Assembly: GCA_964360785.1 (NCBI GenBank)
Contig: CAYHXX010000005.1
Location: 1-54,497, forward strand
Direction: 5' to 3'
Length of the DNA stretch: 54,497 nucleotides
Origin: an uncultured Gammaproteobacteria bacterium
GTDB taxonomy: Bacteria > Patescibacteriota > Microgenomatia > Woykebacterales > RBG-16-39-9b
Shown here: positions 1 through 54,497 of the stretch, one piece after another
Numbering within the stretch: position 1 is the first letter of the stretch
How the letters are laid out: each line of letters begins with the position of its first letter
The notes under the pieces: generated by a model
The model's database searches: none
What the model saw: the letters and a program-made list of their open reading frames with translations, nothing else
What the model was told of the DNA's origin: nothing
Program-made: the position numbers and the translations under genes

Positions 1-2
1 AC

Positions 3-206
3 GTCAATATTGGCCACGAAGCGTCTGTTTCCAAAATCGGTGAAGACCAACTTTTCTACCTTATGAGCCGGGGGATGAGTGAAAACGACGCCACCAGTAT
101 GATCGTCAACGGTTTCATCGAACCAATCGTTAAGGAGTTGCCTTTGGAGTATGCTTTGGAGTTGAATCGGTTAATTCAGCTGGAAATGATTGGAGCGGTG
201 GGTTAG
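3..206 (+). CDS. sufB: Fe-S cluster assembly protein SufB, C-terminal fragment (5' end outside window)
   Basis: Frame 3 reads ...[66 protein letters not shown], then TAG at 204-206. This is the conserved SufB C-terminus. sufD, sufS and sufU follow. Confidence 0.85.
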
Positions 207-378
207 CCATCACCTTTTCAAAAAGGTGACACCAAAACCATTTGCTTACTGCGCGTGCTAAAGAAATTCAAGTCGCTCAAGCAAAATTACTAAACTCACC
301 CGATAGAATCGGGTTCAAACAAAGTAATTTGTGCTAGGTCGCTTTGTTCAATTTCTTTTTAACGCATGCTCGTAACGC
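207..378 (+). repeat. Intergenic structured repeat family, copy 1
   Basis: Starts right after the sufB stop. Hairpin CACCTTTTCAAAAAGGTG (211-228), then ACACCAAAACC, then GCTAAAGAAATTCAAGTCGCTCAAGC. An apical hairpin follows (AAATTACT..CCCGATAGAATCGGG..AGTAATTT), then a 3' block ..TTCAATTTCTTTTTAACGCATGCTCGTAACGC. The same blocks recur at 4090-4256, with diverged copies at 40671-40833 and 41468-41676. Confidence 0.75.
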
Positions 379-965
379 AAATTAAACTTATGAAAGAAAT
401 TAATTTGAATTTAAAAGAAAACCAGGAAGAAGTTTTGCCTTTGGTTTGGACTAGTGGGTCAGAAGAGATTGTAATTAATGCTACTTTATCAGGTCGGGGA
501 GCAAGGTTAAATGTTATCGGAGCTTTGTTTCTGGCGAATTCTGATCAAGTGAAATTAAACATAAATATTGAACACATTGGTGAAGATACTTTTTCCGATA
601 CTTTAATCAAGTCAGTTTTGACCGACCAAGCTAGCGGTAATTTTTATGGTTTGGTAAAAATCAAAAAAGGAGCTAAAAATACCAACACTTACTTCCGAGA
701 AGACGCCTTACTACTTTCAAAACAAGCCAGAGCCGAGGCAATTCCCTCTCTTGAAATTGATGAAAATGAAGTCAAAGCCGGACACGCTTCGACAGTCGGT
801 CCTGTGGACCCGGAACAGATATTTTACTTGATGAGTCGTGGTGTTACTCAAACAGACGCTAAAAGAATGGTAGTCCAAGGTTATTTCCACAGTGTTTCAG
901 AGCTCCTTCCAACCAAAGAGCAAGAAACTCTTAACACATTTCTCTCCAAAAAGTTTAGAATTTAG
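366..965 (+). CDS. sufD: Short SufD-like Fe-S assembly protein
   Basis: GHASTVGPVDPEQIFYLMSRGVTQTDAKRMVVQGYF is the SufB/SufD-family C-terminal motif, and the gene sits next to sufB. The protein is much shorter than typical SufD. The listed ATG at 366 lies inside the upstream repeat; ATG 390 (MKEINLNL) is an alternative start. Confidence 0.75.
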   Translation: MLVTQIKLMKEINLNLKENQEEVLPLVWTSGSEEIVINATLSGRGARLNVIGALFLANSDQVKLNINIEHIGEDTFSDTLIKSVLTDQASGNFYGLVKIKKGAKNTNTYFREDALLLSKQARAEAIPSLEIDENEVKAGHASTVGPVDPEQIFYLMSRGVTQTDAKRMVVQGYFHSVSELLPTKEQETLNTFLSKKFRI

Positions 966-1027
966 TTAATGTTTCCTGATTTAAAAACGAAGGTTATCTA
1001 TCTCTTCATCTTTTTGGTTTTTCTAGG

Positions 1028-1543
1028 TTGGTTTTGGTTGGTTTTTTCAATTTAAATGGGCAGTTTTTGCAGGGTCAAGATCCTAAATCGGTAATTTGGA
1101 TGCGTTACGGATTGCTCGCCTGGATACCATTTCTGCTATCGGTACTTTATCGGGCGAGAAAGATTGGGAAACTAAGAAGTAGGGTACGGGAGGAAAATTT
1201 AGCTGAGGGTGGGATTGAAGAAGCTCAAGTATTTCGAGATTTAACAGATTTGGAAAAAGAGCGTTTAATCGGATTGTCTAAAGAAAAAGGAAAGACTGAT
1301 TTTTACCTTGACTCTCGTTCACCTGTATTTAGAATTCAAGGTAGTGCTCTTTCCGAGGTTATATTTTACCAAGATGGTAAACCACACAATGCACTCCATA
1401 TTCGTGGAAAAACTTTTGCTGGGGATGAGCTAGAGCAAGTTAAGAATATCCTATCTTCTATAAAGGAGGACAAAGAGTATGCAGTTGAATACAGCCCACG
1501 GACCAAGCATGTCTGGAAAATCTACAAGACAGAGGATATTTAG
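1028..1543 (+). CDS. Hypothetical membrane-anchored protein
   Basis: ORF with the TM-like segment YGLLAWIPFLLSVLY followed by a charged soluble part. ATG 1100 (MRYGLLAW) is a plausible start. A 28-codon TM-like ORF (969-1055) in another frame ends at a T-run, so a frameshift cannot be excluded. No recognisable family. Confidence 0.45.
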   Translation: MVLVGFFNLNGQFLQGQDPKSVIWMRYGLLAWIPFLLSVLYRARKIGKLRSRVREENLAEGGIEEAQVFRDLTDLEKERLIGLSKEKGKTDFYLDSRSPVFRIQGSALSEVIFYQDGKPHNALHIRGKTFAGDELEQVKNILSSIKEDKEYAVEYSPRTKHVWKIYKTEDI

Positions 1544-1582
1544 TTTAGTTTTCTCTCCAAAAAGTTTAGAATTTAAACGTCT

Positions 1583-1807
1583 ATGAAAATTGAATTCTCC
1601 AGACACGCCTTAGATCAGCTAAAAGAAAGACCAAGAATAACTAAAGAAATGGTAATTGAGGCAATTGAAAATCCAGAGGAGGCGCTGGAGAGTTACAAGG
1701 GAAGAAAACTCTTTCAAAGAAACTATCAAAAGGAAGTTCTAGAGGTTGTAACAATCGAGGAAAGTGGTAAAATTATCATAATTACAGAATACTTTTTGGA
1801 GAAATAA
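1583..1807 (+). CDS. DUF4258-like small protein (putative toxin of a two-gene module)
   Basis: 74 aa. MKIEFSRHALDQLKERPRITKEMVIEAIENPE resembles the DUF4258 N-terminal pattern. It is tightly coupled to the next ORF, with a 1-nt gap. Confidence 0.65.
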   Translation: MKIEFSRHALDQLKERPRITKEMVIEAIENPEEALESYKGRKLFQRNYQKEVLEVVTIEESGKIIIITEYFLEK

Positions 1808-1808
1808 C

Positions 1809-2018
1809 TTGAAAATTACTTACGATAAAAAAATGGACGCCATCTATATAAAATTAAATGAAAAAGTAGCCTATCACCAAACAAAAAAGGTTACGGATAA
1901 TTTATTGGTAGATTATTCCAAAGACGGTAAGGTGGTTGGTGTAGAAGTATTGGATGCTTCCGAAAGTATGGTGGTACCTTCAAAAGAAAAAAGAAGTGTA
2001 CTTATAGAAAACATTTAA
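1809..2018 (+). CDS. DUF2283-like small protein (putative antitoxin partner)
   Basis: 69 aa with a TTG start. MKITYDKKMDAIYIKL...LLVDYSKDGKVVGVEVLDAS matches the DUF2283 pattern. Confidence 0.65.
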   Translation: MKITYDKKMDAIYIKLNEKVAYHQTKKVTDNLLVDYSKDGKVVGVEVLDASESMVVPSKEKRSVLIENI

Positions 2019-2021
2019 AGA

Positions 2022-2648
2022 ATGAAAAAACTGCTCTCAACTAAAAAATTTCAAGCCGGATTCACCCTAATCGAACTACTGATCGTGATTGTAATTATTG
2101 TGATTGTGATCGGTGTGGGTGCTGCTTCCTATACTACTGTTGCCCGAAACGGACGAGACGCCCAAAGAAAATCCGACATTGAAAAGATGCAACTCGCTCT
2201 GGAAGAATTTTTTGCCGACAATGGTGCGTACCCTGATGAAGGTTGGATAAGTGGGGCCTCTCCTACAAACTATGATAGGGTGACTTGCATGATAGATGGA
2301 AGTGGAAGGGCTACTGCCGGAATAGCAGTTGGAGAGGCCTTTACCTGTGGTGGAAGGACTTACCTGAGTAGCATGCCGGCCGATCCATCCACTGGCCTTG
2401 GGTATTACTATGAGAGTGACGATACTTTTTGCGTACCTCCTGCCAGCCCACTTAACCCCTGGGCAAATTGCCGAAAATATACCATTTGGGCTGAATTGGA
2501 AAACCCTAATGATCCAGACAGATGGGTTGATGGCCAGGATATTATTTGTGACGCAGCTAAAAAATCCTCAAATCCGTTAGACTCAGACGGTTGGTATGAT
2601 GGTCTTTACGAGGATAATTACAATGGTAACTATTGTGTCCACAATTAG
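2022..2648 (+). CDS. Type IV pilin-like protein (prepilin-type N-terminal cleavage/methylation domain)
   Basis: N-terminus KKFQAG/FTLIELLIVIVIIVIVIG carries the canonical G|FTLIEL prepilin motif plus a hydrophobic helix. The globular part is Cys-rich. Confidence 0.8.
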   Translation: MKKLLSTKKFQAGFTLIELLIVIVIIVIVIGVGAASYTTVARNGRDAQRKSDIEKMQLALEEFFADNGAYPDEGWISGASPTNYDRVTCMIDGSGRATAGIAVGEAFTCGGRTYLSSMPADPSTGLGYYYESDDTFCVPPASPLNPWANCRKYTIWAELENPNDPDRWVDGQDIICDAAKKSSNPLDSDGWYDGLYEDNYNGNYCVHN

Positions 2649-2687
2649 ATTCTTTCCAAAATCTTCCTAAATTTTAGGTTTCCTGGC

Positions 2688-2771
2688 CGCAAAGCACGTA
2701 GCGAATTTTAGTCCAAAGGACGCAAAATCCGTCAGGATTTTTAGCCGTTCCAGGCGCAAAGCACGTAGCGA
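2688..2771. repeat. Two 17-nt direct repeats upstream of sufS
   Basis: CGCAAAGCACGTAGCGA occurs at 2688-2704 and 2755-2771. A hairpin AAAATCCGTCAGGATTTT lies between them. The pair sits 40-120 nt upstream of the sufS start. Confidence 0.6.
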
Positions 2772-2811
2772 TTTACATTAAACCCGCTAAAGTCTAAAAT
2801 ACCCCCTACTT

Positions 2812-4083
2812 ATGCTTGAAAATATCCAAAAAATCCGTAAGGACTTTCCGATCCTTTCACGGAAAATCTATGGTCACGACTTGGTCTACTTTGATAACGC
2901 GGCCACCAGCCAAAAACCAAACCAAGTTATCGATGCTATTTCTGATTACTACCAGAACCACAATGCCAATGTCCATCGGGGAGTCCACAAACTTTCCGAA
3001 GAAGCCACCGAAATGTATGAGGGAGTTAGGAAAAAAGTTGCTGATTTTATCAACGGTGGCGATAAGCGCCAAATAATTTTCACCCGTAATGCTACTGAAA
3101 GCATAAATTTAGTTGCCTACAGTTGGGGGAGGGCAAATATTAAAAAAGGTGACGAAATACTTTTAACAGAAATGGAACATCATTCCAACCTAGTCCCGTG
3201 GCAAATATTAGCTCAGGAAACAGGAGCCAAACTTAAATTTATCCCAATTGATGAACATGGAGAGCTCCGAATAAAGAATAACGAGTTAAAAACATATCTG
3301 ACTCCCAAAACCAGACTTGTTGCCCTGACTCATGTTTCCAATGTCCTTGGCACAATCAATCCAGTCAAAGAAATTATTTCTGATATCAGAGATCTGAAAT
3401 CTGACATTTGTATTTTGGTGGATGGAGCTCAGGCAGTGCCGCATATTCCAGTCTCAGTGCAGACTTTAGGTTGTGACTTTTATGTTTTTACTGGCCACAA
3501 AATGCTCGGACCGACCGGAATCGGGGTGTTGTGGGCCAAGAAAGAGCTGCAAGAAGCTATGCCACCGTTTCTCGGCGGAGGCGATATGATTCTTGAGGTT
3601 GAGCTTGAAAAAAGCAGTTACAATTATATTCCTTGGAAATTTGAAGCCGGAACCCCTAATGTTGCCGGCGCGGTTGGTTTGGGAGCAGCTTGTGATTATT
3701 TGTCTAAGATTGGTATGAAAAGTGTCCGTGAACACGAACAAGATCTCACAAAATATGCCCTTGACCAGTTGAGATCAACCCCAGGGGTTGATATCTATGG
3801 GCCGGAAAAGCTTGAAAGACGAAGCGGTGTGATTTCCTTCAACATAGTTAACAATCCGCCAGCCGGCGGAGGCAAAGTGGTAGTCCATCCTCATGATCTC
3901 GCTTCGATACTTGATCTCGAGGGGATAGCCATCCGTAGCGGTCACCACTGTGCTCAGCCTTTGATGAAAATACTGAAAATCCCAGCGGCGGCCAGAGTTA
4001 GTTTTCATATATACAACACCAAAGAAGAAATTGATAAATTGGTTCCGGCAATTGAGAAAGTTAAAAAGACTTTTAAGATCTAG
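2812..4083 (+). CDS. sufS: Cysteine desulfurase SufS (class V aminotransferase)
   Basis: 423 aa with FDNAATSQKP, HHSNLVPWQ, FTGHKMLGPTGIGVLW (PLP lysine) and RSGHHCAQPL (active-site Cys loop). It lies in SUF context. Confidence 0.92.
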   Translation: MLENIQKIRKDFPILSRKIYGHDLVYFDNAATSQKPNQVIDAISDYYQNHNANVHRGVHKLSEEATEMYEGVRKKVADFINGGDKRQIIFTRNATESINLVAYSWGRANIKKGDEILLTEMEHHSNLVPWQILAQETGAKLKFIPIDEHGELRIKNNELKTYLTPKTRLVALTHVSNVLGTINPVKEIISDIRDLKSDICILVDGAQAVPHIPVSVQTLGCDFYVFTGHKMLGPTGIGVLWAKKELQEAMPPFLGGGDMILEVELEKSSYNYIPWKFEAGTPNVAGAVGLGAACDYLSKIGMKSVREHEQDLTKYALDQLRSTPGVDIYGPEKLERRSGVISFNIVNNPPAGGGKVVVHPHDLASILDLEGIAIRSGHHCAQPLMKILKIPAAARVSFHIYNTKEEIDKLVPAIEKVKKTFKI

Positions 4084-4089
4084 TAGTTT

Positions 4090-4256
4090 ATGTTACCTTT
4101 TCAAAAAGGTAACACCAAAACCTTCGCCTTGCTTGCGCTGCTAAAGAAATTCAAGTCGCTCAAGCAAAATTGCAAACTCGTCAAGGACTCCTCAAACAGT
4201 GCAATTTGTGCTAGGTCGCTTTGTTAAATTTTTTCTTAACGCATGCTCGCAACGGC
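4090..4256 (+). repeat. Intergenic structured repeat family, copy 2
   Basis: Hairpin TACCTTTTCAAAAAGGTA (4094-4111), then ACACCAAAACC, GCTAAAGAAATTCAAGTCGCTCAAGC, an apical stem AAATTGCA..TGCAATTT, and the 3' block ..CTTAACGCATGCTCGCAACGG. Long stretches are identical to copy 1. Confidence 0.75.
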
Positions 4257-4269
4257 GTAATTCATAGAT

Positions 4270-4638
4270 ATGAACGATCAGTATTTATACAGAGAAACTT
4301 TATTAGAAAGGCTTGCTAACCCGGTAAATCAGGGAGTCATTGATAAGCCGGACTTGGAAGCGCGCTTAGTAAATCCACTTTGTGGTGATGAAGTTTTACT
4401 TCAGTTGAAAGTCATAAATGGGGTTATCGAACAAGCAGTCTATTCAGGTAATGGCTGTGCAATTTCGCAAGTTTCTGCCGACTTTTTAGCCGAAAAACTC
4501 CAGGGCAAAAACTTAGAACAAATTGAAAGTATTACCGATAAGGATATACTAGAAAATCTTGGAATCAATCCCGGACCAGCAAGACTCAGATGCGCACTGT
4601 TGTCTTTTGAAGTTCTAAAAAAAGCGCTAGAAAAATAA
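4270..4638 (+). CDS. sufU: SufU/NifU-type Fe-S cluster scaffold or sulfur acceptor
   Basis: 122 aa with NPLCGDEV, GNGCAISQVSA and ARLRCALL, the three conserved Cys motifs of the IscU/SufU family. Confidence 0.85.
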   Translation: MNDQYLYRETLLERLANPVNQGVIDKPDLEARLVNPLCGDEVLLQLKVINGVIEQAVYSGNGCAISQVSADFLAEKLQGKNLEQIESITDKDILENLGINPGPARLRCALLSFEVLKKALEK

Positions 4639-4642
4639 AAAA

Positions 4643-5041
4643 ATGTTTCTAAAAAAACATTCCAAACTCATACTTTTTTCCTCCCTAGGCCTTATCTTGT
4701 GCCTCTTCCTTGCCTTTGTACTCCTGCGGGGTTATTTTTTTGGATCAGCAAAAGCGGGTAATAATTGTGCTTTTGGTTCAAACGAGAGCACTGTTTCTGC
4801 CAGGACTTTAGTTTCATTTTCCTCAGAGCAACTAAGAGAATTTGATGGTGTCAAAAAGACCAAGATTTACATTGGACTGGATTGTTTAGTTTATGATGTT
4901 ACCGCTGGAAAAGATCAATACTACGGCGAGGGTAAACCTTATCACTATCTTGTAGCTAGGGATGCAAGTGCGCAACTAAGAATCTTCGGAGGCGATATAA
5001 TAAAAAGCAAATATCCAGTTGTTGGGACCCTTGGAAACTAA
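4643..5041 (+). CDS. Membrane-anchored cytochrome b5-like haem/steroid-binding domain protein
   Basis: N-terminal TM helix, then LREFDGVKKTKIYIGLDCLVYDVTAGKDQYYGEGKPYHYLVARDAS. This resembles the PGRMC/cyt-b5-like domain pattern. Confidence 0.6.
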   Translation: MFLKKHSKLILFSSLGLILCLFLAFVLLRGYFFGSAKAGNNCAFGSNESTVSARTLVSFSSEQLREFDGVKKTKIYIGLDCLVYDVTAGKDQYYGEGKPYHYLVARDASAQLRIFGGDIIKSKYPVVGTLGN

Positions 5042-5044
5042 CAA

Positions 5045-5551
5045 ATGAAAAAACTGTACCCAGACCATCTAACAAAAAGGCAAACAATCGCAGTGGTTGT
5101 TGTGAGCGCGATTTTGGGAACAATCCCATTATTTGTCTACGAAGCCCAGAAACCTGCACCTAATTCCGAGGTGGAGGCTGCCACAGTTGTGTTGAAGCAG
5201 TTCCCAGGATTGGAATGGGCAAAGCCGAACCAAGAAAAAGTTAGCGTTTTGTTAAAAGAAGGTACCAGTGAGGAAAGTCTAGTCTTGGCGACTGGTCAGA
5301 AATCTTCTGCAATCAGTACCACAAATATCTCTACTGAAATCGCGGCTTATTATGCAGAGCAGTTTACCAAAAAAGGTTTTGCTCAGATCAAATCATATGG
5401 TGATCCAGAAACAGATAAATATTGGGTAAAACGTTACCGTAAAGATCGGCAGTATTCAGAAGTTCAGTATTACCCAACTCCTTACGAAACAGATAGCTTT
5501 ACAACAGTTTTATTCTTTGGAATCCTGCCGGAGGGGAAGTCAAATATTTAG
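5045..5551 (+). CDS. Hypothetical membrane-anchored protein
   Basis: 168-aa ORF with one N-terminal TM helix (IAVVVVSAILGTIPLFVY). No recognisable motif. Confidence 0.5.
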   Translation: MKKLYPDHLTKRQTIAVVVVSAILGTIPLFVYEAQKPAPNSEVEAATVVLKQFPGLEWAKPNQEKVSVLLKEGTSEESLVLATGQKSSAISTTNISTEIAAYYAEQFTKKGFAQIKSYGDPETDKYWVKRYRKDRQYSEVQYYPTPYETDSFTTVLFFGILPEGKSNI

Positions 5552-6145
5552 ATGTTTACAAAATTGAGGGTATTTTTGTTTAAAGGTTGGTTAGTTGAGG
5601 CTCTATTCTTAACACTACTGACTTTAATGGTTACTCTGACTATTGCTTATGTTTCTGACTACTTTTATAAGGTGAGCTTTGGGAAGCAAACTTTTGAAAA
5701 AGGAAAACTGACTTTGGTAGACACAAACGGGTCTAACTCTCCGGTGAATACAAATTCGAATTCAACTCAGAACAGTGCAAATAGTACAGGTTCCACAACG
5801 GCCCCATCGACAACCACCCCACCAACCACTGGGACACAAACTCCACCACCTTCGACTCCGCCACCAACCACACCACCACCAACACCTCCTCCAGCACCGT
5901 CAGGCTGTTTTGTGACTGTAAATGGATATTTGTACAACATGCAGTCGGCAATTGGTGTAACCTTAACCGATCCTCCTACACAAAAAACTAGAAAGCACAC
6001 GAGTGGAAATTTCAATTGCGGAAGTTACAATGCTCCGACTAATATGACAAGTACTTATATGAGTAAGCATAATGGTATGGGGTGTGCTCAACGGTTAGCA
6101 CCTTACATTTACACACCACCGGCACCAACAGATCCATCTTGTTAA
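5552..6145 (+). CDS. Hypothetical membrane-anchored protein with Pro/Thr-rich linker and Cys-containing C-terminal domain
   Basis: N-terminal TM helix, a TPPPSTPPPTTPPPTPPPAPS linker, and a ~85-aa C-terminal domain with 5 Cys. The start is coupled to the preceding stop. Confidence 0.5.
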   Translation: MFTKLRVFLFKGWLVEALFLTLLTLMVTLTIAYVSDYFYKVSFGKQTFEKGKLTLVDTNGSNSPVNTNSNSTQNSANSTGSTTAPSTTTPPTTGTQTPPPSTPPPTTPPPTPPPAPSGCFVTVNGYLYNMQSAIGVTLTDPPTQKTRKHTSGNFNCGSYNAPTNMTSTYMSKHNGMGCAQRLAPYIYTPPAPTDPSC

Positions 6146-6147
6146 CT

Positions 6148-6879
6148 ATGATAAAAAAAGCTGCTCTAATCTCAATTGGTACTTTCTTACTCACACTCGT
6201 GATCTTCACCTTGGTCTACCTGATTTATTCATTTTTGCTCACTGTTTCAGGATCCCCAAAGGCGGTAAGTGCTTTAACCAAAGTTACAATCTACTTATTT
6301 TTCTTAAGGCTTACTGGAATCTTAGCCTTTGTTCTGATAGGAATTACGATGCTATTAGGGGCCTTGAGGAGTTTTCTAATTGCTTTTTATAAAACCGCTT
6401 CGTTTTGGGAAATCCATACGAAATGGACTTCTTCAGTTGGGATTGGTATGGTTGTTTCGCATCTGGTTATTTACTTTCTTTACCAAAATCGTTTGGGGAT
6501 TTCCTTTAAATTAGCGAGTTTATTACCCACAACTGTTTCCTGGACTGCCACTAGCAATTTAATATTTATTGGGATTATTTCCCTAATCACGCTCTTCTTT
6601 AACGCAATAATTGCCCATATTCCTGGAGTAACTGGAAAGAAATGGTGGCGACCACTGCATATTCTTAACTATTTTGTTCTCTTCCTCATCATTTTCCATG
6701 CTTTCTATGGAGGAGGTGATAGTACCAAACCCTTGTTTCGAACGCTCTACTTTTCTTTCTTGGTCCTTGCAGTCCTGGGTATGGTTTATCGGCTGTACAA
6801 GGTTTACCGCAAACGGACTAGTTTAAAACCAAAATTGGTAGAAGGTCTGGGTGTAAGTTCAGAAAAAACAGCTAAGTAA
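6148..6879 (+). CDS. Polytopic membrane protein, possibly ferric-reductase-like b-haem transmembrane domain
   Basis: ATG 6148 (MIKKAALISIG) avoids overlap with the upstream gene. About 6 TM helices. His pairs inside helices (H-x14-H in EIHTKW..VVSH, H-x12-H in LHILNYFVLFLIIFH) resemble bis-His haem ligation. This is inference. Confidence 0.45.
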   Translation: MIKKAALISIGTFLLTLVIFTLVYLIYSFLLTVSGSPKAVSALTKVTIYLFFLRLTGILAFVLIGITMLLGALRSFLIAFYKTASFWEIHTKWTSSVGIGMVVSHLVIYFLYQNRLGISFKLASLLPTTVSWTATSNLIFIGIISLITLFFNAIIAHIPGVTGKKWWRPLHILNYFVLFLIIFHAFYGGGDSTKPLFRTLYFSFLVLAVLGMVYRLYKVYRKRTSLKPKLVEGLGVSSEKTAK

Positions 6880-6907
6880 TGTTATAATTTTTAGCAAGGA
6901 GGCACTG

Positions 6908-7123
6908 ATGGCTCATACAGCAAAAGTTGACCGCAGTTTATGTATCGGTAGTGGGGATTGTACAAGAATCGCTTCAAAAACTTTCCAACTTGATGCGGAG
7001 AATAAATCAGTCGTTATCGCCCAAGGAGCAGATAGTGACGAACTCTTGATGGAAGCAGCAAAAACTTGTCCGGTGTCAGCAATTATTTTAACTGACTCCT
7101 CTGGAGCCCAAGCCTTTCCGTAA
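6908..7123 (+). CDS. Small single-cluster ferredoxin
   Basis: 71 aa with CIGSGDC...CP, the pattern of single [3Fe-4S]/[4Fe-4S] ferredoxins. An AGGAGG-like RBS (aaggagg) lies upstream. Confidence 0.75.
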   Translation: MAHTAKVDRSLCIGSGDCTRIASKTFQLDAENKSVVIAQGADSDELLMEAAKTCPVSAIILTDSSGAQAFP

Positions 7124-8353
7124 ATGACTAAAGTTGATTATCTGATCATTGGTGGTGGTATAGCCGGCACCACTGCTGCCGAAGAAGTACGGTCCAAAGA
7201 TCCAGCTTCTACAATTGCAATCATTACCGAAGAAGCGGACCGGACCTACTCTCGGGTGCTTCTGCCACATTTTCTGCGTAATGAAAATTCTCTAGAGAGC
7301 CTTTTTATCCGTACCCCCGAAAGCTACAAAGAAAAAAATATTCAGTTACTCACCAAACTGAAGGTAACTAAAGTTGACTCTCAAAATAAAATCGTTACGA
7401 CGGTTGATAATCAAACTTTTTCGTACAGTAAACTGTTAATAGCGTCTGGCGGAAAAGCAAACAAACTACCCCTCTCCGGTGCCAACTTGCCCGAAGTTGT
7501 TTACATGCGAACTTTGGAGGATATTAGGAAAATAAAAGAAATAATTGGTAGAAGTAAAGAAGCGGTTGTTCTTGGTGGTGGTTTTATCGGGATCGAGTTT
7601 GCCCAGAGTTTTCTCAAGAACTCCCTTAAGACAACAGCAATCATTCGCGAAAAATCTTTTTGGGAACCAGTGGTTGGGGAGAACTCCGGGAAACTTTTAT
7701 CGCAAATTCTCATCGATCATGGGGTTGTCGTCCTTCCGGAAACTCAAGTTACAGAGTTTATTGGTCAAGAAAAGCTTGAGAGTGTCAAGACAAATGTAGG
7801 TACGGAAATCAAAGCAGATATCGCTGGAGTTGGGATTGGGATTCGTTTAGAGATTGATTACCTAAAAGACTCTGGGATTAACCTAAATAAAGGTGTTTTG
7901 ACAAATGAGTTTCTAGAAACTACTGCTCCTGGAGTTTGGGCGGCCGGTGATATCGCGGAATTTTACGACGTAGTTTTTAAACGTACTCATTCTTTAGGTA
8001 ACTGGGCCAACGCTGCCTCCCAAGGGCGAACTGCCGGTCAAAATATGAGTGGGCAGAGACAAATTTTTGAGACAACAAGTATGTACTCAATCAATATATT
8101 TGATAGTAACTTTTCTTTTCTTGGCGATCCAATGGTAGATCAGAACACCGAATTAATTGAGCGTGGAACCTTAGCTGATAAAAAGCTTGGAAGGCTTTTG
8201 ATTCGTGAAGACACTATTGTGGGAGCGAGTTTGATTAACTTACCAGCGGATAGAAACTCGATCACGAAACTTATAAAGGCTAAAACTAAAATTACTTCTT
8301 CTAAGACTAAATTAGCTGATCTTTCTTTCGATCTTTCCACAATCGCAAATTAA
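7124..8353 (+). CDS. FAD-dependent pyridine nucleotide-disulfide oxidoreductase (ferredoxin reductase-like)
   Basis: DYLIIGGGIAGTTAAEE (FAD GxGxxG), VVLGGGFIGIEFAQ (NAD(P)H GxGxxG) and WAAGDIAEF. The start abuts the ferredoxin stop. Confidence 0.85.
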   Translation: MTKVDYLIIGGGIAGTTAAEEVRSKDPASTIAIITEEADRTYSRVLLPHFLRNENSLESLFIRTPESYKEKNIQLLTKLKVTKVDSQNKIVTTVDNQTFSYSKLLIASGGKANKLPLSGANLPEVVYMRTLEDIRKIKEIIGRSKEAVVLGGGFIGIEFAQSFLKNSLKTTAIIREKSFWEPVVGENSGKLLSQILIDHGVVVLPETQVTEFIGQEKLESVKTNVGTEIKADIAGVGIGIRLEIDYLKDSGINLNKGVLTNEFLETTAPGVWAAGDIAEFYDVVFKRTHSLGNWANAASQGRTAGQNMSGQRQIFETTSMYSINIFDSNFSFLGDPMVDQNTELIERGTLADKKLGRLLIREDTIVGASLINLPADRNSITKLIKAKTKITSSKTKLADLSFDLSTIAN

Positions 8354-8355
8354 AG

Positions 8356-8889
8356 CTACTTAACTTCTATTTCATCTTCTACACAGACGTTAGTTTGCAA
8401 TTTTGCGTGAACAGCAGCCTTGGTACCAGGAGGTAAAGCGTTTGGTGAAGTTTTTGTTAACCGAATAGTTACACTTTGTGAATTGCCATAGCTGAAAGTG
8501 ACTTGGTTTCCAGAAACGGAGGTTACAGTTCCGATAAATTCCTCCGGGCATGATGGTGCTTGTGGGGGAGGTGGCGGATTGACAGCTGGTGGTGGAGGCG
8601 CTTTTTGTTGGGAGTCAGAATCCTTACCTGGAGGTGTCGAAACTAATGCTGGTTGGTTTGGGTCTGAGTTGACCAAGACAATCTTAGCTACGGGTGTAGT
8701 ATTTTGAGTTTCGTTTTGTGAGACAGAAGTGCTATTTTCATTTGATTGAGCCCCTTTCTTCTCCTTAACTTCTCGAAAGTTAGCTGCAAAGTAGATTACC
8801 ATCAGTAAAGGAATCAGAAGAATAACTAAAGTTATTAGTAGAAAAAGGTTTCTTACCGAATTCCAATTGGAATTATTGTTTTTCCCCAT
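8356..8889 (-). CDS. Hypothetical membrane-anchored protein with Pro-rich linker
   Basis: TM helix LFLLITLVILLIPLLMVIYF, a PPPPAVNPPPPPQAP linker and a small C-terminal beta-like domain. ATG 8889 (MGKNNN) is preferred over the listed 8949 start, which adds a Cys-rich, non-native-looking extension. Confidence 0.5.
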   Translation of the reverse strand: MGKNNNSNWNSVRNLFLLITLVILLIPLLMVIYFAANFREVKEKKGAQSNENSTSVSQNETQNTTPVAKIVLVNSDPNQPALVSTPPGKDSDSQQKAPPPPAVNPPPPPQAPSCPEEFIGTVTSVSGNQVTFSYGNSQSVTIRLTKTSPNALPPGTKAAVHAKLQTNVCVEDEIEVK

Positions 8890-8954
8890 CACAAAATAAT
8901 AGCATAAACATTGCTTATCACAGAAAATATATCGTAATTGGCAACCCATAGGAA

Positions 8955-8983
8955 TTGACTTTTAGCTTCAAATATGTTATAGT
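8955..8983 (+). promoter_or_regulatory. Sigma70-type promoter of GC island A
   Basis: TTGACT (8955-8960), 17-nt spacer, TATAGT (8978-8983). It is preceded by ATAGGAATTGAC, the motif that also opens the cassettes at 23449 and 25334. Confidence 0.55.
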
Positions 8984-9034
8984 TGCACCCTTAGTCAGCA
9001 CTCGCTGGCTTTTTTGTTCGAAGGGAGAACAAAC

Positions 9035-9760
9035 GTGAGGTCATTGGTCAGTTCATACCTGGCCACCCCGCTAGTGATCATCACCATGATGCTCTTAGCG
9101 ACGGTGGGATCAAAGGCAGCCCCAGCTTATGGCTGGGAACTGTCAGCCGACTGTGTTGACGCCGACACGATCGTGGGAACAACCACGGTGCCGAATCCTC
9201 CCCAGACCTTCGAGGTCTTCGCCGAGGATCACGTTCCGGGTCACGGGTGGCAAGAAGTCGATGGCTCAAGGCACGAGTACACGTCCTACAAGGGACAAAT
9301 GGAATTTGTGCTCGATGTCAGCGGGACAAGGGATGGTGCCGATCTCTACATCGTCGGTCTCTCGACCGGTGAAAAGACAGACCCACCATTCCCGACCTGT
9401 CCTGAGGCGACTCCGACGGCGACATCAACGCCGACTCCAAATCCGACGGCAACGAACACGCCGGTGTCGCCAACGGCGACGAAGACTTCGGTACCCAACA
9501 AGCCGACGCGGACACCGACGCAGGTGGTTCCGACGGCAACGAGTACCAGGGTCATCGCGACCACCTCGACACAGCAGGTACCAACGTCAACGAAGACGTC
9601 GGTCATCCAGCTGCCGAGGACGGGTACTGGTGGTGACGAACCTAGTTACGGTAGGGGCAAAACGATCTTCGCGATCTCTACCTCAGGGTTTGTTGCCATG
9701 ATCGTGGTATATGTGTCTGGAGTGCTGGTCTACCTCCAGATGAAACATCCCCACGAGTAA
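9035..9760 (+). CDS. LPXTG-anchored surface protein, GC-rich (foreign composition)
   Basis: GTG 9035 lies 7 nt after AAGGGAG. Signal-like N-terminus LATPLVIITMMLLATVGSKAAPA, a ~100-aa domain and a Pro/Thr-rich linker. The C-terminus is LPRTG, then a hydrophobic segment, then a short tail, i.e. a sortase sorting signal. Long alternative-frame ORFs are typical of high-GC coding DNA. Confidence 0.7.
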   Translation: MRSLVSSYLATPLVIITMMLLATVGSKAAPAYGWELSADCVDADTIVGTTTVPNPPQTFEVFAEDHVPGHGWQEVDGSRHEYTSYKGQMEFVLDVSGTRDGADLYIVGLSTGEKTDPPFPTCPEATPTATSTPTPNPTATNTPVSPTATKTSVPNKPTRTPTQVVPTATSTRVIATTSTQQVPTSTKTSVIQLPRTGTGGDEPSYGRGKTIFAISTSGFVAMIVVYVSGVLVYLQMKHPHE

Positions 9761-9778
9761 CTTCAAGACCGCTTTTTT

Positions 9779-9830
9779 GGCCGCCAGAACTGGGTTCTAA
9801 CCCCAACTGGCGGCCACCTTCTTAATTTTT
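9779..9830 (+). terminator. Intrinsic terminator of island A
   Basis: GGCCGCCAG..GGGTTCTAACCC..CTGGCGGCC hairpin (9779-9815) followed by ACCTTCTTAATTTTT. Confidence 0.6.
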
Positions 9831-9912
9831 CCAACTATCTGTTGACAAGAATTTACAGGGGAACTATAGTTAAAAACTTTTTAGTATAATTAACTTTTGG
9901 CAAAGGAGCGCA

Positions 9913-10677
9913 ATGGATTTAGAAACAATAATTTATATTTTAGTATTTACCTTCATCGGCAGTATGCTCTCGCTTGCTGGTGGCTTCATCCTGCTTAAAC
10001 GGAATTTATGGGAAGGGGAGAATAGTGTTCACCTACTTGCGTTTTCTGCTGGTGTACTACTGGCGACAGCTTTTCTCGATCTTTTTCCCGAGGCTTTGGA
10101 AGAGTCGGCTGCAGATCCGAATATTTTTATTTTCGGTTTGCTCGGCGTCGTAACTTTCTTTTTCTTAGAGAGACTTTTTGTGAGTTTTCATCCCCATGAC
10201 GATACGGATCTTGAGGGTACGAGGAGAAAAAGTGTTGTAAGCTTAGTCCTTTTCGGTGATGGTTTTCATAACTTTATTGATGGTTTTGTTATTGCCAGTA
10301 GTTTTCTGGTTAGTATACCTTTAGGTGTAGTTACCTCCTTGGCGGTAGCAGCCCATGAGATTCCTCAGGAAATTTCTGATTTCACTATTTTGCTAAGGAG
10401 TAATCTCGGAGCAAAGAAAGCAATTGTCTTCAATATTCTGTCAGGTTTAACAGCCATGGCAGGAGCAATAATTGCAATTTTTGTCTCTTCTTTTATCGAG
10501 CCGTTTCTGGGATTGGTTCTCGCTTTTACGGGAGGAATGTTTATTTATATAGCAGCTTCAGGTATCATTCCTGAGCTACAGCATCTCTACCTCAAAGATC
10601 GGAAATGGCACCAAGCAATTTTCTTTGTTATTGGCCTTTTAACAACCTACACACTTATTCAGTTACTTCATGTCTAG
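9913..10677 (+). CDS. ZIP family divalent metal transporter (ZupT-like)
   Basis: Polytopic membrane protein with the HNFIDGF and HEIPQEISDF motifs of ZIP/ZupT. Its own TTGACA-N17-TATAGT promoter is at 9842-9870. Confidence 0.85.
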   Translation: MDLETIIYILVFTFIGSMLSLAGGFILLKRNLWEGENSVHLLAFSAGVLLATAFLDLFPEALEESAADPNIFIFGLLGVVTFFFLERLFVSFHPHDDTDLEGTRRKSVVSLVLFGDGFHNFIDGFVIASSFLVSIPLGVVTSLAVAAHEIPQEISDFTILLRSNLGAKKAIVFNILSGLTAMAGAIIAIFVSSFIEPFLGLVLAFTGGMFIYIAASGIIPELQHLYLKDRKWHQAIFFVIGLLTTYTLIQLLHV

Positions 10678-10716
10678 GTTGACACTTGGGGCATTTGACG
10701 ATACGATTATTTAGAT

Positions 10717-11103
10717 ATGACAGAAAAAGCTAAAAAAGTTTTAGTTGTTGACGACGAAGATTCTGTACGCGAGATCTATCGTCACGAGTTTCTTAACAGC
10801 GGTTATACAGTTGTTGTAGCAGCTGACGGAGAAGAAGGTTTGCTCAAAGCCGGAGAAGAGCAGCCCGATATCATGTTACTCGATATCATGCTTCCAAAAA
10901 TGAGTGGTATCGAAGTTTTGCGGGCTTTGAAAGAAAACGAGCTTACCAAAAAGATTCCTGTATTACTTCTGACCAACCTCGGTGAAGAAACAATCATTAA
11001 GGAAGGTTTTGAACTTGGAGCCGATGGTTATTTGTTGAAAGTTTCCTACACACCTTCGCAGGTTGTTGAAGAAGTTAAGAAGTTCTTTGAGGGTGGTTCC
11101 TAG
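10717..11103 (+). CDS. Stand-alone response regulator receiver domain (CheY-like)
   Basis: 128 aa with VLVVDDEDS, DIMLLDIMLPKMSG (phospho-acceptor Asp) and LLLTNLG..K. Confidence 0.85.
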   Translation: MTEKAKKVLVVDDEDSVREIYRHEFLNSGYTVVVAADGEEGLLKAGEEQPDIMLLDIMLPKMSGIEVLRALKENELTKKIPVLLLTNLGEETIIKEGFELGADGYLLKVSYTPSQVVEEVKKFFEGGS

Positions 11104-11156
11104 TTTATAAGAACTCACTTTACGTAATTCTCCCCATAAGCTAAAATTTAGCCTCA

Positions 11157-11456
11157 ATGATCACCAAAAAAAATGTCGAAGATAAGTTGCGAGCAGTTCT
11201 CGACCCCGAACTAGGAATAAATATTGTCGATCTAGGTTTAATTTATAAAATAACAACTTCAGGAAACGATACCAACATTTTAATGACTCTGACCTTCCCT
11301 GGCTGCCCTTTAGGGAGCACAATCAAAAAAGAAGTTAATGACAAGGTAGGGTCAATAGAGCATATTGGTAAAATAAACCTGAAGATTACTTTTGAACCTC
11401 CTTGGAATCTTTCAATGATTAGTTCTGAAGCTCGAGCAGAATTGGGAATGATCTGA
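11157..11456 (+). CDS. DUF59/SufT-like Fe-S assembly-associated protein
   Basis: 99 aa with VLDPELGINIVDLGLIY and TFPGCPL, the DUF59 (MIP18/SufT) pattern. Confidence 0.75.
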   Translation: MITKKNVEDKLRAVLDPELGINIVDLGLIYKITTSGNDTNILMTLTFPGCPLGSTIKKEVNDKVGSIEHIGKINLKITFEPPWNLSMISSEARAELGMI

Positions 11457-12439
11457 TGGGATTTAACTATGTCGATCTATTGATAATAGTTCTAGCAGTA
11501 GTATTTATTTGGCAAGGTTATCGAGTTGGTTTAGTTGGTGGTTTGCTCAATCTGCTGATAACTTTAGCTTCCTTTGTACTAGCTACTTTTTTCTATCCCT
11601 TGGCGGGTGATATTTTATCCGGGACCTTTAAAATAAATGAAAACATTGCTCGGGTTGCTGGTTTTATCGTAACTTTAACTTTCCTCGAACTGGTTCTAAA
11701 CACATCCATAACGTATCTTTACGGCAAGATTGCACCGTTGTATCGGCGTTCAAAAATAGTTGCCAAGGCGGACCACATACTTGGAGTTTTCCCATCACTT
11801 GTAGTTGGCTTATTCCTAATCTTGTTGGTATCGCTGTTGATCCTGACTTTACCCGTACAAGGTTGGTTGAGAGCCCCAATTCAGGAATCTTGGTGGGGAG
11901 AAAATATAGTTCCAAAAGGACTAAGTCTGACACCAACGATCGAGAAGACTTTAAACCGGTTGCCTTACAAAAACCTTGTTTATATTGTCACTCCAGAAAA
12001 CCCAACTTCTGAAGCAAGCCAAGATCTCAACATTCCACAGGGGGTAAGTTTGTCAACTGATCCACAAACGGAAAAAGATATGTGGGACCTTGTGAACAAA
12101 GAAAGGAAGTCGGCGGGGTTGAAAGAAGTTAAGTTTAGTAATGATTTGCGCGATGTCGGTAGAGATCATTGTAAAGACATGTTTGAACGTGGTTACTTTT
12201 CTCATTATACTCCGGAAGGTGGTTCGCCTTTTGATCGTATCGATGAAGCAGGGATCGACTACGTTTCAGCAGGGGAGAACCTCGCCTATGCTCCTAGTCT
12301 GGCGTTGGCACATCAAGGGCTGATGAATTCACCAGGACACAAGGCCAATATCCTCCGAGATAGTTTTGGTACACTCGGAGTTGGGGTCATTGACGGGGGA
12401 ATCTACGGCAAAATGTTCTGCCAGGAATTTACTAACTAA
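11456..12439 (+). CDS. CvpA-family membrane domain fused to a CAP/SCP (YkwD-like) domain
   Basis: The N-terminal 4 TM helices resemble CvpA (VDLLIIVLAVVFIWQGYRVG). The C-terminus carries the CAP motifs GYFSHYTPEG, AGENLAY and SPGHKANIL. Confidence 0.7.
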   Translation: MGFNYVDLLIIVLAVVFIWQGYRVGLVGGLLNLLITLASFVLATFFYPLAGDILSGTFKINENIARVAGFIVTLTFLELVLNTSITYLYGKIAPLYRRSKIVAKADHILGVFPSLVVGLFLILLVSLLILTLPVQGWLRAPIQESWWGENIVPKGLSLTPTIEKTLNRLPYKNLVYIVTPENPTSEASQDLNIPQGVSLSTDPQTEKDMWDLVNKERKSAGLKEVKFSNDLRDVGRDHCKDMFERGYFSHYTPEGGSPFDRIDEAGIDYVSAGENLAYAPSLALAHQGLMNSPGHKANILRDSFGTLGVGVIDGGIYGKMFCQEFTN

Positions 12440-12506
12440 TGTATAATTGTTGAACGTAATAGCTTTATCGGCAGAGAACTTTAAAATCAAGCTGACTAGG
12501 ATCTTT

Positions 12507-12582
12507 GGGTCCGTAGCTCAGCGGTTAGAGCACCACTCTTATAAAGTGGGGGTCGATGGTTCGAATCCATCTGGACCCACCA
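12507..12582 (+). tRNA. tRNA-Ile (anticodon TAT), CCA encoded
   Basis: Hand-folded cloverleaf. Acceptor GGGTCCG/TGGACCC, D arm GCTC-AGCGGTTA-GAGC, anticodon stem CCACT/AGTGG with loop CTTATAA, T arm GATGG-TTCGAAT-CCATC, discriminator A plus CCA. Confidence 0.85.
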
Positions 12583-12657
12583 TAAGCCTTAATTGGTTTG
12601 ATTATTGTGGAACTCTGCCGGTACTGCTGCCTAGTTTATTAAAATTTCCGACTGAAG

Positions 12658-13062
12658 ATGAAACTTATTTACGCCTTGGTTTGTGATCATGCATTTCTTT
12701 CGATTGACCGTAAGGTCAATATTATCGGTGTTTTTGAGACAATCAATGCCCAAGCTTTCCCAGTCAATCACCAGAAGTTTACACTGGTTGGTAGTGTCGC
12801 ACCCTCAAAAGATAAGTTCAAAATGGCTATCGATATTGTTGCGCAAGATTCAGGAAAATCAATATTGAAGGATGTACAGGAGCGAGATGTAGTTTTGCCA
12901 GCCAACAACGAAGGTAAAAACTTCAATTTTATTATTGAAATCTTAAACACTGTTTTTCCCAAGGCAGGTTACTATTTAGTAAAGATCGTGATTGATGGTG
13001 AGACCTTGTCAGATCTGAAACTTCTTTTGCTTCAGACTACTGAAAATAAAAGCCTAAACTAG
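12658..13062 (+). CDS. Hypothetical protein
   Basis: 134-aa ORF with host-like composition and no recognisable motif. Confidence 0.5.
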   Translation: MKLIYALVCDHAFLSIDRKVNIIGVFETINAQAFPVNHQKFTLVGSVAPSKDKFKMAIDIVAQDSGKSILKDVQERDVVLPANNEGKNFNFIIEILNTVFPKAGYYLVKIVIDGETLSDLKLLLLQTTENKSLN

Positions 13063-13068
13063 AACCAG

Positions 13069-13827
13069 ATGTTATTTCTGATACTACTTCTTGCCACAAT
13101 TCCCGCCATCTTTTGGTTTTTTGTTTTTCTCCGCGAAGAGAAGTTTGACGCAATACCAAAGAAATTAATCACCAAAGTGTTTGTTATTGGCGCTTTGAGT
13201 GGTTTGTTAGCAGTTGTGTTTGAGTTTGTTTTAGTTCTATTTTTCCCCGCTTCTGCTACCAGAGCAGTCTTTGAGCCAGACGAAATTCAAAAATTAGCTT
13301 TTTCTACGGCGGTGTTTGCACTTATTATCACCATTTGTGCTGCTGCTATTGAAGAGTTGGTAAAGATATACTCGGTAAAGTGGTTTGCTTACGACAATTT
13401 TCAGTTCAACCAAGTTGTCGATGGGGCAGTGCTGGGAGTCAGTGCTGGACTGGGTTTTGCTACCTTAGAGAACATTGGCTATTTTCTTGGGGTTGCAGAT
13501 AAAGATTTCGGTACTTTTCTAACTGTTTTTGTAGTTAGGTTCTTAGCTACTACTTTACTTCATGCACTTACCACCGGTATTGCCGGTTATTATCTTGGAA
13601 AGGCAAAGTTTTCAACAGACAAAGGAGTGTTTTGGGAAGGGTTGTTAGCAGCGATTCTAATTCACGCTACGTTCAATATTCTTCTGTTTAGTGGGCTAGT
13701 GCTTGGATTACTGCTAAATATAGTTCTACTTGTTGTGATGCTAGCCTTCTTGATTCGGAGAATGGATAGTACTGAGGCCCAGACTATCTGGAAATTAGTG
13801 GTTTTCCGTAGAGATGTAAAAGGATAG
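13069..13827 (+). CDS. PrsW-family intramembrane protease
   Basis: Polytopic membrane protein with AAIEELVKIY (EExxK), GLGFATLENIGY, LLHALTTG and IHATFN motifs. Confidence 0.7.
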   Translation: MLFLILLLATIPAIFWFFVFLREEKFDAIPKKLITKVFVIGALSGLLAVVFEFVLVLFFPASATRAVFEPDEIQKLAFSTAVFALIITICAAAIEELVKIYSVKWFAYDNFQFNQVVDGAVLGVSAGLGFATLENIGYFLGVADKDFGTFLTVFVVRFLATTLLHALTTGIAGYYLGKAKFSTDKGVFWEGLLAAILIHATFNILLFSGLVLGLLLNIVLLVVMLAFLIRRMDSTEAQTIWKLVVFRRDVKG

Positions 13828-13830
13828 CTT

Positions 13831-14703
13831 TTATAGTTCTTCCAACTTTACTGGTTCATCCAAACTGTTTTGAATGAGGTTTAGATATTTTTCTGTGGTA
13901 GCAAGTCGCTTGTGTCCAGCAAGTTTGCTGACCAAGACGAGAGAAGTTCCTGACATTAAGTGATGGGCAACAAAGGTGTGTCGAAGATCGTTTACCTTAG
14001 CATCCTTTATCCCAGCGAGACGGAAGTAGCGATCGATTGCAGTACGGATATTACGTACGAGTAGGGGACGCCCGGTCTTGGTGATGAATAATGTTTCTTC
14101 CTTTGCGCTTGGACGAGCCTCCAAGTAGCGCTTTAGAGCAGTCTCAGAAGCTTTGTTGAGTGGAACATTTCGATCTGGATAGCTTTCGCCAGCTGGAACA
14201 TGTAATTCTCCGCTTTTGCCGTTTTCGCCAAACTTAACATCGGAAAGCTTAAGTTTGGCCAACTCGCCAATACGAATTCCAGTTTGGAGGAGAAGTTCGA
14301 CAATTGCAGATATTCTAATGTCGTCTCTGGCTGCATCACGCAGTGCCCGATACTCCATCTTAGAAAGAATTCTTGGAGGTTTCATATCAAACTTGGGATG
14401 TTCGAGTAGGGAAGCTGGGTCGTCAGTGATAAATTCGTTTATTTTTAGAAATCTGAAGAAAGTTTTTGTAGAGTTTGTTTTTCGAGAGATGCTTTTAGGG
14501 GTGTAGCCCTCTTTAACAAGTTTGGCCATAAAAGCTTGGAGGTCGGCTGTTGCAATCTCATGGACTTGATGCTTCTTAAGGTTTTCTAGGAAAGCGGCTA
14601 GTTGTTCGATATCTTTTCCGTACGCCAAGACAGTCGCGCTACTGCGACCTTGAGACTTAAGATGATCAACAAATTTTGAGTGGGCTTCCTGTACTTTTAT
14701 CAT
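13831..14703 (-). CDS. Tyrosine site-specific recombinase (XerC/XerD-like)
   Basis: 290 aa. N-terminal SAM-like core-binding domain, then catalytic-domain motifs TGIRIGEL, DLRHTFVAHHL and LAGHKRLATTEKY (R..H-x-x-R..Y pattern). Confidence 0.85.
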   Translation of the reverse strand: MIKVQEAHSKFVDHLKSQGRSSATVLAYGKDIEQLAAFLENLKKHQVHEIATADLQAFMAKLVKEGYTPKSISRKTNSTKTFFRFLKINEFITDDPASLLEHPKFDMKPPRILSKMEYRALRDAARDDIRISAIVELLLQTGIRIGELAKLKLSDVKFGENGKSGELHVPAGESYPDRNVPLNKASETALKRYLEARPSAKEETLFITKTGRPLLVRNIRTAIDRYFRLAGIKDAKVNDLRHTFVAHHLMSGTSLVLVSKLAGHKRLATTEKYLNLIQNSLDEPVKLEEL

Positions 14704-14825
14704 ATAGTTGTGCTCTTTGTGCTAGTTTAACAGTTTCGAGATTTAGTGTCAAGAGACTATGGGATGTTTTATCGCCTTTGTTTCGGTAGCATATTAAAGC
14801 TAAGTGGGTATAGTATAATTTAACT

Positions 14826-15167
14826 ATGAGGAAACTCATAACATTTGTCTTTATTGGAGTCTTAGTTCTGCTTAACCTGAATTTTATTCAGGGGAGCTAT
14901 CAGTCGTTTCAAAAACTAGCTGAAGTAAACAAAGAACAATCCAAGGTAAAAGAGCTGGAGACCAAGAATTCTGATCTCAAGCAGGAACTTCAACAACGGG
15001 ATTCTACATATTTTATTGAACAAGAAGCACGCAATCGTCTTGGCTATACTCGGTCGGGGGAAACAACTATTGTGATCGAAAGCTCGGAAATTGGTGTTGC
15101 GGATAAAGAAAAAGAACAGAAGCAAAAAACTAACTTACAAAGTTGGTTGGATCTAGTTACAAATTAA
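14826..15167 (+). CDS. Septum formation initiator family protein (FtsB/DivIC-like)
   Basis: N-terminal TM helix, a coiled coil, then YFIEQEARNRLGYTRSGE, typical of FtsB/DivIC. Confidence 0.7.
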   Translation: MRKLITFVFIGVLVLLNLNFIQGSYQSFQKLAEVNKEQSKVKELETKNSDLKQELQQRDSTYFIEQEARNRLGYTRSGETTIVIESSEIGVADKEKEQKQKTNLQSWLDLVTN

Positions 15168-15172
15168 AAAAC

Positions 15173-15646
15173 TTACTTGATAGAGATATTTCCAGAATAT
15201 CTTAGTGCCGAAGTCGTATCAGCCTTGATCACAAATCTGTAGCGGCCGGTTGTTAGTGGTGAGTTTTTCGAAAAATCAACAAAACTTTGACCATTTGTAG
15301 GTTCAATAACTTCGATCTCACCCTCAGGGTTATAAATCCAAACAGAATCAATATTTTCTGAATTCTTCCAGGAAAAGAACGCAGAAAGTACACAAGAAGC
15401 ATTTCCTTTATAGTCAAGTTGGAAGATAGCATTGTTGGTTGAAGAAACATCTCCATTGAACTTTTTTGACTGTTTAAAGTTGCAACTGTCAGGGTTTTCT
15501 CTACTTTCCATTGTTGCCAAACCGAGGGTATATGCTACCGATAAGCCCACAATCAAAAGTATAAAAGTAGTAACAAAAAGTACAAAGAAATTGGTGTAAT
15601 AAAGCGGATGCTGTATAGCTTTTTTAGACAGTTTTAGAAGATCCAT
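15173..15646 (-). CDS. Hypothetical membrane-anchored protein
   Basis: 157-aa ORF with one TM helix (FFVLFVTTFILLIVGLSVAY). No recognisable motif. Confidence 0.5.
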   Translation of the reverse strand: MDLLKLSKKAIQHPLYYTNFFVLFVTTFILLIVGLSVAYTLGLATMESRENPDSCNFKQSKKFNGDVSSTNNAIFQLDYKGNASCVLSAFFSWKNSENIDSVWIYNPEGEIEVIEPTNGQSFVDFSKNSPLTTGRYRFVIKADTTSALRYSGNISIK

Positions 15647-15697
15647 GGCAGTCCGCCAGAATAGCGGATAAGTTAATGTTACCTACAATAGGTTCAA

Positions 15698-15884
15698 AAA
15701 GTCAAACCTTCGGTTTCTGCATTTCGTTGAAAAGTCAAACCTTCAGTTATGCATTCCTGCGGAAAGTCAATTCCTACGGAATTGGCATTGCTCGCTACTG
15801 ATAGTGTCTATTCGAACTATAGCGGCTCCGCAAAGTCAATTTAAGAAAATTCAGTCCGTTGAAATGAATGTGAGAGGTTTGACT
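15698..15884. repeat. Tandem AAAGTCAA-hairpin repeat array (4 direct units plus 1 inverted core)
   Basis: AAAGTCAA occurs at 15698, 15731, 15763 and 15832. Each is followed by a short hairpin (AAACC-TTC-GGTTT; AATTCC-TAC-GGAATT; AATTT..AAATT) and (T/G)GCATT in units 1-3. The inverted core GGTTTGACT is at 15876-15884. Confidence 0.6.
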
Positions 15885-15919
15885 GAAGCTGATTTCTGTG
15901 TTACTATCCACAAGCTCGA

Positions 15920-15994
15920 CGCGGGTGGGGGGTATAGAATCCCGAGAGGCTCATAATCTCTCTTAAGCCGGTGCGAATCCGGCACCCGCTACCA
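15920..15994 (+). tRNA. tRNA with CAT anticodon (Met; initiator versus elongator or Ile2 unresolved), CCA encoded
   Basis: Hand fold: anticodon stem AGAGG/TCTCT with loop CTCATAA, T arm GCCGG-TGCGAAT-CCGGC, 3' ACCCGCT-A-CCA. In this fold position 1 (C) is unpaired with 72 (T). The exact 5' end is uncertain by 1 nt. Confidence 0.7.
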
Positions 15995-15997
15995 ACA

Positions 15998-16031
15998 CAA
16001 GCCGTTCCGAAAGGAGCGGTTTGTGCGTTTT
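15998..16031 (+). terminator. Hairpin plus T-run after the first tRNA
   Basis: CAAGCCGTTCC-GAAA-GGAGCGGTTTG followed by TGCGTTTTC. Confidence 0.45.
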
Positions 16032-16063
16032 CAAGGCCTTTGGTATAATTTGCCCTAACTCAA

Positions 16064-16099
16064 GGCTGCTTAGCTCAGTGGCAGAGCACCGGACTTATA
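16064..16099 (+). pseudogene. tRNA 5'-half fragment (acceptor, D arm and anticodon loop only)
   Basis: GGCTGCTTAGCTCAGTGGCAGAGCACCGGACTTATA matches the 5' half of the tRNA at 16128 (GGCAGGGTAGCTCAGTGGCAGAGCAGCGGACTCATAA) at most positions. No 3' half follows; instead there is a hairpin ATGATGCTGGTGCATCAT. It is preceded by TGGTATAAT (16041-16049). Confidence 0.55.
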
Positions 16100-16127
16100 T
16101 GATGCTGGTGCATCATGCGTTTGTGAT

Positions 16128-16202
16128 GGCAGGGTAGCTCAGTGGCAGAGCAGCGGACTCATAAGCCGTTGGTCGTGGGTTCAAATCCCACCCCTGCCAC
16201 CA
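16128..16202 (+). tRNA. tRNA-Met (anticodon CAT), CCA encoded
   Basis: Acceptor GGCAGGG/CCCTGCC, D arm GCTC-AGTGGCA-GAGC, anticodon loop CTCATAA, T arm GTGGG-TTCAAAT-CCCAC, discriminator A plus CCA. Confidence 0.85.
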
Positions 16203-16293
16203 CAAACTAAAGCCGATATTTACTAACAGCTGGTTCAGTCCGCCGAAGGGCGGATTGGATGCGAAGCGTCTGCTTCCAACCGCAGCCACCAAT

Positions 16294-16869
16294 ATGAAAG
16301 AAATTGAAGCAAAATTCCTGGAAATAAACTTCGAGGATATCCAAAAAAAGCTAAAGAAACTTGGAGTGAAGAAAGTTTTCGACAAAACTTTCCGAGAGGC
16401 TATTTATCTACCCCCAAAACCCAGTAAGAAGTATGATGAGTGGTTAAAACAAAGAAAGAGAGTCAGAATTCGTGATACTGGAGAAGAGGTTTTACTTGCA
16501 TTAAAAGTAAATAAGAAATGGGGACTTTCCGAAACAGAAGAAGTTGAAGTAAACGTTTCCTCCTTTGAAGAAACAGAAAAGTTTTTAAAGTTGCTCGAAT
16601 TGGAACCACTCCGATATCAAGAAAAACGTAGGATAAGTTACAAAGCCGACAGTGCTCATATTGAAATAGATTTTTGGCCTTGGGTACCTGCTTGGCTTGA
16701 AATCGAAGCAGAAAGCGAGAAAAAAGTGAAAGAATGGGCAAAAAAACTTGATTTGGATTGGGGTAAAGCTGAATTTCGAGATGCTGCGGCTGTCTACGAA
16801 GAAGTTTATAAGGTAGATATTTTTAATATTGGCAAGGTTGCGTTTGATCTTCCTGACCCAAGAAAATAA
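16294..16869 (+). CDS. CYTH domain protein (class IV adenylate cyclase / triphosphatase family)
   Basis: ATG 16294 (MKEIEAKFLEI) gives the CYTH ExExK start. Later RIRD, LALKV and EIE motifs follow. The listed 16255 start overlaps the tRNA terminator hairpin. Confidence 0.75.
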   Translation: MKEIEAKFLEINFEDIQKKLKKLGVKKVFDKTFREAIYLPPKPSKKYDEWLKQRKRVRIRDTGEEVLLALKVNKKWGLSETEEVEVNVSSFEETEKFLKLLELEPLRYQEKRRISYKADSAHIEIDFWPWVPAWLEIEAESEKKVKEWAKKLDLDWGKAEFRDAAAVYEEVYKVDIFNIGKVAFDLPDPRK

Positions 16870-17195
16870 TGGACAAAATTTCCTTTGAAGATTTTCAGAA
16901 AATTGAATTAAGAATCGGTAAGATAACTTCTGCTGAGAAGGTGGAAAAATCCGACAAGCTTTTGAAACTTGAGGTTGATTTTGGAGAAGAGAAGAGACAA
17001 GTTATCTCTGGTATTGCCAAAGAGTATTCACCAGAAGATTTAATTGGAAAAAGTTTTGTTTTTGTTACTAACCTAGAACCAAGATCAATCATGGGACAGG
17101 AGAGCCAAGCCATGATCATAGCAGCTGATGTTGAAGGTAAAGCAGTTTTGATTGAGCCAGTCAAAGAAACTCCTGCTGGGACAAAACTGCGTTAG
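16869..17195 (+). CDS. tRNA-binding domain protein (CsaA/Trbp111-like)
   Basis: 108 aa. FQKIELRIGKITSAEKVEKSDKLLKLEVDFGEEKRQVISGIAKEY is the OB-fold tRNA-binding domain pattern. Confidence 0.8.
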   Translation: MDKISFEDFQKIELRIGKITSAEKVEKSDKLLKLEVDFGEEKRQVISGIAKEYSPEDLIGKSFVFVTNLEPRSIMGQESQAMIIAADVEGKAVLIEPVKETPAGTKLR

Positions 17196-17611
17196 CAAGT
17201 TAGCTCTGTTGTTTGTCGGTCACTATCTAGCTTGAATCCGCCGTTCGTAGCCCTAACCACAACTGTATCGCTGTCACAGCGTTGGTAGGTGAAATCACTT
17301 AAATCCATTTCAACCAAAGTCCCACTATTTACTAATTCTTGCAAATCAATTGGGTAATAACCATATTCAGCAAAGTAGATCGCCAAACTAGTTTGGATGT
17401 TTTTGAGATCAACCTGAGTTTTGACATTAGTCGCAATGCTGGTTGGGTTAGAAGTCTCCTGCAGATTAGCCCCACTTTTGTTAGCAGTGGTTGTGGTCGA
17501 ACGAATCGAATTGGTATAAAAAGTGAAACTAACAGTAATCAAAATTACGAAAAGCAGAGAGGAAATTAATATTGAGACAGCAAAAGCTTTCACATTTAGA
17601 TCATAGGACAA
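17192..17611 (-). CDS. Hypothetical membrane-anchored protein, possibly pilin-like
   Basis: N-terminal TM helix, then LAIYFAEYGYYP resembling the pseudopilin core. There is no canonical G|FT(L/I)xE motif. The start is uncertain (TTG 17611 or a downstream GTG). Confidence 0.4.
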   Translation of the reverse strand: MSYDLNVKAFAVSILISSLLFVILITVSFTFYTNSIRSTTTTANKSGANLQETSNPTSIATNVKTQVDLKNIQTSLAIYFAEYGYYPIDLQELVNSGTLVEMDLSDFTYQRCDSDTVVVRATNGGFKLDSDRQTTELTC

Positions 17612-17621
17612 AAAAGCTCAA

Positions 17622-17650
17622 TTGACAAAATTTAATTAATTAGATATAGT
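17622..17650 (+). promoter_or_regulatory. Sigma70-type promoter upstream of GC island B
   Basis: TTGACA (17622-17627), 17-nt spacer, TATAGT (17645-17650). A 12-nt perfect palindrome CCAACTAGTTGG lies at 17695-17706. A second weaker candidate is TTTAAG-N17-TATAAA at about 17719-17747. Confidence 0.5.
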
Positions 17651-17774
17651 CGAGTCAATGATTCTTAACTTGAACCATTATTGGCACCGAAACACCAACT
17701 AGTTGGCGGTTTTGTCGTGTCTTGGTTTAAGTTCATTTTTCCCTACCATATAAAACAACAAAGTCATAACAAAG

Positions 17775-18157
17775 CTCGCTGACCGGGGCGTTGCTTTGCG
17801 ACGGGAATTTCCCGTTAGTACGCGAAGAAAGGAGCCGTGATGGAAAAGTCCTGGAACTACTCGCACGGCTAAACCGACGTAGCTAGGTGGTGGGTGAAGT
17901 TCAGCCGGTAGGATTTCACCCACCAGCCCAAAAGGAGATGACAATGTGTGACTGTATTGGTCCACGTTTTGATCCGTAGGTAACAGGGATGCTAGCTCCC
18001 TTACAGCCTAAATCTATAGGGAAGGAGGGGTCACATGAGCCACGTTTACGACGCGCGCTACGACAGCTACAGCTGGGACTAAGCTGACGGCTGGGTGAGG
18101 TTTCGTACGGGCGACTTGCATTCCAAGCGAGGTTCGCTTGTCGCCCGTACGGACCTC
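17775..18157 (+). ncRNA. GC-rich structured transcript of unknown class (island B), with embedded mini-ORFs
   Basis: No ORF of 60 aa or more on the + strand. Stable hairpins: ACGGGAATTTCCCGT; AGCCGTG..CACGGCT; GGTGGGTGAA..TTCACCCACC (10 bp); GTAACAGGGA..TCCCTTAC. The terminal hairpin is GAGGTTTCGTACGGGCGAC..GTCGCCCGTACGGACCTC (18097-18157). It lies between its own promoter and the separate trpS promoter (TTGTAG-N17-TATACT). Confidence 0.4.
18035..18082 (+). CDS. Candidate 15-codon mini-ORF (MSHVYDARYDSYSWD) inside island B
   Basis: ATG lies 5 nt after GGAAGGAGGGG. 13 of 15 sense codons end in G/C, like the other island ORFs. The stop lies 15 nt before the terminal hairpin. A second mini-ORF, MEKSWNYSHG (17840-17872), also follows AAAGGAG. 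Confidence 0.3.
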   Translation: MSHVYDARYDSYSWD

Positions 18158-18242
18158 ATTCTAACACCGTGCTGTTTGGATGAACAAACTTTGTTATACT
18201 TGTAGTCGATTACACGTCTTCGTATACTTTTAGATAATCACT

Positions 18243-19232
18243 ATGGACAAGAAAAGAATTTTAACAGGGGATCGACCGACAGGAAGACTTCATTTGGGCC
18301 ACTATGTTGGCTCATTAAAAAACCGTGTTGAGCTTCAAGACGAATATGAAGTTTTTATCCTTGTGGCGGACTTACATTCCTTGACCACGAAAAGCGATAC
18401 CAAAGACCTAAAAGAAAACGTCAGGAATCTTGTTTTGGATCAACTGGCGGTTGGAATTGACCCTGAGAAAGTAACTTTTTGTCTGCAATCGGCAATTCCG
18501 GAAGATTCTGAGCTAGCCATTATGCTTTCTATGTTAATCTCAAAATCACGTTTGGAAAGAGTGCCGACATTGAAAGATATCCTGCGGGACTTGAAGATAG
18601 AAAACCCTTCAATCGGACTTGTTTTTTACCCAGTACTGATGGCGGCTGATATTCTGATGGTTCGAGCAAATGTCGTGCCAGTTGGTAAAGATCAGACTAG
18701 TCATGTAGAGGTTACCCGTGAAATTGCAGAAAAGTTTAACAGCACCTATGGAGAAGTCTTACCAATTCCCGAAGCGTTGATTCCTGAAGACCTAGGTACT
18801 TTGCCGGGAATTGATGGCAAAGCGAAAATGAGTAAATCACTTGATAATGCAATTTACCTTTCTGATTCGGAAGAACAAGTTAGAGAAAAGGTAATGAAAA
18901 TGTACACTGACCCAAAACGCATTAAGAGCACAGATCCTGGCAAAGTGGAAGGCAACCCAGTTTTTATCTATCACGATGCCTTTAACGAAGACAAAGAGAA
19001 AGTTAATAATCTCAAGAAACGCTACCGTGAAGGTAAAGTAGGCGATGTGGAAGTCAAACAAGAACTTGTTTTCGCAATTAATAAATTTCTCGCTCCAATT
19101 CGAACCAGAAGAGAAGAGTTTTCTAAGGAAGAAGAGCTGGTTGAAAGAATCCTCGCCGAAGGTACTCTTAAAACTCGTTCTGAGGCTCAAGAGACACTCA
19201 AATTAGTTAAAAAAGCAATGAACCTGTCCTAG
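18243..19232 (+). CDS. trpS: Tryptophan--tRNA ligase
   Basis: 329 aa with TGDRPTGRLHLGHYVG (HIGH), KMSKS (as AKMSKSL) and overall class Ic architecture. Confidence 0.92.
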   Translation: MDKKRILTGDRPTGRLHLGHYVGSLKNRVELQDEYEVFILVADLHSLTTKSDTKDLKENVRNLVLDQLAVGIDPEKVTFCLQSAIPEDSELAIMLSMLISKSRLERVPTLKDILRDLKIENPSIGLVFYPVLMAADILMVRANVVPVGKDQTSHVEVTREIAEKFNSTYGEVLPIPEALIPEDLGTLPGIDGKAKMSKSLDNAIYLSDSEEQVREKVMKMYTDPKRIKSTDPGKVEGNPVFIYHDAFNEDKEKVNNLKKRYREGKVGDVEVKQELVFAINKFLAPIRTRREEFSKEEELVERILAEGTLKTRSEAQETLKLVKKAMNLS

Positions 19233-19392
19233 CCTTGCCGGGGCTTTTCTTGCGTGATATACTTGCCTTCGTTCAACTTATCTAAATTAATCTGCCCACA
19301 AATAGTTATGTTTTTTATATCGACCAAGTGGTAGTTTTTGAAAAACCATAATTTATTAAAATTACGGTCGATATTTTGTCTAGGAAGCCAGA

Positions 19393-21288
<1,896 letters not shown>

Positions 21289-21300
21289 AATCCATACCAG

Positions 21301-23442
21301 ATGAGTAAATTAGTTCTAGTCGACGGTCATGCCCTCTTTCACAGAGCATTCCATGCTATGCCGCCATTAACCACCTCAAAAGGTGAGTTAGTTAACGCTG
21401 TTTTTGGTTTCACCAGCATGCTTTTGCGAGTACTAGCTGATATCAAACCAGAATACGCCATCGTCGCTTTCGATACCAAGGCTCCGACTTTTCGCCATAC
21501 AGAGTACACTGCCTACAAAGCCCATCGCATCGCCGCTCCAGAGGAAATGCATCAACAACTGCCTCGAATCAAAGAGGTTGTGAACAGTCTCAACATTCCT
21601 ATTTTCACTCTCGAAGGCTACGAGGCTGATGACGTCATTGGCACATTAGCTTCGCAAGCAGTTGATCTCGAGGTGGATATTGTCACAGGCGATCGCGACG
21701 CTCTGCAACTAGTTAATACTCATATCAAAACCTACATGCCTGGGAAGAGTCTCAGCGACATTATTATTTATGATGGAAAAAAGTTCGAGGAAAAGTATGG
21801 GTTTAAACCCAAACAACTGATCGACTACAAAGCGTTGGTTGGCGATCCCAGTGACAATATTCCCGGAGTGATGGGGATTGGGGAAGTATCAGCGACAAAA
21901 TTGATTCAGGAATATGGTAGTGTCGAGGAAATTTACAAAAACTTAGACAAAATTCCAGAAAAAGTGAGTAAAAAGCTGGCCGAAGGGGCAGAAAGCGCGG
22001 CCATGAGCAAGCGACTGGCGACGATTGATACCCAAGCACCGATCCAACTTGATCTAAATAAGTGTGTCTTATCTGATTATGATCACCAAAAAGCGATAAG
22101 TCTTTTTGAAGAACTTGAATTCAAAAGCTTGATACCTAGGTTGCCCGGTGTAAAGCTAACGACCAAAAAACAAATCGTTTCTGAAGATCAGGGAGAACTG
22201 TTTGGTAGCAACGAACAAATTGAACCTGTTAAACAGGAAACCACTGATCTCGATAAAGTTCTGCGGGAAATGGAAGATTACGGAGCCTTGGTTGACAAAG
22301 ATTATTTAGAGAAACTTGCTAGCGAGATCAATTCTGAGATTGAACAACTCGAAAAGGAAATTTATAAAAGCGTTGGCCATGAGTTCAACCTCAATTCACC
22401 GAAACAACTTTCAGGTGTACTTTTTGGAGAACTAGGTTTAACCCCTTTCAAGAAGGGAAAGGAACACGCTAGTACCGGGGAAGAAACTTTAACTGAGTTA
22501 CTTGGGGTCCATCCAGTGATTGAGTTGCTTCTCAAATACCGCGAACTTTTCAAACTCAAGTCTACCTATGTTGACGCCCTGCCACCACTTTTGGATAAAA
22601 ATAATCGAGTGCACACCAGCTATCATACCGATGCCACCAAAACTGGAAGACTATCTTCAACCAACCCCAATTTACAAAACATTCCGGTAAAAGGAGAATG
22701 GGGAGTAAAAGTCAGAGATGCGTTTATCGCACCAGAAGGTTCAAAACTTATTTCTGCAGATTACAATCAGATTGAACTGCGAGTAATGGCGCATCTCTCG
22801 CAGGATAAAAATTTAGTCGAAATATTTAAAAAAGGTGAGGACATTCACACCCGCACCGCGGCCGAAATACTTGATAAGAAACCAGAAGACATCACCAAAG
22901 ACGATCGTCGGATCGCCAAAATGGTCAATTTCGGTATCATGTATGGTATTTCTCCCTTTGGGCTTTCACGGCAACTAAAGATTGATCGGGATACGGCTAA
23001 ACAAATCATCGATAAATATTTTGAAGAATTCTCTGGAGTCAAAATTTGGTTGGAAAAAACTTTGTCCGATGCTTATGCCAAAGGTTACGTTGAAACTCTT
23101 GGTGGGTTTCGTCGTTATTTGATTGAGCTTAAGCAAGGTAACTATCGTGTTCGGGCGGCCGGGGAACGCCAAGCGATCAATGCTCCGGTACAAGGAACAG
23201 CTGCGGATATCATCAAGGCGGCAATGATCCGGATCAGTAAGCAGCTAGCAGAGAGCAGTAAGCAGACAAAGATGATACTGCAAGTCCATGATGAACTGGT
23301 TTTTGAAGTACCAGATGCCGAGGTCGAGAAGGTCAAACCAATAATCAAAGATCTGATGGAAAATACCTTCAAACTCTCCGTCCCAGTAGAAGTCGAGATA
23401 AAGATAGGGCAGAACTGGGGACAAATGAAAACCCTCCGCTAA
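21301..23442 (+). CDS. polA: DNA polymerase I (5' nuclease plus polymerase domains; no 3'-5' exonuclease domain)
   Basis: 713 aa. The 5'-nuclease motifs (LVDGHALFHRAFHA, GYEADDVIG, GDRDALQL) are followed after a ~35-aa linker by polymerase motifs (NLNSPKQL, RVHTSYH..TGRLSS, DYNQIELRV, QVHDEL). Confidence 0.92.
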   Translation: MSKLVLVDGHALFHRAFHAMPPLTTSKGELVNAVFGFTSMLLRVLADIKPEYAIVAFDTKAPTFRHTEYTAYKAHRIAAPEEMHQQLPRIKEVVNSLNIPIFTLEGYEADDVIGTLASQAVDLEVDIVTGDRDALQLVNTHIKTYMPGKSLSDIIIYDGKKFEEKYGFKPKQLIDYKALVGDPSDNIPGVMGIGEVSATKLIQEYGSVEEIYKNLDKIPEKVSKKLAEGAESAAMSKRLATIDTQAPIQLDLNKCVLSDYDHQKAISLFEELEFKSLIPRLPGVKLTTKKQIVSEDQGELFGSNEQIEPVKQETTDLDKVLREMEDYGALVDKDYLEKLASEINSEIEQLEKEIYKSVGHEFNLNSPKQLSGVLFGELGLTPFKKGKEHASTGEETLTELLGVHPVIELLLKYRELFKLKSTYVDALPPLLDKNNRVHTSYHTDATKTGRLSSTNPNLQNIPVKGEWGVKVRDAFIAPEGSKLISADYNQIELRVMAHLSQDKNLVEIFKKGEDIHTRTAAEILDKKPEDITKDDRRIAKMVNFGIMYGISPFGLSRQLKIDRDTAKQIIDKYFEEFSGVKIWLEKTLSDAYAKGYVETLGGFRRYLIELKQGNYRVRAAGERQAINAPVQGTAADIIKAAMIRISKQLAESSKQTKMILQVHDELVFEVPDAEVEKVKPIIKDLMENTFKLSVPVEVEIKIGQNWGQMKTLR

Positions 23443-23566
23443 ATTTTTATAGGAATTGACAATTTGAACGGAGCGAAAATTGCGAAGCGCGTATTAACGA
23501 TTCAAGATTAACTATTTTCACAGTGAAAACTTGACCAAAGAAAACGCTTAAGAGGACCTATAGCGC

Positions 23567-23594
23567 TTGACTTTCAACCTATTTTTGATATAGT
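23567..23594 (+). promoter_or_regulatory. Promoter of cassette C, first unit
   Basis: TTGACT (23567-23572), 16-nt spacer, TGaTATAGT extended -10 (23586-23594). The block is homologous to 25444-25472. Confidence 0.55.
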
Positions 23595-23655
23595 TATCCC
23601 CAACAAAGTACTTCGGACTCTGTTCGAGGACTTATTTGCACACAGGGAGGATCGA

Positions 23656-23856
23656 ATGAGCGCTGTTAAGCGGCCGCCGCTGCCCAACATCGACCCCCAG
23701 TTCGGGGCTGTTCAGTGCGCCTGCTGCGAGGGTTTCTTCCTCGAAGAAGCAACTAGGCTCGACAGGTACGTGAACGCCAAGTACCGCTGTGAGTTCTGCC
23801 GCCCCTCTGGACACGATGGGTCGCTCTGCAAACTCATTGCGGCCGATAGAGCATGA
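23656..23856 (+). CDS. Small Cys-rich protein (66 aa), GC-rich, unknown function
   Basis: ATG lies 5 nt after AGGGAGG. The Cys pattern is C-x-CC ... C-x2-C ... C (possible zinc-ribbon-like; inference). It is bracketed by a promoter and a terminator in the same orientation. Confidence 0.55.
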   Translation: MSAVKRPPLPNIDPQFGAVQCACCEGFFLEEATRLDRYVNAKYRCEFCRPSGHDGSLCKLIAADRA

Positions 23857-23879
23857 CCTTGTTGAGCAACGTGTGCAAA

Positions 23880-23940
23880 GGGACAGGTCTGGAATGTTTC
23901 TCCGGAAACATATTCGGATCTGTCCCATTTGTGTTTTTCT
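23880..23940 (+). terminator. Intrinsic terminator after the Cys-rich ORF
   Basis: GGGACAG..(ATGTTTC-TCCG-GAAACAT)..CTGTCCC hairpin (23880-23926) followed by ATTTGTGTTTTTCTTTT. Confidence 0.65.
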
Positions 23941-23998
23941 TTTCAACAAAAAAGACCTACATTGCAACGCAATGCGAGACGCAAAGAGTCTTATAGTA

Positions 23999-24027
23999 TT
24001 GACAAATCTAACTCAGTAGTGTATACT
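23999..24027 (+). promoter_or_regulatory. Promoter of cassette C, second unit
   Basis: TTGACA (23999-24004), 17-nt spacer, TATACT (24022-24027). Confidence 0.55.
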
Positions 24028-24092
24028 AACCGATATAGTTCTGATCGAATGCTTTTTAAGACAACAAACCTTGTTGTTTTTAGGGGTGGATT

Positions 24093-24410
24093 CGATCGTT
24101 AGTAGACCCAGATCGGACCCAACCAGCGGTTGAGACGAGGTTCTCAGCTGAGATCGTGAGGTGTATATGCAAACACCTGTCTACACCGGAGTACTCCAGG
24201 TACTCGTCGGGTGAGAAAGCGATCATGGAACCATGGGCGCAGGGAAGCGAGTGACGTTCAGTGGTGAGGTTCTCAGCGGAAGCTGTTAAACTTTACCCCG
24301 CACCGTCACCACCCGAGGTCATAGACCGCCCAACCCTCGGGGAGTAAGTTAGTAGACTACCAAGTCGAACACCCTCCCCGAGTCTCCACAAGCTAAGGTT
24401 TAATAAAAAC
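24093..24410 (+). ncRNA. GC-rich ORF-free transcript of unknown class (cassette C payload 2)
   Basis: About 320 nt with no ORF of 60 aa or more in any frame, between a consensus promoter and a hairpin/T-run terminator. Helices: AGGTGT..ACACCT, CCGAGG..CCTCGG, CTCGGGGAG..CTCCCCGAG (9 bp). Internal direct repeats: GTTAGTAGAC (24098, 24348) and GAGGTTCTCAGC (24137, 24266). Confidence 0.45.
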
Positions 24411-24424
24411 GTTAATTTATGAAG

Positions 24425-24462
24425 GGAAGCGACTTTCGCAAGAAGGTCGTTTTTCTTTTTCT
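24425..24462. terminator. Terminator block shared by cassette C (+) and the convergent CAP gene (-)
   Basis: AAGCGAC..GTCGTTT hairpin followed by TTTTTCTTTTTCT. The block is homologous to 26054-26088. Confidence 0.5.
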
Positions 24463-24465
24463 AAA

Positions 24466-25335
24466 CTATCTCAAAAATTTGTTATTTCTGTAGAGTTGAA
24501 GAGTGATGAAGCCAAATATAGCCAAATTTAATAAAACAATTGTCGTTGCTGCAATTCCTTGAACTAAAGTTATATCTGCTTTCTTTTCTTCTTTCGGTTC
24601 TATTCTTTTTGTACTGATTGTAGCTGATTTGGTTGCAGGTTGAGGTTTGGTGTTGGGTGTTGCTTCAATAGTCGTCACAGGTGTTTCCACAACAGGAGCT
24701 GGTTGTACAGCCACGGCAGGTGTAGATTTTTTGGGTGTAGCTGGGGCTGGTGCCGAGGGTGTTGGTGGTGTAGTTGCTTGCCCACATTGATTGGTCATTG
24801 TTGAAGCTGTGCCGTTGGCAAAATCTGTCACCCAATACCATTTACCGTTGTAACTAGCTCGGCCAATACCTATTCGGGTGTAAATAGAATTGAGCATATT
24901 GGTATTGTGCCCAGACGAGTTTTTCCAAGCGTCAAACGCAAAGCTTGCACCAGAGCCTTGTGTCGTATAGAAAATATTTTCTGCTCGTGAACCACTGATT
25001 CCAAAATCGGTTAGTCTTTGTGACATACCTCGACCGAGAGAATCAACGTGATCACTCGGGAAATAATTTTTGGCACCCATGTCAGCGGCAAACCAACAAG
25101 CAGCGTTGGTTAAACTTTGATCCTCAACTAGTGTTCCAGCCCCATTTTGCTGTCGATAAGAATTGATCAAACTCAAAAAACCAGTCGTGTCAGCAGCAAC
25201 CGGCTTGGCAAAAGGTCCTAAAAATATGGCAGTTAGGGAGCAGGCAGCAAAGAGGTGAAAAGAAGTAAAAAATCGCTGCACAATAAACAGTATCCAATAA
25301 ACGAAAAAGTTAGTCAAACTAAAAAAAGACCTCAT
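24466..25335 (-). CDS. Secreted/membrane-anchored CAP (SCP/PR-1-like) domain protein
   Basis: ATG 25335 (MRSFFSL). CAP motifs LINSYRQQNGAG, AENIFY and SSGHNTNML. A Pro/Thr/Ala-rich linker and a C-terminal TM helix follow. Composition is host-like and AT-rich. Confidence 0.7.
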   Translation of the reverse strand: MRSFFSLTNFFVYWILFIVQRFFTSFHLFAACSLTAIFLGPFAKPVAADTTGFLSLINSYRQQNGAGTLVEDQSLTNAACWFAADMGAKNYFPSDHVDSLGRGMSQRLTDFGISGSRAENIFYTTQGSGASFAFDAWKNSSGHNTNMLNSIYTRIGIGRASYNGKWYWVTDFANGTASTMTNQCGQATTPPTPSAPAPATPKKSTPAVAVQPAPVVETPVTTIEATPNTKPQPATKSATISTKRIEPKEEKKADITLVQGIAATTIVLLNLAIFGFITLQLYRNNKFLR

Positions 25336-25443
25336 AGGAATTGACAATTGTCTTCAATTGCGAAATGCGTCGTTAATTTCTGTTTTACTTTTATAGCTTG
25401 AGGACTTACATAAGGATCAAACAGGTTATTTAACCCATAGCAT

Positions 25444-25472
25444 TTGACTTTTCAACCTAATTATGTTAATCT
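25444..25472 (+). promoter_or_regulatory. Promoter of cassette D
   Basis: TTGACT (25444-25449), 17-nt spacer, TGtTAATCT extended -10 (25464-25472). The block is homologous to 23567-23594. Confidence 0.5.
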
Positions 25473-25584
25473 ACTCGGAATTCCTACCTCATTCCGAGGC
25501 GCGACACCGTCAAGTGTTGCGAAACTTCTCAAGCCTGGCCCAACGCCAGACAACTTGAGTGGTTAAGGGAAACAGGAGGTCCAC

Positions 25585-25923
25585 GTGGACTTCACCACCG
25601 CTCTCGCCGCTCAGCTCATCTCTGTGCGCAACCTCAAGTATGAGGATGCAGCAGAGGCGTACGCGGTGGGTACCGGGAAGGTAGGGAACGCTGTCACCGT
25701 GGCGGTTCAGCACATGACCCCAGCTGAGCTGGGAATCATTGCCGCCGCACGCCAGCCCTCCCGCCCACCACGCTACGGGGAAACCAGTGTCGCGGTTCGG
25801 TCGCCTATGCGCCTGAACTCCGACGCATCTGGGCTCAATATCCTGTTGGACTTGGCTGAAGCAGCCTTGACCGACCGGATCATTGACCTCGTGGGCCTGA
25901 AGGAACCCATCGCTGTGTCGTAA
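25585..25923 (+). CDS. Hypothetical 112-aa protein, GC-rich, unknown function
   Basis: GTG lies 6 nt after AGGAGG. About 70 percent G/C at third codon positions by hand count. It has a ~110-nt structured leader and a ~100-nt 3' UTR closed by AGTGGTGAGGGATCG..CGATCACCCCTCACT. Confidence 0.55.
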   Translation: MDFTTALAAQLISVRNLKYEDAAEAYAVGTGKVGNAVTVAVQHMTPAELGIIAAARQPSRPPRYGETSVAVRSPMRLNSDASGLNILLDLAEAALTDRIIDLVGLKEPIAVS

Positions 25924-26129
25924 GACGCAAGTGGTGAGGGATCGCTGACTCTGACAAAGTCACCGATTGGTTCCGTCGACATTTTGGTTCTCACGAACTA
26001 GAATGCTCGATCACCCCTCACTCAAGTTAATCTTTATTAGGTTAATTTAAGAGGAAAAGCGACCTGAAAGGGCCGTTTTTCTTTTTCTGCCTTGAAATCA
26101 GATATTTCCTGCAGTATTATGGAGCAACT

Positions 26130-26306
26130 ATGAGTAAAATTTCACTTTTGGATAGAATTGAAAAGATTGAAAGAGAAGTAGCCGAGGTTAAGAAAACCTT
26201 GAGCTATGAAGAAAAAGATGCCTTAAAGGCAGTTCGGGCTTATGAAAAAGCCAAGCGTGAAGGAAAATTAATTGAGCTTAAATCTGTTTCCCAACTTTTG
26301 GACTAG
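26130..26306 (+). CDS. Putative antitoxin (58 aa, below the ORF-track cutoff)
   Basis: ATG 26130, MSKISLLDRIEKIEREVAEVKK..., a coiled-coil-like small protein. Its TAG stop overlaps the GTG start of the RelE-like ORF by 1 nt. Confidence 0.5.
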   Translation: MSKISLLDRIEKIEREVAEVKKTLSYEEKDALKAVRAYEKAKREGKLIELKSVSQLLD

Positions 26307-26569
26307 TGGTTAAACATCTTTTTTACTACGTAACTTTTAAACGGGCCTTCAAAAAACTACAACCTTTTCAGAGAGCTGACTTCGAGAAGAAGCTAACCAT
26401 ATTTGTAAATAATCCTTTTGATTCCAGACTTAAAACTCATAAACTACAAGGAAAGTTAGATAGATACCACTCATTCTCGATTAACCATAGCGATAGAGTT
26501 GTGTTTGAGTTTATAGGTAACGAGACGGTTGGTTTAGTCGATATTGGTTCTCACAGTATTTACCGTTGA
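26306..26569 (+). CDS. RelE/ParE-superfamily toxin (YafQ/RelE-like)
   Basis: 87 aa. KLQGKLDRYHSFSINHSDRVVFEFIGNETVGLVDIGSHSIY fits the RelE/ParE core pattern. Confidence 0.65.
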   Translation: MVKHLFYYVTFKRAFKKLQPFQRADFEKKLTIFVNNPFDSRLKTHKLQGKLDRYHSFSINHSDRVVFEFIGNETVGLVDIGSHSIYR

Positions 26570-26572
26570 AAT

Positions 26573-27406
26573 ATGCCAGAACTTCCAGAAGTTACCACTC
26601 TTGTAAATGATGTTAATCAAAAAATAGCCGGACATAGAATTGATGAAGTCAAGATCACCTTTCTTGGCGAAAACCTGCGGATCAAGTCAAAGCAAGATTT
26701 AGACCAGATACTTTCCGGAAAGAAAATCGAGAAAGCCAAGCGCCGAGCAAAATTTCTGATTCTAAATCTCAGCAACGGTGAGCACCTCGTCATTCATTTG
26801 AAGTTAACAGGCCAGCTTCTTCTGCGTGACAAAAACGCTCGACCAGATGAGTTTACACGATTAATATTCAATCTCGACAACGGCAAACAATTTCGGTTTT
26901 GTGATCGAAATGGAGCGGCGGAAGTTTTTGTGGTTTCCGATATTGCCGAAGTCGAGAAGCTAGTTGGACCAGATCCTTTTGATATTAAAATAGAAACTTT
27001 TTCCAACAATATTCAAAATTCAGACAAGAAAACGATTAAAGAGACAATTGTTGATCAAAAGATTATTGCCGGAGTGGGGAACATCTACGCTGATGAAGCT
27101 TTGTTTGTGGCTAAAATCAATCCAACCCGGGGTCCAAAATCTATAACGTCCGAAGAAGTTCAAATTTTATTGGGTGCAATTAAACAGGTCTTAACTGAAG
27201 GCATTGAACACAGGGGAACTACTATTGATTCGTATCGTGATCTGTTGGGAAATCCAGGAACTCATCAAAACTACCTTCGAGTTTACGGTAAAAAAGGGCA
27301 ACCGTGCCCAAACTGTGCTACAGCAATTGAATACACTGAAATCAACGGTCGTCGAACACATTTTTGTCCAGCCTGTCAGCCAACAGAGCAGCTTTCTCTG
27401 TTTTAG
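26573..27406 (+). CDS. mutM: Formamidopyrimidine-DNA glycosylase (Fpg/MutM), paralog 1
   Basis: MPELPEV N-terminus, H2TH GVGNIYADEALF and a C-terminal zinc finger CPNC...CPAC. Confidence 0.9.
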   Translation: MPELPEVTTLVNDVNQKIAGHRIDEVKITFLGENLRIKSKQDLDQILSGKKIEKAKRRAKFLILNLSNGEHLVIHLKLTGQLLLRDKNARPDEFTRLIFNLDNGKQFRFCDRNGAAEVFVVSDIAEVEKLVGPDPFDIKIETFSNNIQNSDKKTIKETIVDQKIIAGVGNIYADEALFVAKINPTRGPKSITSEEVQILLGAIKQVLTEGIEHRGTTIDSYRDLLGNPGTHQNYLRVYGKKGQPCPNCATAIEYTEINGRRTHFCPACQPTEQLSLF

Positions 27407-27548
27407 TTAAACTGTTAAAATAGCCCCATGCCAGAATTACCTGAGGGAAGCACCTGCTCGTGCTTCCTTAAAGACAATTATAATTCGCACTCGCAGAAGC
27501 TTGCCTTTTTGCTCCACAAAAACGTTGAAACAATTACTGGAGGTAAAG

Positions 27549-28370
27549 TTGCCTGAATTGCCAGAAGTAGAAACTATTCGTAGGGATTTGGAAAAAGAGA
27601 TTGTTGGTCATAAGATCGTAAATCTGTGGTACGACGTTCCCAAAATGCTGCAACCGAGTCCAGAAGTTGTCAAAAGAATTGTTGGGCGCTACTTTGTTTC
27701 AGCCGGCCGAATTGGCAAGCTATTATTACTTGGAATTGAAGGTGACGGTACGATCGGAATTCACCTCAAACTTTCCGGCCGGCTGTTTATTCGCAAACAA
27801 ACAGATCCTGAAGATCGCTTTACCCATGTTACATTCAAATTTGAAGACGGTCGGGAACTACGATTTAGCGAAGTGCGAAAGTTTGGTTACGTTAAGCTAA
27901 TTGAAAATGCAACTGATTTGAAAAAAATAACTAACGAGTTTGGACCAGAACCAATTACCAAAGATTACACGCTTGAGGTTGTTAAAAAAGTTTTGGTGAG
28001 CTCGTCACGAGCAACAAAAGTATTAATTATGGATCAGAAAAAGATCGCTGGGGTCGGCAATATATACGCAGATGAGGCACTTTGGTATGCAAAGATTCAC
28101 CCCGAAACTTCCGGCAACAAGGTTCCCGAGGAGCAAGTTGAAGAACTATATATGGGAATTATTAAAGCACTGGAACAGGGGATTGAGGATCGGGGAACAA
28201 GTATTGATGATTACTTGGATATTTATGGAAGACCGGGAAATCATGCTAAGAATCTCAATGTTTTTCGTAACGAAGGAAGCCCATGTTCTCGTTGTGGTAC
28301 CGTAATAAAGAAGATACGGGTTGGTGGGCGAGGTACACATTATTGTCCGAAGTGCCAGGTTAAATTATAA
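27549..28370 (+). CDS. Formamidopyrimidine-DNA glycosylase family (Fpg/Nei), paralog 2
   Basis: TTG 27549 after GGAGG gives (M)PELPEVETIRRDL. H2TH GVGNIYADEALW and zinc finger CSRC...CPKC. The listed 27501 start adds a non-conserved extension. Confidence 0.88.
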   Translation: MPELPEVETIRRDLEKEIVGHKIVNLWYDVPKMLQPSPEVVKRIVGRYFVSAGRIGKLLLLGIEGDGTIGIHLKLSGRLFIRKQTDPEDRFTHVTFKFEDGRELRFSEVRKFGYVKLIENATDLKKITNEFGPEPITKDYTLEVVKKVLVSSSRATKVLIMDQKKIAGVGNIYADEALWYAKIHPETSGNKVPEEQVEELYMGIIKALEQGIEDRGTSIDDYLDIYGRPGNHAKNLNVFRNEGSPCSRCGTVIKKIRVGGRGTHYCPKCQVKL

Positions 28371-28413
28371 CTCGCTTGAGTTACAAGCGTGATATAAATC
28401 TTAAGAAAGCTTT

Positions 28414-29139
28414 ATGAACGAATTTATCTCGGTTATCGTCCCAGCTTACAATGAAGAAAAATATATTGCCGGTTGTTTGGAGGCACTACAAAAACAAGAT
28501 TTTCCAAAAGACAAATTCGAAATATTGGTAGTTAACAATCTCTCAACAGACAAGACTCGTGAAATAGCTGAAAGTATGGGGGTTGCAGTATTCGATTTTT
28601 CCCAAAATAAGGGAGTTGGTCCGGTTCGACAAGAGGGTGTGAAAAAAGCAAGCGGTCAAATCTTGGCCTTCACCGACGCTGATACCAAGCCTGAGGCGGC
28701 TTGGTTAAAAAAAGTGAGCAAAGACTTTGAAGATCCACAGGTTATTGGTGTTGGTGGTAAAGTTCTACCAGAAGGTGCTGGGTTTTTTACAACGTTCCTA
28801 TTTGAGCTTTACGATATCTTTTTGAAAATCAACCTTTTCCTTGGCAAACCACTACCATGGGGAAATAATATGGCGATTCGTAAAGACAGTTTTGAAAAGG
28901 TTGGCGGTTTTGATCTTAATTTAGCAACGAGTGAGGATTGGGATCTTGCGTTGCGTCTCCAAAAACAATTTCCAAACTCAAAGTTTATTTATGACTCAAA
29001 TCTAAAGGTGCTGACTTCAAATAGGAAGCAAGCTAATACATTGGTTTTCTTAAATTATTTTTGGGATAGTTTTAATAATTACGTCAGTGTTGTTATTTTA
29101 GGGAGAGCAAAAAGTAAGGAAATGAAAATAGTCCGCTAA
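28414..29139 (+). CDS. Glycosyltransferase family 2
   Basis: SVIVPAYNEEKYI, a DxD-like TDADT motif and GT-A fold signatures. Confidence 0.85.
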   Translation: MNEFISVIVPAYNEEKYIAGCLEALQKQDFPKDKFEILVVNNLSTDKTREIAESMGVAVFDFSQNKGVGPVRQEGVKKASGQILAFTDADTKPEAAWLKKVSKDFEDPQVIGVGGKVLPEGAGFFTTFLFELYDIFLKINLFLGKPLPWGNNMAIRKDSFEKVGGFDLNLATSEDWDLALRLQKQFPNSKFIYDSNLKVLTSNRKQANTLVFLNYFWDSFNNYVSVVILGRAKSKEMKIVR

Positions 29140-29141
29140 TT

Positions 29142-30389
29142 ATGAAAATTGGATTTTTTACAGAAACCTATTTACCACACCTCAACGGGGTGTCAGTTAC
29201 CTTGGCCTTCGAAAAGGAAAAACTGGAAAAGCTTGGGCACAAAGTCACAGTTTTTGCTCCCAAAGTTGCAGGGGCAGAAGATAAAAGCGATATTGTCAGG
29301 CTAAGTTCAATGAAAGTCCTTAATTCAGAGCCGGAACAAAAAATGGTTTTGCCAATACCAAACGCAACACTTCGAAAAACTTTCAGGGTTGGTCTTGATG
29401 TAGTCCATGCACATGGTGGTGGTCTCTTTAGCTTCTTGGGTTACCAACTGGCCTTGGCAAAAGGCTATCCTTTTGTTTTGACATACCACACTTATTTGAC
29501 CAAGTACTTACATTATTTCTTCATAAAAAACTACTTTCTGACTTCGAGAGCGGCAATTAGCGGTAGCAAATTGTTCTGCAACCTTGCCGATATTGTCATT
29601 GTCCCAAGTGAGAAGATGAAGAAAATTCTTGAAGGTTATGGTGTAACAAAAAGGATTGAAGTTGTACCTAACCCGATTGACACCAGTAAATTTCGTAAGG
29701 TGGAAAGCAGTTTCTTGCGCGACAAGCTGAACTTAAAGCCGGATACTCTGATTTTTCTGACTGCTAGTAGGTTGGGTAAGGAAAAGAATATTGATTTTTT
29801 GCTTAAAGCCTTTGCGATTGTTGCTAAAAAGAACAAAAATTCTGTTTTTGTAATCTTGGGTGATGGTCCGGAAAAAACCGCGCTTCAAGAATTGACAAAA
29901 GAACTTTCTCTGGAGAAGAGAGTGTACTTTACTGGTTACATTTCTTCTGAGAAGATGCCAGAAGTTTATTCTGATAGTGGTATTTTCTTGTTCGCCTCCA
30001 CAAGTGAAACTCAAGGCATGGTCATACCAGAAGCAGCTGCTTGTGGTTTGCCTCTAGTAGTAGTTGAAGACCAGGCTTTTGCTGGTGCAGTCCAGGATTT
30101 TGTAAACGGTTACGAGACAAAGATGAAAGTGTCAGTTTTTGCCCGAAAGTTACTTAGCCTTGCCGAAAACAGTTCAAAGCGGGAACAGTTTGGTTTAGAA
30201 TCGCAAAGGTTAATAAAGAAAAATTTTGATCCAGATAAAATAATTATGAAGTTAGAGACTGTTTATAAGGACGCGATTGAGATTAGGAGAAACCAACCTC
30301 GAGTTAGCAACCGTGTTCAGAGTAGGTTTAAGAATTTGATTGGTATTTTTGGTTATGTAAAGGAATTGAACAAAAGATTGGGTTTTTAG
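29142..30389 (+). CDS. Glycosyltransferase family 4 (GT-B, group 1)
   Basis: KIGFFTETYLPHLNGV N-terminal domain and the C-terminal E..GMVIPEAAACGLPLVV motif. Confidence 0.85.
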   Translation: MKIGFFTETYLPHLNGVSVTLAFEKEKLEKLGHKVTVFAPKVAGAEDKSDIVRLSSMKVLNSEPEQKMVLPIPNATLRKTFRVGLDVVHAHGGGLFSFLGYQLALAKGYPFVLTYHTYLTKYLHYFFIKNYFLTSRAAISGSKLFCNLADIVIVPSEKMKKILEGYGVTKRIEVVPNPIDTSKFRKVESSFLRDKLNLKPDTLIFLTASRLGKEKNIDFLLKAFAIVAKKNKNSVFVILGDGPEKTALQELTKELSLEKRVYFTGYISSEKMPEVYSDSGIFLFASTSETQGMVIPEAAACGLPLVVVEDQAFAGAVQDFVNGYETKMKVSVFARKLLSLAENSSKREQFGLESQRLIKKNFDPDKIIMKLETVYKDAIEIRRNQPRVSNRVQSRFKNLIGIFGYVKELNKRLGF

Positions 30390-30836
30390 ATGAGGACCAT
30401 TGAGTTTGAAACGATCGTACCAGTAGCCATAGATGAGGTTTGGGCTATGTTCAAAAAGGTAGAAGAGTATCCGCAAATTATCGAGTATTGCCACAAAGCA
30501 AAACTGGTTGGCGGATTTAAAGAAGGTTCCAATTGGTACGACTGGTCAACGGTTTTGATAGTACCGTTAAAAGTAAACCATCAGATTGAGAAGATCTTAC
30601 CAAACGCAGAAATAATCTATTCAATCCCTTTGCCGTTTGGTGTTTTTTTGAAACAGGAATCTAAACTTGAAGGAAAGAGCAGTAGGGAAACTAACGTTAA
30701 AATGGTAGTAACAATAGCTTTTGAGAGCAAGCTACTGGATAGCATACTGGGTAATTTTGTGGAATATCGCAACAAACGAATGATCAGCAAAACAATAGAA
30801 AACTTTCATAATAGGTTTAAAAATGCAAATAATTGA
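30390..30836 (+). CDS. SRPBCC (START/polyketide cyclase-like) family protein
   Basis: 148 aa. The N-terminal pattern IEFETIVPVAIDEVWAMFKKVEEYPQ is typical of SRPBCC proteins. Confidence 0.55.
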   Translation: MRTIEFETIVPVAIDEVWAMFKKVEEYPQIIEYCHKAKLVGGFKEGSNWYDWSTVLIVPLKVNHQIEKILPNAEIIYSIPLPFGVFLKQESKLEGKSSRETNVKMVVTIAFESKLLDSILGNFVEYRNKRMISKTIENFHNRFKNANN

Positions 30837-31629
30837 CGGAAAAGCACTACGGGACAAACTATTAGCAAATCTGGCAGAAGAAATAAGTAGCAAGAAACTA
30901 AAGCCAAGGTTGGCTATTGTATTGATTGGTGATGATGAAGCTTCGCTTCGATATATCAAACAGAAGCAGAAAGCCGCTGAGGAGATCGGCGCTCAGGCTC
31001 AATTGTTACAACTTCCTGTAGGTACTGCTGAAGAAAATCTAATTACCAAAATAGAAGAGTTGAACGCAAATGAAGAAGTAACCGGAATAATTGTTCAACT
31101 ACCGCTTCCTGGAAATCTAGATAAGGAGAAAATTCTTGAAACTATTGCAAAGGCTAAGGATGTAGATGGGTTGCGAAAAGATTCAGCTTTCGAACCAGCT
31201 ACGCCACTCGGGATTTTGGAAATACTACACGAGTACAAAGTTCCACTCAAGGATAAAGTTGCAGTTGTTATTGGACAAAGTCATTTGGTCGGGGCACCGC
31301 TAAGCGAAATGCTCGAAAATGAAGGAGCTAAAGTTACTCGGATTGATATTAATACTCCGTTACCAATAGATTCCTTAGTTCAACAAGGGGATATTGTAAT
31401 TGCTGCAGTGGGGAAAGTTAATCTAGTTACCGCTAGCATGGTTAAAGAGGGTGTAGTCGTTATTGACGTCGGAACAAATCTTGATCCAGAAACAGGAAAG
31501 TTGGTTGGTGATGTTGCTTTCGATGGTGTTAAAGACAAAGTTTCACTCATCACCCCGGTTCCTGGTGGCGTCGGGCCAATGACGGTGGCGATGCTGATGA
31601 AAAACCTTGTTCTAGCAGCGACTAATTGA
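30823..31629 (+). CDS. folD: Bifunctional methylenetetrahydrofolate dehydrogenase/cyclohydrolase FolD
   Basis: MQIIDGKAL, SLRYIKQK, GIIVQLPLP, VVIGQSHLVGAPL and PVPGGVGPMT motifs. Confidence 0.92.
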   Translation: MQIIDGKALRDKLLANLAEEISSKKLKPRLAIVLIGDDEASLRYIKQKQKAAEEIGAQAQLLQLPVGTAEENLITKIEELNANEEVTGIIVQLPLPGNLDKEKILETIAKAKDVDGLRKDSAFEPATPLGILEILHEYKVPLKDKVAVVIGQSHLVGAPLSEMLENEGAKVTRIDINTPLPIDSLVQQGDIVIAAVGKVNLVTASMVKEGVVVIDVGTNLDPETGKLVGDVAFDGVKDKVSLITPVPGGVGPMTVAMLMKNLVLAATN

Positions 31630-31821
31630 CAAATAATTTCCAGAAGACTACAACTAAATTGCAGCCGCCGTCCGTCCTACATTCTGCTTCCCCGCGCGAT
31701 CGGTCTGTAGGCAGTCAGCACCACGACCACGGTTAGTTGGGGCTTCTTGGGTTTGTGGTGCAACTGAGCTTTCCACAGCATGAAGCTGTGTGTATCTGAG
31801 GAGGAAATCAAGGGAGGAATT

Positions 31822-32016
31822 ATGCCACTGATCGGTCGTACTTCGCGGTCAGGTGAACAAGAAAGTACGAGACCAAGACGGGAATTGAGGTTGAGTCACA
31901 CTGAGATCCTGGCTACTAACCTTGGACGAAACAGGACATTTGGTCCCCGAAGAACTTGTGCAGATGTCAGATTTGAAGATACAGAGACGATCAAACAACG
32001 AGCCGCGTACAGATAA
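31822..32016 (+). CDS. Candidate 64-aa Arg-rich small protein (island E)
   Basis: ATG 31822 lies 4 nt after AAGGGAGG. Unlike the other island ORFs it shows no G/C third-position bias, so coding status is doubtful. It is preceded by a ~165-nt GC-rich leader (31655-31820). Confidence 0.35.
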   Translation: MPLIGRTSRSGEQESTRPRRELRLSHTEILATNLGRNRTFGPRRTCADVRFEDTETIKQRAAYR

Positions 32017-32036
32017 ACTGAGCGGCTTTCCTTTTT
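32001..32036. terminator. Bidirectional terminator between island E and clpB
   Basis: AGCCGC..GCGGCT hairpin (32001-32027) followed by TTCCTTTTT on the + strand. The clpB stop is at 32038-32040 on the - strand. Confidence 0.5.
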
Positions 32037-32037
32037 A

Positions 32038-34170
32038 CTACTTGAAAACCACTTTTCCTGATTCAATAACAGCCTTAACTTTGTCGCCCTTTTTAACTTT
32101 ACCTTCGACAATTTGCAGTGACAGCTCGTCGAGAATCAGATCTTGGATGCTGCGTTTTATTGGCCGTGCTCCATAAATAGGGTCGAAACCTTCCTTGGCT
32201 ATCTTTTGTTCGACCTCTTTACTTACATCAAGTTCAATTCCGCGCTCACTTAATCTATTAACCACCCGTTTAATTTGCAGAGTTGTAATTTGTTCAATTT
32301 CTGTCTTACCGAGAGACTCAAAAAAGACAATTTCGTCCAGTCGGTTGAGAAATTCTGGCCGGAAACTCTTGCGGACCAAGCTCATGAGCTCTTCTTGCAT
32401 GATATTTGGAGTTTTTCCTGCGTACTTTTGGATGATATCTGAACCAAGGTTGCTGGTCATAATGATTATGCTATTGCGAAAATCCACAGTACGACCCCGG
32501 CCATCAGTTAGCCTGCCATCATCGAGAACTTGGAGCAGAGTATTGAAGACATCGCTGTGGGCTTTTTCAATTTCGTCAAAAAGGATTACCGAATAAGGTT
32601 TACGTCTGATCGCTTCAGTTAACTGGCCGCCTTCTTCGTAACCAACATAGCCTGGAGGAGCGCCGATCAAGCGTGCTACGGCGTGGGTTTCCATATACTC
32701 ACTCATATCGATGCGGATCATTGCTTTTTCATCATTGAACATAAATTCTGCTAGTGACCGCGCCAGTTCGGTTTTACCCACACCAGTCGGACCAAGGAAA
32801 ATAAAAGAACCAATCGGTCTTGTTTCCTCAGAAATTCCGGCCCTGTGGCGCCTTATAGCGTTCGCTACGGCCTTTATAGCTTTATCCTGGTCAATCATGC
32901 GATTGTGGATCTCGTCCTCCAAATGAGCGAGTTTAGCGGCTTCTGACTCCAAAAGTCGGTTTACTGGAATTCCGGTCCAGCGGGAAACAACACTGGCAAT
33001 ATCATCCGGAGTAACCTCTTCGCGTAAGATCTGGCCATCTTTGGAGACTTCTTTGAGTTTCCTATTGAGTTCTTGGACCTGTTTCTCGAGGGTAGGGATC
33101 TTGCCATATTTGAGCTCGGCTGCTTTATTGAGGTCAGTTTCACGTTCAGCTTGCTCAAGAGCGACCTTGGTTTTTTCCAATTCCGCTGATTTTGATCTTA
33201 GATCGGTAATAACATCCTTTTCAGCTCGCCAGTTTTTCTCAAGTACATCTGATTTAGCTTTAAGTTCTTTAATTTCGGCCTCAAGTTTAGCTAACCGTTC
33301 TTTTGAAACAGAGTCTTTTTCTTTTTTCAAAGCCTCTTTTTCAATCTCGAGCTGAATTAGGCGGCGTTTCATTTGGTCAAGCTCTGTCGGCATGCTCTCG
33401 ACTTCCATTTTCAAAGCTGCGGTAGCTTCATCAACAAGGTCAACAGCTTTATCGGGAAGGAGTCGGCCGGAGATATAGCGACTGGAAAGTTGGGCGGCAG
33501 CCACGAGTGCGCCGTCAGTGATCCTGATCCCATGATGAACCTCATATTTATCTTTAATACCCCGTAGTATGGCAATTGTAGCCTCAATCGACGGTTCTTC
33601 GACGAGGACTGGTTGAAAACGGCGTTCGAGGGCGGGATCTTTTTCAATATATTCCCGATACTCTTTGAGAGTAGTTGCTCCGACTGTGTGTAGCTCACCG
33701 CGTGCCAAGGCTGGTTTTAAAATATTAGCCGCGTCAACCGCCCCCTCAGCTTTGCCGGCACCAACAACGAGGTGAAGCTCGTCAATAAATAAAATATATT
33801 TACCTGACCCTGTTATTTCCTTGAGAACAGAATTTAATCTTTCTTCAAACTCGCCACGGAAAGCAGCACCTGCCAGAAGAGAGGAGATATCAAGCTGGAA
33901 GATCTCACGGTTTTTGAGAGTGTCAGGCACATCTCCAGAGACAATTCTTTGGGCCAAGCCTTCAACAATCGCGGTTTTGCCGACACCAGCTTCACCGATC
34001 AATACAGGATTATTTTTTGTTCGGCGGCTTAGAACCTGCATGACGCGGCGGATTTCATCATCACGTCCTATGACGGGATCGAGCTTGCCATCTTTGGCCA
34101 AAGCAGTGAGGTTGCGGCCATAGGTTTCAAGCGGTTTCTTTTCAGTTGGGGGTTCATAGCGAGCTTCCAT
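32038..34170 (-). CDS. clpB: AAA+ disaggregase ClpB lacking the N-terminal domain
   Basis: 710 aa. It starts at the equivalent of the linker before NBD1 ([15 protein letters not shown]). Two Walker A motifs ([16 protein letters not shown]), the coiled-coil M-domain and GARPIKR are present. Confidence 0.93.
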
Positions 34171-34192
34171 AGCCCGAAAATACCATAAAACC

Positions 34193-34219
34193 TTAGCACT
34201 TGCAAGAGGTGAGTGACAG
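34193..34219. promoter_or_regulatory. Degenerate CIRCE-like inverted repeat upstream of clpB
   Basis: TTAGCACTT-N9-GAGTGACAG against the consensus TTAGCACTC-N9-GAGTGCTAA (14 of 18 matches). It lies 23-49 nt upstream of the clpB start. Confidence 0.35.
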
Positions 34220-34296
34220 ATATAGGCTCAGAAAGAGGGAATGTAAATAACAAAAATGCTCTAGGATAGTTTATGTCGGAAATAAAAAGACTTGTA

Positions 34297-34339
34297 GTAA
34301 AAAAGGGGCAGGGCGGTGTGTGGTTGTCCACCGCCCTGC
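34297..34339 (-). terminator. Intrinsic terminator of island F operon
   Basis: On the - strand, GCAGGGCGGTG..CACCGCCCTGC hairpin followed by CCCTTTTTT. Confidence 0.65.
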
Positions 34340-34365
34340 GTGAAATGACTATTCCGTGCCTGGTC

Positions 34366-34554
34366 TCACTTGTCGCTTGGCACTGGGGTCGATCCGTTCT
34401 CCTGCTCGATGTAGAGCTGCGTCATGCCAGTCTCGTTACCAAACAGCTCGGCGGTTGTGACCACCACAACTGGTCGGACAACGAAGATCAGCGCGAACAA
34501 CGCGATCGAGCCGATTAGAAGTCTGCCCCAAAAGGTTGTTAGCAGTTGGCTCAC
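34366..34554 (-). CDS. Small membrane protein (62 aa), GC-rich, unknown function
   Basis: GTG start lies 5 nt after AGGAGG, and that RBS overlaps the upstream stop codon. One TM helix (LLIGSIALFALIFVV). Confidence 0.5.
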   Translation of the reverse strand: MSQLLTTFWGRLLIGSIALFALIFVVRPVVVVTTAELFGNETGMTQLYIEQENGSTPVPSDK

Positions 34555-34563
34555 CAGATCCTC

Positions 34564-35268
34564 CTAGAGCGTGTACTTCCGGCAGGAGTTGTGACCATAC
34601 ACGAGCCGGAAGGCCGGGCTGTCGGTGTCGAGCGTCGGTAACCACCCGCCGAGCTTGTACTCGAAGGTCGCCTGGAACACAGTCGTGCCTTTGTAAGGGA
34701 AACCATTGATTGTGCTCCAGATCTCGGGACCGGTGATCTTCTCGCTCTTCGTTGACCACCCGAGCCCAGCGTCGGTGTCGATGATGGGGGTGTAGGGCGG
34801 CCACAAAAGATTTCCGTAGTAGCTGTTGGTCCGGTAGGACTGCCAGCCCTTGAGCCTCCAATTGTTGCCCAGAAGCGTATTGAGCTCCTGTTTGCCGTAG
34901 CAGGTCCAACCGATCGTCGTCGATGTCGCCATCGCGCTAAGTTCAGCTGTTGCAGGAGCATTGCCGCACGCTTCGGAGATAAGGACGACCTCGTCCACCA
35001 GTTCGCCGTCTTCGACCTTCTCCTTGACCTTGCCGTCGGTGGGGTCGAGGAAGTGCCTCTTCACCTTGACGGCCTTCTTTTCTTTGTCAGCAGGGTGATC
35101 GCAGGTTGCGAGCACCTCGCCGTCGAAGTCAGCCGGCCTCACCTTTTCCTGCTTAGGCGGCTGCTTCGTGCCATCGGCCTGGGTGAACGACGTTCCTTGG
35201 ACGGTAATACCGATCGCAATGGCGAGCACTGCGAGCACGGTAGCGAAGATGATCGAGCGGAACCTCAT
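34564..35268 (-). CDS. Secreted or membrane-anchored Trp-rich protein (234 aa), GC-rich, unknown function
   Basis: ATG 35268 lies 5 nt after AAGGAGGG. Signal-like N-terminus MRFRSIIFATVLAVLAIAIGITVQG. Two long alternative-frame ORFs overlap it, as expected for high-GC coding DNA. Confidence 0.6.
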   Translation of the reverse strand: MRFRSIIFATVLAVLAIAIGITVQGTSFTQADGTKQPPKQEKVRPADFDGEVLATCDHPADKEKKAVKVKRHFLDPTDGKVKEKVEDGELVDEVVLISEACGNAPATAELSAMATSTTIGWTCYGKQELNTLLGNNWRLKGWQSYRTNSYYGNLLWPPYTPIIDTDAGLGWSTKSEKITGPEIWSTINGFPYKGTTVFQATFEYKLGGWLPTLDTDSPAFRLVYGHNSCRKYTL

Positions 35269-35449
35269 AGGTCCCTCCTTGTGTTTACACACCGTATCCT
35301 AAACGGTGGCTTCTTGCTTTGCCCTCGGTTTGCACTTGTTTTACCTTCCTTCCCGAAGCCCAAAGCAACGATCAATAGGCAAACACCTTTCTTATAGAAC
35401 TATTGCGGAGCGAAAGCCCCTAACCCTCGAGTTGGGTTTGTAGCAAAGA

Positions 35450-35477
35450 ATTATACAACTATAAGTCTAGGTGTCAA
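35450..35477 (-). promoter_or_regulatory. Promoter of island F operon
   Basis: On the - strand, TTGACA (35477-35472), 16-nt spacer, TATAAT (35455-35450). A ~175-nt partly GC-rich leader follows. Confidence 0.55.
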
Positions 35478-35622
35478 CTATTACTCCTTAGTCTTATAGT
35501 TAAGGTTCGTCTAATTCAAATGGGAGCATTTGAAAAACTTATATTGCAAACAATTTTAGACTTATAAATAAAAGAGGAGACAACTTGCGGGAAATCTGCG
35601 GGAAATATGGTATAATTAGTTT

Positions 35623-36681
35623 ATGTTACGGCCCAAATTCACCATTTCCAACTTGGTCCTTCAAAATGTTGCCAAGATTGAGGCTGCGAGAGAGGTGATC
35701 GAAAACTCACCCCTCGTGCCTGCCTGGGAAGAGAAATTTCGAGCCGATGCCCTCGTGCGAGCGGTCCATTTTGGTACCCATATTGAGGGTAATGACCTGA
35801 CCTTATCTGAGGCTAAAGACGTGCTTGAAGGCAAGGAAATTACTGCACACTCACGAGATATCCAAGAAGTGCTCAATTATCGAGCCGTGGTCGAATTCAT
35901 CAATAAAGAGGGGAAAAGTACTGACGAGATTGATCTAGATACAATCCAGAAAATACACAAACTGACTGTCGATAAGCTTGTGCCTACCGAACAAGTGGGA
36001 AAGTTTCGTCAAGTCAAGGTTGTCGTGCGTGGCGTTGAGACCGGTCAGGTTACCTTCACGCCGCCCGAGCCAGCCGAGGTTCCGAAGCAGATAGTTGATT
36101 TTCTCGATTGGTTCAATAGCGATCAGGCTGGGAATATATCACCACTTCTCAAGGCTGGAATAGCGCTCTATGAGATAGTTCGTATCCACCCTTTCACCGA
36201 AGGCAATGGTCGAACGGCTCGTGCGGTGGCAACTTTGAGCCTGTTTAAAGACGATTATGATGTTAAACGTTTCTTCTCCCTGGAAGAATACTATGATGAG
36301 GATCTACCAAAGTACTACAAAGCTCTCCAATCAGCCTCAGATCAGCTGGTTGTTGAGGAAGGGGAACGTGATCTCACTTCCTGGCTAGAGTACTTTACGG
36401 AAGGATTGGCAGTCGAGATCAACAGAATTAAAGAGAAGGTCAAAAAGCTCTCAGTTGATCTGCGTTTGAAGGGTAAGCAAGGGCAAATCACACTCAACGA
36501 TCGGCAAATACGTCTAGTTGAGTTTATGGACCAGTACGGCTCGGTCAACAACAAGCAATGGCGGGAATTGTTTCCAATGGTCTCGGATGATACTATTTTG
36601 CGGGACCTAAAAGATCTGATTATAAAGAAACTAGTGCGAAAGACAGGCTCAACTAAGGCAGCAATCTACCTTTTAAAGTAA
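35623..36681 (+). CDS. Fic family protein (AMPylase-type Fic domain plus C-terminal wHTH-like region)
   Basis: Fic motif HPFTEGNGRTARA, matching HxFx(D/E)GNGRxxR. Confidence 0.88.
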   Translation: MLRPKFTISNLVLQNVAKIEAAREVIENSPLVPAWEEKFRADALVRAVHFGTHIEGNDLTLSEAKDVLEGKEITAHSRDIQEVLNYRAVVEFINKEGKSTDEIDLDTIQKIHKLTVDKLVPTEQVGKFRQVKVVVRGVETGQVTFTPPEPAEVPKQIVDFLDWFNSDQAGNISPLLKAGIALYEIVRIHPFTEGNGRTARAVATLSLFKDDYDVKRFFSLEEYYDEDLPKYYKALQSASDQLVVEEGERDLTSWLEYFTEGLAVEINRIKEKVKKLSVDLRLKGKQGQITLNDRQIRLVEFMDQYGSVNNKQWRELFPMVSDDTILRDLKDLIIKKLVRKTGSTKAAIYLLK

Positions 36682-36720
36682 TATAAAGTTATAATATGAT
36701 ATAGATAAACTGAACCTATT

Positions 36721-38496
36721 ATGAAATTTACGAAGCTAGCAGATTATTTTGAAAAACTTGAATCCGAAACAAAACGTAACGAACTGATACTTATCATGTC
36801 AGAAGTTTTTAAGTCCGCTACTGCGGACGAGATTGATAAGATTTGCTATCTCTTGCAAGGCCGTGTCGTGCCGTTTTTTGATCCAACTGAGATCGGTATG
36901 GCTGAGAAGATGGTTGAACAAGCGGTAGCTGCTGCCTACGACGTCCCGAGGGAGTCGGTAACCGCACTTTCGGGTAAAGAAGGTGATATGGGTATCGCGG
37001 CTTGGGAGTTGAATGAGAAAGCTAAGACAAAATCTACAGATATTACTGTTAACGATGTTCACGAAAAATTGTTGCAAATCGCTCAAACCAACGGCGAAGG
37101 CTCCGTTGAACAAAAAATCTCCCAACTTTCACAGATGCTACAAAAAGTGAATCCAGCGGGAGCCAAGCATTTGGTGCGAGTTCCACTTGGCTTGACCAGA
37201 CTCGGAATTGGTGATCCGACGGTTATGGATGCACTATCAATGGCTAGGACAGGCGACAAATCACTTAGAAAGGACTTGGAAGAAGCCTACAACAAAACCT
37301 CAGACCTTGGTTTTGTAGCTAAAATCTTCTGGGAGAAGGGTATTGAGGCGATAAAAAAGGTCGAGCTCCAAGTTGGTAAACCAATGCGCCCTGCTTTAGC
37401 CGAACGACTTCCGGATGCTGCGGCGGTAGTTAAACGTATGGGCGATAGGTTTGCAATAGAGCCAAAATTTGATGGTTTTCGTTGCCAAGTACATATCAGT
37501 GAGCAGCAATCAGTGAGCAGCAAGCAGAAAGAGAAGACGGTTAGGATTTTTTCCCGTAATTTAGAAGATTTCACCAATTCTTTTCCAGACCTAGTCAAAG
37601 GGTGTTTGGAGGAGATTGAAGCTAAAAGTGTCATACTAGAGGGTGAGGCGATTGCCTACAATCCGGTTTCTGGTGAATTTCTACCGTTTCAAGAAACCAC
37701 CAAACGCCGCCGCAAGTATGGAGTTGCCGAGGCTGCCGAGAAAATGCCACTCAAGCTATTTTGCTTTGACCTGCTGTATCTCAACGGTAAAGATATCACC
37801 AAAGAACCCTACGAGGATCGACGCAGTAAGCTCAAGGAAATTATCAATGATGATTCTGTGACTGTTATGGAGGCTGTCGGTAAGATTGCCCACAACGCCA
37901 ATGATCTTACAACCCAGTTCGAAGAAGCCATTACAGAAGGGTTAGAAGGAGTGATGATCAAGAAATTAGACTCGCCGTATCAGGCCGGAGCCCGCAATTT
38001 CAATTGGATCAAGTTCAAGCGCATGATTGGCGGCGAACTATCCGATACCGTTGATTGTGTAGTACTTGGTTATTTGTTGGGAACTGGGAAAAGGACAGCT
38101 TTTGGTGTCGGAGGCTTGCTGGTTGGAGTTTATAACCCGGACAAGGACGAGTTTGAGAGTATTAGCCGCATAGGTACTGGTTTGACCGATGAAGAGTGGC
38201 GGACGGTTAAAGAAATGGCGGATAAGAATAAACTTGACCACAAACCCGCTCGGGTAAACTCAGTGATTACGCCTTCAGTTTGGGTTGAACCGGAAATTGT
38301 CCTCGAGATCTTTGCGGATGAAATCACCCGCAGCCCACTACACACAGCGGGAAAAACTGGGACTGAGCCTGGGTACGCACTAAGATTTCCAAGATTAGTT
38401 TCTTTTCGCGGAAGTTCAAAAAGAGCCGAAGATGCAACTACAATCGAAGAGATAAAAGAAATGTATCAAGCTCAGTTCAAACACAGAAAGAGCTAG
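36721..38496 (+). CDS. lig: ATP-dependent DNA ligase
   Basis: 591 aa. Motif I EPKFDGFRCQVH (KxDGxR), plus EGVMIKK, LVGVYN and OB-domain motifs. Confidence 0.9.
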   Translation: MKFTKLADYFEKLESETKRNELILIMSEVFKSATADEIDKICYLLQGRVVPFFDPTEIGMAEKMVEQAVAAAYDVPRESVTALSGKEGDMGIAAWELNEKAKTKSTDITVNDVHEKLLQIAQTNGEGSVEQKISQLSQMLQKVNPAGAKHLVRVPLGLTRLGIGDPTVMDALSMARTGDKSLRKDLEEAYNKTSDLGFVAKIFWEKGIEAIKKVELQVGKPMRPALAERLPDAAAVVKRMGDRFAIEPKFDGFRCQVHISEQQSVSSKQKEKTVRIFSRNLEDFTNSFPDLVKGCLEEIEAKSVILEGEAIAYNPVSGEFLPFQETTKRRRKYGVAEAAEKMPLKLFCFDLLYLNGKDITKEPYEDRRSKLKEIINDDSVTVMEAVGKIAHNANDLTTQFEEAITEGLEGVMIKKLDSPYQAGARNFNWIKFKRMIGGELSDTVDCVVLGYLLGTGKRTAFGVGGLLVGVYNPDKDEFESISRIGTGLTDEEWRTVKEMADKNKLDHKPARVNSVITPSVWVEPEIVLEIFADEITRSPLHTAGKTGTEPGYALRFPRLVSFRGSSKRAEDATTIEEIKEMYQAQFKHRKS

Positions 38497-39185
38497 TTCG
38501 CACAAGTTCCTGGGTTATCTTCCTGAGCACAAATCAAACCTGCTCCATTCAAATAGATGTAATATGGGGTCGATCCCGACATTAGTTGAATTGCAATGGC
38601 ATTAGTTACTGGTGTTGATCCAAAACTAGTTGGGTCTTTAAGCCAGTCTGGACGAGGGTCTCCGGTGGGTGGAAAGTCAGAAACTGGGTGAACAGCTGAG
38701 AAAACCTGTCCATCAAATGTAAAGAAAATAACCTCCCGCAGATCTCCATTGGGTAAGTCACCGAAACTCACACCGTTAGTTAAATTCGTAGGGGAACTTG
38801 ATCCATACAGAGGATTATCGGAAGCATCTAGACATGCAGAACCAGTATAAAAGCTGTGTGGGGTTGTATTTTTATCAAGAATAATCCAAGAGCCATAATA
38901 GGTTCCTTGATCCTCTGTTCCCGGGGTAGGAGCTTTACATGAGGGGTCTCCCGCACTCCCATCACCAGTTACAGGCTTGACTGCAGCGACCGAATCTGTC
39001 CGCAGTTTTCTCATTACACTTTGAATCTCTTTTCCTTGATTTTGAAGCTCATTGCGGGTATTGGCTGTGTTGAAGCTAGCAATACCAAGGGTGGAGAGAA
39101 TAACTATAATAACTATCGAGACTAGGAGTTCAACCAGGGTGAATCCCAAATTAGTTTTGAATATTAAGGACAGGTTGTGTTTCAT
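38493..39185 (-). CDS. Type IV pilin-like protein (prepilin-type N-terminal cleavage/methylation domain)
   Basis: TNLG/FTLVELLVSIVIIVIL prepilin motif, with 4 Cys in the globular part. Confidence 0.8.
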   Translation of the reverse strand: MKHNLSLIFKTNLGFTLVELLVSIVIIVILSTLGIASFNTANTRNELQNQGKEIQSVMRKLRTDSVAAVKPVTGDGSAGDPSCKAPTPGTEDQGTYYGSWIILDKNTTPHSFYTGSACLDASDNPLYGSSSPTNLTNGVSFGDLPNGDLREVIFFTFDGQVFSAVHPVSDFPPTGDPRPDWLKDPTSFGSTPVTNAIAIQLMSGSTPYYIYLNGAGLICAQEDNPGTCAN

Positions 39186-39262
39186 TACGCTAGTTCTATT
39201 TTAATCTTTTTATTTCGACCTTTGCAAACAACACCTGAACTTGTGGTAGAATCTTTTTTCCA

Positions 39263-40612
39263 ATGGCCAAAATTGTCTCTGATCTCCACCTTCATTCTGC
39301 ATACGCTCGGGCAACCAGTAAAGACCTCAACTTTGACTCGCTAACTTCTTGGGCGAAAATGAAGGGAATAGATCTACTTTCGAGTGCAGATTTCACCCAT
39401 CCACTTTGGGCGAAAGAAATAAAATCGAAATTAAAAGATACTAGTAACGGCCTGTTTTCCTACAACGGTCTCAACTTTGTACTTGGAGCCGAGGTCAGCT
39501 GTATCTTTTCTCAAGGTGGAAAGTTGCGAAGAGTACATTTATTGCTTTTTGTTTCAAGTATTGAGGCAATGGAAAAAGTTAATCAAGAGCTTGGAAAAAG
39601 AGGAAAACTAGCTTCGGATGGCCGGCCAATACTAGGACTTTCAGCCAAAACGGTTTTGGAGATTTTGCTGGAAGCTGACGAAAACGCAATTATGATCCCG
39701 GCTCACGCTTGGACGCCATGGTTTGGAGTACTTGGCCAGAATGGCGGATTTAACTCTCTGGAAGAGTGTTTCCAAGACTTGGCACCATATATTTACGCTG
39801 TTGAAACTGGTTTGAGTAGCGATCCAGAAATGAATTGGCGCGTGAAGGAGCTCGACAAGCGTTCAATCGTATCCTTTTCTGATGCCCACAGCGCTCCAAA
39901 GATGGGTAGAGAGCTGACAATCTTGGATACTGATTTGAGCTACCCTGGTCTTCTTGAGGCACTAAAAAAACAAAAGATCAGTCAGACTATAGAATTTTAT
40001 CCAGAAGAAGGAAAATATCACTACAATGGCCACAGAAATTGTGATTTCAAGGAAACCCCTGGGGAAACGGTAAAGCGAAACTCACTTTTGTGTCCGGTGT
40101 GTAAGCGTCCACTGACCATTGGTGTGATGCACCGAGTCGAGCAGCTAGCCGAAAAGGATCGACCCGAGGGCTTCCAGGCTAAAGAGCGCCCTGGATTTAA
40201 GAAACTAGTCCCATTGCAGGAGATAATTGCAGAAAGTCTAGGTTTGCCGGTTGCAAGCAAAAAAGTTAAGGAAATCTATTTTAAACTAATAGATAGGTTC
40301 GGCAGCGAACTCGATATTCTCACAAAAATTCCCACCCCTGAAATTTCCACACCGGGAGTGGAAATTAATGATGGTGGAAGTCGGTTAAGGGAAGCTTTAG
40401 AGAAAGTACGGTCGGGTGATATCTTTATCGACCCGGGATATGATGGGGTATTTGGAGTTGTGGAAATTTGGCCCGGCTCGCGTCGGCAAACCTTAGAGAG
40501 CCGAGGCGGGGAGAAAGAAAGTGGAAAAAGTAGTGAAAAAAGAGCCAAAAAAGTGGTTTCTGCTGAACCTAAGAAAGACCCAAAAGATCAACTAAATTTG
40601 TTTGAAAACTGA
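39263..40612 (+). CDS. Endonuclease Q-like PHP-domain nuclease
   Basis: DLHLHSAYARATS, IPAHAWTPW, FSDAHS and GKYHYNGH, plus the zinc finger CPVCKRPLTIGVMHRVEQL. This resembles the EndoQ architecture recalled from archaeal and Bacillus EndoQ. Confidence 0.7.
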   Translation: MAKIVSDLHLHSAYARATSKDLNFDSLTSWAKMKGIDLLSSADFTHPLWAKEIKSKLKDTSNGLFSYNGLNFVLGAEVSCIFSQGGKLRRVHLLLFVSSIEAMEKVNQELGKRGKLASDGRPILGLSAKTVLEILLEADENAIMIPAHAWTPWFGVLGQNGGFNSLEECFQDLAPYIYAVETGLSSDPEMNWRVKELDKRSIVSFSDAHSAPKMGRELTILDTDLSYPGLLEALKKQKISQTIEFYPEEGKYHYNGHRNCDFKETPGETVKRNSLLCPVCKRPLTIGVMHRVEQLAEKDRPEGFQAKERPGFKKLVPLQEIIAESLGLPVASKKVKEIYFKLIDRFGSELDILTKIPTPEISTPGVEINDGGSRLREALEKVRSGDIFIDPGYDGVFGVVEIWPGSRRQTLESRGGEKESGKSSEKRAKKVVSAEPKKDPKDQLNLFEN

Positions 40613-40670
40613 TCCTAAACAGTAGAAATTTTAATTACTGAGTAAACTTATAGTTCAAAATATCTACTTA

Positions 40671-40833
40671 GCTACTTTTCATAAAGTAGCCAAAACTTCC
40701 ACCTGGCAGCGTAAGCTAAAGAAATCCAAGCCGCTCGTATACGTCGACAACTCGACTTCAGAAAGTCTCAAACAAGTCCGACTTAATATCTCGCTTAGTT
40801 GAATTTCTTTTGCACGCTTACTTGCAACGGTGG
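40671..40833 (+). repeat. Intergenic structured repeat family, copy 3 (diverged)
   Basis: Hairpin GCTACTTTTCATAAAGTAGC, then CCAAAAC, GCTAAAGAAATCCAAGCCGCTCG, a variable middle, and the 3' block TTGAATTTCTTTTGCACGCTTACTTGCAACGGTGG. Confidence 0.6.
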
Positions 40834-40876
40834 GTAAAAGCTTGACACAGAACATAAGATAATTGACACTGAAATC

Positions 40877-41464
40877 ATGAAACGTCTGGCACAAGTTATT
40901 TCCATCGGGTTTGAACCTTTTACAGTTTCTTTTGTGGCTTTGACTTTGGTTACTTTGAGACTTCCACTAACTTTGGAATCAAAGATAGTCTGGTTTGTCG
41001 TTGCCATCCTTTTGGGAGGATTGCCGCCAACAGCAGTTTATCTTTATGAGCGCAAAACTGGAAAGATACATGATTGGTTTATCACCAATCGGGTGGAGAG
41101 AAAAGATGTTCAGCTTGCTTGGATGTTGGGTTCAGGTTTGTTTTTCCTGACAGCACTATTTTTTGACGCGCCGAGATTGTTGTTGGCTTTGAGCCTGACT
41201 CTGGTTTGGATCAGCCTTTTGATTACAATTGTCTCCTTGTATTGGAAAATAAGTGTGCACATGGTCGGGGTAACTCTTTTTGTGATGGTTTTGCTACTCA
41301 CTTATTCGGCAAATTATTTCTGGGCACTAGCTTTGTTACCACTTGTTGCTTGGGCACGGATAAAGCTGGGACACCACACCCTCAGTCAAGTAACCGTGGC
41401 AACTATTTTGACAATCATTGTTACCTATTTTGTCTTTAATCTTTATAGTCTAACCACTTTTTAG
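40877..41464 (+). CDS. Polytopic membrane protein, possibly reduced PAP2-like phosphatase
   Basis: About 6 TM helices. SVHMVG and ARIKLGHHTLSQV resemble PAP2 motifs C2/C3 (PSGH; SRxxxxxHxxxD). This is a weak inference. Confidence 0.4.
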   Translation: MKRLAQVISIGFEPFTVSFVALTLVTLRLPLTLESKIVWFVVAILLGGLPPTAVYLYERKTGKIHDWFITNRVERKDVQLAWMLGSGLFFLTALFFDAPRLLLALSLTLVWISLLITIVSLYWKISVHMVGVTLFVMVLLLTYSANYFWALALLPLVAWARIKLGHHTLSQVTVATILTIIVTYFVFNLYSLTTF

Positions 41465-41467
41465 AGT

Positions 41468-41676
41468 CACCTTTTGCCGAAAAGGTGACACCAAAGCGGC
41501 CAGCTGATGAGCCTTTGGCTAAAAATCTTGCTTAACTCCTTAATTTTCAAAAACTCTCCGCCAGCTGGCGGATCAGACAGTTTGAAAATTTCCTGTGGAA
41601 CAGTCATTAAGCTACGCTTTTCTTGACGCGTCGGCTCAAAGCTGGGAGTTTTCTTTGACGCTGCTCGCAACGGTGG
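41468..41676 (+). repeat. Intergenic structured repeat family, copy 4 (diverged, longer)
   Basis: Hairpin CACCTTTTGCCGAAAAGGTG, then ACACCAAAGC. A long apical hairpin TTTTCAAAAACTC-TCCGCCAGCTGGCGGA-..GTTTGAAAA follows, then the 3' block TTTTCTTTGACGCTGCTCGCAACGGTGG. Confidence 0.6.
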
Positions 41677-41767
41677 TCCAGGGAGATTTTCTGATAACGA
41701 CCCACTGCTAACTGCTGTTAATTTTGCATTTTTAATTTTCAATCTGGTAAAATTAAAACAGCTGTCT

Positions 41768-42208
41768 ATGTTAACAACCCCACATCTTTTAGTTGGAGCA
41801 GCAATAGGTTCACAATTCAACAACCCCTATATCGTGGTGCCGGTAGCGGTAGCCAGTCATTTTGTTCTCGATAGTGTCCCACATCTGATGGGGATAGTTG
41901 AGGTACACGATTTGGGTAAAAAAGACCTCGCTTTTGTGGCCGGAGATGTGATACTAGGGGTCTGTTTGGTTTATATCTTTTCTTTGCTTACTCCCAACCC
42001 AGCTCTGATCTATCTGGGAGCTTTTGCTAGCATGGTTCCGGATTTTCACCATACGTTCCAAGCTTTGTTTGGCCCGCACAAGTTGAAAAAGTACACTAAT
42101 TTACACTTGAAATTTCATTACAAAAAAAAGATGTCACCATTTGCAGGCATGGCAACGCAAGCTTTGACGATTGTATTGTCGATGGTTTTCATTTGGTTCG
42201 GGCTCTAG
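41768..42208 (+). CDS. Small polytopic membrane protein (possibly YdjM/DUF457-like metal-dependent hydrolase)
   Basis: 146 aa with HLLVGAAIG and SHFVLDSVPH motifs and 4 TM helices. Confidence 0.4.
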   Translation: MLTTPHLLVGAAIGSQFNNPYIVVPVAVASHFVLDSVPHLMGIVEVHDLGKKDLAFVAGDVILGVCLVYIFSLLTPNPALIYLGAFASMVPDFHHTFQALFGPHKLKKYTNLHLKFHYKKKMSPFAGMATQALTIVLSMVFIWFGL

Positions 42209-42259
42209 CTCTTGCAATTGGAAAGGTCCGTGACCTAAAATATAAGATAAGGTTCAAAC

Positions 42260-42706
42260 ATGCCCAAACTGCCTACAAAATATTTTTACGCAATCTCCGC
42301 TGGTATTCTAATCCTTTTTGGAATCTTAGCTCTATTCTTTCTCTACCAACAGGGTGGTTTTTCAAAAAAAGATAACAACGAAATAAAAACTTTTCCCGGA
42401 GCAACTCCCGAGAACAAAAATCCAGAATCTAGCTACAAAAAAAACGGTTTCTATGGAACTGTGACTTCTGTTGACCCAGACAAAAGAGAACTGGATGTGA
42501 AAAATACTGAGGATGGCGCAATTTATAGCCTGAAATTAAATAGCAAAGGGGTGGTGACAAAGTCTGGCAAAACAAGCAGTTTTGATCAGATAAAGACTGG
42601 TGATAAGGTTAACGTCTATTCTGAGAATGCGGAAACCTTGGATGAAGAGAGAACAATAAGTATTGACCTGATAAATATCTCTGTGAGACCGGATTCGCTA
42701 CCTTAG
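42260..42706 (+). CDS. Hypothetical membrane-anchored protein
   Basis: 148 aa with an N-terminal TM helix and a small beta-rich-looking domain. It lies immediately upstream of the giant surface protein. Confidence 0.5.
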   Translation: MPKLPTKYFYAISAGILILFGILALFFLYQQGGFSKKDNNEIKTFPGATPENKNPESSYKKNGFYGTVTSVDPDKRELDVKNTEDGAIYSLKLNSKGVVTKSGKTSSFDQIKTGDKVNVYSENAETLDEERTISIDLINISVRPDSLP

Positions 42707-42717
42707 CGAGAAATAAA

Positions 42718-45700
42718 ATGACCAGAACAAGCGTAATAGACAACTTAACTAAGAAACTAATCTTTGCTCTGCTATTTTCGATAGGTTTATTTTTGATTTT
42801 TAGTTTCTTACCCAAAGATGCTCATGCAGTAAATCAAGCTGGTTGGGGTTATTCTATTCCAGTGGGAAGAACCAATGACCCTTCCTGTTTTCCATCAACT
42901 TCCAATAGAACTTGGGTGAAAGTCCTTGTAATAGATGCAGTTACTAAAAATCCTGTGGATGCCACAATTCGTATCGAAGATCCAGGTGGGGCGATATCTG
43001 CTCAAGACAGTGGGACAGATTTCTTGGAAATGCCTTGTGCTGTTACCAGCAACGGTATCTGGCTATCTGTCTGGAATGCTAGTGGTTATCGCGCCTGGGA
43101 CTTGTCGACAAACTTTAATGGTCGATCTAATAATTACAATTTTTGCTGTGGTTTTAAGTTTCTTGATCAATCTGCTGATGATGGTAAGACAGTCACATTT
43201 CAAGTACTACTAGTTCCAAACTCTATCGCTATCCCAACGATTACGGCCACAAGTCCAATTGGAACTTCAACGACTGATCCGGCTCGAACTATAATTACTA
43301 CCACCGGGGTAAATGCGAATGTGGATTTTAATGTCACTACTGGCCCGAGATGTAATTGCGGCTCCGGTAGTTCGATCATAAATAGAGTGTTTTACCTTGA
43401 AAATCTAAATACCGGAGCAGTTACCCTTGAGGATGCGGATGGTTTTGGTGGTAGTTTTGGCTTTGGCGCGAACCTAACCCTCACACGTAATTTGGCTGTG
43501 GGGAGATACCGTTGGTACATGCAAACCCAAGAAAATCGGCGGAACTATGTATTTATTCCAAACACATTGCCAATCACAGCTCAGTTTCCTTGGCAGTATT
43601 TTGAGGTTGTAAGATTACAGCCAAATCTTAATGCAACTGTTAGCAATCCTGGAACAGTAACCGTTGGTTCAACAATAAACTTTACCGGTACGGTTACGAA
43701 CAATGGCAATACAAACACTGGAGTTGGGTTTAATACTCGGTTTTGTATTGACTACGCTAGTTGCTATACGTCTGCTGGAGGTTCTCTCGGACCGAGTAAT
43801 CCTTTTGTAGGAGTATTGAATAATGGTCAAAATGATACAAGAACCAGTAACAATTGGACAGCTACGGTTGGTAGCCATACGATACGTTTTTGTGTTGATG
43901 TTAACGGTCCAAGTGGGGTAGTAGCCGAATCAAATGAAGCTGCTGCAGATAACTGTGGATCGCAGACATTTACGGTAGTTGTTCCACAACCAGATCTGAC
44001 AAGTACTGTGAATGCTTTTACACCAATAACAACAGGTCAGGCTGTAACATTTTCAGCAACTGTTAACAACGTTGGTACGGCTGCTGCAGGGAGCTTTAAT
44101 TCAAGGTTTTGTATAGATGTCTCCCAGGCTACTTGTTACACGACTACGACTGGTCGAGTAGGAGGATCTGATCCAAATATTTCTTCTCTAGCCGTAGGTG
44201 CTAATACTACCGCTTCTGCTCCAGCGACTTGGACTGCGACAGCTGGAGCCCACATTATTCGTTTCTGTGCTGATGTCAATGGACCATCTGGGTCTGTAGT
44301 CGAATCAAACGAAAACAATAACTGCAGTAGTAGGGATTTCAATGTTGTCGCACCAGCCCCTAACTACGTGGTTGACTCAGTAGCTGCAAATGAGCCCCTT
44401 ATCACTGGAAATCCAATCAGTTTCAATGCCGTAGTCAGAAACAATGGTACAGCCAACGCTCCAATTGGTGGGTTTGGAAGATTTTGTATCGATATAACAG
44501 CTGCCAACTGCTATGCAATAGCCAATCCTGCTGGTAGAGTCGGAACCAACCCAAGCTTACCGGCAATAAATGTAGCTTCTACCGCGACAGTAAATTCAAC
44601 TGGTGGTACTTGGAATGCTGTAGCCGGAGGGCACACGGTTACATTTTGTGCTGATATCCAGCTAACAGGTTTCTTGAATGGGAGAGTAGCCGAGTTAACC
44701 GAAGGCAGTGTCGACAATTGTCGAACAGCCACAATAAATGTAGCTGCTGCAAGACCCAACTATGTTGTTACTTCAGTTACGATAATTGAACCAAGTCCAT
44801 ATGTTGTAGGAAGCAACCTCTCATTTAGAGCAGCTGTTGTTAATGCTGGTGAGAAAGATGCACAAAGTGACGAAGCTCAAGGAAGGTTTTGTGTTTTTCC
44901 TGTAGGAGTTTCCGATTCCGATACATGGAGAAATTGTTACACAGACCCTCCGATTGGAGCAGGTGGGACAATTGTCCGCAACGGTCCTGATTTACTTTTT
45001 ATACCTCGCGGGGGCTCAATTATTCCTCGCTCAACTGATGGGTTTGTTCCTCCATCTCTAGTCGGAACTTGGACTGCGGCAGTCGGTAGTCACAGAGCAA
45101 CCTATTGCGCAGATGTAAGAATTGAAGCAGGAGCTTCAGTCTGGGGAGAAGTTCGCGAGACGAACGAAACTGCCCTGATGACACTGGATGAAGCAGCTGA
45201 GTACAATTGTTACACGTGGGATTTTACAGTTTCAGCCGATGCTTCCTGGCTACAGACTCGGTTTGGAGATGTTGGAAGCCACCCAGGTAATATCGGCGAT
45301 TTGGACACGAGTCATGGAAACCCAGGACCGCCAGCAACTGGTGAAAGGTCAGCGGATTATCTAGTAATTTCAGGTAGTGCAATAAATTCAGGTTTAAATA
45401 CTGCCAAATCCTGGTTAGTTCCGAGTTATAGTCTCACCTTGCCTGAAGTGAATAACTATGCTTCGATAAAAAGTAAATTTGGAGCTAATGTGGCTGCAAC
45501 AGCATTTACGGGGGATCTTCCAGGGATAACACCAGTAGGTGGTGTGGTTGTACATAGAGGCAACTTGACCTGGACTGGGGGTTATACAGGCGGTGCATGT
45601 GCTCCTGGTGCACAGCAAGGTAAAGTTGTATTTATTGAGGATGATCCAATTATTCCGGGTTTACAAGCAAGCTTAACATTAGGCAATGGTAGTCAAACTG

Positions 45701-46011
45701 ATTTCACGCCGAACTGTCCCACAGTGATAATTGCGCAAGGTGATATTAATATTCATAGTGCTATAGTTACAATAAACGCATTTTTGATATCCAATGGCAG
45801 ATTTGGTGCTGGTGTTTCTTCCCAGCAGTTGATAATAAACGGTGGTGTTATATCTAGCCTTAATTCACTAATGCGACCACATTTCGATGACCGTGCCTAT
45901 ACTACAGGTGGAGAGCCAGCCGTACGAATCGACTACAGACCAGAATATCTCTGGATCCTTAGAGATTTACTTGGTATTTCAAAATCACAGTACAGTGAGA
46001 CCAATCCCTAA
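42718..46011 (+). CDS. Giant surface protein with four CARDB-like repeats and a conserved C-terminal module
   Basis: 1097 aa with an N-terminal TM/signal. Four ~115-150-aa tandem repeats (about 43618-45214) fit the CARDB pattern (..V.N.G...A..F..RF..........L..G......WTA..G.H.I...D....V.ESNE.NN). Each carries 4 conserved Cys (RFC, CY, FC, NC). Confidence 0.75.
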   Translation: MTRTSVIDNLTKKLIFALLFSIGLFLIFSFLPKDAHAVNQAGWGYSIPVGRTNDPSCFPSTSNRTWVKVLVIDAVTKNPVDATIRIEDPGGAISAQDSGTDFLEMPCAVTSNGIWLSVWNASGYRAWDLSTNFNGRSNNYNFCCGFKFLDQSADDGKTVTFQVLLVPNSIAIPTITATSPIGTSTTDPARTIITTTGVNANVDFNVTTGPRCNCGSGSSIINRVFYLENLNTGAVTLEDADGFGGSFGFGANLTLTRNLAVGRYRWYMQTQENRRNYVFIPNTLPITAQFPWQYFEVVRLQPNLNATVSNPGTVTVGSTINFTGTVTNNGNTNTGVGFNTRFCIDYASCYTSAGGSLGPSNPFVGVLNNGQNDTRTSNNWTATVGSHTIRFCVDVNGPSGVVAESNEAAADNCGSQTFTVVVPQPDLTSTVNAFTPITTGQAVTFSATVNNVGTAAAGSFNSRFCIDVSQATCYTTTTGRVGGSDPNISSLAVGANTTASAPATWTATAGAHIIRFCADVNGPSGSVVESNENNNCSSRDFNVVAPAPNYVVDSVAANEPLITGNPISFNAVVRNNGTANAPIGGFGRFCIDITAANCYAIANPAGRVGTNPSLPAINVASTATVNSTGGTWNAVAGGHTVTFCADIQLTGFLNGRVAELTEGSVDNCRTATINVAAARPNYVVTSVTIIEPSPYVVGSNLSFRAAVVNAGEKDAQSDEAQGRFCVFPVGVSDSDTWRNCYTDPPIGAGGTIVRNGPDLLFIPRGGSIIPRSTDGFVPPSLVGTWTAAVGSHRATYCADVRIEAGASVWGEVRETNETALMTLDEAAEYNCYTWDFTVSADASWLQTRFGDVGSHPGNIGDLDTSHGNPGPPATGERSADYLVISGSAINSGLNTAKSWLVPSYSLTLPEVNNYASIKSKFGANVAATAFTGDLPGITPVGGVVVHRGNLTWTGGYTGGACAPGAQQGKVVFIEDDPIIPGLQASLTLGNGSQTDFTPNCPTVIIAQGDINIHSAIVTINAFLISNGRFGAGVSSQQLIINGGVISSLNSLMRPHFDDRAYTTGGEPAVRIDYRPEYLWILRDLLGISKSQYSETNP

Positions 46012-46065
46012 ACTTCTTTCCCTGACTTAAAATACAATAGCGTTTGTGCTAAAATCTGTGGCCAT

Positions 46066-47196
46066 ATGGCCAAGTCAGTTATCAGTTATCAGAGAACAGA
46101 TAAACAGAAAAAGGTATTGGTAGCCCTTTCTGGTGGGGTGGACTCGGCTGTTTCCGCCGCTCTACTACTTGAGCAAGGTTATACTGTCAGTGGTGCCCAC
46201 ATGGTTTGTTGGGACGAGGGGCCATACTGTACTGCTGACCAAGATCGAGCCGATGCCGCCAAGGTAGCCTCGCATTTGAACATTCCGTTTCAGGTGTTTG
46301 ATTTTCGGGACGAGTACAAGAAACAGGTTATAAATTATTTCTACGAAGAGTACGCCGCTGGCCGGACTCCAAACCCAGATGTTGCCTGTAATCGCGAGAT
46401 TAAGTTTGGGATTTTTCTCAAGCAGGCTCTGGAACTTGGTTACGACTACATTGCCACCGGCCACTACGCGCGTGTGAACAAGTATCAAGTAGCAAGTGTC
46501 ACGTTTCAAGGCGGGAAACAAGAAAAAAGATTACCAATCACCGATTACCAATTACTCGCAGGGCGCGATCCTTCCAAGGATCAATCATATTTCCTCTACA
46601 ATTTAACCCAAGAGCAGCTTGCTCATACTCTATTTCCGGTTGGAGCTTTGCTCAAAACCCAAGTTCGGGAGCTGGCGGCTAGGTTCAAATTGCCAAATGC
46701 TACCAAAAAAGATAGCCAGGGAATCTGTTTTATTGGTAATATCGAGATCGATGAATTCTTGCGTCAAAAGATCAAAACCAGGATCGGCAAGGTTGTCAAC
46801 ACTGCTGGTAGAGTGCTAGGAACACACTCAGGAATCGCTTTTTACACCATTGGCCAGCGTGAAAGACTGGGAATTAGCGAGAAAATTCCCCACTATGTTG
46901 TGGCTAAGCAGGCACGAACCAACACTTTGGTAGTTGCTCCTTTTGGAGACGGCAGTCATTTCCAGCAGGGTTTTTCCGCGGAAAAGGTGAATTGGATCGG
47001 CAAAGTTCCTGCGGTTGAGGAAGAAGTCTCCGTAAGAGTCCGTTATCGCCAGCAACTAGTCAAAGCCACGATAAGTTCAGTAGGAACAAATAATGTCACT
47101 TTGAGCCTCTCAGAGCCGCAGAAAGCTATAACAGCGGGCCAGTCGGTGGTCATCTATCAAGACGACCAGGTTTTGGGTGGGGGAACGATACTCTGA
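46066..47196 (+). CDS. mnmA: tRNA-specific 2-thiouridylase MnmA
   Basis: VLVALSGGVDSAVSA (PP-loop), NPDVACN, ATGHYAR and DSQGICFIG motifs. Confidence 0.92.
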   Translation: MAKSVISYQRTDKQKKVLVALSGGVDSAVSAALLLEQGYTVSGAHMVCWDEGPYCTADQDRADAAKVASHLNIPFQVFDFRDEYKKQVINYFYEEYAAGRTPNPDVACNREIKFGIFLKQALELGYDYIATGHYARVNKYQVASVTFQGGKQEKRLPITDYQLLAGRDPSKDQSYFLYNLTQEQLAHTLFPVGALLKTQVRELAARFKLPNATKKDSQGICFIGNIEIDEFLRQKIKTRIGKVVNTAGRVLGTHSGIAFYTIGQRERLGISEKIPHYVVAKQARTNTLVVAPFGDGSHFQQGFSAEKVNWIGKVPAVEEEVSVRVRYRQQLVKATISSVGTNNVTLSLSEPQKAITAGQSVVIYQDDQVLGGGTIL

Positions 47197-47248
47197 ACAC
47201 CATCTTGCAGTTTTTAGGATACTAAGTTATATTTTTAGATATTAAGAT

Positions 47249-47716
47249 ATGGAAAGTACAATCTCATCGCAACTAGCTACTAATAGCGCAAAAGGTAACG
47301 AAGTAGAACAAATACTGGGATTAAAGTTTTGGTTCGGCACGCCTCTCCAGGTATCGCTAAACCACTGGTCAATCGCAATACTTGCAACACTGAGTACTTT
47401 GGTTTTGGTAGTTGTTCTGACAATTGTGGCTGTAAAGCTGCTCAAAAAGGGTATGAACCCCCTTCAGCAAAAATATCTCACCAAGCTCGCTCTGGTACTA
47501 GCTTTCTTTGGTCCTGTTGGTTGGTTATTTGTCCTCGCACGGATGTTTGGAATCGTTTTCTTCTCGGCCAGGTTTTGGTGGGTAGTTTGGTTTGTGGCAC
47601 TAATTGCGGCAGCAGTTTGGCTCGTACGAGATTACAAAAAGCTACCCGCAAAACAAATCCAATATCAAACCTACCAACTCAAAAAGAGATATTTCCCCAA
47701 GAAGCGCAAGCGCTAA
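47249..47716 (+). CDS. Hypothetical membrane protein
   Basis: 155 aa with 3-4 TM helices and a basic C-terminus. No recognisable motif. Confidence 0.5.
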   Translation: MESTISSQLATNSAKGNEVEQILGLKFWFGTPLQVSLNHWSIAILATLSTLVLVVVLTIVAVKLLKKGMNPLQQKYLTKLALVLAFFGPVGWLFVLARMFGIVFFSARFWWVVWFVALIAAAVWLVRDYKKLPAKQIQYQTYQLKKRYFPKKRKR

Positions 47717-47764
47717 GTAGTATTGCATTGAACTCAGTCTTCATTTGCTATATAATCTTTGTAG

Positions 47765-48313
47765 ATGAGCTTGCCCAAAGTTTCGACTAATTCTAGTTTT
47801 CTCAAACCTCAAAAACTCGAAAGCCTTCTTCTACCCGGGATGGTTGTATTCATTCTTTGTACGATTCTGATAGCAGCCTTTCTAATCCCCAAACAAAATC
47901 AAGAACAAAAACAAAAAGATAGGGATACCGCGCTCTTTACGGCTTCAAATAAAGTAAAAGTGCACGCAGGTAAAACGCTCGAAGTTGCCCCTTTTGTAAA
48001 ACAAATTCCCCCAGAGACTTTAGATTCGGCAATTAGTTCCAAGGAAGATATCGTCATAATCCAAGTCTTTGAAGATGGTAGGGAAATAAACCAGCCTCAT
48101 ATCGAGGGTAGCCAGTTTATTCTGAGCTCTGAGTTTGACCACGCGCTAAATCTAGATAAAGAAAAAAACTATTACTATGTCTCAACTGATGGGTACGAAA
48201 GTGCCAAAGCGATATCCAAAGTTGTGAATTTTGGATTTTCCAGAGATAAACACGTGAACCTGGAAGGTGGTTTAAAAGCTTGGAAAGAAAAAGGGTACAA
48301 ACTTGAGATTTAA
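47765..48313 (+). CDS. Membrane-anchored rhodanese-like domain protein
   Basis: N-terminal TM helix. The C-terminal part ends in LEGGLKAWKEKGYKLE, typical of rhodanese-fold domains. No obvious active-site Cys loop was seen. Confidence 0.5.
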   Translation: MSLPKVSTNSSFLKPQKLESLLLPGMVVFILCTILIAAFLIPKQNQEQKQKDRDTALFTASNKVKVHAGKTLEVAPFVKQIPPETLDSAISSKEDIVIIQVFEDGREINQPHIEGSQFILSSEFDHALNLDKEKNYYYVSTDGYESAKAISKVVNFGFSRDKHVNLEGGLKAWKEKGYKLEI

Positions 48314-51300
48314 AGACTTTCTGAATCTAAAATCAAAAAGTTTGCTAGGAGGTGGGGTATTTCTTTCAGTTGCGTTAGCTTTAGTTCTGCTTTTCACGCA
48401 AATAATAGCACCAAAAGAGGTTGCCAAAGGTGATGTTGATGCCAGTAATACTGACAATGTCTGGGCTGGAACACTGGGGCCTGCGGCTGTGGGATCAGCC
48501 AGCTCTGATATTGATCTTGTTTCCAATGTGACTATTACGGCGGATCCTATTAATCCAGGAGTCTATAAAGCTGGGTTAAGTGTTGGCCAGACAACTGGGT
48601 ACATCAGATCAAAGGTTATTGATATATCACCAAGTATCGCGGCCTTACCGGGTAGTTCGTTAAAAAATTGGGCGGAGCTAAGTCTTGGAATTGCGCGCCC
48701 AGTTGGTACGACAACCAGTTTTACCGTGGATGTGTTGTGTGGTAGCTCGTCGACTGAGGGTTGTATCCTCAATCAGCCTTTACCTTTATTATCAAACGTC
48801 CCACTGACTGATGATCAGTATACACTGCCAGCAAGTTTAAACTCAAAAACTAAAATAAAAATCCAAGTAAATTTTACTCGACCTGACACGGTCAATCCAA
48901 TCACAACTCTGTACAGTTGGCAGGTTCAATGGGAACTAAACAATGGTGTGAGTTTGGCCATATCCAAATCTTCAGGAAACCCCACCCCAAATACCGCAAA
49001 CCCACAACTTCTCAACGGATCCTCACCTGGGGTCAATAATTACAATCAAGTTGCTTATCAAGCGAGTTACTCCTTGAATCGAAGTGTTCAGAATCTCAAA
49101 ATAGAAATCCCTTTTCCCACAGGTTCGTATTCACCCATTACCGGATCGACAAAAACCTATGGGGTCACTTATGTAGGTTCTAGTGGTAGTAACACTTGTT
49201 TTAATAGCAGCGGTGGGACTGTTGCTTGTACGAGCGCCAATGCCGTTAAGACCGTTTTTAACCTTGGCGACAAAGATTATCCACCTGCCAATGTGGGGTC
49301 TGTTACTGTAACCTTCAAGATTAATTCCGGACCTCCGGATGATGTAATTTTCAGAACTAGACCAAAAATTTCCGGTGATGACTACCCAGCCCAGACACTG
49401 CCAGATGACGTCCTGAATATCGAATCTTGGGCTTTTGCAGGATCAACTATAATTGCGCCTGAATACATAGCAGCAAATCTCGATTTTTACTTTATTATGG
49501 AAATGGGTGTAGCAAGCGGTCTTTTCCAAAGTGATCTGTTCAATGCAAGCTACGTCCTAGATTATTCTGCCACAACTTGTTTTAGTAACACCATTGCACC
49601 AGTACCGATTGGTAGTGGTGCAAGCTTGGTAAGTGTTGACACTTCAGGTAGAAAAGTTACTTTTAATTTCACCTCACCAATGACAAATACTACATCTAAC
49701 CTGCGGTATGGTGTCAGACTTCGGGCAAACGGTACCTGTAGCGCTGCGGCAGGGATCCCGACAACTTTTACTATCTCTTCCGAACAAAACAGTACGTTTG
49801 TGGGGTCCAGAATTACAAATGCAACCTATAATGGTGGTACATATCCTAAGTTTGATAGCTCTAGCATTAGAAGGTTTGACCTTGGACTGGATGGGCCGCC
49901 AAGTCTCGTAGGTGCCGGGCAGTTGATCGGTTACAACTTACGTTTATGGCAGAGGACAAGTTTTCCAACAGCCGACTTTTGGGCTTTGTACAAGGTCCCA
50001 AGCAATACGACTTTTGTGGCAGCCAATGTTGCTTTTGGGGAGCTACAGAAACTCAGTGCCTTCACTAATAATTGGCGGATTTACTATAGCACCAGCACAA
50101 GCGATCCGCCTTCACGAAGTAGCGGTTGGACAGAATTAACGAACGGAAATCCGATAACAGGTAGTAAACCTCCCTGCGCCGGGCCTTATGGTTGTATTGC
50201 AAACCCCGCACCAGCCCAGAAAATTACCTGGATAAAATGGGAACTTGGCGGAACTGCCCTCAACTGGGACAGACAGATGAACTTTGATCCTCCGATGGGC
50301 CAGGTTTCGTTGGTAACTGATAATAACGCCAGTGGGACCATCGTTAGTAAGGCCTATTCATATAGTGGTAGTACTTGTTCAATTCATTTCGACCCTGCGG
50401 GCAACACTGCTTGTCCAATTACCCACACAATCAATGTTGACAACAGTCCCTATTTCAATGTAACGCAAACACCTTGTCTGAACGAGTGGGCAACTGATCA
50501 GTATTCTGGTTGCGGTTCAATTACAGCTCCTTCGGGTGGATCCTACTATACAAAGGTTACTGTTTGGAATGGCCACGAGAGTGGACCAATTACAAGGGGT
50601 GATGCAACCAATGTGACTGTCGCAGTAAGACTCCCTGATAGGCAATATCTTAACCCAGTAACCCCAATCGATCTTTCGGCCGCTGACACCCCTCACGCGC
50701 GGTGTACGACCTTGGTAAATCTGTGGGATACAAACTGTCCACTTGCTTCAGGAGTCAATCAAAATCCCGCCCCATGGTTAAACCCCTCTGCAATAAAATG
50801 CTCCTCTGCAACCGGACCTTCTTGTTCAGTGGAGTGGCAAATTCCAATTATCTACGCGGTCAGTAAATTTCCGACAACTTTACCGGATACTTATACTTTT
50901 CATATTAGGCTAAATGTGCGCTCTGGTCTGATCGACCAAACCAAGATTTGTGAAAATGGGATCGGTCCTTGCAACATTGATATCTTAGCTAGTACGCCTA
51001 CTGAGAGCAATACAAACTTAGCAAAACCAATTACCAGCACGGTGAAAGCAGGATCAAACCCAAACCTAACGGTTCAAAAAGAACTACCAACAGGTTACAC
51101 AAGTCCGATAACTTACGGTACGGGGACTCATTTTCGAATCAACTATCGCAATCTAACACCTTCGACTGGAGCAGTAACGTCAGTCACGATTATTGACCGC
51201 TTACCAATCAATGACACGGTACAACCTGCAGCTAGGCTCAATCTTGACCCAGCTTATCTACCAAACAACCCTTCTGCTATCCCCAGTCCTAATAACGTAG

Positions 51301-53708
51301 GTCAAACAATAAATTACAGTGTTTACTATATGTTGCAAAATCCGAGCTACCCGAGAACCTCAGCCACACCCCCTCCTAAAAATGATCCTGGTTGGACTTT
51401 GTTTACTGGTAGTTTTGACAACAACCTTATTCCCCTTATTGATTGGGTTAAATGGGAAAGAAGTACTCTTTTTCCGGTTGATAACCCTGGAATTGATGAT
51501 GGACAAGATTACGTGGAGTTGGGTCTTAGAGATGTTGGTTCTCCAGACGATACTGCTTTTACCAACAAAGCTTTCCTGATTTGGACCACTGGTGCCGGTG
51601 ACCAAAGTGTTGAGGCAACTGCTCAGGTACGAATTGATACGCCCGGATTCGCTACGACTAGCGGTGGAAATGTTGGTTCAGTCGGCGATCTTGGTGTTGC
51701 ATCTTTAGTGAATATGTCAGCAATTTGTGCTTCGGTTACTACTTGCAATACCAACTATTTAGGTATAGTCGGTGCTGGAAAGACAATAGGGCCTAACTTT
51801 AAATCCTTCAAGGATTGGCTGATAAGTGAGTACACATTTGCAAGTACTGGAGGTGGGCTGAAAACAGATTACGCTTGGATGGACAAAGAGTATGGTAAAA
51901 ATGCGGTTGCTTGTAACTCTGAAGATGAATGTCTCACAGGCTCAGAACATGTAGAAAAATACACCGTGACTCCTGGAAATGTTCTAAAGATTAATACTGT
52001 CGGTAGCTATGCAAACGCTACTTACACTGGTACTCCAAAAATTGTCTTTGTTGACGCAGGCGCGCCTGGAAATAATGATGCCTTGGAAATAAACACAAAC
52101 ATGAAGATGGGTCCTGCTTCAGGAATCATCTTTGTGGTCAATGGTAACGTGAAGGTTGCTTATGGGGTGACAGATCTGGATGGGGTATTTCTAGTCGAAG
52201 GCCAGTTTTCTACTGGTCGGAGGACACAACTTGTTACCAACGGTCAGGCAGGGAAGTTTGCCACTATCAGTATCGGTCGTGATGGCTTTGCTCGGATTGC
52301 TTATGTCAGCGGTGACAATGTCCGTTTTATCAAATGTTTGGATCTAAACTGTACAGGTAAAGAATATGGTTACGTAACTACCGTGGTGGGTAGTGACGTG
52401 AAGACTGTTAGTATGGCTTTGTACGAGACCCCTTTTGGAGCAACGATTGATTATCCAAAGATAGTTGTCGGAATGCGCAATGGTAATGAGGCCACGACTA
52501 AATTTATCAGTTGCTACGACAAAGATACGAGCAATGGGTATAAAGACGGAGAAACCTGTCTTGACAACGATACGGTAATTTACCCGGATGCCAATGACCC
52601 AGAGATTATTGTTGCAACTGATGGTATCCCATCATTTACATTTGGAGTGGGAACAAACGGAGATCGAGCCGTTGCTTATGCAGACTGTCGATTCTGGCCA
52701 GCACCCAGCCCAGATCCGAACTGCCCTTCTCCTGCAATTTATCCAATCGATGGAGGTGCTGGTGTCAATAAAGGTAATGAAACTAGCTATTCTTATGATC
52801 GTATAACTGGATTTTTTGGGTCTTTGGTTGGTACTTATGTTGACCGTTCCGCTGGAAAGAGTGACCTTTGGTTTACTAAACTTCGATACGACAACTTGGG
52901 AACCACTTGCTCGCAAGCAACTAACTGGGACTGTAGAAGAATAGTCGGTTCGGCTGGTAGTCCAGGCAATGTCAGTGCCTACCATACTTCAATTACGCAT
53001 GCTCCTAACGGAATTACTAGAGTAGTTTATCAGGACACTGTTACACATGAACTCAAGTATTTGCAATGTAGTGATAAACCGTGTACAGCAACCCAAACAA
53101 AAATCGTTGATTGTACTTCTGGTTGCCAGGCACAATCTTATGTTTCCGCTGCGACCTCTGGTGTATACAATTGGGTTCTTTATAACGCTAAAATTGGGAC
53201 AAAAAACGAAGTTAAACTAGCTTGGTGCCTTAACCCAAGCTACTGTCATACTGGAGCATTTGACCCGTGGACGAAAACTTCGATTTCAAATGTCTTAGGT
53301 AGCTACGTAAGTGACAATGCGGAGATTTACACCCAATCGCTTGCTCTGGGCAGGGTAACTGAGGTCAATATGCCACGGCTGGTTTTCTTTGATAAGCAGG
53401 GTGATAATAACTTCCTACTCTATGCCAGATGTTCTGATTTTGGTTGTACTCCGGCGAGTACTCATTATGAATTTATAGATGATGGAACTGCTGTGTCGCT
53501 ACCGGATAGGCAACTCAACCTGAAAGGATCGGTTATCGCTTATGGAATTGGTTTGTCAGCTTCTGATGAGGCAATCAATCTGCAAAGAGATTTGTTTGGA
53601 GAGGGTGTCTCCAGGCCAGGCGAAATATTTACCTTGGAGCCAAAGTACTACTACATTTTCCGAAATATTATTAAAGAACCACAGAAGATTAGTGAAACCC
53701 CACCTTAG
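48303..53708 (+). CDS. Giant surface protein (1801 aa) sharing a C-terminal module with the 1097-aa protein, with a nested Cys-paired repeat insertion
   Basis: TTG start overlaps the upstream stop. N-terminal TM/signal. The module from about 51627 (GFATTSGGNVGSVGDLG...) is colinear with 45232-46008 of the other giant protein, ending ..EPKYYYIFRNII..ISETPP versus ..RPEYLWILRDLL..YSETNP. A ~427-aa insert lies at about 52221-53500. Confidence 0.75.
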   Translation: MRFKDFLNLKSKSLLGGGVFLSVALALVLLFTQIIAPKEVAKGDVDASNTDNVWAGTLGPAAVGSASSDIDLVSNVTITADPINPGVYKAGLSVGQTTGYIRSKVIDISPSIAALPGSSLKNWAELSLGIARPVGTTTSFTVDVLCGSSSTEGCILNQPLPLLSNVPLTDDQYTLPASLNSKTKIKIQVNFTRPDTVNPITTLYSWQVQWELNNGVSLAISKSSGNPTPNTANPQLLNGSSPGVNNYNQVAYQASYSLNRSVQNLKIEIPFPTGSYSPITGSTKTYGVTYVGSSGSNTCFNSSGGTVACTSANAVKTVFNLGDKDYPPANVGSVTVTFKINSGPPDDVIFRTRPKISGDDYPAQTLPDDVLNIESWAFAGSTIIAPEYIAANLDFYFIMEMGVASGLFQSDLFNASYVLDYSATTCFSNTIAPVPIGSGASLVSVDTSGRKVTFNFTSPMTNTTSNLRYGVRLRANGTCSAAAGIPTTFTISSEQNSTFVGSRITNATYNGGTYPKFDSSSIRRFDLGLDGPPSLVGAGQLIGYNLRLWQRTSFPTADFWALYKVPSNTTFVAANVAFGELQKLSAFTNNWRIYYSTSTSDPPSRSSGWTELTNGNPITGSKPPCAGPYGCIANPAPAQKITWIKWELGGTALNWDRQMNFDPPMGQVSLVTDNNASGTIVSKAYSYSGSTCSIHFDPAGNTACPITHTINVDNSPYFNVTQTPCLNEWATDQYSGCGSITAPSGGSYYTKVTVWNGHESGPITRGDATNVTVAVRLPDRQYLNPVTPIDLSAADTPHARCTTLVNLWDTNCPLASGVNQNPAPWLNPSAIKCSSATGPSCSVEWQIPIIYAVSKFPTTLPDTYTFHIRLNVRSGLIDQTKICENGIGPCNIDILASTPTESNTNLAKPITSTVKAGSNPNLTVQKELPTGYTSPITYGTGTHFRINYRNLTPSTGAVTSVTIIDRLPINDTVQPAARLNLDPAYLPNNPSAIPSPNNVGQTINYSVYYMLQNPSYPRTSATPPPKNDPGWTLFTGSFDNNLIPLIDWVKWERSTLFPVDNPGIDDGQDYVELGLRDVGSPDDTAFTNKAFLIWTTGAGDQSVEATAQVRIDTPGFATTSGGNVGSVGDLGVASLVNMSAICASVTTCNTNYLGIVGAGKTIGPNFKSFKDWLISEYTFASTGGGLKTDYAWMDKEYGKNAVACNSEDECLTGSEHVEKYTVTPGNVLKINTVGSYANATYTGTPKIVFVDAGAPGNNDALEINTNMKMGPASGIIFVVNGNVKVAYGVTDLDGVFLVEGQFSTGRRTQLVTNGQAGKFATISIGRDGFARIAYVSGDNVRFIKCLDLNCTGKEYGYVTTVVGSDVKTVSMALYETPFGATIDYPKIVVGMRNGNEATTKFISCYDKDTSNGYKDGETCLDNDTVIYPDANDPEIIVATDGIPSFTFGVGTNGDRAVAYADCRFWPAPSPDPNCPSPAIYPIDGGAGVNKGNETSYSYDRITGFFGSLVGTYVDRSAGKSDLWFTKLRYDNLGTTCSQATNWDCRRIVGSAGSPGNVSAYHTSITHAPNGITRVVYQDTVTHELKYLQCSDKPCTATQTKIVDCTSGCQAQSYVSAATSGVYNWVLYNAKIGTKNEVKLAWCLNPSYCHTGAFDPWTKTSISNVLGSYVSDNAEIYTQSLALGRVTEVNMPRLVFFDKQGDNNFLLYARCSDFGCTPASTHYEFIDDGTAVSLPDRQLNLKGSVIAYGIGLSASDEAINLQRDLFGEGVSRPGEIFTLEPKYYYIFRNIIKEPQKISETPP

Positions 53709-53733
53709 TTTCGCAGGATAAGCTCCTTGGTAG

Positions 53734-53762
53734 TTGACAAGGCCCGAATCATTAGTTAGAAT
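53734..53762 (+). promoter_or_regulatory. Candidate rRNA operon promoter
   Basis: TTGACA (53734-53739), 17-nt spacer, TAGAAT (53757-53762), about 425 nt upstream of the 16S 5' end. Confidence 0.5.
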
Positions 53763-54186
53763 CGGCTTCACAATATGGTTTAGATTTTGTCTCCACAAAT
53801 GCCCTCGTAGCTTTGGAAAAGAGACTAGAAATTCTAGGCTCTTTTTGTTGGCTAAAGGGAAGTGGTAAGTTACAAGTGTCAGGTGTCAAAGCTAAGTAAA
53901 CTCGTGACACATGATACATGCAACCTGAAACATGTAATGCACATTAAAAATTGAATACCTTTCGATAGATGCATAATATCCTGTGATCTATCGAGAGTTA
54001 GAATATTGTTTGGCTGTATGTTCAAGAGCCAAACAAGACGTGAATACGTCAATCTTTGAGCAAACAATTTCTCTCTCCCCGCCAGTTGGCGGGCTTGAGA
54101 GAACTTCAAACCGACCTTTATGGTCGTCCGCCAACCGGCGGATCTTTTTCGGAGAGTTTGGCTTTCGTAAGAAAGCAAACGATCCT

Positions 54187-54497
<311 letters not shown>

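Follow-up and report, generated by a model that had tools for sequence, protein, structure and literature searches.

The balance of evidence leans slightly toward reading seven GC-rich units in the chromosome of a groundwater Saccharimonadales (CPR; 43% GC) as exchangeable expression cassettes of its flexible genome. Alignment of the window (the whole 54,497-nt stretch analyzed) with loci from related genomes (L001 to L054, about 12 contigs) shows cargo that is apparently swapped for unrelated GC-rich ORFans, or missing, while control modules and flanking genes stay. A sequence-only reading had described six GC-rich stretches; all are present at about the coordinates that it gave, but since island 3 comprises two units (3a and 3b), the units number seven rather than six. 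They lie upstream of the ZIP gene and in the gaps between a tRNA-binding gene and trpS, polA and a CAP-domain gene, the CAP-domain gene and fpg, folD and clpB, and clpB and Fic; the gene at 24466-25347, which had been called fpg, encodes a CAP/SCP-domain protein.

In each unit, reusable AT-rich modules for control (strong promoter of the sigma-70 type, structured leader, strong SD, and terminator module) surround GC-rich cargo; the promoters, attenuators, and terminators are called from consensus matches and predicted folding. The architecture earlier claimed for all of them stands for the promoters at 8955, 17622, 23567, 23999, and 35477 (reverse strand), which match 10 to 12 of 12 consensus positions, and for the strong SDs and end hairpins legible in the sequence, but not for island 5, whose promoter is weak, or for the hairpin that ends island 2, which has no clear T-run. 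The features are as follows.

8948..8983, forward: island 1 promoter module (ATAGGAATTGACTTTT...TATGTTATAGT, -35 TTGACT, extended -10)
8993..9017, forward: island 1 leader hairpin, then T-run (attenuator-like; terminator scan), directly 5' of SD AAGGGAG
9035..9760, forward: ORF1, 241 aa, GC3 0.67
9779..9830, forward: island 1 terminator hairpin, then T-rich tail (GGCCGCCAG...CTGGCGGCC; read from sequence)
17622..17650, forward: island 2 promoter (TTGACA, 17 nt, TATAGT; 11/12)
17667..17800, forward: island 2 structured leader, long hairpin AACTTGAACCA...TGGTTTAAGTT, then second hairpin AAAGCTCGC...
17840..17872, forward: micro-ORF MEKSWNYSHG, SD AAAGGAG
17944..17979, forward: micro-ORF MCDCIGPRFDP, SD AAAGGAGA
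18035..18082, forward: micro-ORF MSHVYDARYDSYSWD, SD GGAAGGAGGGG; L027 counterpart MSHGYVSWAGHGYQSW
18098..18166, forward: island 2 terminal long hairpin, no clear T-run (ACGGGCGACTTGC...GCTTGTCGCCCGT; conserved in L004 and L027)
23449..23566, forward: upstream module common to islands 3 and 4 (ATAGGAATTGACAAT...AATTGCGAA.GCGT...)
23567..23594, forward: island 3a promoter (ATAGCGCTTGACTTTC...TATAGT)
23656..23856, forward: ORF3a, 66 aa, Cys-rich, zinc-ribbon-like CxCC...CxxC, GC3 0.72, SD AGGGAGG
23880..23945, forward: island 3a terminator hairpin, then T-run (GGGACAGGTC...GATCTGTCCC; read from sequence)
23999..24027, forward: island 3b promoter (TTGACA, 17 nt, TATACT; 11/12)
24030..24406, forward: island 3b GC-rich transcript, no credible ORF, predicted highly structured, internal repeat GAGGTTCTCAGC
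24407..24462, forward: terminator module common to islands 3b and 4 (GTTAATTTA.GA.GG.AAGCGAC...GTCGTTTTTCTTTTTCT; 85% identical to L001 and L023)
25334..25472, forward: island 4 upstream module (ATAGGAATTGACAAT...) and promoter (ATAGCATTTGACTTTTCAACCTAATTATGTTAATCT)
25478..25584, forward: island 4 leader, GC-rich and structured, SD AGGAGG at its 3' end, fold z = -3.8
25585..25923, forward: ORF4, 112 aa, GC3 0.72
25901..26040, forward: island 4 structured 3' element, starting 7 codons ahead of the stop, stop codon in hairpin loop, z = -7.9
26041..26088, forward: island 4 terminator module
31626..31654, forward: island 5 promoter-like site, weak -10 (TTGACAAATAA...TACAAC; below promoter-scan threshold)
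31655..31821, forward: island 5 GC-rich leader, hairpin CACAGC...GCTGTG, double SD GAGGAGG/GGGAGG
31822..32016, forward: island 5 ORF, 64 aa, GC3 0.38
32000..32036, forward: island 5 terminator (GAGCCGC...GCGGCTTTCCTTTTT; read from sequence)
34297..34345, reverse: island 6 terminator, then T-run (CAGGGCGGTGG...CACCGCCCTG; region 80% identical in L028)
34366..34557, reverse: ORF6b, 63 aa, one TM helix, GC3 0.70, SD AGGAGG
34564..35268, reverse: ORF6a, 234 aa, N-terminal signal/TM segment, GC3 0.79
35269..35449, reverse: island 6 leader, GC-rich, SD AAGGAGG at its 3' end
35450..35505, reverse: island 6 promoter (TTGACA, 16 nt, TATAAT; 12/12)

GC and GC3 set the islands apart, as had been proposed, and so do dinucleotide statistics; by GC, islands 2, 3b, and 5 stand out only moderately. 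When whole transcripts were scored against same-length background windows (mean, 0.421), GC was 0.567 in island 1 (z 5.2), 0.503 in island 2 (z 2.5), 0.543 in 3a (z 3.3), 0.492 in 3b (z 2.1), 0.556 in island 4 (z 4.4), 0.505 in island 5 (z 2.4), and 0.565 in island 6 (z 5.6); every background window falls below islands 1, 3a, 4, and 6. The G/C bias ascribed to third positions holds for five ORFs (GC3 0.67 to 0.79 versus 0.372±0.045 in 49 other genes; z 6.6 to 9.3) but not for the ORF of island 5, where only the leader is GC-rich and coding status is doubtful. Core codon choice is inverted in the island ORFs (island versus core: ATC, 0.85 versus 0.30; AAG, 0.82 versus 0.34; TTC, 0.83 versus 0.26), and the dinucleotide signature (delta*) is 0.154, compared with 0.052±0.019 in equal-sized core samples. 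Chimeric assembly is ruled out for islands 2 to 6, because other assemblies and runs gave contigs with 99.98 to 100% identity across the junctions.

The protein-coding units 1, 3a, and 4 carry a special promoter form, (A)ACCYATAG-N3-TTGACTTT...TATGnTAnAnT. ATAG-N3-TTGAC occurs five times in the window (0.31 expected), always at an island, and eight of nine occurrences in relatives lie upstream of GC-rich units (a duplicate L001/L023 copy being counted twice). This shared motif could reflect a common regulator instead of a common origin. Attenuator-like leader hairpins occur in islands 1 and 2, and aligned pieces of promoter, leader, and terminator modules are 79 to 90% identical across relatives.

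Conserved modules around changing cargo are seen at island 4. Its leader is 84% identical in L002, there upstream of an unrelated ORF, and the ORFs that L002 and L001 have between island-4-type flanks (100 and 143 aa) are unrelated; in L002, L001, and L023 the core genes are 72 to 75% identical, while the intervening ORFs have no similarity. A true homolog of ORF4 (65% identity) is found in L022. Folding of the ORF4 mRNA is stronger than that of shuffles among synonymous codons (z = -4.4). The island 4 3' element, in which two compensatory pair changes are seen, shows 85 to 88% identity in L001, L002, and L023; the L022 alignment is longer, at 79%. The upstream module at island 3 begins 7 nt past the polA stop codon; this gap is empty (2 bp) in L002. 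In L027, which carries ATAG-N3-TTGAC at the matching position, it contains an HTH gene preceded by this promoter motif, and in L001 it contains an IS and an island-4-type cassette. L001 has an ORF similar to ORF3a (CxxC...AKFRCDHC; 17334-17537) within a GC-rich unit, though that unit sits in the other slot.

At islands 1 and 6, homologs of the cargo share the slot. ORF1 comprises a signal peptide, a variable domain, a Pro/Thr-rich linker, an LPRTG sortase motif, a TM segment, and a charged tail; only three homologs were found, and each occupies this slot, 5' of the ZIP gene. L024, L025, and L026 likewise have the promoter module ahead of the orthologous gene, and their leader hairpin keeps its stem with a variable loop; the terminator is preserved in L024 and L026. 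Compared with L024, amino acid identity is 45% for ORF1 versus 94% for the neighboring ZIP protein, and four-fold-site identity is 0.42 versus 0.75; identity along the ORF1 protein is mosaic. The ORF6a family has 8 representatives among 1.84 billion proteins, and on the contigs read (L052, L053, and L054) they lie beside clpB and/or Fic, i.e., in the same slot. Each relative examined has a small second ORF after its ORF6a homolog, the leader is longer in L052, and the cassette is inverted in L054 with the slot unchanged. The island 6 -35 box is bracketed by a 15-nt inverted repeat that looks like an operator.

Units 2, 3b, and 5 are mainly structured RNAs or micropeptide RNAs, not protein genes; covariation in each RNA element is thin, at one to four compensatory pairs in 3 to 4 sequences. 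The island 2 leader is conserved in L004, L027, and L028, with a T-run at the second hairpin in all three, and in L028 precedes a 421-aa GC-rich ORF in place of the micro-ORFs; for the entire unit the fold z-score is -6.0. MEKSWNYSHG is weakly supported because it is absent from L027, whereas the L027 counterpart of MCDCIGPRFDP, MCDCIGPRFEP, differs by three synonymous changes and one conservative change, a pattern that suggests the peptide is under purifying selection. Island 3b folds with z = -5.1 (0/100 shuffles fold equally well) and had neither an Rfam match nor a homolog among the related-genome loci retrieved. The island 5 leader (31703-31813) is 79% identical in L028 and 90% identical in L027 (over 60 nt), with three unrelated ORFs downstream; its fold z-score is not significant. 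The promoter-like site is conserved in L027 and L028 (TTGACAAAT...TACAAAT).

Autonomous promoter-cargo-terminator modules of deviant composition between core genes are thus supported, as are unrecognizable products: no unit matches Rfam, Pfam, PHROGs, PADLOC, or NCBIfam, and structure prediction gave a pLDDT of 32. The likeness to phage morons drawn by the sequence-only reading holds for layout and for turnover, the units being present, absent, or replaced at syntenic loci, as expected of morons or islets. It fails for phage carriage, as neither PHROGs, nor tblastn against 50,697 phage records, nor IMG/VR gave a real match, and for random scatter, against which stand the conserved slots and the promoter, leader, and terminator modules conserved in them. 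In the window, neither a mobility enzyme nor a recombination event came to light; its sole tyrosine recombinase (13831-14703), which looks like XerC/D, is conserved in all relatives. If the units are exchangeable cassettes, swapping would probably proceed by homologous recombination through conserved control-module and flank sequences, a plausible route in view of the natural competence of Saccharibacteria, which insert cassettes with homologous flanks into intergenic sites (PMC10633639). At some slots, rapid in-place divergence may have occurred instead of replacement.

No donor lineage was found for the islands. Arg/Ser codon-family usage in the island ORFs equals that of the resident genome, which speaks against their simply having arrived of late from an ordinary high-GC bacterium. 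The cargo families are tiny, were found only in this Saccharimonadales clade, and are GC-rich in all carriers. GC-richness is a long-standing property of the cargo pool and not the trace of a single recent import. It is linked in part to unusually strong RNA folding; candidate causes are a GC-rich gene pool outside present sampling and selection for transcripts that fold strongly.

Among the cargo are a surface protein of the LPXTG type, a secreted protein paired with a small membrane protein, small proteins of the cytoplasm, 10- to 15-aa peptides, and structured RNA. Amino acid identity of the cargo is below that of polA at equal nucleotide divergence. Exposed or secreted products, mosaic alleles, and excess amino acid change suggest that diversifying selection at the cell surface or host interface acts on the cargo. 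The islands appear to be an accessory gene set that evolves fast, is exchangeable, and sits in fixed gaps between core genes.

A polA scan of species-representative genomes placed the window in Saccharimonadales (Patescibacteria/CPR), and exact protein matches link it to 0.1-µm-filtered groundwater samples from Hainich. The window has a GC content of 43%; besides core genes of the usual kind, it carries three tRNAs and the beginning of a 16S gene. Among the non-CPR polA matches from the scan, 7 of 11 (L009 to L012, L014, L017, and L018) were Rubrobacter-like Actinobacteria at 45 to 47% identity, and the others, from Bacteroidota, Eisenbacteria, and Kiritimatiellia, had similar identities; the Rubrobacter-like excess may simply reflect which genomes fit the peptide patterns of the scan. 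Syntenic loci of related genomes were aligned to see whether the GC-rich islands are present, absent, or replaced, a check that the sequence-only reading had proposed and that changes how the islands are to be interpreted. The comparison set comprised eight syntenic loci (L001 to L005 and L027 to L029; polA 62 to 88% identical, and 80 to 86% identical to the window in L001 to L004) and further short contigs. Core gene order is conserved in these relatives, and the same intergenic gaps (here called slots) are the variable places. Inside the gaps, conservation extends to the control sequences but not to the cargo, i.e., the GC-rich ORF or RNA within each unit.

For island 4, the promoter and leader (25431-25589) are 84% identical in L002, and the 3' element and terminator (25901-26087) are 85 to 88% identical in L002, L001, and L023, compared with 72 to 75% for the neighboring core genes. 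The ORFs enclosed by these elements (112, 100, and 143 aa) have no similarity save for their last residues, EPIxxS. We rejected the possibility that they are "new" ORFs made by frameshifts on homologous DNA, as the ORF bodies in the window, L002, and L001 lack DNA similarity too. A true ORF4 homolog is present in L022. A conserved hairpin (CATCGCTGTGTC-GTAA-GACGCAAGTGGTG; window 25895-25935) holds the ORF4 stop codon in its loop, and one of its pairs shows a compensatory change in L022. Similarly, the island 5 leader (31703-31813) matches its L028 counterpart at 79% identity and that of L027 at 90% over 60 nt, and the three ORFs 3' of it (64, 107, and 102 aa) are unrelated to one another. The island 2 leader is conserved in L004, L027, and L028, with a GC-rich ORF of 421 aa taking the place of the micropeptides behind it in L028.

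Replacement of whole units is seen in the polA gap, which is 2 bp long and without island 3 in L002, holds islands 3a and 3b in the window, and in L027 holds an HTH/sigma-like gene behind an ATAG-N3-TTGAC promoter whose spacing from the polA stop is unchanged. The protein encoded by this L027 gene (12315-13337; GC3, 0.51) is 340 aa long and combines an XRE-type HTH with a segment similar to sigma-70 regions 3/4. In L001, the polA gap is occupied by an insertion sequence (IS) and an island-4-type cassette, and an ORF3a-like gene is found in the other gap. The island 6 family occurs in the clpB-Fic gap of L052/L053 and L054, in opposite orientation in L054. Nonhomologous content was found between the same core genes at the polA-CAP, CAP-fpg, folD-clpB, and tRNA-binding gene-trpS slots (the gene at 24466-25347, earlier read as fpg, encodes a CAP/SCP-domain protein instead). 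The distribution is patchy even among close relatives, with slots carrying different cargo in L001, L004, L005, L027 to L029, and L052. Transposase/integrase-type genes lie directly beside island-4-type cassettes at L001 13770-14651 and L022 153-977; none of this kind lies in the window, and at its islands no mobility signatures (integrase/transposase, tRNA target, or flanking direct repeats) were seen.

The proteins encoded by the islands of the window are as follows.

ORF1, 9035-9760: signal peptide, variable domain, Pro/Thr-rich linker, LPRTG sorting motif, transmembrane (TM) segment, and charged tail
ORF3a, 66 aa: Cys-rich, zinc-ribbon-like
ORF4, 112 aa: soluble protein
ORF6a, 35268-34564 (minus strand): N-terminal signal/TM segment
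ORF6b, 63 aa, directly after ORF6a: single TM

The ORF6a-ORF6b pair is present in every relative examined. Surface or otherwise exposed products are consistent with ORF1 (LPRTG), ORF6a (signal/TM segment), and ORF6b (TM helix), but not with ORF3a, ORF4, or the RNA units. Island 2 has no long ORF and instead carries three micro-ORFs preceded by Shine-Dalgarno (SD) sequences. One of its micropeptides, MCDCIGPRFDP, corresponds to MCDCIGPRFEP in L027, the two coding sequences differing by three synonymous changes and a single conservative one, and another, MSHVYDARYDSYSWD, has a recognizable counterpart in L027. Unit 3b has no credible ORF. Both noncoding units fold far better than shuffled sequences (z = −6.0 for island 2 and −5.1 for 3b).

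The products had been described as unrecognizable, and database searches agree: no significant match was obtained for the island proteins of the window in Pfam, PHROGs, PADLOC, or NCBIfam. Pfam, PADLOC, and NCBIfam gave none at all, and the sole PHROG match, of ORF1 to phrog_15511, is marginal (E = 0.004). The AlphaFold model of ORF6a has a pLDDT of 32 and is therefore unusable for structure-based assignment of function. Likewise, the Rfam 15 covariance models (4,227 families) gave no match in any island at either the gathering score or an E value of ≤1. Two specific RNA candidates were considered and set aside. A 6S RNA in island 5, which lies beside folD, finds no support in the Rfam search, which included 6S, or in the folding of the leader, which is not in excess (z = +1.1). 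A Trp-codon leader-peptide attenuator of trpS was suggested for island 2 by the Trp codons in several of its micro-ORFs and by the trpS gene that follows, and yet it is unlikely, given that other genes lie directly 5' of trpS in L028 and L029, that the terminal hairpin of island 2 lacks a T-run, and that the leader in L028 precedes the 421-aa ORF.

The sequence-only reading had further assigned one architecture to all six of its islands, with a host-type promoter, a strong SD, and a hairpin terminator. Direct reading and a promoter scan bear this out at most units; the exceptions are the island 5 promoter, which is weak, and the terminal hairpin of island 2 with its missing T-run. The best regional promoter matches coincide with island starts (8955, 17622, 23567, 23999, and 35477 on the minus strand, the last scoring 12/12), and SDs of the forms AAGGGAG, AGGGAGG, AGGAGG, and AAGGAGG, as well as terminal hairpins, can be read in the island sequence. 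A marker promoter, ATAG-N3-TTGAC, usually in the form (A)ACCYATAG-N3-TTGACTTT followed by an extended −10 of TATGnTAnAnT, occurs five times in the window (0.31 expected) and only at islands 1, 3, and 4; islands 2, 3b, 5, and 6 have plain TTGACA promoters. In the relatives, eight of nine ATAG-N3-TTGAC occurrences are 5' of GC-rich units, with the duplicate L001/L023 copy counted twice. The motif was not found at the tRNA, rRNA, or core-gene promoters of the window, and ATAGGAATTGAC was rejected as a general promoter feature because it is missing from these same promoters. Islands 3 and 4 also have in common an upstream module of ~110 nt and a terminator module of ~55 nt. At island 6, the −35 box is flanked on both sides by the arms of a 15-nt inverted repeat (AACTATAAGACTAAGG / CCTAGACTTATAGTT; window 35455-35505, minus strand); the repeat looks like a putative operator for a dimeric regulator and is partly conserved in L052 and L053.

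Several other features of the intergenic regions were observed. The sequence CATAGGAATTGAC, at window 8947-8959 and 25333-25345, overlaps, as CAT, the likely ATG of the divergent genes 8356-8949 and 24466-25335, so that these genes, which have no visible SD, would begin exactly at an island edge. An intergenic repeat of ~160 nt is present in three copies (212-377, 4095-4254, and 40690-40829; 63 to 89% identical), at least the first two of which open with a terminator-like hairpin (CACCTTTTCAAAAAGGTG), and all three stop just 5' of unrelated genes (366, 4270, and 40877). At 16064-16109, between the two tRNA-Met genes, lies a truncated, 80%-identical copy of the 5' portion of the one at 16128-16202; it was uncalled by ARAGORN.

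The GC-rich stretches reported between housekeeping genes are real, as judged from transcript GC, GC3, codon preference, and dinucleotide signature. Whole-transcript GC of the islands ranges from 0.49 to 0.57, against a mean of 0.421 (standard deviation, 0.025 to 0.037) in same-length background windows; islands 1, 3a, 4, and 6 exceed every background window, and islands 2, 3b, and 5 are moderately elevated (z = 2.1 to 2.5). The contrast is stronger at the codon level: GC3 is 0.67 to 0.79 in five island ORFs versus 0.372 ± 0.045 in 49 other genes (z = 6.6 to 9.3), and synonymous codon preference is inverted between islands and core (ATC, 0.85 versus 0.30; AAG, 0.82 versus 0.34; TTC, 0.83 versus 0.26). 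The dinucleotide relative-abundance distance (delta*) of the islands is 0.154, compared with 0.052 ± 0.019 in equal-sized core samples (maximum of 0.131 in 200 samples). The count of six islands needs amending, as island 3 comprises two units (3a and 3b), giving seven. The ORF of island 5 has an ordinary GC3 (0.38) rather than G/C-biased third positions, the GC-richness of this island being confined to the leader. Two genes adjoining island 6, encoding Fic (35623-36681; GC3, 0.49) and an ATP-dependent DNA ligase (36721-38496; GC3, 0.44), are mildly elevated, and they are kept at the same place in L053 and L054. A tRNA-Ile with anticodon UAU, an uncommon bacterial means of reading AUA, is encoded at 12507-12582; ATA is absent from the island ORFs and makes up 21% of Ile codons in core genes.

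Sharp composition breaks in a metagenome-derived contig raise the question of whether the window is a chimera of AT-rich sequence and GC-rich reads of foreign origin. Separately assembled contigs (ENA ERZ1292618 and ERZ1292617 and Logan ERR3858111 and ERR3654040) are 99.98 to 100% identical to the window and cover 15585-31531, 22597-26983, 22660-26030, 31413-45268, 34411-36771, and 34183-35589, i.e., islands 2 to 6 and their neighbors, so the junctions of these islands, for which a check against chimeric assembly had been advised, are independently confirmed. For island 1, three other metagenomes contain orthologs at this site. Orthologous GC-rich units at the same sites in other genomes, and the coincidence of the breaks with promoters and terminators, also speak against an artifact. 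A chimera or contamination is effectively refuted for islands 2 to 6, and we give this explanation of the islands a negligible probability.

The cargo families are rare and evolve rapidly. ORF6a had a single homolog in a search of 5.8 billion proteins and eight representatives in one of 1.84 billion; for ORF1, three homologs were found. Every cargo copy with a readable contig lies in the same slot of an AT-rich Saccharimonadales contig, and neither database yielded a donor-lineage homolog of ORF6a or ORF1 outside this Saccharimonadales clade. Between the window and L024, ORF1 is 45% identical and the adjacent ZIP protein is 94% identical, with four-fold-site identities of 0.42 and 0.75, respectively; identity along the ORF1 protein is mosaic, which fits old alleles swapped by recombination. 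At equal nucleotide divergence, amino acid identity is 0.75 for cargo versus 0.88 for polA. The transition/transversion ratio is lower in cargo (0.6 to 0.9) than in core genes (1.3 to 2.3), for which reason we rejected targeted (deaminase-like) transition hypermutation as the cause of the GC-richness and fast evolution.

Why the units are GC-rich bears on where they come from. They may be native, clade-specific genes and RNAs, without any GC-rich donor, the silent sites of which are kept GC-rich in place, either through selection for very stable, strongly folded transcripts or through recombination hot spots at which gene conversion favors GC; this overlaps with the exchangeable-cassette reading and differs from it only in the cause of the composition, and we hold it as a tentative possibility. 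In its favor, the families are GC-rich in all of their AT-rich carriers, even though the carriers have diverged to saturation at the synonymous sites of core genes: GC3 is 0.65 to 0.85 for the ORF6a family in the window, L052 (polA 77% identical), and L054, and 0.61 to 0.68 for the ORF1 family in four genomes. Across 22 cargo ORFs with 216 Arg codons in all, AGR makes up 0.34 of these codons versus 0.33 in core genes, and AGY makes up 0.38 of Ser codons in both. Three of the five island ORFs fold significantly better than synonymous-codon shuffles that keep protein and codon usage (z = −5.5 for ORF1, −4.4 for ORF4, and −2.4 for ORF6a, compared with −0.33 ± 0.60 for 12 core genes). The strong folding of the noncoding units, the GC-rich and predicted-structured conserved leaders and 3' elements, and the lack of any donor in protein and phage searches point the same way. 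However, ORF3a, ORF6b, and island 5 have no excess folding, GC3 varies from 0.49 to 0.85 among copies, and the polarized synonymous changes in ORF1 (18 GC>AT versus 7 AT>GC, a count biased by the GC-rich outgroup) look more like decay than equilibrium. The dinucleotide signature of the cargo is also unlike that of the core and common to the cargo of different genomes (delta* of 0.083 between cargo sets, compared with 0.11 to 0.15 from cargo to core), and we know of no precedent for GC-biased conversion this large with edges this sharp.

The codon usage, the shared signature, the presence/absence pattern, the transposases, and the GC>AT excess in ORF1 are evidence for a separate GC-rich pool as well. 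One such source would be simple, recent transfer from a high-GC bacterium, e.g., an actinobacterial host, with fragments that happened to land behind resident promoters. High GC3 with inverted codon preferences, the deviant dinucleotide signature, presence/absence among relatives, the transposases adjoining units in L001 and L022, and a GC>AT excess consistent with amelioration would all fit, as would the LPXTG motif and Pro/Thr linker, a Gram-positive feature, and the competence documented in Saccharibacteria, since a competent epibiont would take up host DNA. We nevertheless consider this origin quite unlikely. No homolog outside the clade was found among the 5.8 billion and 1.84 billion proteins, all located relatives occupy the same slot of AT-rich contigs, conservation across genomes includes the GC-rich leaders and 3' elements themselves, the boundaries of the GC-rich zones coincide exactly with transcript ends, and one promoter module goes with unrelated cargo in several genomes. 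A typical bacterium of ~60% GC has far fewer AGR codons, so AGR and AGY shares equal to those of the resident genome are not as expected from an ordinary donor of that composition. Somewhat less improbable is an unsampled, GC-rich Saccharimonadales mobile element (phage, plasmid, or integrative) with host-type promoters and host-like codon families that repeatedly seeds the slots, which would make the units true morons with the vehicle missing. The moron-like layout, the promoter and terminator modules held in common, the cargo signature common across genomes, the inverted island 6 cassette in L054, the HTH/sigma-like cargo gene in L027, and the IS adjoining units in L001 and L022 are consistent with this origin, which we still regard as rather doubtful, given that no PHROG, phage, or IMG/VR match was obtained, that no integrase, att repeats, or structural genes are present in the window or the syntenic loci, and that every copy found is chromosomal.

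The comparison with phage morons put forward in the sequence-only reading holds for layout but not for phage context. Like morons, the units are self-contained, deviate in composition (as in their GC3 and delta*), encode ORFan products, and differ in presence/absence between relatives; near-consensus putative promoters and hairpin/T-run terminators flank each unit, and absence or replacement of units in relatives suggests that they are dispensable. Unlike morons, they lie outside phage or prophage, in conserved gaps between housekeeping genes (ZIP, trpS, ftsH, polA, fpg, folD, and clpB), have no phage homologs, share control modules that outlast the cargo, and in some cases consist of RNA or micropeptides. 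A tblastn search of ORF1, ORF4, and ORF6a against 50,697 phage records gave no match, and the island 4 3' element was not found in IMG/VR; the promoter motif had 22 IMG/VR matches, about the number given by a rough chance estimate, none with a −10 box or GC-rich downstream sequence.

In behavior, the units are closest to replacement-type flexible genomic islands (the hypervariable "metagenomic islands" of marine and freshwater bacteria) and hypervariable loci, with which they share equivalent core-gene positions with different content, products that in part (ORF1, ORF6a, and ORF6b) are predicted to be exposed or secreted, mosaic fast-evolving alleles, and likely exchange via flanking homology; in ORF1, the alleles are both mosaic and far more divergent than the flanking ZIP gene. 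They differ in being single-gene (0.4 to 1.2 kb) rather than multigene and GC-richer rather than GC-poorer than the core, in having a conserved promoter/leader platform, and in carrying almost entirely ORFan cargo. Membership in the integron, diversity-generating retroelement (DGR), classical island, and known RNA classes fails on defining features. Integron gene cassettes likewise place variable ORFs 3' of a fixed expression region and then a structured 3' element, but the window units have their own promoters, are dispersed singly without integrase, attI, or a cassette array, and have a sequence-conserved 3' element followed by an intrinsic terminator; the sole tyrosine recombinase in the window is XerC/D-like and conserved in all relatives. 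No TR/VR-like repeat pair was found at the islands and none of the window genes that were identified is a reverse transcriptase, which argues against a DGR, and the allele differences are neither transition nor A biased. Classical genomic islets are similar in atypical GC, codon usage, and dinucleotide signature and in patchy distribution, whereas the window units have no donor, tRNA target, integrase, or direct repeats and form clade-restricted families that are GC-rich in all carriers, with the AGR/AGY usage of the resident genome. The conserved GC-rich, predicted-structured leaders and the terminator-like hairpins before the SD (islands 1, 2, 4, and 5) recall leader RNAs and attenuators, and the conserved structured 3' element of island 4 recalls 3'UTR-derived RNAs, but none matches the 4,227 Rfam families and one leader serves unrelated ORFs. 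The feature is real and unusual, and we class it with flexible-genome cassettes, here miniaturized to single transcription units, GC-richer than the core, with conserved expression modules.

The analysis shows a deviant composition, a modular layout with conserved slots, replacement of the cargo, rare families, and predicted folding in excess; for these units, we propose a mechanism. Cargo would be exchanged among related Saccharimonadales by homologous recombination via the conserved modules and flanking core genes. The route is plausible given the natural competence of Saccharibacteria, which take cassettes flanked by homology into intergenic sites (PMC10633639). Products that are exposed or secreted would be under diversifying selection, and the leaders, some with terminator-like hairpins, may give conditional control. 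More speculatively, and with less than even confidence, we suggest that the clade keeps dedicated chromosomal "expression slots," i.e., fixed promoter/leader/terminator platforms in specific gaps between core genes, marked by ATAG-N3-TTGAC, through which ORFan cargo is exchanged, this cargo being held GC-rich over the long term in an AT-rich reduced genome by folded-transcript selection or by an unseen GC-rich episome. If true, this would be a previously undescribed way for ultrasmall symbionts to carry and renew host interaction genes.

CPR bacteria have tiny genomes, and their host interaction genes are largely unknown. The window presents a compact, recognizable class of strongly signaled, fast-evolving accessory units (surface or secreted proteins, micropeptides, and structured RNAs) turning over at fixed sites, and such units can be found from sequence alone by a jump in GC3 together with the ATAG-N3-TTGAC promoter. 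Should the pattern be general, it would offer a handle on candidate genes of the epibiont-host interface, several new candidate RNA elements, and a natural test case for GC-rich silent sites in an AT-rich genome, whether arising from RNA structure selection, biased conversion, or a hidden gene pool. For genetic work in naturally competent Saccharibacteria, the conserved slots could double as natural sites of insertion.

Follow-up and report, generated by a model that had tools for sequence, protein, structure and literature searches.

Results

Gene content of the locus

The window, by which we mean the whole 54,497-nt stretch of DNA analysed here, holds a gene for a CAP-domain secreted protein on the minus strand (24466–25284, with its promoter at 25289–25317 on the same strand), which is of native composition (GC3 0.32) and lies in the neighbourhood of ftsH, polA, mutM, glycosyltransferase and rRNA/tRNA genes. 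The C-terminal FLR of the CAP protein is common to the window and the related locus L002. This gene is flanked by two plus-strand cassettes, C (23449–24462) and D (25334–26088). Farther away, island A (8948–9830, plus strand) has the same promoter head (CCCATAGGAATTGACT-17-TATAGT), its own terminator and a GC-rich ORF (GC3 0.67) whose secreted, PT-rich product contains an LPRTG motif. Island E (34300–35477, minus strand) combines a AATAGTTGACA promoter, a 5'UTR of about 170 nt and a strong terminator with a GC-rich ORF for a secreted 234-aa protein (GC3 0.79) and a small TM ORF, and island F (17622–18165, plus strand) is a GC-rich autonomous unit with three Shine-Dalgarno-led micro-ORFs and a long terminator hairpin.

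The sole tyrosine recombinase gene in the window (13831–14703) is situated about 9 kb from the cassettes. Its product is Xer-like, scoring 168 bits on XerC and 65 bits on an integron-integrase model with a cutoff of 265. The distinctive promoter of this gene is also found in L001, L004 and L005, of which L004 and L005 are cassette-free in the stretches examined. Around C and D themselves we found neither an adjoining integrase or transposase gene nor an attC-like core, in agreement with an earlier, sequence-only reading of this DNA.

C and D have homologous ends but unrelated payloads

That reading had described C and D as opening and closing with the same blocks, and indeed three end blocks are common to both and collinear, with the homology beginning and ending exactly at the cassette boundaries given above. 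Upstream block 1 extends over 23449–23490 in C (ATAGGAATTGACAATT ... AATTGCGAAGCGCGT), where the match to D starts at precisely 23449, and over 25334–25372 in D (ATAGGAATTGACAATTGTCTTCAATTGCGAAATGCGT). ATAGGAATTGACAATT itself is identical at 16 of 16 positions between 23449 and 25334, its continuation, AATTGCGAA..GCGT, likewise aligns, and the third copy proposed for island A is present at 8948 with two mismatches. Some 100 nt further downstream follows a common promoter block (23557–23595 in C, 25434–25472 in D), while the closing blocks (24411–24462 and 26041–26088) are 79% identical over 52 nt. The D closing hairpin had been regarded as partly degraded; its terminator stem carries an A·C mismatch from which the relatives are free.

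Local alignments compared with 300 shuffles placed the ends of C and D far above chance (5' ends, z=7.5; 3' ends, z=15.3; 0/300 shuffles as good in either case), whereas the payloads were at chance level even with gaps allowed (z=-0.4; 209/300 shuffles as good), as were the ORF regions (z=0.4), indicating homology for the ends and none for the payloads. The two loci are therefore not a simple duplication whose payloads would align once gaps are permitted. Of the short strings said to be shared in the 3' parts (AGTGGTGAGG and others), little remains: whole payloads match only at chance level, and C2, the second transcription unit of C, compared with the D 3'UTR gave a marginal signal (z 2.0, 18/300). 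We considered a common C2/D 3'UTR RNA domain and rejected it. R1, a covariance model of the D 3'UTR, matches D-type units and fails to match C2, so the short strings are no evidence for such a domain; the model also gave one weak match in another cassette's 3'UTR (18 bits, E 0.04).

The shared blocks could have been a generic promoter and terminator consensus of this genome, but their distribution speaks against it. The element ATAG-N3-TTGAC occurs five times in the 54.5 kb against 0.31 expected (0/100 shuffles reach five), and all five copies head GC-rich islands (one at A, two each at C and D). Among 19 TTGAC...TAnnnT sites, the ATAG element is found solely at A, C1, C2, D and the xer-like gene, and the 3' block CGTTTTTCTTTTTCT has only two occurrences, the C end and the D end, making the head island-specific and the terminator block unique to C and D. 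These tests establish both the homology of the C and D ends and their specificity for these units. As the C/D arrangement was found again in three contigs, each assembled independently, an assembly artefact is excluded.

Architecture of the transcription units

The picture of two cassettes stands for the frames of C and D, but the count of units has to be revised to three, since the described contents of C (a Cys-rich ORF, an internal terminator, a second promoter and about 320 nt without an ORF) resolve into two transcription units, C1 and C2. The C1 promoter (23557–23595) consists of CCTATAG-N3, a -35 element TTGACT (23567–23572), a 16-nt spacer and a TG-extended -10 element TATAGT (23589–23594). 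It precedes an ORF of 66 codons (23656–23856) with a GGGAGG Shine-Dalgarno sequence and a GC3 of 0.72, encoding a Cys-rich protein (C-x-CC ... C-x2-C), and an intrinsic terminator (23877–23944; arms 23877–23889 and 23917–23929, followed by a T-tract). A 15-nt inverted match to this promoter (23581–23595 and 24464–24478) was rejected as a terminal repeat; it falls in the last codons of the CAP gene and was judged coincidental. The C2 promoter (23990–24027, with -35 to -10 at 23999–24027; CTTATAG-N2-TTGACA, 17-nt spacer, TATACT) fits the consensus at 11 of 12 positions and would drive a predicted structured transcript of about 430 nt (24034–24462), which has no ORF above 32 aa and contains one Shine-Dalgarno-led 15-aa micro-ORF (24167–24214). 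The C2 RNA folds with an MFE of -154.3 (z -5.4), and its 3' terminus is the shared 3' module at 24411–24462, including the terminator.

Unit D had been characterised as a 112-aa ORF with long structured UTRs, a description that conservation of UTR pairing across relatives bears out. Its promoter (25434–25472) comprises CCCATAG-N3, TTGACT (25444–25449), a 17-nt spacer and a TG-extended TAATCT (25467–25472). The 5'UTR (25476–25584), a conserved multi-helix leader ending in an AGGAGG Shine-Dalgarno sequence, is 84% identical to that of L002 and 78% to that of cassette c2 of L025, with 42 pairs, four of them compensatory, among the three sequences compared. It is followed by the ORF itself (25585–25923, GTG start, GC3 0.72) and by the 3' frame (25912–26088), made up of a GNRA hairpin at the stop codon, a three-way structured domain, a second hairpin (the GTTAATTTA block) and the terminator (26057–26088). 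In the five 3'UTR sequences compared, the 69 pairs are 96% paired and 12 of them show two-sided changes, compared to 5.0±1.6 in shuffles and 0–2 in slid controls; this covariation marks the D 3'UTR as a genuine structured RNA. Rfam 15 left the C2 RNA and the D UTRs unmatched at gathering and permissive thresholds, and over the whole window returned only rRNA and tRNAs, with a best E of 3 within 23400–26150.

The cargo is compositionally foreign and nearly without homologues

The cargo ORFs have GC3 values of 0.67–0.79, compared to 0.30–0.50 in the native genes computed. A database search with the C1 protein yielded zero homologues, the D protein family has 6 members among 5.8 billion proteins, and the island E protein falls into 6 clusters among 1.84e9. 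For the D protein, AlphaFold predicts five helices (pLDDT 74), and the model has no PDB match by fold or sequence. Searches of Pfam, NCBIfam, PHROGs and PADLOC assigned no function to the cargo. The cargo thus consists of real coding sequences that are compositionally foreign near-orphans. A type I toxin reading was dropped, the cargo not being a hydrophobic peptide.

The elevated GC3 might suggest that the units arrived independently and recently from donors of high GC content, or that the assembly is chimeric, with the similarity of the ends being coincidental. This explanation is largely refuted, and we consider it very improbable: the ends are significantly homologous and kept across genomes, the same arrangement was recovered from independently assembled contigs, and the near-absence of homologues anywhere makes well-sampled high-GC donors unlikely. 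Searches of phage and plasmid DNA with the cassettes gave zero matches. An origin from viral contigs was also rejected; the numbers of pattern-scan matches were judged compatible with chance, a judgement made with no expectation computed, and the viral loci have no extended similarity to the cassettes.

Cargo replacement in related genomes

In L002, the orthologous position beside the CAP gene is occupied by the same promoter and 5'UTR (84% identity) and 3'UTR (88%), enclosing an unrelated CDS (P0004) that has no BLASTP match at E<=10; L001 has yet another CDS (P0005) within the D frame, its 3' end being 85% identical to that of D. In the same relatives, polA is 74–75% and the CAP gene 72–73% identical at the DNA level, below the noncoding ends of D (84–88%). 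By comparison, L022 diverges uniformly, with 79% identity across CDS and UTR. These alignments show that one CDS has taken the place of another at an orthologous site, inside a frame that is conserved. Occupancy, too, varies, and positions are swapped among relatives: L002 lacks C altogether, L003 and L004 lack both the cassettes and the CAP gene, and in L001 a D-type 3' frame lies across the CAP gene from its position in the window, the window's D slot being taken by a Zn-ribbon unit. The suggestion of a cassette-exchange locus is hence backed by comparative data as far as the cargo is concerned; the conserved blocks may be expression signals rather than recombination sites. Among the sequences compared there was no high-identity pair of empty and filled sites, no circular junction and no population variant.

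Since the conserved ends mostly overlap expression signals, their conservation could be purely regulatory. C and D would then be co-regulated paralogous units of a regulon, with the 5' block as operator and with cargo stemming from old gene gain and fast divergence, in the absence of ongoing exchange. Consistent with this, block 1 of D contains two operator-like CAATTG palindromes one helical turn apart, the CCCATAG element also heads the conserved xer-like gene, and recombination machinery is absent nearby. However, co-regulation does not require near-identical terminators and 3' hairpins, and it leaves unexplained the unrelated CDS in an 84–88% identical orthologous frame, given the uniform divergence of L022, as well as the swapped positions in L001, the exact-junction arrays described below and the foreign GC3 throughout the cargo. 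We therefore regard a regulon as an improbable account of the locus.

A tandem array next to a Y1 transposase gene

In a second lineage, represented by L025, solitary cassettes occur alongside a tandem array of four with exact junction motifs. The left motif (ACACTAGACGACC) and the right motif (AAAAAGTTCTAAC) are each present in five copies, against 0.02 and 0.09 expected, respectively, and the homology of solitary and terminal cassettes stops precisely after GTTCTAAC. One cassette, Y, has GTTCTAAC and GTTCTAAG on its flanks and a GTTCTAA(C/G) direct repeat found only there. The D promoter and terminator modules are 83–85% identical to those of L025 cassettes carrying other cargo; these modules are common to the cassettes of both lineages, but the end motifs are not. 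Directly abutting the array is a Y1_Tnp (Pfam) gene flanked by two CACCCTTRGGGTGTA palindromes, whose product has REP-associated tyrosine transposase NF047646 as its best NCBIfam match (52.9 bits; cutoff 80). As far as variation within the population is concerned, all copies of the array in L025–L030 are identical.

It is conceivable that the units are non-autonomous mobile elements, on whose single-stranded ends a Y1 HUH transposase of the IS200/IS605 or RAYT type acts in trans. The conserved ends would then primarily be transposition substrates that also bear the promoter and the terminator hairpin, and arrays would form as every element restores a copy of the target, GTTCTAAC, at its own right end. 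The position and best match of the Y1 gene, the exact junctions, the placement of cassette Y, the strong over-representation of the end motifs and the location of five of the six window units on one strand all fit this scheme. Yet the association of Y1 gene and array is a single case, the protein falls short of the RAYT cutoff, the Y1 gene is absent from the window and from the parts of the L001–L005 genomes seen, and the L025 end motifs are absent from the cassettes of the window lineage. Moreover, the left ends are predicted to form weak ssDNA hairpins (z -0.1 to -1.8), the folding test on block 1 was non-significant, and transposition alone does not explain the replacement of a CDS inside an intact frame. 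Taken together, we rate transposition in trans as unlikely.

Discussion

In this ultra-small groundwater bacterium, the common frame of two units, their unrelated contents and the differing contents in relatives point to an undescribed type of exchangeable, self-expressing gene cassette. A close parallel is offered by phage morons, defined, as quoted in PMC4378225, as autonomous promoter-gene-terminator units of atypical composition that are inserted between conserved genes. Like these, the units described here typically have a single coding region with its own promoter and intrinsic terminator, differ from their neighbours in composition, and are present or absent between conserved genes of related genomes. 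Unlike morons, they are part of the chromosome of a CPR cell, phage genes are absent nearby, and searches for phage and PHROG matches came back empty. Moreover, they have in common a frame that is conserved (upstream block, promoter head, structured UTRs and terminator module), inside which the CDS is replaced, and they can be arrayed in tandem.

There are also similarities to integron cassettes: compact units with mostly orphan, variable cargo and repeated boundaries, a conserved platform with swapped content and, in L025, an array with one composite junction per cassette. Integron cassettes are generally promoterless and expressed from Pc, with IntI and attI adjacent, and carry attC sites with R''/R' cores (GTTRRRY). 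By contrast, no IntI-type recombinase gene lies beside C or D, each unit has its own near-consensus promoter and terminator, and units are scattered as well as arrayed. Their 3' modules consist of a hairpin and an intrinsic terminator, in which a GTTRRRY/RYYYAAC pair was not seen on inspection; the L025 junction core GTTCTAAC fits neither consensus, and the enzyme encoded next to the L025 array belongs to the Y1 HUH transposases rather than to the tyrosine recombinases.

The palindrome-flanked Y1 gene of L025 (one copy in 20 kb) beside repeats with defined ends, the absence of terminal inverted repeats and the biased orientation recall REP/REPIN-RAYT and IS200/IS605 systems, but the window is devoid of a Y1 gene and the L025 protein stays under the RAYT cutoff. 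REPINs are noncoding elements of about 100 nt (PMC3116915, PMC5581495), in contrast to the predicted expressed gene units of 0.6–1 kb seen here. As for the subterminal imperfect palindromes expected at both ends of IS200/IS605-type or REPIN/RAYT elements, the right end has the terminator hairpin, and the hairpins at the left end are weak. The units are also unlike classical IS/MITE elements, as a search at the C/D homology boundaries found no terminal inverted repeats and inspection of the C and D flanks revealed no direct repeats indicative of a target-site duplication. DGRs and retrons were dropped from consideration, with no reverse transcriptase gene near C/D and no template/variable-region repeat pair noticed. 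The sharp breakpoints just inside the CDS ends, and flanks that are more conserved than the surrounding genome, are reminiscent of allelic replacement by flanking homology; here, however, the "flanks" are only the roughly 150–190 nt of promoter, UTR and terminator of the unit itself, and are common to units at different loci.

We think it slightly more probable than not that C1, C2 and D are autonomous, moron-like expression cassettes in which recombination can turn over the cargo by way of the conserved frame. Within the chromosomes of Saccharimonadales (CPR), they would constitute one family of accessory units that are transcribed autonomously, and islands A, E and F may be looser members of it. 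A unit of this family would start with a sigma-70-type promoter close to the consensus, in which the -10 element is TG-extended and CC(C/T)ATAG stands just upstream of the -35 element. After a structured 5'UTR and a Shine-Dalgarno sequence of high strength, it would carry one or two small GC3-rich foreign orphan ORFs or an RNA as cargo, and it would finish with a structured 3'UTR and a terminator made up of a conserved hairpin plus TTTTTCTTTTT. The common ends of C and D would represent the conserved expression frame of the family. Being the same around different cargo, this frame could double as homology arms, so that recombination within it would replace cargo and move units between slots. 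Such exchange presumably proceeds via homologous recombination, plausibly after DNA uptake. The units are probably expressed constitutively at a high level, and their cargo may comprise surface, secreted and small regulatory-type proteins, perhaps acting as host- or phage-interaction factors. A more speculative extension, to which we give little weight, is a Saccharimonadales platform, not described before, of standardised self-expressing units that exchange unrelated orphan CDSs or RNAs. A Y1 HUH transposase, RAYT-like and domesticated, would insert these units site-specifically, singly or in tandem arrays, and the platform would be a single-stranded DNA analogue of the integron in symbiotic bacteria of ultra-small size. 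If the link to the Y1 transposase were true, the repertoire of HUH enzymes would be extended to gene-cassette capture.

Candidates for new RNA elements are the structures in both UTRs of D-type units, the GNRA hairpin at the stop codon and the RNA of C2, and the emerging genetics of Saccharibacteria would gain a set of promoters and UTRs that is ready to use. The genomes of CPR/Patescibacteria are tiny and streamlined, and little is understood of the ways in which these bacteria gain new genes and try them out. Plug-in expression units of the kind proposed here would provide a concrete mechanism of accessory-gene turnover in these episymbionts.

Results

Cassettes C (23449-24462, + strand) and D (25334-26088, +) flank a CAP-domain gene of native composition (24466-25284, − strand). 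The sequence-only reading had seen here different payloads between homologous ends, and the homology does begin and stop exactly at these coordinates. The same 16-mer, ATAGGAATTGACAATT, stands at 23449 and at 25334 and is followed in both cassettes by AATTGCGAA..GCGT; about 100 nt downstream of it, both carry CC(T/C)ATAGC..TTGACT(T)TTCAACCTA, a predicted promoter with a TG-extended -10 element, and both close with GTTAATTTA.GA..AAGCGAC..CGTTTTTCTTTTTCT (79% over 52 nt, blastn). When Smith-Waterman scores were compared with 300 shuffles, the ends were significant (5', z=7.5; 3', z=15.3), whereas neither the payloads (z=-0.4) nor the ORFs (z=0.4) aligned above shuffles; a simple duplication is therefore excluded, and the described pattern is borne out. 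The ends are also specific, rather than generic promoter/terminator consensus: five copies of ATAG-N3-TTGAC are present in 54.5 kb (0.31 expected), all of them in C, D and a further GC-rich island, A, and within the window only C and D have the terminator tract. Among 19 TTGAC-N17-19-TAnnnT sites, an upstream ATAG was seen only at A, at the two units of C (C1 and C2), at D and at a xer-like gene. Block 1, the shared 5' block, contains two CAATTG palindromes in D; hairpins in block 1 were not significant. The xer-like tyrosine recombinase gene (13831-14703, −) has its promoter at ~14720-14765, with the cassette-type head CCCATAG-N4-TTGACA, and this promoter motif is kept in the related loci L001, L004 and L005.

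D is a single unit; C resolves into two. C1 comprises a predicted promoter (23567-23594, +), a Cys-rich ORF of 66 aa (23656-23856, +) with a GGGAGG Shine-Dalgarno (SD) sequence, and a terminator (~23877-23944, +). C2 starts at a predicted promoter with an 11/12 consensus match (23999-24027, +); its predicted transcript of ~430 nt has a strong predicted fold (MFE -154 kcal/mol, z -5.4) and a single micro-ORF of 15 aa led by an SD sequence, and none of its ORFs exceeds 32 aa. In D, the predicted promoter (25444-25472, +) is followed by a 5'UTR of 109 nt, an ORF of 112 aa and a 3'UTR of ~165 nt with the terminator. Transcripts are predicted to begin near 23601 (C1), 24034 (C2) and 25479 (D), and to finish at 24462 (C2) and 26088 (D). 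Directly after D lies a pair of genes for 58 and 87 aa (26130-26569, +), missing at the corresponding L001 position; the 87-aa product has a weak match to toxins of the ParE/YafQ/HigB type (E about 1e-4, short of the Pfam cutoffs), and the two genes probably form a type II toxin-antitoxin module.

Judged from few homologous sequences, the noncoding ends of D are better conserved than DNA that codes for essential proteins: identity at the 3' end is 88% with L002 and 85% with L001, and over the promoter with the 5'UTR 84% with L002, compared with 74-75% for polA and 72-73% for the CAP gene. Judging by its substitutions, the 3'UTR of D is truly a structured RNA, with 69 pairs in seven helices (96% of cells paired); two-sided changes are seen at 12 pairs, versus 5.0±1.6 when columns are shuffled and 0-2 in slid controls. 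For the 5'UTR, three sequences yielded a four-helix leader with four compensatory pairs. The D-type stop codon is located inside a GUAA (GNRA) tetraloop hairpin, CGUC-GUAA-GACG (window 25912-25927; L022 422-437), which carries a compensatory U-A to A-U change in L022, and the last ~seven codons (EEPIASS-like) are kept even across unrelated CDSs. Ten nucleotides of the 5'UTR, AACTTGAGTG (25552-25561), are perfectly complementary to CACTCAAGTT in the 3'UTR (26019-26028), with 7-9 bp kept in L002 and L025 by inspection; pairing between the two UTRs is possible.

At the orthologous site of L002, D-type ends enclose a CDS, P0004, that is divergent from the CAP gene and has no BLASTP match to the window D protein at E<=10; C is absent, and the polA and CAP genes overlap. 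The D-type frame of L001, convergent with CAP, encloses a different CDS again, P0005, together with an additional ORF, and the L001 slot corresponding to window D is occupied by a Zn-ribbon unit with block-1-like sequence. L003 and L004 have neither cassettes nor the CAP gene. The D protein family itself is common to the window, L022, L025 and L031 (30-64% identity), and L022 diverges uniformly from D (79% across CDS and UTR). Set against this uniform divergence, the combination in L002 of closer UTRs with an unrelated CDS is best read as CDS replacement; its putative breakpoints are the start codon and a point ~23 nt ahead of the stop codon. In L001/L032, the D-type cassette is directly preceded by an inserted rve-family IS transposase gene (L001 13770-14651, −), the IS having taken the place of any 5' block formerly ahead of the promoter.

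The cargo ORFs are clean outliers in GC3 (0.67-0.79, versus 0.30-0.50 for the native genes computed), and since the excess lies at third codon positions they are real CDSs, foreign or special in composition. The cargo is nearly orphan: six proteins out of 5.8 billion make up the D family, the island E protein has six clusters in 1.84 billion, and a homologue search with the C1 ORF found none. Pfam, NCBIfam, PHROG and PADLOC gave no assignment for the cargo, and no structural analogue was found for the predicted five-helix fold of the D protein. Three further islands have a cassette-like build. Island A (8948-9830, +) encodes an LPRTG-type surface protein. Island E (34300-35477, −) has a homologue in another AT-rich genome, likewise a discrete GC-rich two-gene unit. 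Island F (17622-18165, +; GC 0.55), upstream of a Trp/Tyr-tRNA synthetase-type gene, combines a predicted consensus promoter (TTGACA-17-TATAGT), three strongly SD-led micro-ORFs (MEKSWNYSHG, MCDCIGPRFDP and MSHVYDARYDSYSWD) and a long terminator hairpin, and has no Rfam match.

A contig of 146 kb (L023/L025) bears a head-to-tail array of four cassettes that differ in cargo, one of them D-type with D-like UTRs, and more occur elsewhere on the contig. Array cassettes start with ACACTAGACGACC...CCCATAGTAyTTGAC and end with TCGTTTTTCTTTGGCTAAA...CAAAAAGTTCTAAC, the junction reading AAAAAGTTCTAAC directly followed by GTCGTACACTAGACGACC; in solitary and terminal units homology ends exactly after GTTCTAAC, and one cassette, Y, lies between GTTCTAAC and GTTCTAAG. 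Left and right end motifs are present in five copies each (0.02 and 0.09 expected), but were not found in window-lineage cassettes. The D promoter and terminator modules match L025 cassettes with other cargo at 83-85%. The terminator loop of island A (9780-9830) also includes GTTCTAAC, the 8-mer of the L025 junction core, which may be coincidence.

Discussion

The window comes from the chromosome of a member of the Saccharimonadales (CPR/Patescibacteria) from Hainich groundwater, with a genome of ~43% GC, and includes the start of a 16S rRNA gene, tRNAs, ftsH, polA, two mutM genes and glycosyltransferases; the polA proteins of its nearest relatives in the genome collection are 80-86% identical. 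The arrangement around C, CAP and D is identical in three independently assembled contigs, and we regard coincidental HGT or an assembly artefact as most improbable. MAGs carrying these Saccharimonadales loci are publicly labelled 'uncultured Gammaproteobacteria' (L001, L005, L006) or 'Nanoarchaeia archaeon' (L004), probably taxonomic mislabels. A duplicate of a tRNA-Met 5' half (16064-16126, +; 80% over 46 nt, then a hairpin), directly upstream of the intact tRNA-Met (16128-16202), may be a scar of integration at a tRNA gene.

The units lack the IntI, attC and promoterless cassettes of integrons; of the defining features of phage morons (PMC4378225), they lack only the location in a phage. 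With respect to IS200/IS605 or REPIN-RAYT systems (PMC3116915, PMC5581495), the observations point both ways: directly upstream of the L025 array, between two palindromes, lies a Y1 HUH transposase gene (Pfam Y1_Tnp; best NCBIfam match REP-associated tyrosine transposase, 52.9 bits, cutoff 80), but no Y1 gene is present in the window or in the available parts of the L001-L005 genomes. Mobilisation of the units by a Y1 transposase, supported by this single array, we consider unlikely. A static regulon, which would leave the conserved terminators, CDS replacement, position swaps and arrays unexplained, seems equally doubtful. We somewhat favour the view that C, D and their kin constitute a family of autonomous expression cassettes resembling morons; such units are not described in PMC12455944, which surveys HGT among Patescibacteria of groundwater in general. 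In such a family, selection on expression and on the function of the RNA would maintain the frame of upstream block, special promoter, structured UTRs and terminator module, and the conserved frame could also provide the homology through which cargo is replaced and slots are exchanged.

Follow-up and report, generated by a model that had tools for sequence, protein, structure and literature searches.

Our leading explanation for positions 24035-24462 of the window (the whole 54,497-nt stretch of DNA analysed here), which we hold tentatively, is that they encode an independently transcribed, non-coding structured RNA that is carried as accessory cargo in a hypervariable slot and may cooperate with a 66-aa protein. 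Under this explanation, the segment would be a separate RNA gene of ~390–430 nt, transcribed from its own sigma-70-type promoter, and the product would consist of a long 5' stem (24042-24098) followed by a GC-rich core (24102-24382) with two multi-helix domains and three hairpins, ending at a bidirectional slot terminator common to the convergent CAP-domain gene. The RNA would have no housekeeping role and would instead be accessory cargo, together with the gene for an orphan Cys-rich 66-aa protein, in the polA–CAP slot, which keeps its native promoter and terminator in sister genomes while its content is exchanged. It would probably act in trans as a folded RNA and may partner the co-resident 66-aa protein in a lineage-specific accessory or conflict module. 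We regard its status as an orphan structured RNA as credible but unproven.

The preliminary description of this DNA had proposed a promoter-to-terminator unit with a consensus promoter at 23999-24027 and a hairpin/T-run terminator at 24425-24462. Our analysis bears out both ends. The promoter is near-consensus (11 of 12 matches) and is the top-scoring site within the 2.9 kb from 23400 to 26300, and the terminator is a 17-bp hairpin (24421-24437 paired with 24442-24458, ΔG −21.3 kcal/mol) followed by TTTTTCTTTTTCT; together they support an autonomous transcription unit. A simple terminator scan missed this hairpin because part of the T-run sits inside the stem. The terminator block faces the 3' end of the CAP gene, which runs convergently on the minus strand (24466..25347). 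The intervening segment had been described as GC-rich, and indeed ~300 nt (the island, 24083-24400) have a GC content of 55% (54–57%) compared to ~41% for the window. GATC sites cluster in the island, an observation that is uninformative because GATC is over-represented throughout the window. Among the public sequencing runs searched with 31-mers of the island, no RNA-seq run contained it.

An AT-rich mini-hairpin with a T-run (ACAACAA-ACC-TTGTTGT, 24061-24081) is present as described, and it had been suggested to act as an attenuator. This role is weakly disfavoured: the mini-hairpin contributes only −6.9 kcal/mol alone, it forms the end of a longer stem of 25 bp (24042-24098, ΔG −22.4), and its U-run is shorter in the one relative discussed below (24081 T>A). 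More generally, a cis-regulatory leader or transcription attenuator is a poor match for a unit that ends at a 17-bp terminator and whose next gene, CAP, is convergent. Table 1 collects the features of the unit and its surroundings.

Table 1. Features of the unit and of the slot between polA and CAP, with the cargo of the slot in sister loci; RNA structural elements are those of the predicted fold.
Feature	Position	Strand	Remarks
Slot promoter block (A block)	23449..23595	+	just 3' of polA; AT-rich; homologous to 25334-25470 (repeat families)
66-aa Cys-rich orphan ORF	23656..23856	+	AGGGAGG Shine-Dalgarno; GC3 periodicity; co-cargo of the slot
Compound hairpin with U-rich tail, terminator of the 66-aa ORF	23875..23945	+	fold of 23857-23950, −42.3 kcal/mol
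Sigma-70-type promoter, TTGACA-17-TATACT	23999..24027	+	11/12 consensus matches; predicted transcription start ~24034-24036
5' stem P1	24042..24098	+	~25 bp in three stacked segments; ΔG −22.4; pair probabilities 0.69–0.89
AT-rich tip of P1 (mini-hairpin)	24058-24080	+	followed by U-run
Direct repeat A, GTTAGTAGAC	24098..24107 (copy 1), 24348-24357 (copy 2)	+	exact
Domain 1	24102..24184	+	closing helix GUAGAC/GUCUAC; arms 24127-24135/24142-24150 and 24159-24164/24173-24178
Direct repeat B, GAGGTTCTCAGC	24137..24151 (copy 1), 24266-24280 (copy 2)	+	GAGGTTCTCAGC exact; 14/15 across 15 nt
Hairpin GAGUACU-CCA-GGUACUC	24189..24205	+	pair probability 0.96
Domain 2	24207..24316	+	closing helix UCGGGUG/CACCCGA; pair probabilities 0.84–0.99
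Arms of domain 2	24219-24240 (short), 24251-24309 (long, three-tier)	+	long arm capped by GGAA (GNRA) tetraloop, 24278-24281
Small hairpin	24317-24327	+	in the 24317..24382 segment; pair probabilities 0.95–1.00
9-bp GC-rich hairpin, CUCGGGGAG/CUCCCCGAG	24336-24382	+	29-nt loop; pair probabilities 0.95–1.00
Slot terminator block (T block)	24389..24462	+	AT-rich spacer, 17-bp hairpin (24421-24458) and T-run
Slot cargo, L072 and L076			341-aa HTH/sigma-70 region 4 gene; PolA 92% and 88% identical, respectively
Slot cargo, L078			96-aa orphan
Slot cargo, L082			126-aa membrane orphan
Slot cargo, L075 and L002			none
Slot cargo, L077			apparently none
Slot cargo, L001			other genes

The island is non-coding, a conclusion that follows from the lack of ORFs, the flat codon periodicity, stops in every frame of both strands, and a frameshifting deletion in its relative. 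The claim that no ORF of 60 aa or more exists in any frame was correct: the longest in the stretch encode 57 aa (23929..24102, plus strand) and 48 aa (24080..24226, minus strand). Across the island, GC content was flat with respect to codon phase (0.57/0.55/0.55) and period-3 power was 1.7-fold the mean, with no significant periodicity in any 120-nt sub-window (all ≤1.8-fold the mean). By the same measure, the GC-rich islands of the window that do bear ORFs (23656-23856, 25585-25923, 9014-9760, and 34564-35292) had period-3 power of 3.1- to 29-fold the spectral mean and GC3 values of 0.66–0.78. In the relative, 2 nt are deleted at 24164, and the two ORFs that span this position would thereby be shifted out of frame. 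These results uphold the earlier assignment of the segment as non-coding and argue against a protein-coding gene or a recent pseudogene.

Folded as a whole, the unit had a minimum free energy of −156 kcal/mol, with z-scores of −5.7 for the plus strand and −3.1 for the minus strand. Because these values are inflated by the terminator and by the AT-rich flanks mixed into the shuffles, we refolded the core alone, which gave z-scores of −3.1 (plus) and −1.8 (minus). G•U pairs account for 16 of the 141 predicted pairs, favouring the plus strand, and most predicted helices had pair probabilities of 0.85–1.0. The helices named in the preliminary description, including AGGTGT/ACACCT and CTCGGGGAG/CTCCCCGAG, were all present in this fold, most of them within that range. 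Its proposal of a structured RNA stands insofar as the predicted fold is well defined and strand-biased, and is weakened insofar as the signal is not unique, as the neighbouring 112-aa GC-rich cargo, which is coding, had a z-score of −4.0 on both strands. Thus, thermodynamics alone cannot tell RNA genes apart from GC-rich cargo in this genome.

Searches against known RNA families gave no assignment. A cmscan of the whole window against Rfam at gathering thresholds returned only two tRNAs and the 5' end of a 16S rRNA, and a cmscan of 23850-24600 (751 nt) against 4227 Rfam models at E ≤ 10 returned six chance-level hits, none within the core, so that RNase P RNA, 6S RNA, SRP RNA, riboswitches, self-cleaving ribozymes, and group I–II introns have no covariance-model match in the core at this threshold. 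The P4 motif of RNase P was also absent from the island by sequence inspection. ARAGORN found three tRNAs and no tmRNA in the window, permuted forms included. The cmscan and ARAGORN results agree with the original reading, which had failed to match the segment to tmRNA, RNase P, SRP, 6S, or a riboswitch.

A tmRNA is recognised by a 7-bp acceptor stem that includes a G•U pair, by a T-arm whose loop is of the GGUUCGAnUCC type, and by a 3' (A)CCA context. The core begins with GGGGUGGAUUCGA, which superficially and loosely resembles the 5' end of a tmRNA, and the unit shares with tmRNA a size of ~350 nt, a stand-alone gene with promoter and terminator, and a GGGG start after a processed leader. 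We rejected GGGGUGGAUUCGA as a tmRNA start because a T-arm, an acceptor 3' strand, and a tag frame were all missing. The T-loop motif did not occur in 24083-24400, no tag frame with a hydrophobic, Ala-rich tail and stop was seen in the six-frame translation, and neither ARAGORN nor the Rfam tmRNA models at E ≤ 10 detected a tRNA-like domain. Thus, in contrast to tmRNA, the unit lacks a tRNA-like domain and a tag ORF and is not conserved in sister genomes. We also considered VIPR vrRNA, a tandem array of 5-nt GGY/NN repeats beside a Vipr (RAMP-like) gene (bioRxiv 10.64898/2026.04.26.720920), and found no run of at least three GGYNN units in 24030-24470 on either strand, no run of four or more in the window, and no RAMP-like neighbour.

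The two pairs of direct repeats described earlier (10–12 nt, at 24098/24348 and 24137/24266) are exact and non-random, with a probability of 0.003 for a longest repeat of at least 12 nt and of 0.0008 for two families of at least 10 nt in 5000 dinucleotide shuffles of the core. The predicted fold leaves them unexplained: forcing the first copies to be unpaired costs 12 kcal/mol, and the second copies are not recruited to the same partners. Bistable folding via the duplicated motifs is unsupported on the same grounds, as the alternative is 12 kcal/mol worse and leaves the second copies unused. Neither the motifs nor their complements recur above chance elsewhere in the window. The repeats (GAGGUUCUCAGC and GUUAGUAGAC) may serve as paired protein-recognition sites, or they may be traces of the sequence's origin.

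To place the unit in its genomic setting, the slot was compared with 22 sister loci of 5–22 kb each, reached via PolA in relatives labelled Saccharimonadales, Patescibacteria, or Woykebacteria; a 37-aa member of the PolA cluster led to an unrelated contig. Upstream of the slot lie a trpS-type synthetase gene, ftsH, and polA, and downstream lie the CAP-domain gene, a GC-rich cassette (cassette D), a toxin-antitoxin pair, and two fpg genes. The slot promoter block is homologous to the post-polA promoters of sister genomes, and both L072 and L078 have a post-polA promoter that can be recognised as the same sequence, ACCCATAG..TTGACTTT. The terminator block (~24389-24462) is homologous to 26041-26088, to L001:15816-15868, and to the terminators next to CAP in L072, L076, and L082, with that of L078 visibly similar; the sequence CGAC..GTCGTTTTTCTTT is recognisable in all four of the latter loci.

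At least 10 sister genomes with polA 80–92% identical keep the slot promoter or the terminator, and the island is absent from beside polA in every sister locus with a readable slot (at least 10 slots). Five different slot states were seen among these loci, and the slot holds other cargo or nothing in L001, L002, L004, L072, L075, L076, L077, L078, and L082. The 341-aa HTH gene found in two of them was unrelated to the island by tblastn, so the island is not its remnant. The collection of homologues by nhmmer that the preliminary description had proposed was run on the 22 sister loci, and there nhmmer and blastn of the island matched the terminator block only. Since the sister slots keep the promoter and terminator without the island, the island and the 66-aa ORF are lineage-specific cargo in a hypervariable slot with conserved native expression signals.

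The preliminary description was silent on cargo status and on a slot whose promoter and terminator are common to sister genomes. The 66-aa protein had no homologue in our search and no existing record, and its AF2 model was of low confidence (pLDDT 49). A terminator of its own (23875..23945) separates its ORF from the RNA unit. Predicted trans pairing of the RNA with the 66-aa mRNA or with cassette D mRNAs was no better than that of shuffled sequence.

The window derives from a groundwater bacterium of the candidate phyla radiation. Its island is represented by 31-mers in 11 public runs, and the runs with window sequence are groundwater metagenomes. Ten of the 11 contain the identical strain and one (X11) contains a variant, the sole relative found, in the form of two read-sized (151-nt) contigs. 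The first contig covers 24042-24193 with nine substitutions and a 2-nt deletion, and three of these changes are listed individually: 24081 T>A falls in an unpaired bulge and leaves a shorter U-run, 24149 T>C replaces G24128•U24149 with a G–C pair in the 24127-35/24142-50 helix, and the 24159-64/24173-78 hairpin has a smaller loop owing to the deletion at 24164. When refolded, the variant adopted the same structure at −30.6 compared to −28.3 kcal/mol (2.3 kcal/mol more stable). These three visible changes are all compatible with the predicted structure, with the caveat that one compatible substitution, a bulge change, and a loop indel would, by our own estimate, occur together by chance with a probability of ~10%.

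The unlisted differences must fall within ~40 nt of the contig ends, which would leave one difference in the 24082-24152 part of the core and ~16% divergence in the AT-rich leader. Because the unlisted differences are placed only near the contig ends, the core at 24082-24193 would be ~97–98% identical; most flanking housekeeping pieces in X11 are 82–94% identical to the window. The second contig shares 24043-24098, the 5' stem, alone, with both flanks different, and has its own TATAAT 9 nt upstream of the start of homology at 24043. Because it shares only this segment, just behind its own TATAAT, the homology boundary coincides with the predicted transcript start, and the 5' stem behaves as a separable module. 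Several relatives coexist in this run, and a core of ~98% identity would be either constrained or recently transferred, recent transfer being one reading of such identity beside an altered upstream context. No further relatives were found by blastn ('distant') of the island against phage and plasmid collections or by exact-pattern scans of viral contigs, and pattern scans of JGI metagenomes gave no true match, with the 51 loci returned by one scan being unrelated tandem repeats or CRISPR arrays.

A second cassette in the window offers a precedent. We aligned cassette D (25330-26095) with its counterparts in L002 and L001. The window and L002 share a conserved leader as far as the start codon, and all three sequences share the last codons (..EPI[AT]xS*) together with ~110 nt of 3' UTR (89% identity), around ORF bodies that are unrelated. 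RNAalifold predicted 36 pairs with one compensatory change in this 3' element, and its z-score was −4.4 on the plus strand compared to −1.7 on the minus strand. The 89% conservation across three species and the compensatory pair show that structured RNAs travel in these cassettes, with conserved structured RNA segments being genuine components of them; solely by analogy, this precedent raises the prior for the island as a structured RNA. The island core itself showed no significant homology to the cassette D element (score 42.5 compared to 32 ± 5 for shuffles).

The main rival explanation is that the island is non-functional cargo, either a decayed GC-rich orphan gene or a randomly captured fragment, which may be transcribed between a promoter-like site and the resident terminator and has no role. 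Confinement of the island to one lineage, its absence from all sister slots, and the fast turnover implied by five slot states would fit such an origin. The other slot cargo consists of orphan protein genes, of which an ORF-less unit could be a dead example, and the strong folding of coding GC-rich cargo (z = −4.0) shows how a sequence of this kind could fold well regardless of function. Minus-strand frame 0 of the island also has only one stop in 106 codons, with a faint GC3>GC1>GC2 order over 24083-24262. Decay from a gene is, however, at odds with the lack of significant periodicity in every sub-window, and neither decay nor random capture readily accounts for a near-consensus promoter distinct from the slot promoter, for an independent TATAAT at the same distance in the X11 relative, for an X11 core better conserved than its leader and most flanking genes, for the structure-compatible visible changes, or for the non-random repeats. 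On balance, we consider non-functional cargo rather unlikely, if the most serious competitor to a functional RNA.

The other rivals seem less probable. The nested order of the repeats, A..B..B..A, could mark a DNA-level element instead of an RNA, with the repeats as scars of insertion or recombination or as sites that drive the exchange of slot cargo. Cargo is replaced between the conserved flanks of the slot, the repeats (10 and 12–15 nt) are highly non-random and unexplained by the RNA fold, and one X11 contig has the 5' hairpin module alone in a different context. The repeats nevertheless lie inside the cargo and not at its junctions with the flanks (~23595 and ~24389), their motifs are no more frequent than chance elsewhere in the window, and there is no adjacent recombinase, with the only tyrosine recombinase of the window 9 kb away (13831..14703); we therefore judge a DNA-level element improbable. 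We give somewhat less credence still to an mRNA for one or more micro-peptides, such as MQTPVYTGVLQVLVG (ATG at 24167, GAGG 5 nt upstream) or MEPWAQGSE (24226), on the model of a Shine-Dalgarno-led mini-ORF unit at 17.8 kb. The GAGG-5 nt-ATG arrangement at 24158-24169 is suggestive, and the unit at 17622-18157 does hold three mini-ORFs with strong Shine-Dalgarno sites. Against translation, the Shine-Dalgarno sequence and start codon lie in or beside the AGGUGU/ACACCU hairpin (pair probability 0.97), the X11 deletion shortens their spacing from 5 to 3 nt, the Shine-Dalgarno sites are far weaker than the AAGGAGG-type sites of nearby real genes, and periodicity is lacking. RNAs of the candidate phyla radiation (CPR) are often divergent, and the covariance models might in principle have missed a known class (tmRNA, RNase P RNA, 6S, SRP RNA, a riboswitch or attenuator leader, or a group I/II intron fragment) in a deep-branching lineage, with the loosely tmRNA-like start GGGGUGGAUUCGA as a pointer. 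We find this scarcely credible: none of the 4227 models matched the core at E ≤ 10, ARAGORN found no tmRNA, the T-arm, 3' acceptor strand, alanine-rich tag frame, and P4 motif are all missing, no downstream gene in the same orientation is available for regulation, and housekeeping RNAs would be expected in sister genomes, whose slots lack the island.

If the unit does encode a structured RNA, a more specific and decidedly speculative scheme, which we think unlikely to hold in full, can be drawn. The slot cargo (cassette C) would be a two-part RNA–protein accessory module, comprising the zinc-ribbon-like 66-aa protein and a ~400-nt structured RNA with two duplicated recognition motifs, that moves between lineages into 'landing pads' with a conserved native promoter and terminator. 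The ~98% identity of the X11 core would then reflect strong constraint on, or recent mobility of, an RNA-centred conflict element in a cargo-exchange system unique to this CPR clade.

To our knowledge, almost no non-housekeeping RNAs have been characterised from the CPR, and a real RNA gene here would represent a new class of large structured RNA from this radiation. The unit is also one instance of a wider pattern in the clade, in which fixed intergenic slots retain native AT-rich promoters and terminators but differ between close relatives in their GC-rich orphan contents, which are swapped. Whether the cargo serves defence, host interaction, or selfish persistence would have implications for how new functions are gained and tried out by ultra-small symbionts whose genomes are minimal. 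Even if the island is junk, the unit still documents the rate of slot turnover.

Among known systems, the GC-IGR and DIMPL approaches identify orphan structured ncRNA candidates from long GC-rich intergenic regions of AT-rich bacteria (PMC8723152, PMC6429828, PMC11109978). Like those candidates, the unit lacks ORFs, is rich in GC within an AT-rich genome, has a promoter and a terminator of its own, is predicted to fold stably, and matches no catalogued family; the candidates are, however, defined by conservation and covariation across many genomes, whereas the unit has a single near-identical relative and is absent in sister genomes. Integron gene cassettes resemble the slot in that variable cargo occupies one set place in the chromosome between recurring sequence blocks. 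The slot differs in that an integron integrase is missing and the cargo boundary has no attC-like imperfect palindrome, in that its cassettes carry their own promoters and terminators, and in that the recurring blocks are expression signals.

Phage 'morons' are autonomous promoter–gene–terminator units inserted between conserved genes. The unit has the corresponding features, namely its own promoter and terminator, a GC content of 55% compared to 41%, and presence/absence polymorphism between polA and CAP, and like a moron it is a self-contained transcription unit of atypical composition that occurs in one genome and is missing from this position in close relatives. Unlike a moron, it is chromosomal in a CPR bacterium, its cargo is apparently RNA, and the slot exchanges its content yet conserves its own promoter and terminator. 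From these comparisons, we would place the unit with the orphan GC-rich intergenic RNA candidates or with moron-like autonomous cassettes.

Comparison of the interval between polA and the convergent CAP-domain gene with its counterpart at eight sister loci fetched through PolA relatives (L001, L002, L072, L075–L078 and L082) revealed a slot whose cargo differs in nearly every sister genome. The slot holds a 341-aa HTH/sigma70_r4 gene, one of two orphans (one of 96 aa, the other a membrane orphan of 126 aa), the cassette of the window, which pairs a 66-aa Cys-rich orphan ORF with the candidate RNA unit, or nothing at all. The slot promoter was retained in L072 and L078, and the terminator in L072, L076, L078 and L082.

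Beyond the CAP gene, a second GC-rich cassette, cassette D, was compared in three species. The window and L002 share a conserved leader that reaches to the start codon, and in all three species conservation extends over the last ~6 codons of the ORF (..EPI[AT]xS*) and ~110 nt of the 3′ UTR (89% identity over both); the ORF bodies that lie between (112, 100 and 143 aa) are mutually unrelated. The 3′ element has a strand-specific fold (z of −4.4 versus −1.7) and contains one compensatory pair.

Coordinates of features in the window and at sister loci.
Feature	Locus	Position
Slot region compared	window	23443-24465
Cassette D	window	25334-26088
Cassette D	L002	3945-4668
Cassette D	L001	15270-15870
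Toxin-antitoxin pair	window	26130-26569
Toxin-antitoxin pair	L082	5372-5804
PolA	window	21301-23442
Identity to X4 contig	window	23819-24373
Further GC-rich unit	window	17622-18157
Third slot-promoter copy and gene	window	8948-9800
tRNA-Ile(TAT)	window	12507-12582
tRNA-Met(CAT)	window	15920; 16128

A ParE/RelE-like toxin-antitoxin pair (58 and 87 aa) lies between cassette D and fpg in the window and in L082 and is missing from L072, L076 and L078, and thus represents a further presence/absence polymorphism of the neighbourhood. PolA itself (713 aa) has 5′-nuclease and polymerase domains and lacks a Pfam 3′–5′ exonuclease domain, a compact form common to all close relatives (690–725 aa).

Within the candidate RNA, one contig from the public sequencing run X4 departs from the window: it is an exact match up to 24373 and from there carries 29 unrelated letters (ATTTTAGGTTTTAGAGACAGAGCCGGCCG); this switch may be an assembly artefact, an adapter artefact, or a structural variant within the 9-bp hairpin.

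Another GC-rich unit, also running from promoter to terminator, lies directly upstream of a Trp/Tyr-type tRNA synthetase gene and contains mini-ORFs for MEKSWNYSHG, MCDCIGPRFDP and MSHVYDARYDSYSWD, all three with strong Shine-Dalgarno sites. A gene with 57–61% GC lies downstream of a third copy of the slot-promoter motif (ATAGGAATTGAC); its 248-aa product starts with a signal-peptide-like segment, continues through a Thr/Pro-rich linker to a membrane anchor at the C-terminus, and has no Pfam match. Besides two tRNA-Met genes, ARAGORN predicts in the window a tRNA-Ile gene with the anticodon UAU, which is uncommon among bacteria.
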